Source of the DNA: Piromyces finnis finn
Lineage: Eukaryota; Fungi; Neocallimastigomycota
Reading direction: 5' to 3'
Assembly: GCA_002104945.1 (NCBI GenBank)
Contig: MCFH01000002.1
Location: 1,054,001-1,118,000 of the forward strand
Length of the DNA stretch: 64,000 nucleotides
Shown here: positions 1 through 64,000 of the stretch, in pieces
Position numbering within the stretch: the first letter of the stretch is position 1
Layout of the letters: every line of letters begins with the position of its first letter
Notes under the pieces: model-generated
What the model saw: only the letters and a program-made list of their open reading frames with translations
What the model was told of the DNA's origin: nothing
Database searches by the model: none
Made by a program: the position numbers and the translations under genes

Positions 1-1760
1 AAAAGAAGTAAAGAAAATAAAAAAAAATATATATATATATATTAATAATAATAAAATTAAAATAAAAGTAAGAAATATATATTATTCATTTAAATAAGGA
101 TTGCAATATTTTTATAAAGATAATAAAAGTAATGCATTTACATAAGTAATAATTATTAAAAACAAAAAAAAAGGAAAAGGAAAGAAAAATTAATTATTAA
201 CATGAAATATTATAAAATAAAAAAAAAAAATAAATATTTCTTAAAATGGATCTTTTTTTTTTATTAAAAAATATTTTAATTATTTTAATTTTTTGTGTTT
301 TTGCAACTTTAGAAGAAAGTTTAACTCATTTATATGGAACCAAAATATTTGAAAGGGTTAAAATATTAATCTACAGTTTAATAATCAAATTTTAAAATAA
401 AAAAGCTTTTGAGTTAAAATTATTGATTTTTATATATATATTTATATATATATATAATAGCAATATTTATTGTATATGTTTCATATTCCTGATATAATGA
501 GATAAAATAACAAAAAAGAAATAATTAAAAAAACTTGAACTATCTATAAATAGGTAAACTCTTCAATATATCAATTTATGAATAAATAAAAAAAACAAGT
601 TCTAAAACTTTATAACTGTTTACTATCAAATCATATATATTACTATTAAAATTAAATTCAAGTATATAAATATTTATTTTTTTAAAAAAAAAATATGTAA
701 CTATGTTAAACAATTATAATATATAGCGTAGAAATAACTTTCAAAATTAAAAAGATCATTGATAAGCATAAATATATATAGTTTATATTTCTTTATTACA
801 TCAAACAATCAATATATTTTAATAATACGAATTTTATACCTATATATAGTTTGAAAGTAATGGTTTTTATATTATATAAGAAACAAAAGATATAATTATA
901 TAAAAATTATTTCAATTTAAATATCACTGTTAAGTAAAAATAATAATAAATAGAGTTTATATAATTTGGTATTCATTGAAATATTTTACACAATATTCTT
1001 TTTTTTTTTTTTTGATACAGCTATTTTACATAAAAATACTTTTTATTAAACTTTAAAGGCAAATTCTACAACATTATATATTATACCAATTAATGTAATT
1101 TATAAATATATTAAATATATTAATTATATACTCTTTATTAGTAATGCTATTATTATAATATGATTATAATACTCTATTATGGAAATACTTTTTTGAATCT
1201 TATAAATTATTTAGATTATAGAAAATAGAAATAGTTACTGTACATTATTTATTGAATTAATGTATACATTGAACTTTGTATAAAAACTTTAAAAAAATTG
1301 CTTATTTATTTACTTTTATTTCTGGTAATTATTAGGCTAAGTAATTTTAAAATTACTTTTTTATCCATGATTAAATAATATATGTATTTATATATTATAA
1401 AATTAATTTATTTTAAATAGAAAGTAATAAATAAATTATTGGTTATATATAAATAAATGAATATTAATTATCTAAATAAATTATGTTTTTATGAAAATTT
1501 ATCCACAGATTTAATTAAAAAATCAAATAAATTAATATAAAAGGAAATTAAAAAATGTACATTAAAATGTACTACATATCGTAGATGCCAAATGTATAAT
1601 TTCAATAATAAACTTTGTAGAAATTAGTTTATGTTTATAGTAAAATGAAAATAATGAGAGTGATTAATAACTAATATTATATATATAAAATTAAAAATTA
1701 ATAAATAACAATATCATAACTATTACTACTATTACTACTACTATTAATAATAAAAATATT

Positions 1761-1762
1761 AA

Positions 1763-1849
<87 letters not shown>

Positions 1850-1850
1850 A
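1761..1850. repeat. (TAAA)n tetranucleotide microsatellite, ~22 units
   Basis: Uninterrupted AATA/TAAA array read directly; it explains the spurious FIYL-repeat ORF 1698..1883. Confidence 0.97.
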
Positions 1851-2853
1851 AAACATGTTTTTTATGGCTATGGCTAGATACATTTTTGAATTTTTAGTTT
1901 GTTTACCTTTAAAAAATATATTAATATTTTTATTATATTAATTATATATTCATAATAATTTTTTAAGATAATTTTTCCTTTTTTGTATAAAGAAATCGTT
2001 TCTACCAATTTATTTAATAATTAATACATTTATTCATTTACTAATAATATTTGTTTTATAATACTTTTATTTAATTAAATAAAGGAAAATCTTTCTTTGT
2101 CTTTATACTATTAATATTATCTACATATATAATTAATATATTCTGTATATTTATATATTATATGTTATATTTATATTATTTATAATATATCATTTTTTAT
2201 ATAATTAGAATTATTAATAATAAAATTTTTTTTTTTATAAAATAAGAGAAAATTGTAGTGCCACCTAATTAGGAGTTTTATTTACTATTAATTAAAGTTT
2301 AATTATAAGTTTATATACATTAATTATATAATAAAGTATACTAACTTATTTAAAAATAAAAAAAGTAAAAAATGGCAAAATGTCATTTATAATTTTTAAT
2401 ATTATTCTTACCAATATAATTCTCTCACAATAATCTAACCCATTACATACACAGGCCACCTAATTTTAATTTAAGTACAGAAAGAATATTAAACAATAAA
2501 AACTAAATGTATATATTATAATAAACTAAATAAATTTATAATAAACCAATAAATAACAATCAAGTTTATCGTCATTCTTTCCCATTATCCATACCATTTA
2601 TTTATAAATAAGAATAATGATAGAAAATGCTTAATAATGATTAATAGATAAAGTTGTCATAAATTTTACATATTTTAAATCCTTATGATAAAATAAATAG
2701 GTATTAAATATGTCATTTATAGTGTTTATTATAAACTTTGTAATTATTTGGTTATTATTTTATTAATAAATATGTAAATTAATATTGACTAATACCTTTT
2801 TGTGGTAGGAAATACAAGAACTTTTAAAATTTTCAGTTAATAATTTCTTAATA

Positions 2854-2990
<137 letters not shown>

Positions 2991-5942
2991 CTTTGTTTCA
3001 TTTTTTTATAGTAAACTTTATTTACTAATTATTTTCTTTTTTTAGCATTATTTTTCAATAACAAAAAAAATTGTTTCAATAAACCTGATTTATAATAAAA
3101 TATATAATAATATTTCATATATTATAATATAATTTATTATACACGAATATCATTATTTAATTAGGTAATTTATGTATGATCATATATAAATTATTCAACT
3201 TTTATATATTTAAAGTAAAAATAATAAATTGAAATCTTTTCATATAATTGGCAAGAAAAATATATTCAATTAAAATAGAATGGAAAAAAACTATTCTTAA
3301 TAATTAATTTATAATATATAAAATAATATTATAATAAAATCGTTATATAGATTGTTTTATAATTTAATATATTATGGATTATATTATTTATTTATATTAT
3401 TTATTTATATTAAATAAACATACTAAATTAATATTAATATAAGTTTATATTATTTATTTATATTGAAATACCATACTTAATATATACTTATGTGTATAAT
3501 CATAATAAATAATAATTTATAATCAATTTGATGACATGTATCATAAAAAATACTTTTTCATATATTATTTTATATTTTAATAAATTGACAGAATTGTTTA
3601 ATTCTATTTTTTTATTAATTATATAAAAGTTTATTATAATAAAATAAAATGTTATATATTAATTAAATTATATAATATATTATATGTGTAATATGTTTGA
3701 GAAATAACTATAATTTATATTTGTACTAAATATACTCTATTGAACTATAATAAAGCATATAAATCTTAATTATTATAGAATTAAAATTTTATATTAGTAT
3801 AAACTATTAAATCAGAATTTCAGTTTATCATAAATATTTATTAAAGGTGGCGTATATTAATACTATAATTGGCGTAAGGTCATTCATACACATAAATAAA
3901 TGTAAGTTCTTAGTATTTTAATGCTTTTATGTTTTATTTATATATAACTTTTATAACTTTATTATATTAAGAGTATTAAATTAAACTTTATATTAAATAA
4001 TTAAATTAAATTATATTATATTTATATATTATAAAGAATAATTATAAAAGAAACACGCTTATAATTGAATTTAAAAAGATAAACCAAATAATCATTTAAA
4101 ATCCTTAAAAATAAAATTGTATTGAACCGAGTGATATCAAATAGGAATAATAACTAATAATAATTAAAAAAACTATAATAAATATAGAAAAATTTATTGT
4201 TTAGTAGAAATACTATATGTAATCAAATAAACCTATTTTATATATTTAATTATTATAATACATCGACAATAACAATTGGTATTATAATTACTTTCTATTG
4301 CTTAATTTTTTATTTATTTATTTTGCCATGTAATTATGTAATTGCCATGATTATGGTATGATTTCTTGCTAATCTTTGTTATAAAGTAAAAAAAAAAAGA
4401 TTTTTAATTAATATATATCTTTTTTTTTTTATTAAATTTATTATAAAATAAGGTTTATAATTTTATTAAAAAAAATAGTTTAGTTAATAAATAGTAATAA
4501 TACAAATAATAAAAAAAAATTCATTTTATAGTTTTAATTTTTATTTATTTTTTTTTTTTTTTATTTTCTCTATTATATAAAATATTAAATAATAGTTTAT
4601 ATAATACATGATCAATATTAAACTATCATTATTATAATCCTGCAATAAGATTAATAAATGCTATTTATCTAATTCAGTGATTATAATAGTTTAATATTGC
4701 AATTTATCCTTTAACCTTTTTATTTATTTTATAGAAATCTATTATTATTAAATTATTTATTTTTTTAAATTAAAATATTACCATTTTCTAAAAAGAAAGA
4801 TATAATTTATTATAAATATATACTTTTAATGTTATATTTTATAGTAGATTATATATTATAATAATAACATAACATGGAATTAACAAAATTCAGCATTCAA
4901 TTATTTTTTTAAAAATTTCAAACATTTTAATATTTATATAACAACAAAAATCAGTAATATTAAAATATAAAAGAAAAAAAAAGTTTTAAAGAAAATCTTC
5001 ATAGAATAATAATAAAAAAAGATGCATAAATATATTATTTTAAATCTTTGTTATGATATATAGAAAATATATATATATTTTTTTAAAAAAATAGATATCA
5101 ATTCAAAATAGAATAACATTAAAGTGGAAACCACTTTTTGACTATATACATTATGTTTTTTCGACTTCTATAAAATATTATAGATTACAAAATTTTATAT
5201 TTTTTTTTATTTCTTTAAAATATATTAATTAAAAAAACATTAATTATCAAGTGAATTGATTTGTGCAATTATTTTTATTTAAAAAAGGTAAATTTTATTT
5301 ATATAATAAACAATTAGTATTTTTTGAAAGTGTTTTCTTTGTTATTAATACTAATATATATTAATTTTAAAAGTATAAAATTTTGTTATATAAAAGCCAT
5401 TTTTATTAGAATGCTTTATCATAAATCAAATCGAAAAAAATTATTTTTATAATAAAATTTGAATGAAAATTTGTTAATTTTAGTTTAGAAATATTTTTTT
5501 TTAAATTTATATTATAAGAAATTAAAAATAAAAGGTTAAAATTAAATTTAAATGCAATATAAAATTTTATATAAATAGAAAGCCATATATAATTAACAAA
5601 GTAGATGCAAAAAATATATATTAAAAATAAAAGTAATATTACTGTTAATTAAATAAATATTATTAAACAATGAAAATAACAATAACAACAACAACAACAA
5701 AAAAAAACAAACAAAAAAAAACACACACACATTCATTAATTATTAGAGATCTATTGCAATGCATAAAATTAGATTTTAACGAGTTTAAAAAAAATTAGAC
5801 TTTTTTATAGAATATTTAATATTTTTTAATATTATTATTATGCTTAATATATTTAATTTAATGCTATTTTTTTACTTTGAAATCTTTTAACATTAACCTT
5901 TATAATCTTTATAGAAACTACTATTCATATTTTCTAGTTAAA

Positions 5943-8900
5943 ATGGAGAAGGAATCAACACTGTTGAAATACGATAATCAACCCAATAATTTCCAATATA
6001 CGGGTGAAAATATAAAAAAAGAGAAAAGCTTAAAAAGTAATTACTCAAATTCTTCATCAGTTGAAACACAGTATGATAAAAATGATAATTCACAACAGAA
6101 AAATGAATCGGATTCAATAAATAAGGATAGGGAATCAGTAAATGAAGTCACTACCCTAATAAATTATAATTTAAGTCGAAAATATGAAAAATCAGAAAGT
6201 CAAACAATAGTAAGTAGCTTCAATAAAGTTACTGAAGCTTCATCAGAATTAAAAAATAACCAAATTATAACAAATATAAAAGAATCTACTATATCACCAG
6301 CAAAAGTAGTTGAGCAAAAAAATTCAAATATATCTTCAATAGAAGATATGGACGATGCTAAAAAAGGATCAATTGTTAATTCAAATCCTGAAAATGAAAA
6401 AGATAGCAGCATTGATTCTGTCACCTCATCCGTAGTATATTCATATTCATTAAGTACAAAAACATTAACTCCAAAATTAAAAGCTGCTTCATCGAAGTCT
6501 GAAATGAATATACCATCAATAGTAGATATAAATACTAAATATCATGATATATCAAAGATGCCCCTTTCCACTCCTCAAACAAGTACACCAAAAACACCAA
6601 AAATGGCGAGTTTCATAAACAATACATCATACTTTTCAAGTTCACCTGTATCAGCAGCAACACCATCATGTATGACTCCATATCATAATAAAATATTTGA
6701 GTTAAAAGAAAATAATAATAATTTACTAAGATCAGAATCATCACCGTCTATATTAAAAACAGATCCTAATGCAAAATCTATTAATATCTCAGGTGATTCT
6801 TCATTAAAAACTGAATCACAACTTTCTAATTTAAAAAATAAAAGTTTATTAAATCGATTAAGAAAAAAGGAAGTAATAAAAGAATTAATGGAGTCAGAAA
6901 GACTCTATGTATCAGATTTACAAATGTTAATCGAAAATTGCTTTAATCCATTAGAAGCAGTATCGTGGCTTCCATTAAATGAAAAATGTCTTTTAATAAG
7001 AAATATACAGGAATTATTTGCATTCCAACAGGAATTTTTAGAGGATATGGAATTGTCAGTAAAAGATTTAAAAGAAAAATTAGCTGATGATTCAGTAAAA
7101 GAAAATTCATATACAGAAGAAGAAATGGATAAAGTAATGAATGAATGTGTACGGAGTATTAGCGATTGCTTTATTCGGCGTAAAAAGAAGTTTAAAGTAT
7201 ATTCTGAATTTTGTTCACTTCATCAAGAAGCCATAAATATCTTTAGAGAATACGAACGAAAACCCGAAATGATATCATTTATACGGGATTTCAATGGTAA
7301 GACACACTCTAGATTACATTTACAAGACTTTTTAATTAAACCTGTTCAACGTATCTGTAAATACCCTCTTTTATTAAAGGAACTCATTCATTATTCAGAT
7401 GAAAACTGCGAAGAAATAAATGGCTTGAAGGAGGCTCTTACTGTAATGTCAGAAGTTGCACGTGAGATAGATCATGTTAAATGGTTAATCGAACGTGTTC
7501 AGCGTACGGATAAATTTGTTGATCGTTTAGATATCCAGGATCAATTTAAATATATTATTATGAAAAGGTATGGAGATATGATATTGAGTACAGGTTTAGA
7601 AGTAGTTATGGAAAAGGAAAGAGTAAACTATCGTGGTGTATTCTTGTTCCGCAAACACATGTTTATTGTAAAGCCAAAGCGTTCGAAGAATTATAGAGTA
7701 AAGATGCATTTAATTTTAGATGAGTTCTATTTCCAAGCATATCCAGAATCAAATTGTTTCCGTTTAATTCAAAAAAATACTGGTATAATTATCGATTTTT
7801 TTGCTTTTTCAACGGTAGAAAGTAAAGTTTGGATTGAATTAATGGAAACTTTGGTGGAACCTTTGGAAGAAATTGCTGATAAAAATAAGATTTTCTATAT
7901 TAAGGCGAAGAATTCTTATGAGTCCCATTTTTCACGTTTCTCTCTTGAATTGAAAACTTTAAATAATAGTTCTAATCAGAAAAATAATAATTTAAGAAGA
8001 GCAGCTTCGTCTTCATTAGTAAATTCCAATCTTGAACCTCTTCGTCCAATTGATCCAAGTTTGAAATTTACTAAGAGAGATAGTCTTCAATCCTGTACAA
8101 GTATAGATAAAAAAGATTCAATAGATTCCTACAATTCTTGTCGAACTGATAGTAAATCTATAAGTAGTCAAGGAATGGGACACTTATCAAATGACCTTCT
8201 TTCTTTTAATTCAACACCAAAGATTAACCCAATTCAAACTTCAACATCTTTAAAATCTCAATCTCTAACAGATAAAACTGAAAATCAAGGTACGCTTTCT
8301 ACAAACAAATCTTTAATTTGTTCTGCTAATACTGTAAAATTAAATTCACTTAAAAACAAAAATTCTGGTATTTACACTGGTACTAACGGAACAATATCGT
8401 CAACATTAATTTCTTCTACGGTAGAAACAGAAGTCAGCTCAAATGGAAGTGAAATGTTTCTTTTTGAAAATCCTATTATGGATCATGAATTAGTTATTAG
8501 TGAACCAGGTGTTATAAATGAAACAGCTATAACACCTAAGCATTTGGTTAGTGAACCAGAGTATATCAAAGGAGCTATACCGAAAAAATTAGATTTGATA
8601 TCTGATACTGTCAATAAGACAGATAACCTCAGTTCAACAATTAATCTTCCTCCAAAGTATAAATTAATTGATTCAAAATTCTATGATGTTTATACCTATC
8701 TTTTCACTAATAATGATATTCAAAAAATATTTTCAAATTTAATGTATCGTTCTCATGAATTTGATCATTTACTATACCATAAAAAAACTGCACGTTCACG
8801 TTCTAATTCATGTCCACGTGAAAGATATATTTTTAGAAGCAGCAAGGATCGTAAAGACAAAGATAAGTTAAATTCCAATTATTATATGTCCTCGTTGGAT

Positions 8901-11147
8901 GATAAAAATAGTAGTAAAAGCGATAACCGTTCCAGTTTGTACATATCAATTTATAATAATGATGACACTAATAATTTCAGTAGTGATAGTCGCTCCATCA
9001 AATCAAGCCGTTCTAGTGTAAACCTTTATCATTTAAGTGAAGAAGCTATTACACCACCTCCACCCCCCAACATCTTTAAGCATACCAAAAATAATAGTAG
9101 TTATTCTTCTGTACGAAAGACATCAAGTACCATTCCTGATGATGCTTCCGTAAATTCATTTAATAGTGTTAAGTATCGTAAGAGACACTCAATTAGTATT
9201 TTTAAATCTAATACAGCACCTTCACAAATACTTGAACCTACACGTACCTTTATTCATGATAGTCAAATTGTAGTAGTTGATTCACCATCAAGTCGCTGCT
9301 ATTCTAGTCTTACTGATAAAATGATTGATCAAGATATTAATTTTTACTTTGAAACCATACAACAATCCCCAAAAGATAGTAATGATATGGATGGTCATAA
9401 TCTTCCACCATCCTTAGATACCCATTCGATTAAAGATCATTTTAATTCAAACCCAATAAATAAAACTCCAACATCATATCGTAAGACTATTGCAATCATG
9501 GATGTTAATACTTTAAACAATTTACAAAAATATGGTACGGAAGATGATGCCAAATCTATAAGTAAGGCTAGTACAGAAGATTCTCTAGATACCTCTTCTG
9601 TAAATGAAGACAATAATTCAAGTGTTAGTTACTATCAAAATCGTCATTCTCTTGCCATTGATCAAAAGAGAATGGAAACACATAGTCGTACCTATGGCAA
9701 AGTTAAAAATAAAAAGGATAAAAGAGTTCTTTTTGGAAATATTAAAAAGATATTTACTTCTAGTACAAGACATGGCTCATCTTCTTCATCTACATCAACT
9801 TCAGCTCTACCAAAGTACAACAGTAGAAAAGACAAGAGTTACTCAAATTATATTTTACCCAAATACTCAAGTGAAAGTAATTTAAATTGTCGGTTAAATA
9901 ATGCTATACGTTCACCAAACCTTTCTCCTATTATGAATAAATTTTCAAAGAGTGAATGTGACGTTACTTTGAGCTCCATACAATCCCCTCTTCTTCGAAT
10001 TAAATCTCCTCTCGCGGAACATGTTGTAAATAATTTAAATTCTTCTGGTCAGGAATTCAATCATAATAAAGAAAATAACAGTACATTAGGTAGTAGTATT
10101 ACAACACCTATTGAATCTTCTCTTTTTGAAGAAGAAGATGCTTCAGAATTTAGTAGTATCAATAGTATGAATAGTATGGATCATCTTAATAAGGATTCAG
10201 ATATAGAGAGTGATATTGGTATTGATCTTCATTTTTCTTCCATAAAAGATTCATCACCAATAACTCCAATCAAAGTCGATAATAGTGAATTAATGGAAAA
10301 ATCCAAAACTGGAAAATATCAGAGTACAATTGAAAATCATAGTAGTACATCCAATATTTCACCACATTATAAAACCACACAATCATTAAATAGTCCAAGC
10401 TCACCTTATTATCGAAGTAGTCCAATATCAACGCTAAATAAAAAATCATCTGAACTATTAAATAAGGCATCTCATATGAGTGAATCTTATAATTCTAATA
10501 CTTCAAACATTTCAAATATATCTCATGTACAAAATCGTTCATTTAATTCTCTTAAATCGAATACTTCCGTAAATAGTAACAAAACCAATAAGTCCTCATC
10601 TTCTTCAGTGGTTAAAAAATTTTATTTAGATCAAAAGGATATTGTTATTCCCTATCCTGATAAAAAACCTACCTCATTAAATTCCATATCATCCAATGAA
10701 TCTATGAGGGCTTATTCCCCATTGAGTAAATTTAATAAGCATACTACTGCGTCATCGTCCATCAACGAGCAAGATTCTTTTATTTCTCTCAACAATTCTA
10801 ATACAAGTCATTTAAATGATAAATTTAATGGTGATGCATCAGAATTACCTCATTTAAATATTATTGAAGAAACAAGATCAATTCATAGTAATGAAGATGA
10901 TGATAGTGATTTATCTAAAGATGTTACCAAAAATTTTACAACAAATTCAAAGGAATCTAATGATAAAGTAATGACTAATATTACTGTAAATACAAGTCAT
11001 TTAAATCATTCAGCCTCTAATTCGACTCTTTCAAGTAATCAAAGTAATATTAATAGTGCAAGTTCTACACCAAATAGTTCACGTCCACAATTAAAAAAGA
11101 ATAAGACAATTTCATTGAAATTAATTAATTTAAAAAAAATATTTTAA
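5943..11147 (+). CDS. Dbl-family RhoGEF (DH-PH tandem) with long Ser/Asn-rich N- and C-terminal tails
   Basis: Single 5.2-kb ORF. DH motifs RKKEVIKELMESERLYVSDL and QDFLIKPVQRICKYPLLLKEL (~6860-7480) are followed by a PH-like segment (VFLFRKHMFIVK...VWIELM). First in-frame ATG is 5943; an acceptor-like TTTCTAG at 5931-5937 means an upstream exon is possible. Confidence 0.9.
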   Translation: MEKESTLLKYDNQPNNFQYTGENIKKEKSLKSNYSNSSSVETQYDKNDNSQQKNESDSINKDRESVNEVTTLINYNLSRKYEKSESQTIVSSFNKVTEASSELKNNQIITNIKESTISPAKVVEQKNSNISSIEDMDDAKKGSIVNSNPENEKDSSIDSVTSSVVYSYSLSTKTLTPKLKAASSKSEMNIPSIVDINTKYHDISKMPLSTPQTSTPKTPKMASFINNTSYFSSSPVSAATPSCMTPYHNKIFELKENNNNLLRSESSPSILKTDPNAKSINISGDSSLKTESQLSNLKNKSLLNRLRKKEVIKELMESERLYVSDLQMLIENCFNPLEAVSWLPLNEKCLLIRNIQELFAFQQEFLEDMELSVKDLKEKLADDSVKENSYTEEEMDKVMNECVRSISDCFIRRKKKFKVYSEFCSLHQEAINIFREYERKPEMISFIRDFNGKTHSRLHLQDFLIKPVQRICKYPLLLKELIHYSDENCEEINGLKEALTVMSEVAREIDHVKWLIERVQRTDKFVDRLDIQDQFKYIIMKRYGDMILSTGLEVVMEKERVNYRGVFLFRKHMFIVKPKRSKNYRVKMHLILDEFYFQAYPESNCFRLIQKNTGIIIDFFAFSTVESKVWIELMETLVEPLEEIADKNKIFYIKAKNSYESHFSRFSLELKTLNNSSNQKNNNLRRAASSSLVNSNLEPLRPIDPSLKFTKRDSLQSCTSIDKKDSIDSYNSCRTDSKSISSQGMGHLSNDLLSFNSTPKINPIQTSTSLKSQSLTDKTENQGTLSTNKSLICSANTVKLNSLKNKNSGIYTGTNGTISSTLISSTVETEVSSNGSEMFLFENPIMDHELVISEPGVINETAITPKHLVSEPEYIKGAIPKKLDLISDTVNKTDNLSSTINLPPKYKLIDSKFYDVYTYLFTNNDIQKIFSNLMYRSHEFDHLLYHKKTARSRSNSCPRERYIFRSSKDRKDKDKLNSNYYMSSLDDKNSSKSDNRSSLYISIYNNDDTNNFSSDSRSIKSSRSSVNLYHLSEEAITPPPPPNIFKHTKNNSSYSSVRKTSSTIPDDASVNSFNSVKYRKRHSISIFKSNTAPSQILEPTRTFIHDSQIVVVDSPSSRCYSSLTDKMIDQDINFYFETIQQSPKDSNDMDGHNLPPSLDTHSIKDHFNSNPINKTPTSYRKTIAIMDVNTLNNLQKYGTEDDAKSISKASTEDSLDTSSVNEDNNSSVSYYQNRHSLAIDQKRMETHSRTYGKVKNKKDKRVLFGNIKKIFTSSTRHGSSSSSTSTSALPKYNSRKDKSYSNYILPKYSSESNLNCRLNNAIRSPNLSPIMNKFSKSECDVTLSSIQSPLLRIKSPLAEHVVNNLNSSGQEFNHNKENNSTLGSSITTPIESSLFEEEDASEFSSINSMNSMDHLNKDSDIESDIGIDLHFSSIKDSSPITPIKVDNSELMEKSKTGKYQSTIENHSSTSNISPHYKTTQSLNSPSSPYYRSSPISTLNKKSSELLNKASHMSESYNSNTSNISNISHVQNRSFNSLKSNTSVNSNKTNKSSSSSVVKKFYLDQKDIVIPYPDKKPTSLNSISSNESMRAYSPLSKFNKHTTASSSINEQDSFISLNNSNTSHLNDKFNGDASELPHLNIIEETRSIHSNEDDDSDLSKDVTKNFTTNSKESNDKVMTNITVNTSHLNHSASNSTLSSNQSNINSASSTPNSSRPQLKKNKTISLKLINLKKIF

Positions 11148-11696
11148 TTTAAATAATTTATCTATAAAAATAATTTTTTTTTTCAAATATATATTTATTT
11201 CGACAATTTTATTAAATAATGAATGGTAAATCAATACAACAAAATTATGAAATAATCAAAAATATTTTTTTTTTTTTTTTGCAAAAAATAAAAAAAAAAC
11301 ATGATATCTATCGATCAGAATTTAATTTTCTATATAATATTATTTTAATTTAATTATTTTTTGAAATAATTAATTTAAGAATGTAAATATATATCAATAC
11401 TATTATTTTTATTAATTATTTAAAAATAAATTTTTTTAATCATATATTTAAGAAATTTTTTTTCTTTTTTTTTTTTTGAAAAAAAAAAAAAAAAAGTTTT
11501 GAACATACAAAAACTACATTTTATATATTATTATTATTATCACCACTATTGCTATTTTTTTTTTTTCTATTTACAAAAGAAAAAAAAAAATAAGGAATAT
11601 AAATTAAAACATATATATTATATGTATATTTTTTAATATATAATTCCTTTTTTTTTTTTTTTTTTATTTTCTACTTTTTTGAAAGAAGACATATAG

Positions 11697-11727
<31 letters not shown>

Positions 11728-12903
11728 AAAATTAATAATATAAAAAAGTTTAAGTAATAAAACAAAAAATATTTTGGTGTGAACTTTTGTTAACAAAACA
11801 TTAAATTTTTTTATAATTATGTATTATATATAACAAAACAAAAAAATGTGCACTAAATATTTAATATAAAGATGAAAAATCATACTTGCATTAAAACAAT
11901 CAATAGTAATAATAATAAAAGGAAATAGCATATAATATAAAATTTAATAATAATAAATCTAAAATCCAAATATCCAAATATCCAAATATATATAAAAATA
12001 TAATTATGATTTATATAATTTATTTTTAAAAAAAATTTTAAAACAAAAATTACGAAAACATTTAATGGGAAGAAAGGAAGTGTGAAAGAATAAACTGAAG
12101 AAAACTAAGCTTGCATTATTTATTTCTAAAAAGAAAAAGAAATAAAAAGATTATCAATATTTATATAAGACAAAAGATTCTTATTTAAATACACCTTTTT
12201 TTTTTTTAAATATTTATTCAGTATTTTTTTTTTTAATGATCTATATCCTTTAATACAACTATAATATTTATATAATATATTTATATATATAATATAAAAA
12301 TTAAACTCTTTATTTTTTATAATTTATTTTTATATTTATGTATAATGAAATAAAAATTAATAGTATTTTCATTTTAATCTTTGTTATTACTTGATAAAAA
12401 ATATAATAAAAAACAAAAAATATAGTAATTTTATAAAGTTAAAAGTATAAATACACTATATCTTTTAGCTTTTTGATTTTTTTTAAAAAAAAAATATTTA
12501 AAATTTTCGTGTAACATTCAGCTTTTTTTTTTATCCAAAATTATACAGAAATATTTATTATTATATAATTTATTTACTTATTATAACATTTATTCATTAA
12601 TATATTTATAGTAGTGAATTATAATATAATTTATTTTTGTTCAATAAAATCACAAATCTAAATTAAATTTTAATATAATTATAATTTCATTAAAAATTAT
12701 ATAACAAAAAAACATTTCATTATTGTATAAACTTTTTAATATATAAAATAATATCTACTAACAAATTTATTATATAAAATAAATTAATAAATTTTACTAT
12801 TTTTTTATCATTTTAAAAGTATATAAAAATAGAATCAGTAGGCTCGAAAATAATAATAATAAATAAGAAAAAGAAAAACTTTTTATTTTTATAATAAAAG
12901 TAA

Positions 12904-12934
<31 letters not shown>

Positions 12935-12948
12935 CAATATAATAAAAC

Positions 12949-13922
12949 ATGGATTTATCTGAAGCATTTAGTAATTTTTTTTTTATTAATTAAATCTAAA
13001 ATTTCTTTTATTGTATTATAAAAATTATTAACATTTACTTTTTATCTTTTTTCTTCTATATTATATTATTATATGTTATATATTACATTAATTTTTTATT
13101 CATACTTAATTCAACAAACAAACCTATATTTCATCTATATGCTCTATATGTACCCTTCATAAATAAATTAAATATAAATAAATAATAATAATTATATATA
13201 TATATATATATATAGAGAAAATTAAGGAAGCCGAAAAATAGTAAACATCAATAACAATTTAAAGATACTTTGAAAACTTTTTTTGACTTATTATTGAAGG
13301 AAATTTAATTTTTGGATTTAAAAGGACTATTTCATTCAACCTAGATATTAGTTAAACATAATAAAAATTTTGTTGATTATAACAAATAAAATTAATATAT
13401 ATTTTAAAGAAAAGATACTATATTTTCATAATTCTATTATTGGCAAAATTCCATAAAAGATTAATTAAAAAACAAAATATTGAATGGTACCTTTTTTCAT
13501 CACCATAATTCTAACAAGAATTGATAGTATTATATATAAAAATCCAATTAATAATAACAATAATAAATGAAAATAAAACAATATTTAATACTTTAATACT
13601 GTTATCATATATATAATAATATAATAATGAATAATATATATAAGGAGCGAATAAAAGTATTCAAATTCAATATTCTTTTCTAAACATTAAATTAATTTTT
13701 ATCAATTCTATTAATTTAATAATTAATATGATTTAATATTAATAACAACAATAATATATAATATAATACTAAATTTTCTAAATTTTAAAAACTCCCAATA
13801 TTTAATAGTGCTCATCCAAAATCTTCATTCTTCTTTAAAAAAAGTCCAGAATGGGCTGAAGCTGCCCATTGTTATGAAACCGCAGGTAATATATAAAACT
13901 ATATATAAAATAAAGTAAAGTA

Positions 13923-13996
<74 letters not shown>

Positions 13997-15923
13997 CAAC
14001 AACAACAACAATAATAATATTGATAAAAAAATAGTAATAGATTAATTTAATTTTTTCTCTCTCTCCTTCTATCTTTTTTTTTTTAATTACATTTATTCCT
14101 AATAATTATATTTATTTGAAATGATAACAACTACCTTTTAAAAAATTAATTAATAAACAAAACTAATAATATTTATTCAAATATATATCAATCAATGGAT
14201 TATAAATATTTATTTTAATTAAAAAAGCTAATATGTTCAGAGCTCAACACTCCTCTGAACATGCTGTAGAAGCATTTATGAAAGCTGCCGAAGCTCATAA
14301 GAATTCTAATTCGTAAATATTGAAACTATATTATATATTTTATTAATAAATTATAAAAATAAAAAAATTTTAAAACTTATTTCTTATCTTTTAATTTTTA
14401 TTATAGTATGTATTTAGCTGCTAAATGTTCAGAAACTGCTGCTTCAATTTTAGAAAAAGATAATAAGGTTGAAGAATCATGCAGAAATTATGAATTAGCA
14501 AGTCAAGAATACTTTATGGGTAATAGTCCAGATAGAGCTGCTGCTATGTTATTTAATGCTGCAAAGTATGTTTAAAAAAAGATTTTTTTTATTAAAAATA
14601 TTAAAACAAAATAATAATTACTATTAATAATAATAATTTAATTTTATGAAACATTTTTTATTTTACTTTAAATTTTGAAAATTTAAAGGGCTATAGAAAG
14701 AAGTAGTGTTGAAAGAGCAGTTGGCTTCTACAAAAGAGCTTTAGAAACTGTTGATGATGGTGAATCAAGATTAAGTTACGATACCTATAAAAAAGTTATT
14801 ATTGCTCTCATAAAACTTAGAGTGTATGCTGTTAATAAAAAAATAATATAATATATTTAGATAAGAATTATTTTTTCAATTTTATATTTTATAATCTAGA
14901 ATTTATATAAAACCTTAAAATACTAATGTATCTATATATATTTTTTAATATTATTTATTAATTATTGATTAGTATTAATGAAGCTATTGATGTTGCCATG
15001 AAATTAAATTCTATTTATATTGAAAAAAGACATGATAATGCTTTATTTAAAAATGAATTAACTATTATTATTTTACTTCTTTTCAATGATAAATTTTCTG
15101 TTGCTGAAGATTTCTTTAATATTTTCTGCGGGTAAAATAAATAAATAAATAAATAAATACCATTATTATTACTATAGATATTTAAAATAATCATAGTAAT
15201 AGTGATGATAATAAAAATATATTAGTATATTAGTATTCATTATTAAATATTAATTTAATTTTTAAAAAATTAAATTAAATATAGTGAAAAGAATGATCAA
15301 AATGGAACCAATTATTCTGACTTTGGGTAAATATGAAAAACATAATTAAATTTTCTTTAAAATAATAATATAAAAAATTAATATAAATCAAATTATTTAT
15401 TTAAATATTAAAATACAGTAATAAATTTTTAAATTCTGAAGAAGGTATTACTGCAGATGATATGCTCAATGCTTATGCTAATAATGATGCTGAATTAATG
15501 AATAAAAGTACTACTAAATTCTGTGTTAAATATCTTGATAATGAAGTATGATTAAATTCATTTACTAATATTAAAAATTATATACAATACATCATTTTTT
15601 GTAAATATAAATATCTTCTTTTTTTTTTTTTTTTTTACTATTATTATTTAAATGTTTATTAATAAATATATAACTATTATTATTTTTTTTAATAGGTAGT
15701 AAAGATTGCTAGAGAATTAAGAGCAAAAGTTAATAGCGGTCAAGCTCAATACCCTAATAATAATAATAATGATTTCGATTTAACTGGTGGTGGAAATGTT
15801 AATAATAATGACATTAATTTAGGTAGTGGTAACTTTGATCTTGGTGGAAATAATAGTAATAATTTTGGTAATGGAAATATGAATGGTGGTTATAATGATG
15901 ATGGTGGTTTCGATTTGTGTTAG
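12949..15923 (+). CDS. NAPG: gamma-SNAP (gamma-soluble NSF attachment protein), 10 exons, 352 aa by my model
   Basis: Exons 12949-12970, 13216-13240, 13809-13885, 14228-14312, 14407-14565, 14689-14823, 14973-15131, 15285-15326, 15419-15545 and 15696-15923 are all GT-AG and join in frame (1059 nt). Translation MDLSEAFKKIKEAEKY...FFKKSPEWAEAAHCYETA...SPDRAAAML...KYLDNEVVKIAREL...GGFDLC* follows gamma-SNAP (KPDYDSAASEY, GTPDTAAMAL, KYMDNDYAKL, terminal GGLC) rather than alpha-SNAP/Sec17. Confidence 0.88.
13923..14018. repeat. Compound (AAT)n(AAC)n microsatellite in gamma-SNAP intron 3
   Basis: Read directly. Confidence 0.95.
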
Positions 15924-16445
15924 AATAAAAATATATATTATTAATAAAAATATATATTTTTTTCAAAAATAATGAAAGAAGTATTATTTATTTATATATA
16001 AAAATAATCAAGCAAATTAATTGGTAATTAGAGTAGAAAAAATAAAAATAAAAATAAAGATATAAAATAAATTGTTAAAATCAAATAAAATAAAACTAAT
16101 AAAATATCTATCCAACTATTATCCATCTATTATTATTATAGAGATTTTCTTTAATTACCATTAATAATTATCTATTTATAATTTTTTTTCATAATAATAG
16201 TATGTAATAAGAACAATAACAAAACATTGAATAATAAGCAGAATAAAATAAAATAAATTAAAATTTAAAAAAATAAAAATAAAAAAATTAATATTTTATC
16301 CATTAGATTAAATTTCTATATAAATGAAGTGTATATAGATAATTTTTAAAGTGTTTTATTTATATTTAATATGGGGGTATATTTAATGAAGGTAGGCACT
16401 TAATATTAATTATGCCATATAAGTCTATACCTATATCTATATTTT

Positions 16446-19400
16446 TTATTTGTCATTATAAAAACCACTTTCTAATTGTACTTGACGTAATGCTTCTTCA
16501 TAAGAAAGTGTTGGTTTTCTATGTTCTTCAATATACTATGAATTAATTAACAATTAACGTTAATAATTATATAGAAATAAATTATTAAATTAAAATATTA
16601 TATATTTGTTAAATGTTTTAACTTACTCGTTTCGTTTCTTCTAAGGTTGTGTATTGTTTTAAATTAGACCATCCTAATTTATTAATTTCTTCAGTTTGTT
16701 CTTTACTTATTGAAATAAACTTTTCTATTTGATTTACTTGTCGTTTCATCATTCGATTTAACATAATAATATTAGGTTTATACAGTTCTTTGAATACTAT
16801 ATACAGCATCAACAAAATTATTTTTTATATTTTATATCATATATAAAATAATAATAATAATAATAATAATATAAAGTTAATAATATATTTTTATAAATAT
16901 ATATATATAGCTGTTAACATTTATATTATAAATTAAATATTATAAAATTTGTTTAGTATACATGAATAAAATTTCTTTTGCTCTTTATTATTTTTTGAAA
17001 GAATGGTACTATTTAGAAGATAGTTGATTAAGTCATTATCATTTTTATAGTCTTCAGATTCAGAAGAATCACTTGATTCATAATAGTCTGATTTTAAATG
17101 TTTTTTCTTTTTATCATAAAGCGAATAAATTGAGGAGGATTGGGTAGGTGAAGAAGACTGGGAAGAATATAATATTTTATATAATTCTTTATCTAATGAA
17201 GAATGACTAGAAAGATCTGAATCAAAATGATTATCTTTATTTTTTTGATTTTCTTTTAAAGTTTCTTGCAAATCTTTAATAATTTCATCATTTACTAGTC
17301 GTGAAGGAGTTTGAGTTCGTATTGGACTAGAATTTCTTTTTGAAAAATCTTTATTACATTGATTATGAAGACAACTATCATTTTCTTTATCTGAGGAGGA
17401 AGTAGAGGTTGAGGTGGAATTTATTAAATGTAAATAATTGTCTTTTAGGGCATGTTTTAATTCATTATATTTCTTTTTATATTTATTTTCTGATTTATTA
17501 GAATCCATACTTGTTTCCCGTTTCTTATATAAAGCTTTAATTTTATTGATTTTTTCCTGGTTTCTTTTTGATCTGTTTTCTTTTTTATTATGAGTTAGAC
17601 TTGATTGATCATTATCATGGGAATAATGATGGGAATGATGTGATTTTTTTTGATTTTTCTTTCTAATGTTTTCTTTATATTCTTCTTTTCTTTGTTTCTG
17701 TCGTAATCGACAGCAATACTTACAATAACAATGAGAACTATAATGATGCTTTTTATTGTTATTATACATATCTAATGAATTATCAGGATCACTACTACTA
17801 CTTACACTATAATAATGATTAGACCTAGACTTGATGTGAGGATTATGACGATGAGAAGAAGAATGATGGTGATGATGATGAGGATCATTTTCTAATACAG
17901 ATTGTGTTAAACGAGATGGACGAAGTTTGATTGGTTTTTGTAAAGATGAAGTTGAGAAACCATAGGATGGAGTATTTGCAAAATAATTATTATGCATAGG
18001 ACAACTTAGAGGTGGTGTCATTATTACATAAGGTATTTGCTGTGGAGGAGGAGGAGGATAATAAGATGGATAAGGATATGAATAATAATTATTAGGTTGA
18101 GCAGATGGTGGTGGTGGTGGTGGTGGATATGTAGTATTATATGGTGGTGAATAGTTTGAAGATTGCGTTGAGGGTTGATATGCAGATTGATTTAATTGTT
18201 TACTTTCTTTATTATCTAGAATAGGTAATTCCTTTTTATTATCGTTGGCATTTCCGTCCATATTTTTTTGATAAATTATACTAAGAAGTTTTAAAAGTTC
18301 ATTTTCCTTATTTTGATTTTCTTTATTTATTTCATTAGAAGAAACATTTTTATGTTCAAAATTTTCTTCTTTTATCTCATTATCTTTTATTTCTGAATTT
18401 CTTTTAGAACTTTCCTTTGGATAAGGTTTGTCATTCTTTTCATTAATATCAACAATAACAATGTTTGATTCATCATTTTTCAATGCATCATCATTATTAC
18501 TTATATTTTCAATATTTTCATTGTCATCTTCCTCTACCTTTTCAAATGTATCATTATCATAATACATGGTATTAATTTCTTTATCTTCGACATCATTTTC
18601 GTTTTCTTCTGATATATTAGAAACACTATATAGAATGTTACTTTTAAAATGATCATCACTATAATTATTATTACTTTCTTCTTCTTCCTCTTCTTTAATA
18701 ACTTCATTTTGAACATTTGAGTAAGAGTGATCGGAAGAAATAATTTTCTTTTCATATTCATCTTGCATACTTGCCTCATTAATAGATATATCTTCTTTGA
18801 TTTCATTGCTAATACTCGATTCATTATTAGAAATATCTTCCTCAATTTCCTCAATAGATTCTGTTTTATTATCTTCTTCAATTTCTTCATCTATTTCTTC
18901 AAAATTACTATCATCATAATTATTTTCTTCTTCAATTTCTTCCTCCTCTTCTTCTTCCTCTTCCTCTTCCACATCTTCTTCTTCTTCTTCCTCATCGATA
19001 TCATCATCAATATTATTTTCACTATCTAGATCTTTTAGTGATTCACTGATAAAAGAATTTTGATTATTAATTTCATTTTCATTATTATTTTCGTATTTAT
19101 CTTCTATTTGTACTGGTGATTCTTGATCTTGATCCTTAATGAATGCAATATTATTATCACGCCGCAATGTTGTAAAGTCAGATGAATTGCTATTATTATT
19201 ACTAAGATTATTTGTACTATTAATATTTGAACTACCGCTGCTACTTATTATTGGATTGCTACTACTGTAAATAATGTTACTGCTACCGTTATTTATATTA
19301 CTACCACTAATAATGTCATTATTTGATTGGTAAACTGACTTGTTTTCACTTTCACTTTGCTCTTCTTTTGATTTTTCTGATTCTTCACTATCGTTTTCTT

Positions 19401-20325
19401 CTTTATCTTCTTCATCTTTTATTTTATCATCTTTTAGAATATCTTTAGATGATATAAATGCGTCAAAATCATCTCCAATAGAACTTCCCTCTGAATTATC
19501 TATTAAAAGTGGATTCATACTACCCTTTTTTGTATATTTCGATGCATGTTGTAAGAGTTTTGATTTTGGTTTTGTAATGATAAATTCCGGATTTTGAGTT
19601 TTAATTGTCGGTGCTTCTTTTAAATACGCATTACTTACTTTTATGTCTAAGTTAGAATTATTATCTTGTTTAAATAAGGATCCTTTACTAGAAAAAACTG
19701 ATGTGGCAGAACTAATTTTACTTTTTAGAAATACACCAGTATTATATATTTTATCATTTTCATTATCTTCTACGCCATTATTACCATCTAATTCAAAATC
19801 CAGTAAATCATCATCATCATCATCAGACATTTGAAAAGTTGCTTTTTCTCCATTATTATTATCATTATCCAAATAGTTTTTTTTCATAATTTCCTTTTTT
19901 TCATCTAATTTTTTTAAATACGATTTTAATTCATTGTCTCCACCATCATTAAATTCTTCATTAAATTCCATTTCTAATTCTAATTCTTCATCATCATAAT
20001 CATCATCTTCATATGTAAATTCCTCATTATCATTATTTATATTAGATAGTAATTTTGAAGTGACCGAGGAAATTCCAAAATCAAAATTGGAACCTCCATT
20101 ATTATTCTTTTTTTTGTTCGATAGTTCACTTTTTATTCCATTTTTATTTATTTTATTTTTTGAATTTTTTAAATAAGAGCTACCAAAATTACTTGAACCA
20201 ATTTTTCCTGATCCTTTTTTACCATATTCTAAACTATCCTCATCATCATCATAATCATAATTATATGAACTTTTTAATAAACTTCCCCTTTTATTAGTGT
20301 TAAAATAATCATTTTTCAAATACAT
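16446..20325 (-). CDS. C19orf44: C19orf44/DUF4614-like protein, 3 exons, 1207 aa by my model; mostly low-complexity with a conserved C-terminal domain
   Basis: Exons 20325-16962, 16796-16627 and 16535-16446 join in frame (3624 nt). The C-terminus PNIIMLNRMMKRQVNQIEKFI...QYTTLEETKRYIEEHRKPTLSYEEALRQV aligns by eye with the human C19orf44 end (PAVLAL..LKQQLSLTQQFI...[29 protein letters not shown], from memory). Confidence 0.75.
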
Positions 20326-20514
20326 TTAGAGAATATATATTATAATTTTAACAATAATGATTTTATATTATATTTTGTTATGTTATATATAAATATATAA
20401 ACAATTATAATTATTGATTATAATAATAATAATGATAATAATTATTATTTTATAAAAAAAAGTTTATTTGATAAAATAAAAACAATTATAAATGTATGAG
20501 AATGTAATATATAT

Positions 20515-20527
20515 TATTACGCAGCAG
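20515..20527 (+). promoter_or_regulatory. Candidate cis-element TATTACGCAGCAG, copy 1
   Basis: Exact 13-mer also present as reverse complement at 47101-47113. It lies in the divergent C19orf44-like/DnaJ intergenic region, 189 nt from the C19orf44-like ATG. Confidence 0.5.
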
Positions 20528-21057
20528 TAAAAATAAAATTATAAATAAAAAATTGTAATTTATAATTATTTAGTATATGAAAATTTAATATCTGAGTTAT
20601 AATTTTTTTTGTTAAAATTTTGATTGATTTACCAAAAGAAATAAAATATATAAAAAAATGTCTAAATTGTTTAAAATTATATTTTTACTTTTATGTTAAA
20701 AAAAAAAAAAAGAGAAAAATAAAACAATAATATATTTAACATATATAAGTATGAATATAATTAATGTAATATTAATTATATTATAATTTATTTTTTATAA
20801 TTTTTTTTTATTATAATGAATTATTTTTCTTTTAATTTAATTAAAATTTATGATTTAATAAATTTTAATATTTTAAATTATAATATTTATTAGTTGAATG
20901 TTTTTTTTTTTTTATCATTATTATTTTATTTTTAAATAAAACTAAACAATTTTTCTTTCTTTCATTTTCTGTTTTTGAATATACCACTATAGTTATTTAA
21001 TATATATAATCTAAAATAAATTTAAAATAAATTTAAAATATCATTAAATAATATAAA

Positions 21058-23062
21058 ATGAAATATTTTAAAGGAGCTGTAACATTTATACTTTTTGCAC
21101 TACTCATATTATCTGTATATGCGGAAGACTATTATGATACTTTACATGTAAAGAGACATGCCTCCAAACAAGAAATAAGAAAATCATATAAGAAATTATC
21201 ACGGTAATGATAAAATAATATTTCTACGATTTATAATTAAAATTGAAATACTAATAAATATTATTACTATTACTATTTCAATAGAAAATACCATCCTGAT
21301 AAAAATCCGGGAAATAAAGAAGCTGAAGAAAAATTTTTAAAAATTACTGAAGGTTAATACTTATAGAAATTAAAATGCCACTTAAATTAATTTTTATATT
21401 TTATAAAAATAATTTTACAATATTCATATATTTAATATATTTAATATATTTATACTTGAAATGATAGCATATGAAGTTTTAATGGATGATGAAAAGAGAA
21501 ACATCTATAATAAATTTGGAAAAGAAGGTTTAAAAAATAGAAATGAACAAAGGGGAAACCCATTTAATTTTTTCAATAAGTAATTATATATAATTATTAA
21601 ATATATTTAATAATAATATTTTACTTTATAAATATAATTAAAAATCATGAATATTAATAGAACCATATTAAATATCTAATATATTTTATATATAAATAAT
21701 ATAATACAGTTTCAATCATGGTAATAATAATATCAAGCAATTAAAAATTACATATATTATATATATTAAATCTTATTTATATATTATATATCATATAAAA
21801 ATTATTTTTCAACAAAAAACAGATCATGAAGAGGAAAAAAAAGGACCATCAATTAAAATAGATGTAGCTGTAACATTAAAAGAATTATATTTGGGAGCAA
21901 CAATTGATGTGAATATACCAAAATTTAATATTGAATGAATTTTAAAAATATTAATATAAATATATTTATTCGATCATTTACAATAAAAAATCATTAATAT
22001 GTTTAAATATTTATAATAAAAAGGTCGATGTTAATAAAAGAATGATATGCCCACATTGTGGTGGAACTGGTGCCAATAGCTATGATGGATATAAAAAATG
22101 TCATATTTGTGGTGGTACTGGCCAAAAAAAGTTGCAATTTATGCTTGGTCCAGGTATCTTTCAACAAGTTCAAGCTGTGTATGTATATGAAATAATGAAA
22201 TTATATATTACGATTTAAAAAAATATGATTGCAATAATTTAATATTTAATATATATTATATCCTTATTAACTTATGCCATGCTAACATACTAATATTATA
22301 ACAATTGTTCAAAAATATAACGAATATTATTAAAAAAAATGATATTAATTTCAGTTGTGATGTATGTGGTGGAACTGGAAAAATCATTAAAGAAAAATGT
22401 GAAATATGTCATGGTGATAGAGTTATTAGAGGAAATGATATTGTTTCCTTTGTTGTTGAAAGAGGTATGAAGGATGGTGAAGAAATTGTTGTAGAAGAAG
22501 GAGCTGAACAAGCTCCGGATACTACACCGGGTGATTTAATTGTTAAACTTATAATGCAAGAAGATAAAATTTATACTAGAAAGGACGATGATTTATACAG
22601 AACTTTAGAAATTTCATTTGTTGAATCATTACTCGGTTTTCAAAGAGTAATTCATCATTTAGATAATCATGAAATTAATATTGAAAGATCTGGTATTACT
22701 AAACCAAGTAAATATTTATTAGAATATTTTTTTTACTAATATTATAATTATTTTTGATTATTTATATATATTAAAATTAAATTATAATATATATAAAATT
22801 ATTGAACAAATATTATTTATAAGACTTTGTAATAAAGATTCCATCTGAAGGTATGCCAAACAAAAGTGGTGATTTTGGTGATTTATATATTGAAATTATT
22901 GTTTTATATCCAGAAAGTTTAACAAAAGCTCAAGCTAATGGTAAAATAAAGAATTGTTATAATATAATATTATAATTATCTAAATAATATAAATATTAAT
23001 TTTTTTTTTTTTTTTTTAAAAAAAAATATCTAGTTATTGAAGCAAATTTCAAAAAAGAATAA
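21058..23062 (+). CDS. SCJ1: ER-luminal class A DnaJ co-chaperone (Scj1/ERdj3-like)
   Basis: Signal peptide MKYFKGAVTFILFALLILSVYA, J-domain with HPD (KYHPDKNPG), four CxxCxGxG-type zinc motifs (CPHCGGTG, CHICGGTG, CDVCGGTG, CEICHGDR) and a C-terminal substrate domain (PGDLIV, GDLYIEI). Multi-exon, including an 11-nt exon at 21710-21720; ends NFKKE*. Confidence 0.9.
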
Positions 23063-23469
23063 ATGATTTAGTATCAAATATATATAATAAATTTATAAAT
23101 TAGAATAACAATTATATAAATTGTCAATTACTTTTTATTTTTACCAAAAGAAAAAAAAAACATTAATTATAATTATTATTATAATTAAGCAAATAAAACT
23201 AAAGAAAAATAAAAGAAAAATCTTTTTCATAGAATTCTAATTATGGTGTTATTACATAACTTATCATATGTTTTATTTTTTATAAATATATCTCAATATT
23301 ATAATATTAAAACCGTTTATTTATTAAATAAAAAGAAAAACGATATAAATAATTGTTTATTTTTTAATTATTCAATTTACATTATTTTAATAGATATTGA
23401 ATTATAAATTTATATCAGTTTTATGTAATGCAATTAACAAATTAAAGATAAATACATATTGTTTAGTGC

Positions 23470-25682
23470 TTATTCATTATCACTTTGACTTTCATTACCA
23501 CTGTTTTTCTCAAAACTATAAGGACATTCTAGATACTTATGAAACATAACATATTTATTCCAATTTTCTGATGAAGGATACATTTGAATTGCTATATTAT
23601 AATATTATATAAATATGTTAACGTAAATAAAATTTTTCATTTTTAATTATTAATTAAAAAGTAATTACATCTGCATTGTTCCCTTTTTTCTTTTAATTCT
23701 CCCCATCTAGATGGATGTGTATACCATGAACCATACTAATATTTATGTTTATAAATATAAAAAAGTTTTATTTTTAATATTTAATAATAAATAATAATAT
23801 ATATTAGTAATAATAAATGAGAATGTTATATATATGTTAAATGTACCTGGAATCTCTTTGTTGTACTATTAGTTTCTATAAATAAATAAAAATAACATAA
23901 TAAAAATTGAAAAATTGTTAATAAAATTTAAATTAAAAAACAATATAAATATTAAATTGTATTTACTAATTTTCTCCTTTTTATTGCGATTATCTAAATA
24001 TATTATTTTAAAAAGAATTCAGTATGTCGTAAAATATATATATAAAAGTATATTTTAAATAAAATTTATTATATGTAATTACTCTTTTTCTTATATTTTA
24101 TTTTATTTTTAGCCTGTTTAACTTTAGATATTTCAACTCCAAGATTATCTACAATTTTTTCAATATATTCACATGGTGTATTGTGTTCTTCAGTAACATG
24201 AATAGGCATTGGTGGTTTTGAATCAAGTACCATTAAACGACATGCATTTAATAAAATATCAAATTCATTGTAATTTTTATTCCTTTTACTTTTATTTTTT
24301 GTACTTTTGTCTTCTTCTGTCTTTTCTTCTTTTTCATCTTCTTTAATACAATTTATTGAAGGTAATGATAATCTGTAACTCTTTTTACCTTCAAATATAT
24401 TATGACCTGATCTTCCTAAATAATCTTCAAGTGGTTCAATTTGTTTTTTTGATAGGTTTTCATCAGTCCATTTTCTTAAATCATTACTAACTATTATTAT
24501 TTAATTTGGATTTAAGTTTATTTTAAATATTACATAAATTTTTTTGAATTATTTAAATTTTATATATTATTGTATAAAAAAAAAGAAAAAAGAAAAAGCG
24601 TAAAATTTATCAATATTAATAATTAGAATAATTATAATAGATAAATATCATTAAACTATAATTATTTTCAAAAAAAAAAAAAAAAAAAAAAAAAAAACAA
24701 CCTTGAATAATTTTCGTTACTGCTTTAGATTCTTTTTTAACAACATTCTTTTTACTTTTAGTACTTATTGTTTCAAGTTTTGGATTAATAAAACCAGAAT
24801 ATTTTTTTTGATATGATTCCTCCTCTTCTTCACTATTATTGCTATTTATATCATTTTGACTTTCTAATTTTGAATCATCATTTATTAATGTATTGGAGAA
24901 TGTTTTGGTAACTGAATTTTTCGATAAATTTGCATTCTTCTCTATATAAATTCAAAATATGTTATATTAATAAATTTTTATTTGTTATTTAAAATAAATA
25001 GATAATCACCTTCTGTTAGAGATGGCACTACAAAATTATTTGCTATATGCGAAATAGTTGAGTATTTTCTTCGAGAAGGAATACTTTTTTCATCTGGATT
25101 TTCTACTTTGATTAAATGTGAGTATTTTGGATATTTTTTTACTAATATTTTTGAAACTTCATATTTTACTTCTGGTTCAATATCCTCAAAACTTTCAAAC
25201 TATAGTATTTATTTAAAATAATAATGTTATATTAACACATTTGTCTTTTGACTTTTATATAAAGTAAATAACGATTTATTATTATTTTAATTTAAAAAAC
25301 TATATGTATAAATTTAATATCATTTATTACATTCTTTAAAAAAAATTGAAGTTCAATAGATTTTATATATTCTTCTCTTTGTTTAACTTGAAATATTTTC
25401 TTCTCTAAATAATCTTTTTCTTCTAATGATCTTTTTATATTTTTATTTTCTAATTCCTGATATTCATCTTTTACTCTTTTCATTTTTTGTAGTGGTAATC
25501 CTCTTAATGTTATATTTATTCATTATATATATATATATATATTTTGATAATAATAATATTAAGGATTAATAAAATTTTATTGAAATCAAATAATTTTAGA
25601 TGCTTTACTTTTTCCCTGTAATATTTCTATAAAGCCATGGGCTTTTATTAACATAATCTTCTTTATTCAAATTCATTTTCAT
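23470..25682 (-). CDS. Uncharacterised multi-exon protein with a C-terminal RFQYGSWYTHPSRW motif (FAM47-like?)
   Basis: Nine GT-AG exons join in frame from ATG 25682 (MKMNLNKEDYVNKSPWLYRNITGK) to TAA 23470. Family assignment is weak and rests on a single motif. Confidence 0.7.
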
Positions 25683-26491
25683 TTTGAAAATTTATTGTAA
25701 TTATCAATTTAATATTTTTATTAAATAAAATTATATTATTAACTTTTATATTTTATAAATTTCGATTTTAATAAATTATTAACTTTAATTTTTTTCATTA
25801 AATATAAAGAAATGATGTCAAATGTTACATTTTTATATTATTATTATTATTATTAGATATTTTTTTTTATAATAAAACACATTTTTAGAATTCTAATGAA
25901 ATCCTAATAACCTATAAATAATATGATTTAACCATTTAAAATAAATTTAAAAATAACCATAGTTTATATATATATTTTCTATCAAAATCTTTTTATTAAA
26001 GTTTTCATAAAGGTAGTATGGGTGGGATAAAAATTTGGAAAAACATTTAAAGATTTGATAAAGTATATATTGGAGACATTAATACTTTAAAATTAAAGAT
26101 CATATTTTATTAAACGAAATATTATAATATTAGTTTTAATAATGAAAAAAAATGATTTCTTCTTTTAAATACATGAATAAAAATACATAAATTAAGGTTA
26201 TCTGGATTAAAATATTATTTTGACATTTTTCAATTCAATATTTTCATTATAGATTTAAATAAAATCATTAATCATTCATCAAAAAGATATATATAGTTAC
26301 ATTTTAATTTTTTAATTTTTTTTTTTTTTTAGACTAGGAAGAGAATACACTTCTTTTATTTACTTATTTAATTTGTGATATTATATAATATTAGATGATA
26401 ATACATATTGATATAATAAATAATAAATAAAAATAATAAAATATATATAAATAAAAATATAAATATAAAATAGTATAAAATAATTATTTAA

Positions 26492-26840
26492 GTTGCATAA
26501 AAGTTCAATGCAATTCGTACTGCGTGGGATTGGTCCCTACCTAATAAATTGAATGAAATTAAAAAAAGAAGTAACATTAGGTATGATAGTGTGGTGTCCA
26601 CTAAACTCTCCCATGAGCTCATAATGTTTTCATTCTAAGAAATACTAACATTGAACCCTGGGTACGGAACATTGGGAATGTTCCTTTGCCATATCGGTAC
26701 GACGTCGGCGCTCTTGATTACGTTAGGTGTCTTACTAAACCTATCAAAAAGTAGCTTCATTGAGCTACTAATGATAGGGATTGTTTTAGTAAGAAAAGCC
26801 GCGAGACCCTCTACATATGGAACATGAGACTCCGATGTTC
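26492..26840. ncRNA. Unassigned structured non-coding RNA candidate (GC-rich island)
   Basis: 131/330 G+C (~40%) over 26511-26840 by hand count, against nearly G/C-free flanks. Several stems are present and there is no host-like ORF. I found no U1-U6, U3, SRP or RNase P/MRP core signature. Confidence 0.55.
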
Positions 26841-27710
26841 ATTTTAATAAAACATAATATTTTAAAATTATAATAATAAGCTACGCTTTTTATTATTATA
26901 TCAATAAAATAAAAGTTAAAATTTCAAAAATTCTCAATATTAATTTTGAAGATTATTATTTATTAAAAACCAATCTTTTTTTTTTTTTTAAAAATTTTTA
27001 ATTTTATTTATTTATTATTTTAAGTAATAATTTAAAGCAATATTAACAATTGTAAAAATTGAAATAACATTTTTACATTAATAGATATAATAAAAAGGAT
27101 TTTAAAATAAATAATTAGAATATTAGTAAATAATTTAAATTTAAAAAAAAAAAAAATTAGTTACTTGTTTAATTTTTGCGATTATTATTATTTTTGATAA
27201 TTTTTTTTTAATTTTTTCTTAATTTAAAGAAAAATCCATAAATTTTATGAATATAATTTCATCAAATATATGACTTTTCCTTTAATAACCGATAAACTAT
27301 TTTTAAATCAAAAAATAAAAAAACAAATATTATAATTATATAGTTATAATACTTTAAGAAATACATAACTTTTATTATTAATATATTTAATTATTTTTGA
27401 AATATTATATTATGTTTATATATTATTTTTCTATATATATATATTTACATATATATGTAGTTATTTATTTATAATAAGAAGTTTTTATATTATCTAGAGT
27501 TGAAGTTATATTAAATAATAAAAGTTTTAGAAAAAGATAATAAATATATAAATAAATTACAATCTTTGAAATATAATAATTAAAATTTATATAGAAAATT
27601 GCTTGTATATAACGTGATGATATATATAAATGAAAAATATTATTTATATTTGATTTTGTTGTCAATGTTTCATAATATAAATTTAATTGAATAATGAAAA
27701 ATAGTATATG

Positions 27711-27712
<2 letters not shown>

Positions 27713-27757
<45 letters not shown>
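27713..27757. repeat. 45-nt poly(T) homopolymer
   Basis: Read directly; source of the poly-Phe ORF 27694..27888. Confidence 0.95.
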
Positions 27758-27761
<4 letters not shown>

Positions 27762-28301
27762 AATTCTATGTTATTATTGCTATTTTTTTTTTTTTTTTTT
27801 TTTTTTAATTTTTCTCTTTCTCTTTTTTTTTTTAAATAAATTTAACCTATTTATCATATTGAACTATTTATTGATTAAAATTATTTAATGATTAATTATA
27901 AATTATTATGTCTATTGAGTTATATTGATGTTATAATATTCGTTTATTTAGTTGTAATTTATTAATTATTATAATAACTAATAAATTAAAATTATATTAA
28001 ATTATTAAATAATTAATCATTAAAAATCTTCATTCCTTCTATATGTTATATTTTTATTATATACTTGTTAAAGTTATTGCTTTATATTGTATTTATATTT
28101 TGTTATTATAAAACTATATAATAACTTATTAAGTAATTTTTTTTTTTTTGTTTTTATATACCTATGATAATGATATTGTTAGCATTAATATTATTAAAAG
28201 TTGTTGATTAGTATGACTTATATATGGATAAAATAAAATTTTGACAATATTTTGTACTCTATAACATTATATATTTAATATATTTTATTTGTTAGCAGAA
28301 T

Positions 28302-30105
28302 TTAATGAAGTTTCCAAAGATTCCAACGTGGACGTCCTTCAAGTGAATATGATGAATTGAAACGAGATTCTGCTGGTGATAAGTAATAATAATCTTTATT
28401 ACTATCCTTTCCAGTAATAACTTTATTTTTAACTATCTTTCTTTTTGTGCCATTCTTTGAACCAGTATCGATTATCGAAGATGCTGAAGAGGTAGATCTA
28501 GTTGGTGAAGCTGGTGGGGTATATAATCTAGAAGAAACTGGCTTCTTCTTTTTAGATATAACATTAATAATATTACATTGTGTACCCTTATCAATCTTTT
28601 TGGCCTTTGCAACTTTTGGGGCTGGATCAGTTTGAACTTCAATTGAAGTAGTAGTAATTGGATTTGATTGATTGTAGGCCTCGATTTCTTGGGATACACT
28701 AACAGCAACTGATGTTTGTTCAGATAAAAGTTGTTCTTGTAATAAAGAAATTTCATTTCTAGCTTCTGATAATAAACCATCAACTTCAACATAATCTTCC
28801 TTTAATTTAGCATTTTCTTTTGAAACTTGTTCAATTATTTGCATTAAAGTTTCAATTTTTTGACCTTGTGTTTCATTTACAGATGCTCCTCCTTCGCTTC
28901 TTGTCTTTGAAACATCACTCTTTCCATCCTATAGTTTCATATATAATATTTTAGTATGCTGTTTTTATTTTTATTTTATGATAATTACATAAAAAATTAG
29001 TATTCATATCAAAGAAAATTACAATATATAATGTATCCGTTTTTCCTTCTTTTTCATAAATTTCTAATAATTCCTCCTGAGTTGAATTATAATATTCATT
29101 ATATGTGGCTTCCAAATTATCTATTATTATATTTTAAAAAATTAATATAATAACTAAAGAATATAATATTTTTTTTTTAATTTTCAATTTACCATATTTA
29201 GTTTTTAAATTTGACAATTCAGTTTTTAAAGTGGATTCTGAGCTTTGTACTTCTTTTAATTGCTTAACAGCAATATCCAACTATATCATTTATTATTTAA
29301 TTTAGTATTTAGAAAATTTTATATTTATTTTACTTATTTAAAATACTAAAATTAATATTAACCTCCTTAGTTAATCGTGTGTTATCTTTTTCAAATTTAT
29401 ATATTTTAGATTCAACCTCATTATACTTTTGATTAAGTGTCTTATTTTCTTCAGTTAAATCAATGTTTTTTTGTTCATAAACCTCACATTGAACTTGTAA
29501 TGAAGTAATTTTCTATAAATATTTTTAATAATTACTTGTTAATTTACTTTTTTCATAAAATATATATTTATTTTTTTTATATCATACATTTGTTAAAGAT
29601 TTCTTTTCGTCATTTAAAGAATCAAATTTTGTAGAATTTCTTTCTAATGATTCCATTGTTTGATTTAATAAAGATTTATATTCTTGTTGCTGATCTTTTA
29701 AATGTGAATTTGTTTTTTTAAGTTCAGCAATATTATCAGTATCGTTTTCATGTTTTACCATTAAAGCTTGAGCAATTTCTATGTTAAATAGTTTTCCATG
29801 ACATGCAATTACATTAGTAAAGTAAAAATAATTTTATTTTAGACTTTATAATTTTTAACTTACGAACTGCAAGAGATAATTCGTTAGTTCTTTGAACAAG
29901 AATACTTTCTATTTTATCCATGTCTTTCCCTTCAATATCAACAACTTCTTTTGAATTATTGGCTATTATATTTATTAATAATAAATTAATAAAAATTTTT
30001 TTTCCTTTCATTTATTTAATATTTAAACTTACATAATTGATCTAATAATGCATAAACTTCTGAAAACATTTCAGAATCATTTTCGTAGTTATTATCTTCT
30101 AACAT
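28302..30105 (-). CDS. Coiled-coil protein with a HAP1_N/TRAK/BICDR-like CC1 box (candidate dynein-dynactin adaptor)
   Basis: Seven GT-AG exons join in frame from ATG 30105. DMDKIESILVQRTNELSLAVQIAQALMVKH resembles TRAK1 DIDAVTRLLEEKERDLELAARIGQSLLKKN (from memory). A long heptad region follows, then a Ser/Thr/Lys-rich tail ending RPRWNLWKLH*. Confidence 0.72.
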
Positions 30106-31955
30106 TTTAATATATATTTATTATAATTACTTTTATTAAAAAAAGATTAAAAAAGTTAGCATTATGTTTTTTACATTAATAATAACTTATATAATAATAA
30201 TTTATAAGTAATAATATATTATCATTGCTATAATTACTTATTGTTTAATTTAATTTAATTATTTATTATTAATAGTTATGAATATTGCAAATATAACTAT
30301 ATATCAATTCTATGTAATATGTAATAATTGTATATATAGTTTTATTGCAAACTGATATTTATTGGAAAAAAAAGTTTTAGATATCAAATCAAATATATAA
30401 TATTCTTTTTCTGTTTTTTTTTTTATTTTATTTTGTAAATGCTATTAATATTTAAATAAAGATAAAACTATCAAAGTTTTTAATTTTTTTGTCGTTTTCT
30501 TTATTTTAATAATTAATGTTTTTCTTATTCTTTTTCCTTTTCCTTTTTTTTTTTTTTATTTATTACTATTATTTTTTTTTTTTTTTGTTTTATTGAAAAT
30601 TTTTTAAGACTTTAAAAAAAATTTTTTTATAACCTATTTATTAAATATTATCAAATTAAAATACTATATATATTAAATATATATATTTCATATATTAATT
30701 TCAAAAATAATTGATTTATTTTTAATGTCTATTAAATATTAAAACAAATTTGATATTATCATTAATTAAGAATTAAAGAATTAATAGTATTAATAATATA
30801 ATGTATTTTTTTTTTAAATACACAATATATAGCTATGATTAAAATACTTAAAGGTATAAATTATTCTTCTGAATGATGAAAAGTTTATAATTTTTTTTCT
30901 TTTTTCTTAAAGAAAATAAAGTTATATAATATTATTTTATTATAATTTGTAGAATTTTTTTATTATTTCGTAACCACATAACAAAAGATTTAATTTACTT
31001 TAAATGGTCACACAAAAATCATAAAATTTTAATAATACATATTTGTAAAAAAAGTTTTTTTTAAAAAAAAAGCTTTTAGTATTTTTATATTAAATATAAA
31101 TATTTTATAATTAAAGTATTACTTATTTATATAACTATTTATTATATAAAGTGATATATAATTATTATTTTTAGTATTTTAATCACACCAAAAAAATATT
31201 TCTATAAAAATATCATTTAATCAAAAATTTTGCTTTAAAATATAATAATATAGCAATATATTGGAATAATATTTATATTAAATTGAATTAATATATTGTA
31301 TTAATTAAAATTTTATATTAAAACATGATTTCCTGTACCACCACTAGAACATTTATTATTATAAATAGATTATAAATATAATAAATATAGAAATTATAGC
31401 ACCTAAATTAAATCATGTATTTTTTATTATGTTGCTCACATGAATACTTAATCAATGATATAGAAACATAAAATTAAATACTGAAATATGATAAACCAAT
31501 TTAATCTTAATTGTACAGTAAACTAATAATAATTAAAATAATTGCTGTCTTTTACTTAATATTTATATATTATATAGGTTGCAAAAAAATTTTCAAACAA
31601 TTATTAATATTAATAATAGTTGTGGATTAAAATAATAATAATTTTTTTTATATTTGTATCAATAAAAGAATTTATATAGATAAAATATTTTAATTATTTA
31701 TACTTTATCTTTTGTAAATAGTTTTTATGATACATTTAATTTTTAATATATTATTATTAGTTTGATACATTAATAAATAATATATTATCCATCCATATTT
31801 AATATTAAAATAATATATTGAAATGAATTCTATAGATTATAAATTTCAATTGATTCTCAATCTATATAAGTAAAAGTTTTTTTTTTTTTAAAATACTCTA
31901 CAATTAATTTTAAAATCTTTTAATTGGGATTTATTAAAGAGAAATTATATTTAAT

Positions 31956-33162
31956 ATGTCTTCAGAAGTTATTGCTTTTATTGGTGGTGGTAACATGGCT
32001 ACCTCTTTAATTGGTAAATACTATATATAATCTTTTTCAAGTATATATAATTTTATTACATTTAATTCATACAAGAAAAAAATATACTATAAAATGAAAA
32101 TTATTTGTTTTATTATTATTATTATTATTATTATATAATTTAAGAATTATTTAAAAATATATTTATAAGTATATAAATAAATATATATAAAATATTTTCA
32201 AAAAGGCTTCCAATATAAAGTGAAATATTGTTTAATTAAGACATATTAACTTCATAATTATTATTTCATAATTGTATTTCTTAAATGGATTTCATTTATA
32301 AATTAACAATAATAATAATAATTAATTTTATCTACATATTAATACTTATTTAAAATTATATTTCAAAGGTGGTCTTGTTTCTACTGGTTACGATTCAAAG
32401 AAATTAGTTGTTTTTGAACCAAATGAAGCACAAGCCAATAAATTAAAAACTAATTATAACATCATTCTTGCAAAGAGTGGTTCTGAAGCCATTACTGGTA
32501 CTGAAGAAAGTAAGGCCGCTGATATCGTTTTATTTGCTGTCAAACCACAAATTATCAAAGAAGTAGCTACTGGTGTTGCTGCTGCTATTCAAAAGGTAAA
32601 CCCATTAGTAATTTCTATTTGTGCTGGTATTCGTACTGTTGACCTTTCTCGCTGGTGTAATTGCCCAGAATTATCTATTGTAAGAGTTATGCCAAATACT
32701 CCAGCTCTTTTACAACAAGGTGCTACAGGTATGTTCCCAAATGCTTATGTTAACCCAAAGCAAAAGGAAAGTGCTACTGCTATTCTTTCTTCATTCTCAA
32801 AGAGTTCTTACTGGGTTGACAAAGAAGAACTTATTGATGTTGTTACTGGTTTATCTGGTTCTGGTCCAGCTTATTTCTTCCTTATGTGTGAAGCTTTATC
32901 TGAAGCTGCCCAAAAATTAGGTCTTCCAAAGGAAGCTGCTGATGGTTTAGCTGCTCAAACCTGTTACGGTTCCGGTGCTATGCTTTTAAAGGGTGATGAA
33001 GATGCTGCTACTTTAAGAAAGAAGGTTACTTCACCAAATGGTACTACTTATGCTGCTCTCCAATCATTTGAAAAGGACAACTTTAACGAAATTTGTTTCA
33101 AGGCCGTTGAAGCTGCTACTCTTAGAGGAAAGGAAATGGGTGAAGTTTTTGGTCAACAATAA
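31956..33162 (+). CDS. PRO3: Pyrroline-5-carboxylate reductase, 2 exons, 283 aa
   Basis: Exons 31956-32013 and 32369-33162 (852 nt). Motifs IAFIGGGNMA, LFAVKPQ, ISICAGI, RVMPNTP, GLSGSGPAYFF and VTSPNGTT are present. Confidence 0.97.
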
Positions 33163-33985
33163 ATATAAAACACAAAATTGCATAAAAAATTAATATTAAA
33201 TTATTTTTTAAGAATTAGTAATTAAAACGTTTTAAAATCTTTTATTTGCAAAATAAAAAAAAAAAAAAAACTTTTATAAAATGCTATGAGGTAATTTAAA
33301 TAAATAAATAAAGAATTTTTTATAATTAAGAAAAAAAAAATAAAACAACAAATGAAAATAAAATAAAATTTAATACATAATTGGCAAAATAGCACAAATG
33401 TAAATATTAAAAAAAGTATAAATAAATAAAAGTCCCTAAAAAAATAAAAAATTATAATTTTAAATTAATTTTTGATACTGATATTTAATTATATTTAATT
33501 ATTTTATTATAATTTTAATGATTTTATATTTTAATATTTTATTAAAATACAATTTTTTTTTTTAAAAAAAAAAAAAAGATATATTACTTTAATTTGTATT
33601 GTTATTATTAATAAAATTATATTCATTTATTAATTAATAAATGATATAAACAAGATATTTAAAGTAATACAGAAAAATAGTATATTTAATAGAATTGCAA
33701 ATTTTTCAATTATAAAATTTATATTTTAGGTGATAATTTAGTAAATATCCTAGTACCTAGTTAATACCAGATAAAAAAATTCTCTTATCAGATTTTTAAC
33801 CAGACATTTTTAAATGTGACTAAAAACCGTGCTAGGAAATTACTTTTAATAGAATTGCTGAAATAAAAATTATGTTATTGTAAAATTCAATAATCTAAAT
33901 ATTTAGATTATTATGTTATTTTAGGTTGCATTTTATTTCTGTTTTCTAGCTGTATATTATTTCTTTTATTTGAAAATTATAATTT

Positions 33986-36900
33986 TCAAACTTTGCTATA
34001 TTTAAATAAAAATGGACTTGGTCTAGAAATAACTGGCAAAATATCTATTTCTAATTTTGGTTCATTATATTTTAATATATCTTTTAAACTTGAAACCTTG
34101 GTCTATATCACATAAAATAAAATAATATTTTAGTAAATTTTTATAAATCAATTAATTTTTATAAAAATTTATAATGTTTTAAAAGAAAATATTTTTATTT
34201 ATTTCTACCTTTGGATATGGAACATCAATTATTTTATCAATAATTTTATTATATTTATCTCTAATAGAGATTTTTGGTTTTGCTTTAAATGATTTAATGG
34301 TAATAAACTAGTTATAATAATGTAGTAAAAGATTAGAATATATTATATTAATAATAATAATTTAATTTAATTTTAAAAATAATTTACCATGTCTTCTAAA
34401 TTTTTTATATCTTCCTCTTTGAACAAAGAAATATTTTGTTGTATGTTATATATAATGTTTTGTATAATAGGTCGTATATCTATATTGTGCTCTAATAGTT
34501 CAACTATATCTATTGCTGAAATAGTGGCAATATTTAATATATTTTGGTAATTTTTCATTTTTGACAGTAATAATTGATCATGTTCTAGTTTTTCTTCATG
34601 TATCTTGAATTCTTCATTTGATAATTCATTACTTTTACTAGTTTCAGAATCATTAATATCCAAATAATTTAATAGATCTTTTCTATCATAATTATTCATA
34701 CCAACTGAATTATTTTTTTGATGCTTTATTGTTTTATCACTATTTTTATGATTTTCTTCTATATCGTATTCATTAATATTATTTATATTACTTAATGCTT
34801 TGTAATTTTCATCCGTTTCTTCATTTTCATGTATCATTGTCATTTTCTCAAAATTGAAATGTTGTTTTTTTAGAGTCTTTTCATTCTTTGCATTTGAAAT
34901 ATCCATATATACATCATTATTAATATCATCTTGTTTCATTTTTATTAATAAATTGTTTTCAAGTTTATCTTTACTATTCTTCTTAACAAGTTCTAATTCT
35001 TCTTCTGGCTTTTTTAAAATAGATTTATGATTTGAAGTTCGAATATCTTTCTTTTCTTCATTTTTCTCAAATTGCTTAAAGAAATTATTAATCATAGGAC
35101 CATTTCTATTATAAACCATTTTCCCATCAAATGTTTTAACTAAATATTCTTTATAATTATATGTGGTAATAGCTGAATCAACTACAGCTTTATTTTCCTT
35201 TTCTGTTACATTTTGATTTTCTTTTTTATCTGTTTCAATTATTTTATTCATTTTTATAATATTACTCTTGAATGATTTTCTTTTCTCTTTAATCCTTATA
35301 ACATCTCGACTTGGGAAAGACATCATTTTTGCTTTGTTAATATTACTTTCTTTTTTCTTATTAAATACTGTTGAGATATTGGTTGATGAATTTACACTTT
35401 TTGATATTTTTCTTGATGTGCTTTTTTTTACCTTTCCTTCATAACTGAATATACTACTTTTTCCGTTTATACTTTTTTCAGATTTAAATAAACAATTTTT
35501 CTTTCTGTTTATACTCCTTTCAAAATTTATTAATGACATTGAATCATCAAAATTTTTAATATTATCATTACTTTCATTTTTAACATTATATCTTTTATAT
35601 TCTAATAATTTAATCATTGAAGTTATTAAATTAATATCAAATTGAATACCACTTGAAATAGCATTATACCAAAAGTCGTAATCATCAATTTTTGTTAATT
35701 TTTCCCATGGATGAATATAATTTTGCTTAGAATTAAAATAAATAATTAAAGTATTTTTATTATTAATATGATATTTATAATTTTTATGAATATTTAAAAC
35801 TTATACTTACTATTATATTTTTATAATTATATACAAGATCTTTAATATTTTCATTGATTCGTATGATATATCCACAACCTTTTAATATAAACCAATAAAT
35901 AATTATATATTTTTTCAAATGATTATTAAAAATTTAAAAATATAAAAGCTTATTTTTATTTTATTACTTACCACTAATTGGATATTTAAATATTTTATTC
36001 TTTGATATTATTGATATAGTTGTTTCAAAGTTTCCAATTACTTTAGGCAAAATTACTATTTTTGTTAATTTCTTTTCTTTTACATTCAAATGTAATTCAT
36101 TTGGCAAATATATATCTACATTATCTATTGCTTCATTTTCAAATTTTAAATCTAATGGCATATCACTTGAGTTATATATAGTAAAATTATATACTTTTGA
36201 ATTATTACATGGACATGGACCTTTTTTTAAAAAAAATTTTAGTATAAAATTAAGTATTAATTAATATTAGTATAAAATTAAGTATTTTTTAAAATAATAT
36301 AAAACATTATTCTATTTAATATATATAATAATGATTGAATAAATACCAATGTTAAAATCTTTTGGTGAAATGTCAATGTTAACCCTTCCTCCAATACCAA
36401 CCATATTTATTTCTTTATATGTTCTTCCTTTACATTCAATAATGTAATTTGAAGAAATTTTTGTATTTACTGATGGTTTAAAAAATAAATCTAAAGTTAT
36501 TTTTTCTTTAACTAATAATGAACCACTGCTCTGAGATATTAAAAAGTTTGGATTAATTCTAGATTGATATGCATTCCATTTTAATGGAACAATTCCATTA
36601 TTACAAAGTTCAATGGTTTCTTTATGTACTCTTCCTATTGCTCTAATTCCATAATCTATATATAATCTATTTATTGTGATCTCCGGGAAAGCAGATTTTC
36701 CACGAACAAATATACAATAATTACCAATATTTGTTTCCAAAGATATCGTTGTTCTTAAGTCGTAACTACTATTAGGTATCCATATAACATTAATAATATT
36801 CTCATCTTCTCCATCAATTACCCCCATTTTTCTTGATAATTTTAATGGATATGAATAACCAATACTATATGTTAAAGGATATTTTCCATAATTTCTTAGA

Positions 36901-39900
36901 ATTAAAGGTTTTACAATTTGAGAATTTGTAGGATTAATACCCATATCAATAAATTTAAATTCTTCTGGATTAAGAATACTCTCTTCACATAATCCATGAA
37001 TATCAATACAATATTCATCAGTTAATAAATCAGTATAAATAATTATTTTACTTTCAATTTTTCCAACTTCATTATTAATTAACGAGACCTTTACATCAGT
37101 AGATTCTCCAGCTTTAATTGAACCTTTGGAAGATGATAAACGAATCATAGATTTTAAATCTTTTTCTAAAATTACAAATGAAGTTTTCAATGTACCACAA
37201 TTCTTTATTTTTAAAACTTTGGATGGTTTCATGCTTTTTTCATAAATGCCATAATCTAAATCTTTCAAATTAAATTCTAATTTTACAGTTCCTGATGAAA
37301 ATTTTATTGGTATTTCATTAACAGAATATGGTGATTCAACTGTCATATTAATAGAAGCATTGTCTATGACAGTGGGTGTATAAGTAACAATTACTTCTTT
37401 CTCATTATATGGAGAAATAACTAGATTTTCAGGTGAGAAAGAAAAATCATTATTTTTATAATCAGTTGTAAACGAAATTGGATAGTTAACATCACCAATG
37501 TTCTTTAAAATTAACTTTTGTTCATAAGAATTACCAATAATACAATTTTCAAAAGAAAGATTTTGTTTCGAAAAAATTATTACAGATTCTTTTCCTGAAC
37601 CTTTTAATTCAATCTCCCAACTTTCGTTTTTTGAACTAACTATTAACTTTCCTGTTGGTGGGTTTTCTTCTTTTGGATAAAACATTAATTCAAGATTAAA
37701 TTTTTGGTTTGGATGAATTGAAATTCTGTTTATACGTTGAATTTTAGTTTATTATATATAAATTAATATTATTATAATATAATAAAACGAAAAATATAAG
37801 ATAATTTTTAATTTTATAACAAATTTATTAACAATTAATATACTATTATAGTATTTATTCAAATATTATATTTAATTATTAAATAGTGATATTTACCCTT
37901 TTTCTGGCCATTTCTTAGTCTTAAAAAAATTAATATTATTAACAAGGACAAATTTAGTCAAATGTAATATTGCTGTTCCTTCATTTGTTATAGGTAAATA
38001 GCTAATTATACTTTTTCCAATCATGCAATTTCCAAAGTCAAATGTTTTAAAATGTAAAAGTGAGGGTTTAGGGATACCACCACCACCATACATTCTTAAT
38101 CTAACCGGATTAGAACAGTTTGGTTGAAAATAAACTATAGATGATAAGAATGTAAAATCAGTAGGTTTAAATACAAACTCAATAGTTACTGATTGATTAA
38201 CTCTTAAAAATCCGTTATCAGGAATTGCTCTTAAAAATGGACAATCATGAATAATATTAAAACTGATAGATTGTTTTCCTACATTTGTAAACGTTCTTTT
38301 TATTGTTTCTTCATGTCCAATTGGTTGATGAAAGAAATTAAGGATTGAAGTATCATCACAAACAATACAAATTGATTTTGTTACTGCTGTTAATGAAATT
38401 TCATGTGTTTGCGAGTTTGGAATATCCGGTTTACATATTAATGTTCCTAAAAATGTATCATCTGATGATATGTTAATTTCAACTTCTATTTCCTTAGAAC
38501 TATATGAACCTAATTGAATTTGTGGTGGGTTTACTTTTAAGTATGGTTCTTGTTTTATATAGGATTGACTAGATATATTCTGTTGTGATATTAATTTATA
38601 AAAATGTTTTCTTCTTTTTAATTGAGATGAAAATTGAACCCTTAAATATTTTAACGCAAAAGTATTTACATTAACCGTATCATCAGCATGAAGTTTCTCT
38701 ACACTATTTGCATTAATTGAACTTAACATAGTATTCTTTTTTGACATATTTGCTTCTTCTTCTCCATTATTATCTGAATATAAAATAATATTTTGTAGCA
38801 TCCGCCAATAATCTCTTGCAGTCCAAGTTGGATCTTCATTATTTTTTTCTTTTTCTTGCATAACCATATTTCTTGCCCATGGTGATCTTGGATCATGGTT
38901 GGAATAATTATTTTTTAATGTAACATAAGAGGTTCCTATTTTTTGAATAACTTGGTGACCTAACGTCATCCATTCAAAATTAACATTACATGGAATTGTT
39001 CCATTATTTAAAATAGTAATTTTCTTTTTAAATGTAAAGTTATTTGCAATATCACCAAATTCAAGATCTCCTTTATGATTAATACTAATGGAACCAGCTT
39101 TTCCCTTAACTGGAATTTCCTTAAAATAATTAATTGATTTGATTCTAATAATATCTGAAGTAAGAATTGTTTTTCTTGCCCAATATCTTACTAACAATTC
39201 TATATAATTCCCTGGAAGAATATTTTCTGTAATACATGTTTTCCATGAATAAACATTATTTTTATTCTGTTTTCTGGTCGTATTTATAAATAATTTTTCT
39301 TCTAGAAACTCTTTCTGATTTTCCGGAGTACATATTGAAAAATCCTTACATAAAAAAATATTAATATAATAATTATAAATAAATAAATAAGTAAAAATAT
39401 TATAATAATAACTTTTTTATTTACATATTAAATTTAATATTAATGTTATAATAGTAACTTACAGAATCTGCTAGTTCAACACAAATTGGGATTGACACTA
39501 TTCCTCTATTAATAATATAGAAACTTTTTTCACATGAAGTATGAATTGGAATCATTCCAAAATTTATTTCTTCCTCTTCTGTTTCATTTTTATCTGGAAA
39601 GTATATATTTAAAACACCAATATCTCCTTTTCCAACAATCAATACATTAATTAAATGATTTTCCCAAAATATTTTTAAATTTGTTTTAAATACGCTTTCT
39701 GATTTTGGTGAAAATCGTATTATAATTGGAACACTTTCTCCAATATGAACAAAACCACTTTGAGGAGTAATAGTGTATTCATTGATAGTAATAGGTTGAA
39801 TAAAAAATTCTACACCAAATTTTCCTTCATTGGTTAAATAGAAAGTTGTTGTATATGTAGTGTTTATTGATATTACACCTAAATCATATGTTGGTATTTC

Positions 39901-42900
39901 ATTAGGACTATTTTTTAAAGTATTAAATATTAAATTATGATTTTCATCATATAATGATAATATAGGATAAGCAGCTCTTCCAACAATAGTTATATCTTTA
40001 AATTCATTTCCGTAATAAACTCTTATATTTTTTTTAATAGGGATAGCTAGAATTGGTGTATATTGTATAATAATATCAGTATTCTTTAATTTATCGCAAT
40101 ATCCATCTGGATTTACTATATTCAAACCAATTGATTTTAAATTATAAATCCATTTTTTCTCTTTTTCATAGTACGATCTTTTTAAAAGATTATCATCTGT
40201 ATAAGATGGTGCGGTTTCTGGTCTTTGATTTGTAATATTTATCTTCTCTGTTAACATAAAGCTTGAACTTGGTCTATTCTTTGTAATATAATTGTAATTG
40301 TTTTCTTTACTAGTAATTTTATTTTGAATTTCTAGTTTTTTAATTTCTTTAGTATATACGCTATAATCTCCATCAAGTGGTTCTGGTCTTACATGATAAG
40401 TAACACCCATATTCGATTTATTAGAAATTGGTAGCATATAAACAAATGTCTGATCTATTTTACATGTTCCCATATCAACAATATTAGATGGAAGATTAAT
40501 ATCAACATTATATTTTCCACCTGTTCCAGTTAATGGAATTTTAATATCTTTATATTCTAATGAAAAAATTAAATTATAATTGTACACATATATATCTCTT
40601 GGTCTAAAAATAATTATAATTCTTTTCTCTTCATTAACCTTTAGTTTTCCAGATGAATTACTAACATAAAAGACATTCTTGAATTTATCATCAATCTTTA
40701 TTTCTTTCTCATTTTCTTTTGAATTAAATGAATATCTAATTTCATTAATATTAAGTTTAATCTCGTATTTTAATATTGTATTTCCTTCGTTCTTTATAGT
40801 AAACTTCTTTTTCGTATTCTTATTAATTAAGCATGTTCCAAAATTTATCGAATCATAAACTGTTTCAGGATAAATTGAAAATTTAGGAATACCAACTTTA
40901 GCTTTCAACCTAAAATTTAAACTTTCCTTTTCGTCATCAATAAGTATCAAAAAGGCACTTACATTTAAAGTTTCAACAATATTTGGATCATAAATCAATT
41001 TTATTGGAGTTATTGAATTTGCATATGCAACAATATATCCATTTTCATTCTCACAGCAAGGATCTACCTTAATTTTTGGGTGATAACATTTCAATTTTAA
41101 TAATATATCAGGTTCTCCATGATTTTGAATATTTATTGTTGCTTTATTAGGATAACCTAAAAATGATATACCAAAATCAACAATATCCTTATCTGCAGTT
41201 AATTCAGGATAATTTCCCTTTCCAAAAAGATAAACATATGAATACTCTATTAAATTGGAACCTGGTATATATGACGAAATTTTAATTTTTCCTTTATATT
41301 GAATTACTTCCTTAGGTGTAAATCCAATTCTAAGAGTTTTTTCTTCACCAATTCCAATTATTCCTTGCTCTTCATTTACAGAGAAAATGATATTATCATC
41401 AAGTTCTATATAAAAATTTAAATTCATTAAACTGTAATTTTTAAGAACAATATATTTGAATGATGTTTTCCCGATTATATTTGATAAAAAATTTAAATCT
41501 GTATTTGAGCATTGTAAATGTGATCCACTACTTATACCACTAATTTCTATTGATGAATAACCTATGTTTTCTGTATATAAATTTAATAATGATCTATAGT
41601 GATAATTTGGTAAAGATGGATTGAAAAATATCTCAATATCTTGAGTATATCCAGGCTTTAATCTTCCTTTTTCTGGAAAAAAAGTAAAAGGACATAAGTT
41701 ATTAGATAATTTTTCAATATCATTTTTAAATAAGATACCAGTATTATTATCATCCAATAATTTATTATCATCTTCCTCTATTTCATCATCATCTTCTTCT
41801 TCAAAACTATTAAGTATTTCTATATTTTCATTCTTAATAATAGAATAATAAGTTCGATCAAACTTCAAATGCCAATTTAATTTTTCAGAACCTTTATTCA
41901 TAAATTCAATTTTAATACTCTGATTATTTAATTAATGAATGAATGAATTAATTAATGTATAAAATATAAAAACATATTATTTTATATAATAAGTATTTCA
42001 TAAATACCTTTTTATTTTGAAATGGTACGATGCCGAAATCATAATTTCTTATCTTAAAGTTCAATATTGGTTGGATTGAACCATAAATTTTATATACATT
42101 TTCTTGAGAACTCATATTTTCCCAATTTGAAATAATTTTTATTTCTGAACTAAATTTCCCCTAAATTAAATAGAAATTATTTAATATTTAATAATAATTT
42201 AAAAAAATATATATATATATTTATTTTTTTTTTGATTAATTTACAATTCTTTTTGGTGATATTGATAGTTGAATATTTATTTTTTGATTTGGTTTTAAAG
42301 TTAATGGAAACAATGGTGCTCTTTTAATTATCTCAAAAGGAACACTTTTATTGGCATTATTATCATTTTGTGATGTCATAGTATCTGGTAAAAGTTTTTC
42401 ATAATTTATAATAGAATATTGTTCTTTAACTTTATATTTTAAAATTGTTTCATCCATATCATATTCAATATCATTTATATATTTATATGTAAAATTATTA
42501 TCCAAATTGTCATTCCAATTTATTACATTGTCATTTGGGTTTTCAGCTTCAATTTCACATTCATAAATATTAGCATCATCAATGCATTTCATAATGTTTA
42601 TTTCATTTATTATAAAATCAAGAGTTCCATTATTTTGCAAACAAAAAGATTTAATTAATTTATCTGTATACTGAAGATACCCAAAATCTAAAATACTACT
42701 ATCTATTATATAATGATTTGTATTTATATTGTAGACCATTTTTGGTTGGAATACCTTAAATTTTATATCACAAATACCATAATTTCCAAAAATAGGTAAA
42801 CTTTGAAATGAATTAACCTCTGAATTATATATTAATGATTGATATTGAGGCCCAATTTTTCTATATAAATATTTTATTGGAATAATAAAGCGTTCATTTG

Positions 42901-45900
42901 GTTCTAATTCTTTAATATTATTTCCAATAAGAGAAAAAGGATACGGTGCAAATGATAGTATATTATATTTATCGTGATTATTATTAATAATTTTTATTGA
43001 TTTTTCTAATACATTACCATCTGATATGGATCCAAAGTCTAATCCTTCATCTATAACTGTTACACTAGAAGGTTTCGTATATCCTTTCAATACTATTATC
43101 TTCGTAAATTCCATATTCTGTATATCTTTTAGGTCTTTAGATCCAATATTAATATTATCAGTTAAAGATGTATAATATTCAATAAAAAAACCTACATTTA
43201 AATTTCTAATATTTAACAATGAATAACTTATTTCAACTTCTGATACTTCAAATGGTTTCAATAGTAGGGTTTTTAGATTTTGAGTAAATTGACATTTTCT
43301 TTCTTTTGTTTCTTTCATTTCTTCAAGTATACGTTTATTTAAATATGGGTTTTTGTATATAATTTTTTCCAATTTTGAATCTGTTTTTTTTAGATATACA
43401 TTACATCTTATACTATTTGTTGACTTATTTCTAAGAATAAATTTCCTTGAAAATACCGTCTCATCAGAGTATAAAGAGTATTTAATTCCAGATATTTTTT
43501 TTCTAATTCCTATATTGATCTCATTATTAATAGTACCTTCAATTGCTACGGACAATGAACCATGATTAATAGAATCATCAAAAATAGTTATTACTCCGAA
43601 AAATATTAATTCATCTTCTACAAAGTTTCTATCTTCTATCAAATCTAAATTTATTGTTACAGGAATATCAACATTTTTATTTGCGTCAATATTTCCTTCT
43701 GATGGCATTAATATAATAAATGGATGAGATATTGCAATATGGTATTTTTGTTGTACATTAGTCTTATTAAAAAGAGTGATATATTTTATATTATTGTTTT
43801 TATAGGTTTCGTTATAATTAATATTTATTTTAAATATTTTTATTTCAAAGATATCTGATTTACTTTTAAATAAATCTATATTATCAGTTGCTTTAATTGA
43901 ATTTTTATTTAATTGCTTGAATTTATTAAATAACTGGGTATTATATTTTTCTTTATAAAAGGAAAGATATTTATTAAAATTTATATCGTTATTAACAAAC
44001 AATTCATTATCATATACAGAACCATAAACAAAATAATTATTCAATTTTATTGAATTGTTTTTATCGACTTTTAAATAAATGGGAATTTTATATATTCCAG
44101 ATAAATTGCTACAAAAAATAATACTGATAATGATTGTATCCTTTCGTTTAAATTTTATTTTTATACCATTATAATTTTTATCTTCATATTCCTTAAACTC
44201 TATGTATGATGTTTTGTTTTTTATACTTAAATTAAAAGGATTGTTTGAGTTTGGCATATATAATATACAATTAACTTGTTTATTTGTCATATTAATTAAT
44301 GGAACATCTATTACGGATACTTCATTAACTTTTATGTTAGGGAAATAAATTTCTTTATATACTGGAAATATCATAGAAGGACCAGAAAACGAAATGACAT
44401 CAATAATTTTTGTATTTGTAAATGGACAAGTTATATAAATATATTCATGTCTTTCTCCGGAATAATATGATATAAATTTTATCTTTAACTTTTTTTTTTC
44501 TAAAGGATTTAAAATTATTTCTTTGTTTTCATTAATAATTATTTCGTTGGTTGACGCCTCCATTAATATTGGTATTTTATTGTATTTGTCAATATTTTCT
44601 ATAACAAGAGTTTTTGTTATTTCATTACTATATATATCTGTAGGGCCAAAATCTAATTTATTTTTGTATATTTTTATTGATTCATCACAAATACCACATA
44701 AATCAATTCTTAAAATTTCACCACTACTAGTTACTACTAATATTTGATTAGTTAATCTTTTACCTATATCTTTTTTAGTAGGTAAGAATTTACCAATATA
44801 CATTTTCTTTTCATTTGAGCATAATTCATCAGATTCAAAAGGAAATATAAACCTATTAGAATTAGAATTGTCTTTCAATAATAATGAAACTGATATAGTT
44901 GTAGATGTTAAGTTTGTAACATAAAATGAAAAATTTCTACTATAACCATTTGGACAATAACCAATATTAATTTTATTTATTGATAGTTTAATTGAAGGAT
45001 AATTGATTGCATATAATGAAATTCTTTCTAATGAATATCCGTTTAAAGAACGTACTTTTAAATATCCAAATATTTCAGGTTTTATACATGATAAATAAGG
45101 TTGAGGCTTAAAGCGGATTTTAACTAACAAGTAGTTATTTTTTGGTATAAGTCCAAATGATGGTTTAACTTCAAAATATTCTGGTGGATATACTTGAATT
45201 CTAAAATAGGTATCCTTTATTCTTGATGAGTTATGCAAAAACAAATCTCTTGTTAAAGGATATTTATTTAATACTAAAACAGGATATTTTAAATTAAAAG
45301 ATAAAGTTGAAATATATGGAGAATCAACATTACTTTTAAATGAGATGTTATTTATATTATCTATATATTTTTGAAGAGAATTTGATTGTGTTGGATTTTC
45401 AGAATCATTATTTGGAATATCTTATTAATAATAATTAAAAATAGATAATATATTTTAAGCAAAAATATCATATTATAAATTAAAAAATAAAATTAATAAA
45501 AAGATGTTATTAAAAATTATTAATTATATAAAATAATTAAAATTTATATTAATTCTAACATTTTATTATTTCTTTTGATTCTATTAAATTAGATATTTCC
45601 TTTTCTGGATATGGGATATCAATATTTGATTTAAGAATTTTAATAATGTTATCTTTTGTTAATGGAGTTTTATTTTTTTGATATATTTCAATACTTTCAA
45701 ACCCTTGTATTTTTGATTTTTCTAACAAATATTTCATTCTATAATATATATATCCTTCTTTTATCTGTTCAATAGGAATTCTTAGTAATACATTATCTGG
45801 AACAATTGGATACCAAACTGACCAAAAAACATTTAATTTTTCAAATAAAATTTTGTCTATTATATCACTTGTTTCACTTTCTTTATTGTTTTCATTTTCA

Positions 45901-46868
45901 ATTTTATTTTCTATTTTATTTGAAAAATCCTGCTTTTTTGATATATTGTTATATATATTTAATTCATATTCTTTAGACATTTCATTTATTTTTTCTCGAA
46001 ATTGATATTCTACTCTCATTCTTCCTTTATTTGTTCTTGGATAATATTTATTAATAATATTTAGCGCTTCTATTTGTAATAGTTTATTAGACGAAGAATT
46101 CAGAATTGAAGATAATAATAAATCAAAATATCTCATAAAATTATCGTTTAAGCAAGGTGATTTATTTATAAATACACCAATTGATCTTAAAGAATAAATC
46201 ATTTCTGTTATATCAAATCCTTTTTCATATAATCTGCTGTCTGAAAAATAGTTTATATCATTTATAATTTCGGTACTTAAAACACTTGGGTATAAAGATT
46301 GAAATCGAGAAAGTAATTTATTGAATAATCTCTCGATTATTCTTTTTGAGTTATTTAAATCACTGACTATTGGTAATATTTTTCCTATTAATTCAGATGC
46401 ATAACACCGATTTATCTTTATCTATATATATAGCATGTAAATATTAAAAAAAATAAAAGTACCATTATTAAATATAAAAACATAATAGATAAAATGGATA
46501 TTATTTACAATTTTAAAATACCTCATCAGATATCACTATATTTCCTAATTTAATTATTAATTTTTCTACATTTGCATTATTCGGTGTTAAGAATTTTGTA
46601 AAACATGGTATTGATAATAAACATTTTAAAGTATATAATCGTATAAATGACTCTTCATTTGATAATTGCTGTACTATATTATTCCATATATCATTATATA
46701 AAAATGAGTATAATACATTCTAAGTATGATAAATATGAGATTTTTATGTTAATTATTATATTACTTATTATAAATATTATATTTAAAAAAATTAATTACA
46801 TAATCTTCAAGAAGAAATTCTATATCTTTTCTTATCCTTTTAATTTCATTATAATTATTTGGTATCAT
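33986..46868 (-). CDS. Giant protein (3862 aa by my 13-exon model): N-terminal helical/HEAT-like region, long tandem array of ASH/Hydin-type Ig-like domains, low-complexity C-terminus
   Basis: Exons 46868-46800, 46719-46522, 46421-45560, 45420-42245, 42160-42008, 41919-39463, 39344-37897, 37725-36347, 36220-35972, 35878-35835, 35725-34388, 34307-34209 and 34102-33986 sum to 11589 nt and are all GT-AG and in frame. The model unites six of the separately listed ORFs. Recurrent ~100-aa units show (L/I)DFG..., a N.G motif, F.(I/V).P..G.(I/L).P and a terminal F.P. Confidence 0.85.
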
Positions 46869-47100
46869 TTTTTAACAAAAAATTATATAATTACAAACAA
46901 AAGAAAATATAATAATGATATTATAATAATAGTTATATATATAAATTATTGATAATAATAGATTTATTGTAAATTTAAATATGGTATATTAAAATATTAT
47001 TATTAACAATTTATATTATATAATTATTATTATAATTGTATTATTTATAAAATATAACATTTATATAAAAAAGATATAAGTATTTTATCTATATTTTGTT

Positions 47101-47113
47101 CTGCTGCGTAATA
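47101..47113 (-). promoter_or_regulatory. Candidate cis-element TATTACGCAGCAG, copy 2
   Basis: Plus strand reads CTGCTGCGTAATA, 232 nt from the ATG of the giant ASH gene, in the divergent ASH/CSL4 intergenic region. Confidence 0.5.
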
Positions 47114-47453
47114 TGATCATAAAATTAACTTAAAACCCTTTTCTATTAAATTCATAATTAAAAAACATAAACCTTAATGATAAAAAAATCATATTTTCTA
47201 ATATTTTTTTATGAATAAATTATAATATATAAAATTCGGAGTTTTAAGAATATTTTAATTATTTAATTTTTAAAAATCGAATTTTCAAAAATTGAATTTG
47301 TATAGTATAATACATTAATGTAATATATTACATTACATTTTAACATTTTTATTTTAGATATTTAAAATTATTATCGCCAATCATAATTTTTAATTTTCTT
47401 TTCAATTTAAAAGTAAAAATTGTTGTTTTTTAAATTATTAAAATAATATAAAA

Positions 47454-48780
47454 ATGAGTACTAAAATTGTAACGCCAGGAAAAAAGTTGGGAACTATACA
47501 TGAATATGAAATTGGTCCAGGAACTTATATAAAAAACAATTATATTTACGCTTCAACTGTTGGAGAAATATATATAATAAATGATTCTAATAAAAAAGTA
47601 TATATTAATATAAAATAAATTTGAAATGCAAAAATCCTTAAAAAATAACAAATTATGAAATAGTAATACTTAGCCTTTTGATATTTCATTAAAAATTTTT
47701 CTAATTCAAATTATTATTATATTTAATAACAATAATAAAAAATATATAATAAAAATCCAAAATAATAGCTTCCATGCATTTCTGTTGTTAAAGATAAAGA
47801 ACAATCAGTAATACCAGAAGTTGATAGCATGTGAGTGATTTTTTGAATCTAAATTAATTTAATAGAAATTCTTAAAATATATTTAATTTTCAGCGTAATT
47901 TGGTTTAAATTTGAATTATAAGAAAGCATATAAATAAAAACAGATTGAAATAAATTTGAAATCATTTCAATCTGAAATCTGTATTACATAGAATTGTATA
48001 AAATATTAAATAATTATATTCTTGTTAATTTTATATTTATGTTGATATAGTGTTACAGGAAAAATCATTCGTGTTAATCCAAAAATGGCAACTTTAGCAA
48101 TTATGGTTGTTGGGAATAAACCTTGTAAAGATGATTTTCAAGGAATTATAAGGTAGAATGTCAAATTTATCATTATTAATACATATATTAAGATAAAAAA
48201 TTTTATATAAATATATAATTATTCAATATATATATATTTAAATATCAACGAAATAGAGTTCAAGATGTTCGCTCAACTGAAAAAGATAAGGTTCAAATAT
48301 ATAATTCATTCCGCCCAGGAGATATTGTAAGAGCCAGAGTTATATCTCTTGGTGATAGACATTCATACTATTTAACTACAGCAGAAAATGAACTTGGTGT
48401 AATTTTTGCCCAATCTATCTCAGGTAATATATACACAAAAAATATAAATATTAAGATTTTTTAATAAGTACTAATATTGTAATAATTATTTAATAAATTT
48501 AAATTCTTTCAATCAAAATATTTTAAACTTTTAGGAGAAACTATGGTAAATTATTAAATAAAATTATACGTAATGTTATAACTTTAATTATAATACTAAA
48601 TTTTATTTTATTTAAATTTATGAAAGATACCAATTTCATGGCAACAAATGATGTGTCCAAAAACAAAGGTAAATTATTAATGTTTTATATTAATTAAAAG
48701 TTTTAAAATAACTTTTTATTTTTTCTTACCATTAATTTGTATAGGTTATGGAATATAGAAAATGTGCTAAACCAAATTAA
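47454..48780 (+). CDS. CSL4: Exosome cap subunit Csl4/EXOSC1
   Basis: [13 protein letters not shown]...GPGTY...IYASTVG, the S1 domain ([39 protein letters not shown]...[11 protein letters not shown]) and the C-terminal zinc-ribbon region ([21 protein letters not shown]). Seven exons, including an 11-nt exon at 48535-48545. Confidence 0.96.
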
Positions 48781-49228
48781 TCTTCTTTAAAATAAAATAT
48801 CAATGTACATAAATTAATGGGAAAATAATAATATCATTTATTTAAATTAAATTAGCTCAATCGCCTTTATAGAATAAATTATTGTATTAATATTAGTAAA
48901 ACTATATTATTTATGCTTTTTCTATTAATTATTATATACATAAAAAAATTTTTAATAAGAAGAATTAATAAATTGATCTCCCAAAATTAATTATCATGTT
49001 TATGTCTTCCAACATTAAATTTTAACTATCATTGAATTAATAAATTAATGTATTATACATAAAATTTTTAACTTTCTATTAGAAAATGAAAAAGTTATTA
49101 AAATTTTAATAAAAAATGTTTATATTAAAACGTTTTTTTATTTAAATTAAAGTGTCTTTATTTTTGTTTTCTGTTATTTTTTAGTTAATTTATGAGAATA
49201 CATATTTAATAAATAATTGTTATAAAAA

Positions 49229-51468
49229 ATGGTATCAACAATTAAAAAAAATAATAAAATTAAAACAAAAAATATATCTTCATCAGAAAAAATGGCAAAA
49301 GATAAAATTTCAAAAAGAAAAATGAGTTTGAGGAAATTTTCAAGAAGCTCAACAATAAATAATAAAAAAGTGCTTCGAGAAAAAAAAAGTAGTATTGATT
49401 ATAATAGGAACTGGTCTTGGGCACATTCAATAATGCATATAACAGTATCATTATGTAATATTATATAATCTAATTCCTTGATTTTTGAATTTATAGACAT
49501 TAATGTATTTATATATATTGTATATTGTTGTTTGATATAAGTATTTAGTATTATATTATATAACACTTTCATATCAGAATTTTTCGCATATTCAATAACT
49601 ACACGAGAAAAAAGAGATATTATAAACAAAAGATTAAAATATATAAGAACTAAAAGAGCACCAATTGGTAATAATATATAAAAAACAAATATATATTTAA
49701 GATTGTACATAGTAATATTTATAAAAAATAATAAGAATAAAATAATATTTAATTATCGTAATTTTATATATTATAGATAATTCGTATCATTGTGATGAAG
49801 ATAATTGTAAATTACCAAAATGTAAATGTTTTAGTGAAAATAATCCCGGTTCTTTAAAAACCAAAGATATACCTCAATTTGTCTTAATATCTATTGATGG
49901 ATCATTAACAAATAAATCAATTAAATATCAAAATCAAGTAAATTAAAATTTTCATTTATCAAATTTCTTAATATTTTTTAAAATGTAAATATATCATAAC
50001 TTATTTTAAAATTATTAAATAATTTATTATAATTGAAATTTCAATAAAGATAACTGAAAATGTTATGTCGCCAAATGGTTGCCCTGCAATGATTACAAAC
50101 TTTGCAACTGATGAAAATTCAGATTTTTTTGAAATTGAGAGTGCATATGTTAAAAACAATGAAATTGCATTTAATCTCAATGAAACAGAAAGTAAAATTA
50201 TTACTCCAAAAATGGTTAATTCATTAAGAGATCTTGTAGAGAAATTTACAAATATAGATAAAAAGGAAATTATTGGATTTAGATATACTGGGAATGAAAG
50301 ATTAAAAGTTAATATCTATCATGATATTTGTGATTTAGAGTATTTATATGATTCATCATTTTCTATTTCACCATTGAATAATTTCTGGCCATTCAGTAAT
50401 TTATATTTTTAAATATTAAAATAATAATATTTAAAGTATATATTAATAAATAAAAATATTTAATTAAACAATAGCATTAGACTACGGTATTCCTACTGAA
50501 TTTAATTCAAAATCATTAATTTCTGGAGTTTATCCCGAATTATGGGAAATTCCAATGTAATAGTTCGATAAATATAGTTTATATAATATAAATAAGATTT
50601 TATAAATATATATACAAATTAATTTATTTTAAAATATATATAGATATGAGCTCTTAAATCCAGATAACTCAACATTTGCTAGTAAATAATATAATTAATG
50701 TTAATAATATCGTTCAAATTTAAAAATAATCTTAAAATTTGAGAATTAATATAATTTATATATTATAATATTAAAATATTACAATTTTAGTTTGGGAACC
50801 AAATGTTAGTAGTAATGGAAAACTTTTAGAAATTTTAAAAAATAATTTCTTAAATTTGCACTATAATAATAATAGGATACCATTTACTATGCCCCTCACT
50901 AAGCAATGGTTAGAACAAGACAAAAGAATTGAAACAATTAATGAATTTTTAAAATGGATTGTTGACGAAACAAATAATGATACTTATTTTATTAACTATT
51001 CTCAGTTAATAGAATGGATGAAGAATCCAGTCAAATTAGATAATATCAATAAAAGTGGTATTTTTAAATGTGAAAATAATAGAAAAATAAGTTGTAAAAA
51101 CCCTAACCTTTGTTTATATAAATCAGCTGTAAATATTTAATTATATTAATAATTATTTATGCATACATATGTATATATAACACTAAAATATATATCAATA
51201 TATATTATATAAGTCATTTAAAACATGTAAGGAATGTCCAATTCAAAATCCATATTTAGAAGCAAATTTAGATGATATTCCAGAATTATCTTCTGAATGT
51301 AATAAAAAAGTTCCTGAAGATGGATGTGGTAATGGTGTTTGGGAATGTGGTTGTCAATGTTTAAATAATGATAATAATCTTGATGGTTATTGTCTTGATG
51401 AGTTTGGTAAATGCACAATTCCTAAAGTTTATAAAGAAAATGTTGGATATATATGTGAAAACCAATAA
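49229..51468 (+). CDS. Type II membrane-anchored chitin-deacetylase-like (CE4, insect-CDA-like) protein with degenerate catalytic motifs and a Cys-rich tail
   Basis: Basic N-terminus, then a TM helix (IMHITVSLLFSIILYNTFISEFFAYSI) built across intron 49455-49541. It continues CDEDNCKLPKCKC, IPQFVLISIDG, PNGCPAMITNF, YLYDSS, FWPFTLDYG, PELWEIPM, NNRIPF and QLIEWMKNP, and ends in a Cys-rich module (...YICENQ*). Confidence 0.8.
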
Positions 51469-51855
51469 TTACATAGAAATAATTATTTTATATTCAATTA
51501 TTTTATATTCAAATTTTATAATTTTTTAAAATAATAAATTTAAAATTTGTATAAAGGATATTAAATTTTATTAAATTTTAAAAAACTTAAATAATTAATA
51601 AAAAATTGAAAAAAAATTAATAAATAAAATTGATGTTGTACAAGTTTATAATTATAACATCATCAAAGTTTATTTAAAAAATGTATTTTTAATTTTTATA
51701 TAATATAAAACCTCAATAAAGTGGAATTATGAGTTATAATAATAGGTATTAACTTTTAAATTTAAGATATTAAATTAAAATAAAAGAAAATTATAAATAA
51801 TTAAACTAAGAACAATTCTAGAGATTATAACAATGAAAATATTCATAATTATTTA

Positions 51856-54800
51856 ATGGAAGCATTTACATTAGCTGAACAGGCTGTATTAGCTGATAAA
51901 AATAAAATTTATGATGTTGCTTGCATGTTATATACCGAAGTTGCTCAAGTAAATAGAATATTTAAAAATTGTTATATTTTTAAAAATAAATAGATGAACT
52001 AAAATAGATTTTATTATTAATTTAATATATATAATTCTATATTATTCCTTTCCTTATACATATATATAATATAATGACATTTTCATTTTTTTTTTTAAAG
52101 ATTTTTTTATCGTGTATTGAAAGTATGAAATAATTATCCATAAAGTTTCAATAATAGAAAAATATTAATATACAGTATTAATTTTTTTTAAAAAAAAATA
52201 ACATATTTAAATTTCCCTTTTAACTTATAATTGATAAAGATGAAACAAATTTAAATAGAATACAGCAGTTAAGAACAAAAGTAGTAGAATATATCAGTAG
52301 AGCTGAATATTTGAAAAGTCAAAAGGATTTGGTTCCCGCAAAACAACCAAAATCTTTACTTGAAAATTTAATGGAACAAGCTATGGTATTAAGAAATGAA
52401 AAGAAATATTTTAATATTTAAAAAAATAAATTTATAATTATATTAAAATTATAATGATATCAATAATATAATAATTATAAAATTTAATAGTTTACATTTG
52501 ATCAAGCATTGAATGAAGATGAAAAAAATAATTATGAAGAAGCAATTTATTTATATACATTAGCTGCAGAGACATATTTGAAAGCTTCTCAAGGTAATTA
52601 AAGAAATTAATAATAATAATAATAAAAATAGAATAATTATGAAAATTTAATTTATTATTTTATATTTTATTTATAAAGAAATGAAAAATGGAGATGATAG
52701 CAATAATTTAAAACAAAAAATATCCAATATTATTGATAGAGCGGAACAATTAAAAATTCTTCAAAGCACTGTAAAAGGTATGATTAATATAAAATTAAGT
52801 CACTTTTTTTTTTTCTTGCCTAAACATAAATTTCAAAAAATTTTAATACTTACTATGGTAAATAATAAATATATAATATAACTAATATAGATAAAAATCC
52901 ACAAAAATCCACAATTAACACCAACAGTACTGATTTAACTCCACAGGAACTTGAAATATTAAGAATTTCTTCTTATGTAAATAATCAAAAATATCTTCCA
53001 TGGCTTAGTATGGATATATATGAAAGATTCTCTTTTCCAAACTTATATATTGATCCAGATGGGTTATTAGAATTATCATTAGAACAAAAAGTACAATTTG
53101 GAGGTTGGAAAAGGCCATCACAAATCATGTCAGATCCGCAAATGATTTATTATATTTCTAGTAATAGTATAATTCAAGTTGGTATAAATTATTTTAAATT
53201 ATTTTAATATATTTAAAAAAAAAAAAAAAAAGAACTATTCACTAATAAAAGGTTATTATTATATTAAAAGGATATTGTCACAGATTGTTCATTTGTTGCA
53301 TCTCTTTGTGTTTCATCAGCATATGAGAAGAAGTTTAAAAAACCTGTAAGTTTAATATTACTACTACAATATTAACTAAATATGATGTTTAAAAGTGGAT
53401 TATAATTACATTATATTACAAATTATTATTTGATTTTTGATTTTTATAGCTCATTACATCCTGCCTATATCCTCAAAATAAAAATGGAAAACCAATATAT
53501 AATCCTAGTGGAAAATATTTAATTAAGTTGCTATTTAATGGAATTCATAGAAAAGTATGATAAATAGAAATATTTAATAATAATTGATAAAATGATTTTT
53601 TAAAATAATAATAATAATTACTAGGTTATTGTTGATGATTTACTTCCTGTATCTAAAAATGGTATTTTAATATGGAAATAATCATTATATAATATTGTTT
53701 TTTTAATATAATAATTTCAACACATCTTTTAATAATATTATATAATCATATAGGAAAATTAATGTGCACATATACAAAAAATCAAAATGAATTATGGGCT
53801 AGTATTATTGAAAAAGCAGTATGTTTAATAATAATCATATAATAGTTATGTAATTTTAAATAAAAATATCTTTTTTTAATAGAATTAATTATTATTTAAT
53901 AATATATATTATATAGTATATGAAATTAATGGGTGGATATAACTTTCCAGGATCGTAAGTTTATAGCATTAAAAGCTTTATCAAAATTTATTTTATTATT
54001 AAGTTGTATTTTATTTTTTATTTAAAAAAATAAAAGAAATCCTGGAATTGATTTGTATGGTAATAAACTTAATGAAGCTATAAAATATAGAAATAAAAAT
54101 AGAAACAAAAATCTAATAAATTTTCTATATCATTCTAGCATTAACTGGTTGGATACCTGAAATGATTTTCAATAAAGAGTATATATCAAATTTATAATAT
54201 TGAAATAACAATAAATATATATAATTAAATAATTATTTAATATTTTTAAAATTACATTAAATATTATTAGCAAAACCTTTAATCAAGAAAGTACTTGGAA
54301 AAGAATACTTAATGGATTAAATTATGGAGATGCTTTAATTACAGTTTCGACAGTAATTATATGATTAATATAATGAGAAATTACAATATATATAAAAAAA
54401 ATTAATCAAAATAAATCTTATAAACGAACAGGGTGATTTACCACCGGAGACATGCGAATCATTGGGTTTAGTTCCAAATCATGCATATGCTGTATTAGAT
54501 ATTAAAGAAATTCAAGGATTTAGACTTCTTCAAGTAGGGATCTAACATTTTAAATAAATTATTTATAAAATAAAAATTTAATAAAATTATATATATGTAT
54601 ATTTAAAATGCTATTAATATATATAGGTAAAAAATCCTTGGAGTCATAAGAGATGGAGAGGTATAATAGTTATTATGATTTTATTATAATAATTTTAGTA
54701 TTATTATAATAATAATAAATAAAAATAAAATTATAATAGGTCCCTTTTCTCACTTGGATAATAAAAACTGGACACAGTCTTTGAAGGAAGCATTAAATTA

Positions 54801-56451
54801 TGATCAATTAGGTGCTCTTCAAAATGATGATGGTAAATATTAAATTATAATAATAGATAAGTGGAATTACTATAATAAAAAACATAATTATATTTTTTTA
54901 AAATTGATATTTAAGGTATTTTTTGGATCAACTATGAATCTCTGTGTAATTTCTTCGATTCTATTCATATCAATTGGAATCCATCCTTATTTAAATATCG
55001 TTTTGTTATGCATGTGTTAGTACTTTAAATATAAAGAAAATTGTTTATTTTTTTATGTTTTTTTTTTAATAAATTAAATTTTAAAATTTAAAATTCTTTT
55101 TAGTGCATGGCCATCATATGCAGGTCCAAAAAAAGATCATTATAACATGGGTATGTTACTAAAACAAATTAAATTAATTAATATTATGTTATTATCTTGT
55201 CAATAGTAATAATAAATAATGATCACATTTATTGTGTGAAAAACAATAAAATATTTAAAAAAGGTAATAATCCTCAGTTTGGTCTTAAAGTAAATGTTAC
55301 TGGAGATCAAGGTGCAGCCGTTTGGTTGTTGTTATCAAAACACATTTTGAAAAAAGTAATAAAATATTAAAAATTTGGAAACTTTAAATTATTATTTATA
55401 GAATATTACAGAAATTTTATTTTAATATATATTATAAACTTTAAAATAATATTTAGGAAGAAAATAAAGATTATATTACACTTCATCTCTACGATAATAC
55501 CAAATGTAAAAGAATATATTATCCAGGGAAACCTTTAATTCCTGGTGTATATATAAATAGCCCTCATATTCTTGTAAATTTAAATTCATAATCTTGTATA
55601 TTTATATATTTATATAGAATAATTTTTTTTAATATTAATAATAAATAAATATTAAATATATATTATAGGTTCGATTCAATGCACCACCTGGTTTAACTGA
55701 ATATACAGTGGTTGTTTCACAAGTTGAAAAAAAGACATCTTTAAATTTTACTATTAGAGTATATAGTGTTATACCATTTGAATTCTTTGAAATTCCAAGA
55801 GGAAATAATTTTGAGAAAAGGGTAAAAATATTTTTATTATTTTTTTATTTTTTTAAAAATAAACAATAGAAAAAATAAATCGTTTGAAGAATAAAGAAAT
55901 ACTTATAATATATGTATATTTATCATGATTAAAGATTTCTGGTTTTTGGACAAAGGAAAATGCTGGAGGAAATATATCTCATCCTACATTCTATCGCAAT
56001 CCACAATATAAATTAAGTATTTCTCCATCAATTTCGAGTTCTGCCAAAGATGTCAGTAAAGATAAGATTAATATTATTATTATGCTTGAAGCTCCTAAAT
56101 CTTTTCCAGTTAATATAAAACTAATAAAATCAGGAAATAGAATTTCAAAGTAAACATTTAATAAATATTATAATAAAACAATAAGCAATTAAATTATAAA
56201 TGCAATTCTATGCTATTCGATAAAATTAATTTGACATTAAAATATATATTATTATAGTTGTTCATCAAAAGATTTAACTGGTTCATCAAACTCGTATCGT
56301 CATGGTTTTTGTTATTTGGAATTGGATGATATAAAGCGTGAGTTTAAAAATAAAATAAAAATAAATTAATTAATATTAAATTAATTTAATGCTAATATGA
56401 ATAGATGAATAGTATTTTAGCAGTAAAAAAAACCAATGCAATTTATGTGCA

Positions 56452-56485
<34 letters not shown>

Positions 56486-57361
56486 TATATATAATTTAAT
56501 AATTAAGCCGATGATTATACAATTATTGTATCAACATTTGATCCTGGGTTAATTAGCGGTTTCTTTTTAACTGTTGGATGTAGTAATAATTTTACTACCA
56601 CAGTTATACCTCCAGAAGGAGAAGTAATTTTTTTTTTTTTTTATTTTAATAAAACAAAGTTTATTATATATAATTAAAATTTTAAAATAATATAATATAT
56701 AGGGTTATCAAAAATATGTACTTCCAGGAGATTGGTAAGAAAAATTATTACATTAATATATAAATGTAAAACTATATAATAATATATTTATATTTATAAT
56801 TTAAATAGGATCGAGGGAAAATCTGCAATGGGATGTTCATTATACAAAGACTATTTTAAAAATCCAAGATATATAATTGAAGCTTCGTATGCAACAAAAT
56901 TATTGTAAATATAATATAAAAATAGCTAAAGTAATTTTTCAATATATTTTTTATAAATTTATTAAAAATAAATATTTTTTTATTATATATTAGTATAAGA
57001 ATGCAAATTACAAAGATGAACCCTATCCCAGCAATGAATGTTTCGATATTTGAAAGAATAAGTATATCTGAAAGCAAAGAAATAATGTCATCAGGACCTT
57101 ACACTAATATTACACAAGGTGTTATTACTAAGGAGATTTTAATTTACCCTGATAAAGGTAATTGTTTCAATAATAATTAGAATAATAAGATATAAGATTG
57201 ATATTAAAAAGAATAAAAATAAAAATAAAATTTTATTAAAATTTAATTATAATTTAATAGAATATTTTGTCGTATTTTCTACTTGGAAGCCAGAGCCAGG
57301 TCAATTTGTATCATTTATTTATGTAGACAATCCGATAAAAATTAAACAAATTATAGATTAA
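51856..57361 (+). CDS. palB: Calpain-7/PalB/Rim13 protease (MIT-MIT-CysPc-C2-like), very intron-rich
   Basis: Two MIT domains ([12 protein letters not shown]; [12 protein letters not shown]). The catalytic triad contexts [13 protein letters not shown] (Cys), [10 protein letters not shown] (His) and [10 protein letters not shown] (Asn) are intact. C2-like domains NAGGN...NPQY follow; the gene ends IKQIID*. Confidence 0.95.
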
Positions 57362-57788
57362 AATGATTTAATTTTACTTATTAAATCTAAAGTATGACTC
57401 TATATATAATAAATAAAATGTAAATAAATAAAATGACCCATATAAAAAAAGGATTAAAAAAGATGATTGATTAATTATTAATAAATCATGGTTTTCATAT
57501 TATGTTATTTTATATGTAAAAAAAAATGTAATATGTAATAGTTGAATAAATATAAATATATTTTTTAAACTTGCAACTTGTTCAAGTAAATTTATATTTA
57601 CATTTTATATTTATCCTATTGAATTTTGATTATTTTTTTTAAAAAAATAAAACTTTAAAAAAGTTAAATTTTAATTAAAAATTAATTTATAATTTTTAAA
57701 ATTTAAAATTTATTTACAAATTATAAATATAGAATTTAATATAACTCATTTCCCCTTTATTATATAATAAAACTAAAAAGGATTAAAA

Positions 57789-58866
57789 ATGTGGAGAACA
57801 AGATTAAATGGTCCATTATATGATAATGGAAGATTATTACCGACAAATCGGTTTAAAAGTGATAGAGCTCATTTTTACATGACTTCTAAAAAAAGAAATA
57901 AAAGTAGTATAACATCTCTTTCCAAAGATTTTATGAAGAAAAATCTAACATATCCATCACTTACTGCGCTTGAAGTAGAACAAGAATGGGAAAAAGAAGG
58001 ACCAGCACCACCAACATCAATTTCAAGAAAATTATCAACTTTTCGAATTACATTAATTATCCAATCATTATTATTGATATTAGATGTTTTATTTACACTT
58101 TCTGTTGATTTTATTAGAAATATTTACATTATAGTAGTTATTATATATTTGTAAGTATTTTTTTTTTTATTTACATACACTTTTTATATTTTGTTATATT
58201 TGTTATATTTTACTTTATTTCATTACTATCGAAATTTTTAAAGTATCTTACTAAATTTATTATATTATCAATTAATAAAATTATAGTTGTCAATTCTTTT
58301 GTATATTATGGAATGTAATGATGTTCACAATCACTCTAGTTTCAACAAATGCATTTAAAGCAGGATATTATAATCTTTTATTGAATGATTTCGGATATGT
58401 ATTCATTATTACTTTTCTTTATTTTATTCTTTTTTGTATATCGAGAGGTTATTCTATTGTATGTTTATATGATTATAATTATTATGCTATTTGAAATTTA
58501 TAGATATATATATTTTTTAATAATAATTTAATATTTATGTATTATTTTTAAAATTATATTAGGCTATATTTAAAGAATGCGAAGAATCGTGTGATCCATA
58601 TAATATTTTATATGGAATTATTGATATCACATTTAGAATAGGTATATATTTTAAATAAGCTAAATAATTGTTTTTAATAATCTCATTATATTAAATATAA
58701 TTATATTTTTATAGTAAATATTGTATATCTCTTTATATATAAGCATGCTGTATTTAAAGCATGTCAACCACAATATTTTGAATACATTTGGGTTAATAAA
58801 AATTCAGTTATTTCCGATGTTTCTGAACACATCTCACAAGATTACAGTCCTAATGAAAAAAAATGA
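57789..58866 (+). CDS. TMEM138: TMEM138 ciliary transition-zone membrane protein with an N-terminal extension, 4 exons
   Basis: TLIIQSLLLILDVLF, STNAFKAGYYNLLLNDF and VYLFIYKHAVFKACQPQYF match human TMEM138 segments (LSLQFLLLSYDLF, NTFVFQAGLVNLLFHKF, LYCYFYKRTAVRLGDPHFY, from memory). All introns are GT-AG and in frame. Confidence 0.85.
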
Positions 58867-59731
58867 ACACTAAATTTTCTAATATTATAACTTCTATCAC
58901 ATTAAAATGCAGTATTAATTAAATTAATTATATTATATCTATTATTTTATCTTTAATACAATAAAATATCCAAATTATAGCTATAATTTATATCATTATC
59001 TTATTTACATGAATTTAATTATTTATATAGTATAAATATTCTAATATCAATTATTATTACTATATTGGATAATAATAATAAATAAATAAAATAATTATAA
59101 AATAAAATTATTAATATATTATAAAATAAGAAATACGATTATATTTATATATTAAATGAAAGAATAATATAATTGTTTTTTATTTTCATGCATTTATAAC
59201 AGTTAAAAATTAATGAATTTATAAATGACTGGCGTTTACTTTGAATTAAATATTATAAAGTAGAAAATAAAAATTTTTTATTTACTAATTAATTTGATTA
59301 ATAAATAAAACTAAATGAAAAATTTTGTTTGTATGATGATTAAAATCTCACAAGGGGAAAAATTATTATAAATTTTGAAATCCTAACCTAACATTTTAAC
59401 ATTTTTCAAAATTAATATATATTTTATAATTAGGTAAGTAAATTAAAAATATTATTATTTAAATTTTAATAATTTAAATATAAATAGAATATTTTAATTT
59501 TTAAATTTCTTTTTTTGACTTTGCAATTTTTAAAAAAAATCTTTAAAATCTTCAATTCAATAAATGTTTTTAAAAAGTAATTAAATATAATTCTATCCTT
59601 TTATTAATAATATTATAATGGTTAATAGATTGAATACAATGTTTTTCATTATTCTTTTTATAAATAATATTCTAAAACTAATGTCCTCTAAAAAAATTAT
59701 CCTCTACCATTTAATAAAAAAAAATAAATAG

Positions 59732-62700
59732 ATATTGTTCAAAAAATTATTAATATTGGAAATCCAAATAATTCTAATATTTGGGGTATTTTAAAATCGT
59801 TAAATGAAAATTTCAATGATGTAAACTTGATTAATGAATATTACATAATTGGAAGAAAGAGTAAATAAATAAATTTTATTTTCATTTAAAATATAATTTA
59901 ATATCAAAAAGACTATAAAAGCTATAAAAAAAAAAAAGATAACAACTTAACATTTTATATGTTTACATATTTTTTTTTCTTTTTCTTTTTCTTTTTTTTA
60001 AAAAAAAAAGAAAAATGAATAATATAAATGTTAATATATTACTATAATAACTTTTAAATGTAAATTGGAATTTCTAATATAATAATTATTTTTTTTTAAT
60101 AATTACAATATAACAAGGTGAAAATAAAAATGATAATTTAATTAGTTTGGAAGATAACAGAGTATCACATAAACATTTTAAAATATTTATTTCGGAAAAT
60201 AAAGTTCATTTACAAGATACTAGTAGAAATGGAACATATGTAAATAATAATTTAATAGGGAAAGGAAATATAATAACATTATATAGTAATGATATAATAA
60301 AATTGGGACAAATAGGTAAAAATATCAAAGCAATATCAGCTTTTATACAATAAATTTTATTAATATTAATTATATAAAAAAAAATAATAGAAATAATATT
60401 TATTTATATTCTAATTAACATTCAGTTTTTTTCATAATTATTTTTTAATAAATAATAGATGGTGTTCCGACATATAAAATAATTATTAATGATTTTGAAA
60501 ATGAATGTAGTGATTCTGAATATTCCGACATTACTGAACATGATAGTAATGAAGATGAAATTAACAATAACAATAAAAGACTTATTAACAATAGTGTATA
60601 TAATCCAGCTGTAAACTATATATATAATTAATATAAACTATAATAAAAATGCAAAACTTTATAACTAATAATATATTATATATACACATTTCATATATAT
60701 GTATATATCCAATTTTTATAGAAAAAAGAAAAAACCAATAATAAAGGAAAAGAAGAAATTGATGATCTTTTAGATGACGAACTCAAGTGTGGTAATTAAT
60801 AATTTAAAATTTATAATAAAAACTATCATTTATGTGTAAATTAATTGAATGTTTATATAAAGGTATTTGTTATGAAATAATGTACAATGCTACAACATGT
60901 TCTCCTTGTATGCATTCTTTTTGTGCTGGATGTTTAAGTCAATGGTTGAATAAGTTAGTATATTTCTTATTTTAATTATTAATACAAAACATTTATTTCT
61001 AATAATTTATAAATATTTTTAATACCCTAATATTATGATTAAAAAGTTCTAAAGATTGTCCACATTGTAGAACAAAAATTAGAGAAATTAGGAAGAATAA
61101 TCAAACCGTAATAATTTATAAAATATATACAATAAATATTTTTTAACATATAATAATAATGTCTATTTTATTTTTTTAATATATATTTTAATTTAATTAG
61201 AATAATATTATTAATGCCTTTTTACTTTCTAATCCAGGTTAATAAGCAATAAAATGTTATATAAAGGAATTATTTTTTTTATGTTTCTGTTAATCTAATA
61301 TTATTTATTTTAACATATTATTATGTATTAATGATTATTACAGAAAAAAAGAGAAATGATGAAGATTTAGCCGATCTTGATAAAATTGATACTATTAAAA
61401 ACAATATTGTAAATAATAATAATAATGATAATATAAATAATTATGCATCAATACCAGTAATTAATAAATAATATTATAAATTTTATTCCTTTAAAATTAT
61501 TATTTAAAAATTTTAGATAAGATATGAAGAGGAAAATGGAAATGAAATCAAATATTTATATAAAGATGAAGATGAATTCTACTATCTCAGTTGTCCAAAC
61601 TGTCCATCTAATGATGATAACCAAAATAACGATAATGATATGCAAGTTCTTGTTAGAAGATATGATGATATGGACAATAATGTTAATTATCGTGTTAAAA
61701 GAAAAGTATTACCTCAATATGCCGATTATTGTTGCCCACCACGTTCAGTACATATCTTATGTCATGCTTGTCGACAACAAATGCCATTAAGATGCTCTAA
61801 TGTAGACTTAACCACTCTGTCAAATCGTCGCAGAAATAGGAATAATCAACTTATTATTTTAGGTGTTAACCATCCAAATCATAGTGATGATGATAGTGAA
61901 GAAGATTTCAGTTCTGATAATACAAGCAGTATTGATGGTAGTGAAAATGATAATGACAACAATGATAATAATGAAAATAATAATGATAACAATGAAAATA
62001 ATAATGATAACAATGATAATAATAATGATAATAATGTTTTCGATAATGACAATAATAATAATCTTGATAACAATACTATTGATCTAACAAATAATCAAAA
62101 CGAACCTGAAATTCCACAACAATGTAAGTATTTTATAAATAATAATAAAGTTTTGATTTTATTAATAAATATAATACATATACAATTATTTATTAGGTAA
62201 TATATGTAAGAATTATTATTGCGATAAATACATGGAGAATGGATGTGAAAATATGACAGGAAGACTAGATAAAATAAAAGGTACAAAACAACAATATAAT
62301 AATTGTACATTATCATTTCTATATAATATTAATGTTTAAATAATATCCTTTATTTTTTTTTAAAATATCTATATAATAGACTTTTCGGTTGTTGATATAC
62401 CTGCGTCAGCCTTTAGATTTAATAATTTTGAAAAACAAATTTTGGTAAACTATCTTGATTCCAAAAATATGACTGTAAATGATTGTTGGAAAAAGTGTAT
62501 AGAAAATCTATTAAACAAAAAATTCCAATTAGGTAATATAAATAATAATAATCTAACTCCATGCCCCTATTTGATTAAAAAATAAAATTGTTAAAATTTA
62601 ATCTCTTTATACAATAAATATATAAATAATAATTATTTAATTTTTTTTTTCTATAGAAAATATATATTTACGTAATATTCAAGAAGATACTTTTATTTGT

Positions 62701-63107
62701 TACAATTGTTCTCGACAAGTAAATAAAAAAAAAAAAAGAGAATATTTATTAAAAGTTTATTATTATCATTAATTATAATAAATAATAACAATCCATTTTT
62801 TTTTAAAAAAAAAAAACGTTTATATTAATTAGATTTTTTCAGAATTAATTTATCAATATCGTGAAAAAGAAGTTAATAAAGATGATCTTCCAGGTAAATA
62901 TAAAATATAAATGTTATTGCTTTTTTGATTTATATATATTTTAAAATGAAATGAAAAATGTACATTCTAATAATATAAATTAATAATAAATTAGAAAATA
63001 TAAGGAATAGACCAGATTGTTGGTATGGTAGAAAATGTCGTACTCAAACAAATAAACAAGATCATGCTAGAAATTATAACCATATTTGTGAACAAACTCA
63101 TTTTTAA
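59732..63107 (+). CDS. CHFR: CHFR-like E3 ligase: FHA, RING, Cys-rich domain and terminal PBZ; true start codon not resolved
   Basis: FHA (IIGRK...VSHKH...DTSRNGTYVN), RING (LKCGICYEIM...PCMHSFCAGCL...CPHCR), Cys-rich HILCHACRQQMP and QQCNICKNYYC, and PBZ RPDCWYGRKCRTQ...HARNYNHICEQ. The 59732 coordinate is an acceptor-defined exon start. Confidence 0.9.
61944..62065 (+). repeat. Coding Asn/Asp-rich repeat with an exact 21-nt tandem duplication (61970-61990 and 61991-62011)
   Basis: AATGAAAATAATAATGATAAC x2, read directly within the CHFR exon. Confidence 0.9.
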
Positions 63108-63671
63108 AAATTAAAAAAAAAAAAAAATCAAAAAATAAATCAAACCTAAATAATAATAAATAAAATAAAATTTAAGGATATAAAAAAATATTGTTATTTT
63201 AAAACTTTTATATTAATGCATCATACGAATTATTTAAAAATCAAAAATTTAATCATTCTTTTTTCAAAATAGTATTTAAAATTTTTAATTTTTTTATGTT
63301 CATTATTCAATCAATTATAAAATAATATTTCATATAACATTTAATTTATTATCATTTACTCAATTTCCATTTTTAGATCTATATTCCTTAACATATATTT
63401 TTATATTTAGTAAAAAAAAAAAAAAAAAAAAATTTTTTTCTTAATATAAATAATTATTTATTAATTAAAAAATTTTTATTTATATTATAAATCTATTAAA
63501 AAACGTGTATCATCCATCGAATAACAAGGATTGATAAAATTTTATCCATATTTATTGCTATATAGTATAATCTATCAGTTTTTTTTTTTTTTGAATTGCA
63601 TAATGCAGTTAATATATATGCAACTGAATTTAATTAGTTGCACATCTATAGAGTCAAGTTTTCTAAACTAT

Positions 63672-63979
63672 TTAAACAATACCAGCAGCAGGGTCACTAC
63701 CTAATTCAGTAAGGAATCCTCTAACAACAGTAACAGTGTAAATCTTTTTAATATAAATAAATAAATATATATATGTTTATTAATACTTTTAAATAAAAAA
63801 CTTTTAAAATTATATATTCTTTTATATTTTGTTTTACGTACACCAATAATTAAGTGGAATGCAGAAACAATAATACCTAAAATACTGAAGGCTACGATAT
63901 TTGTAACGAAGCCTACAACAGCAAAACAAAAGTTAATAAAAGTGAAGTAGAAGTACCAGGTAACATATTTAGTAATTTT
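63672..63979 (-). CDS. 3' two exons of a small multi-pass membrane protein (5' part lies beyond the window)
   Basis: KITKYVTWYFYFTFINFCFAVVGFVTNIVAFSILGIIVSAFHLIIG|IYTVTVVRGFLTELGSDPAAGIV*, with GT-AG boundaries and codon choice resembling the P5C reductase gene. Confidence 0.75.
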
Positions 63980-64000
63980 CTATTTCATTATTAAGATTTT

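Follow-up and report, generated by a model that had tools for sequence, protein, structure and literature searches.

Yeast general regulatory factors have compact, high-information sites, such as those of Reb1 (TTACCCG) and Abf1, which number in the hundreds per genome. Among bZIP proteins, the hybrid site of the PAR and C/EBP types is TTACGCAA, and the Yap-type half-site is TTAC. To our knowledge, no mechanism that turns on the flagellum genes of zoosporic fungi has been described. The anaerobic gut fungi have intergenic DNA that is almost free of G and C, and thus any G/C-containing word that has been kept from genus to genus stands out with unusual clarity as a candidate regulatory site. 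For cilia, the RFX X-box (GTNRCC N0-3 RGYAAC) is the element found in animals and choanoflagellates; promoters of the chytrid ciliome have yielded no enriched motif, RFX or otherwise (PMC10530576).

One G/C-containing word of this type is the 13-mer TATTACGCAGCAG, which occurs exactly in the window (the whole 64,000-nucleotide stretch of Piromyces finnis DNA that was analyzed) at 20515-20527 on the forward strand (copy 1, with the invariant core CGCAGCA at 20520-20526) and at 47101-47113 on the reverse strand (copy 2). These are the only two copies in the 56.5-Mb genome, and the 11-mer TTACGCAGCAG likewise occurs genome-wide only at the same two promoters. The expected number of TATTACGCAGCAG copies in the dinucleotide-shuffled window is 0.00. 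Furthermore, TATTACGCAGCAG is the sole repeated 13-mer with at least six G/C in the low-GC DNA of the window, and such a pair appeared in 0 of 300 block shuffles. The flanking GC content of the two copies is 0.09 and 0.11, and the window holds no further CGCAGCA 7-mer and no additional 9-mer core with one mismatch.

Copy 1 (promoter 1) is situated 189 nt from the ATG of an orphan ORF (16933-20325, reverse strand), opposite to which it reads, and 530 nt from the ATG at 21058 of an SCJ1-like gene, whose orientation it shares. Within this 732-nt intergenic region, it is the sole word with at least five G/C in nine positions. Copy 2 (promoter 2) is 232 nt from the ATG at 46868 of a giant gene, along which it is oriented, and 340 nt from the ATG at 47454 of CSL4. 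The first-pass annotation had reported two exact copies on opposite strands, their G/C-poor surroundings, the lack of other intergenic copies in the window, all four ATG distances, the opposite orientations relative to the orphan and giant genes, and the placement of both copies in divergent promoters with SCJ1 and CSL4 as partners; direct searching reproduced each of these observations. It had also raised the concern that the 13-mer might belong to a dispersed repeat. The flanks of the two copies have no similarity outside TATTACGCAGCAG, and because the similarity stops at the word, which has just two copies in the genome, a dispersed repeat or local duplication can be ruled out.

The four genes that border these promoters were evaluated individually. 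The orphan ORF encodes a low-complexity protein of 1130 amino acids that had earlier been called C19orf44-like, a label for which no support was obtained. Neither the whole protein nor any of seven pieces gave a Pfam match at E values up to 10, PF15391 (C19orf44/DUF4614) did not match the protein, and phmmer, run exhaustively against 1.84 billion representatives, recovered only two fragments (P0004 and P0005), both from close relatives. Word searches, Atlas searches, and a metagenome scan with this protein gave nothing usable. Its colinear ortholog in a related taxon (L080) is 54% identical. The orphan is therefore best described as lineage-restricted, with a putative flagellar role. For the SCJ1-like DnaJ gene (5′ part at 21058-22739, forward strand), the ATG, the J-domain exons, and the CxxCxGxG exons were read directly, and a metagenome scan with an SCJ1 exon found only distant, short contigs.

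The giant gene (33986-46868, reverse strand, with 33986 as a provisional 3′ limit) encodes Ig (ASH) domains of the Hydin/CFAP65/Cep192 type, arranged in a chain, with Pfam matches to PF22544, PF24507, PF15780, and Cep192. The top matches among solved structures are Hydin and FAP65/CFAP65, which belong to the central apparatus of the axoneme, and spliced transcript contigs demonstrate that the gene is expressed. Its divergent partner CSL4 (47454-48800, forward strand), which encodes an exosome subunit, is represented by spliced transcripts in four runs, with starts at 47423-47480. No Rfam family was found in the window.

At promoter 2, the 9-mer core TACGCAGCA is invariant in three related fungal taxa (L033, L034, and L040) and is oriented as in the window. 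The distance from this core to the giant-gene ATG is 233 nt in the window and 227, 201, and 209 nt in these taxa, respectively. ECR1_N and EXOSC1 are encoded at the orthologous loci, again divergently from the giant gene. Exon proteins from the compared taxa are 64-75% identical to those of the window by multiple alignment, or 45-68% by BLASTP, with 64% identity between two of the taxa. In the four-taxon alignment of the CSL4/giant-gene promoter, just seven invariant G/C columns precede the ATG: TACGCAGCA accounts for five and TATACC for the other two.

Several other conserved blocks are present in this promoter. The second, TTCTTAAAACTCCGAATT (47233-47250, reverse strand), is an 18-nt sequence that is identical in L033 and L034 and that includes AACTCCGA, found nowhere else in the window in exact form. 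Closer to the giant gene is an AT-rich conserved block ending in TATACCAT (46981-47017, reverse strand; alignment columns about 560-600), which is 113-149 nt upstream of the ATG and is probably the core promoter of that gene. On the CSL4 side, a CCAAT-like block, ATGATTGGCGATAATAA (47368-47384, reverse strand), is conserved among the window, L033, and L034 and precedes the start of the CSL4 transcript contig by about 40 nt. Given this block order, an insulator between AACTCCGA and CSL4 was rejected. A near-copy of the word in L033 (TGTTACGCATCAG at 9986) was also set aside, as it is coding sequence without conservation in the window. Transcript contigs of the giant gene extend no further than 46882 and those of CSL4 begin at 47423, and copy 2 falls inside the uncovered interval (46883-47422), whose borders are those of contigs and do not fix a transcription start. 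Shallow transcript depth over 46894-47135 may reflect short AT-rich mis-matches. One run (X1) has a loose contig end at 47020, for which no match exists in the window.

At promoter 1, the comparison covers a single related taxon. The orthologous promoter in L080 carries TTCGCAGCA, with one mismatch in the 9-mer, 226 nt upstream of the ATG and in the same relative orientation as in the window, and this is the one clearly G/C-rich word encountered on reading the 421 nt of upstream DNA. Another related sequence (L079) extends just ~66 nt upstream of the ATG and is uninformative for promoter 1. Conservation at orthologous positions, which the first-pass annotation had made a test of its proposal, is thus evident for both promoters. 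When 150 kb of sequence was compared, low-GC DNA yielded exact or one-mismatch matches solely at the window sites and at their orthologous positions. As judged from these alignments, the core of the 13-mer is a phylogenetic footprint, with position and orientation kept while the surrounding AT-rich DNA has diverged, and the core, position, and copy number of the word can now be defined in these terms. The word might instead have been a 3′ splice site or part of a 5′-UTR intron, a reading that was rejected because two orthologs end in GCAA instead of CAG.

The same comparisons bear on whether two unrelated G/C-containing words might simply have come to be identical and been picked out by the reading of many windows. 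By our estimate, ~0.2 genome copies of the 13-mer are expected from base composition, and with about a thousand windows of the genome read, roughly one such coincidence could arise somewhere. The 9-mer is not over-represented, and the four flanking positions that extend it to the 13-mer differ among orthologs, as chance would allow. However, each copy has been conserved independently in other taxa, with place and orientation kept, and the 150 kb compared contained no spurious near-match, which makes coincidence a highly improbable explanation.

Overall, we favor, with moderate confidence, the view that the 13-mer is a compact, high-information promoter element that forms a putative protein-binding site and defines a small regulon. 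The consensus would be T-[A/T]-CGCAGCA-[G/A], of which TTACGCAGCAG is the form in the window, and its presumed partner would be a sequence-specific DNA-binding protein. The element would be located ~150-250 nt upstream of start codons, would work in either orientation, and would presumably act on transcription. Its regulon might include a handful of promoters in the P. finnis genome. Because regulons this small are unusual, our consensus may be stricter than the true one.

Genome-wide counts place limits on the role of this element. The 9-mer core TACGCAGCA has 19 genome copies versus 22 for a reversed control, TCGCAGCA has 64 versus 77 for its control, and ACGCAGCA has a small excess of 109 versus 74. 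This excess is due at least in part to dispersed repeats, given that 15 of 20 newly fetched ACGCAGCA copies fall in three repeated sequences. Among the sites inspected (39 of 109 for ACGCAGCA and 0 of 64 for TCGCAGCA), about eight non-coding copies of the word were found, and each of those in P. finnis with a recognizable gene is 148-250 nt before the ATG. Three copies beyond those in the window precede the ciliary gene BBS2 (about 207 nt upstream), a gene for a secreted RNase T2 near 212.0 kb on contig C203, and a gene for an N-rich protein near 179.7 kb on contig C167, all of them outside compact divergent promoters. With so few copies in the genome, the word cannot be a general switch for flagellar genes, and excluding this role removes a false lead. 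Also, a BBSome-wide element was rejected because BBS1 and BBS5 have no site nearby; TMEM138 likewise has none, as had been noted earlier. Thus, the original proposal of a site for an undescribed regulator of flagellar genes has survived in part. The footprints and the BBS2 copy are consistent with a functional cis-element, whereas the predicted enrichment for flagellar genes as a class did not materialize in the genome counts.

The arrangement of the genes could also mean that the element serves the housekeeping partners (SCJ1-like and CSL4), or bidirectional promoters as such, rather than the orphan and giant genes. Both window copies are in divergent promoters, copy 1 is oriented like SCJ1, and the synteny of CSL4 and the giant gene has been kept together with the element. 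Yet the SCJ1 ATG is a full 530 nt away, the distance to the giant-gene ATG is fixed at 201-233 nt while that on the CSL4 side varies, and CSL4 has a conserved proximal block of its own. The settings of the BBS2, N-rich, and RNase T2 copies also argue against this assignment, which we consider decidedly unlikely.

A link between the word and the flagellum or zoospore is possible. The element might belong to the flagellar or zoospore program and mark only some of its genes, operating alongside an element of wider reach such as AACTCCGA. We regard this proposition as tentative and rather doubtful. Of the five promoter-proximal copies, two are upstream of genes of ciliary type (the giant Hydin/CFAP65-type gene and BBS2), the orphan and N-rich proteins could be lineage-specific zoospore proteins, and in the giant-gene promoter the element is 130-187 nt from the conserved AACTCCGA block. 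Moreover, the chytrid ciliome has no known enriched motif, which leaves the niche open (PMC10530576). Nevertheless, when the site that prompted the idea is omitted, one ciliary gene among four is not significant (roughly p = 0.15, assuming that about 4% of genes are ciliary, a fraction that we estimated). The RNase T2 gene, which is not flagellar, bears the element too, whereas TMEM138, BBS1, and BBS5 lack it. The other nine AAAACTCCGAAT loci have no ACGCAGCA-like partner nearby, the genome counts limit the element to a few per cent of flagellar genes, and the C19orf44 label of the orphan is unsupported.

In its most specific form, this idea holds that TWCGCAGCAR might be the site of an undescribed regulator of a small zoospore module in anaerobic gut fungi, a claim that we advance with low confidence. 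If true, the module would comprise a Hydin/CFAP65-type central-apparatus giant, BBS2, and lineage-specific orphans. Together with the more widespread AACTCCGA, the word would then form a two-tier cis-code for fungal flagellar genes, of which none is known. Regardless of whether such a module exists, the five promoters provide a short list for finding a candidate factor that might recognize the preferred small-regulon element.

Comparisons with described elements help to delimit what this factor might be. Like the RFX X-box, the word is short, promoter-proximal, and located upstream of at least two cilium-type genes, and the variant in the orphan ortholog, GTTCGCAGCAAC, has a perfect right half-site, AGCAAC. 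By our reading, the word matches ~8-10 of 12 half-site positions in six orthologous instances; over ten aligned instances, agreement is 8 of 12 for the window copies and reaches 10 of 12 in the best ortholog. However, its invariant CGCAGCA falls on what would be the spacer and junction, the AAC diagnostic of an X-box is not kept, and the word lacks the enrichment at ciliary promoters that is characteristic of X-boxes. The forkhead/FoxJ1 core RYAAAYA is absent from both strands of TATTACGCAGCAG, the nearest sequence being GTAATAT on the complement. Half-site and core comparisons thus agree with the initial view that the word is neither an RFX nor a FoxJ1 site.

The bZIP hybrid site provides a lead, as TTACGCAG in the window copies agrees with TTACGCAA at seven of eight positions. 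The pattern of conservation is not that of a bZIP octamer, in that the leading TT of the word varies (ATAC, GTTC, CTAC), the GCA beyond the octamer is invariant, and the word contains no palindrome. In architecture, the Reb1 and Abf1 sites are similar, being compact, orientation-independent, positioned 100-250 nt upstream of starts, and often found in divergent promoters. They differ in abundance, with hundreds of sites compared to the about eight non-coding copies of the word among those inspected.

Finally, the word can be compared to the AACTCCGA element, whose sequence is unrelated. The two co-occur at one of ten AAAACTCCGAAT loci, the giant-gene promoter, and the orphan promoter has only a one-mismatch AACTCAGA. 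A role for the word as partner of AACTCCGA was rejected, since none of the nine other AAAACTCCGAAT loci has a 9-mer core with at most two mismatches that keeps the ACGC half. Even so, both are G/C-containing words in AT-rich promoters that are conserved across related taxa. Another copy of AACTCCGA is located upstream of WDR35/IFT121, and its conservation as TTCTTAAAACTCCGAATT in the same giant-gene promoter that carries the 13-mer adds independent conservation evidence for AACTCCGA itself.

The GC-rich 13-mer TATTACGCAGCAG occurs as an exact match at 20515-20527 (+) and, as its reverse complement, at 47101-47113 (-). The first copy lies 189 nt from the ATG of a 1130-aa ORF (16933-20325, -) and 530 nt from an SCJ1-like ATG at 21058, and the second lies 232 nt from the ATG of the giant gene at 46868 and 340 nt from the CSL4 ATG at 47454. 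These positions and all four distances, reported in the first-pass annotation, are correct on re-measurement. The sequences flanking the two copies have G+C contents of 9% and 11%. Within the low-GC DNA of the window (12.5 kb), this word is the sole repeated 13-mer with at least 6 G/C, and a comparable pair appeared in none of 300 composition-preserving shuffles. Across the whole 56.5 Mb assembly, both the 13-mer and the 11-mer TTACGCAGCAG are found only at these two sites. Because no sequence similarity was found between the copies outside the word, a dispersed repeat or a duplication is ruled out as their origin. Approximately one such coincidence could arise by chance across the ~1000 windows of one genome, and thus statistics alone leave the matter unsettled.

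The giant-gene N-terminal exon, used as a query, yielded three relatives, all on contigs from fungal enrichment metagenomes, which are 45-68% identical by BLASTP and 64-75% identical to the window in a multiple alignment. The divergent CSL4 neighbor is kept in two of these three taxa. The core 9-mer TACGCAGCA is present in all three, oriented as the giant gene, in the versions TGTTACGCAGCAG, TTTTACGCAGCAA, and TTATACGCAGCAA, and it lies 227, 201, and 209 nt from the ATG, versus 233 nt in the window. In the four-taxon alignment of this promoter, just seven of the columns before the ATG hold an invariant G/C, with five located in the word and two in a TATACC block.

Conservation at the other promoter was assessed in one related taxon. 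An exhaustive phmmer search with the orphan protein found only two fragments of relatives, one of which led to a contig (L080) carrying a colinear ortholog, 54% identical, with 421 nt of upstream DNA. The one clearly G/C-rich word seen on reading this upstream DNA was GTTGCTGCGAAC; it corresponds to TTCGCAGCA in antisense to the gene, the same relative orientation as at the window copy, and lies 226 nt before the ATG. The ortholog itself occupies two open frames, 422-3172 (916 aa) and 3347-3850 (167 aa), whose separation by ~175 nt could reflect an intron, a frameshift, or an assembly error. In the 150 kb compared, 9-mer matches in low-GC DNA with no more than one mismatch are confined to the two window sites and their orthologous positions, which, judged by sequence comparison, makes both copies phylogenetic footprints. 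The consensus common to the instances is T-[A/T]-CGCAGCA-[G/A].

The promoter shared by the giant gene and CSL4 has a recognizable anatomy, which runs outward from the giant gene in the order ATG (46868), AT-rich block, word, TTCTTAAAACTCCGAATT, ATGATTGGCGATAATAA, and CSL4 transcript start. The AT-rich block of ~37 nt, which is conserved in four taxa and ends in TATACCAT (46981-47017, 113-149 nt before the giant-gene ATG), is probably a core promoter or TATA region. The element TTCTTAAAACTCCGAATT (47233-47250, -) is identical in three taxa (the window and the related contigs L033, ~9111-9128, and L034, ~2274-2291) and contains AACTCCGA, a block conserved in this promoter. Also conserved in three taxa is ATGATTGGCGATAATAA (47368-47384, reverse strand), which precedes the start of the CSL4 transcript by ~40 nt and may be a CCAAT-box-like element or else a ribosome-biogenesis/exosome-gene element of PAC-like (GCGAT) type. 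Transcript evidence covers this promoter only: Transcript contigs place the CSL4 start at or upstream of 47423, and the contig of the giant gene ends at 46882. Thus, the word lies outside all listed transcript pieces, and the contigs cannot fix the start. The 12-mer AAAACTCCGAAT has 10 genome copies, including one in this promoter and another (L076 1501) ~490 nt upstream of WDR35/IFT121 N-terminal exons; at none of the nine loci outside this promoter is a ACGCAGCA-like word nearby. CSL4 also carries an apparent micro-exon of ~11 nt (48535-48545, +; GAGAAACTATG, with AG before and GT after), present in all four transcript runs as nine extra letters within a 201-nt skip.

The giant gene is expressed and spliced, and encodes a chain of Hydin/CFAP65/Cep192-type Ig domains; among solved structures, its best relatives are the central-apparatus proteins Hydin and FAP65. 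A contig of spliced transcript from run X1 confirms three introns at the 5' end of the gene (GT..AG; 45421-45559, 46422-46521, and 46674-46799, -). The orphan ORF had been labeled a flagellar, C19orf44-like gene, but its protein gives no hit to Pfam at any of the thresholds used, and has no Atlas neighbor and no relatives past close kin in word searches and exhaustive phmmer, and so this label is unsupported.

Judged by genome-wide counts, the word is not a general flagellar-gene element. There are 19 copies of TACGCAGCA versus 22 of its reversed control, and 54 of the 11-mer with one mismatch or fewer versus 91, with the majority of the inspected one-mismatch 11-mers being coding. Corresponding values are 109 versus 74 for ACGCAGCA and 64 versus 77 for TCGCAGCA, where 70 of the former sites and all of the latter were counted by coordinate only. 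The ACGCAGCA excess is due at least in part to dispersed repeats, since 15 of 20 further copies inspected fall in three repeated sequences (L082-L084, L092, L093, L095, and L096; L087, L088, L091, L098, and L099; L086, L089, and L097) of ~36% G+C, mostly within long open frames. No copy of the word, nor even of its 7-mer, is near TMEM138 (58282-58590), the third cilium gene of the window, and no site is near BBS1 or BBS5.

Most of the 19 TACGCAGCA sites are coding or within repeats. Non-coding sites with a recognizable gene are the two window copies and three more: one 207 nt before the putative BBS2 ATG, in opposite orientation (G000:C162:536358-536366; L054 1501-1509), one preceding a functionally uncharacterized N-rich ORF by 250 nt, and one preceding a gene for a secreted RNase T2 by 148 nt. 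The shared placement 148-250 nt before an ATG suggests that these sites form one class. Cilium-type genes are two of the five adjoining genes, which is suggestive of a flagellar link, albeit not significant with the discovery site set aside; present evidence supports a subset role at most. At BBS2, no G/C-rich word other than TACGCAGCA occurs in ~1.1 kb of upstream DNA, and the putative ATG belongs to a tiny first exon (ATGAAACCATA, then GT).

Most likely, the word is a putative binding site for a sequence-specific factor, which would act from ~150-250 nt upstream in either orientation and would have a small regulon. The word is not an RFX X-box, in which its conserved part would coincide with the spacer and whose characteristic AAC it does not conserve; it is not a forkhead site either. 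Both bZIP hybrid sites (TTACGCAA) and general regulatory factor sites resemble the word, but these are a poor fit to its conservation pattern or copy number. Given that no enriched motif was found in chytrid ciliome promoters (PMC10530576), a flagellar link for this word, if true, would matter.
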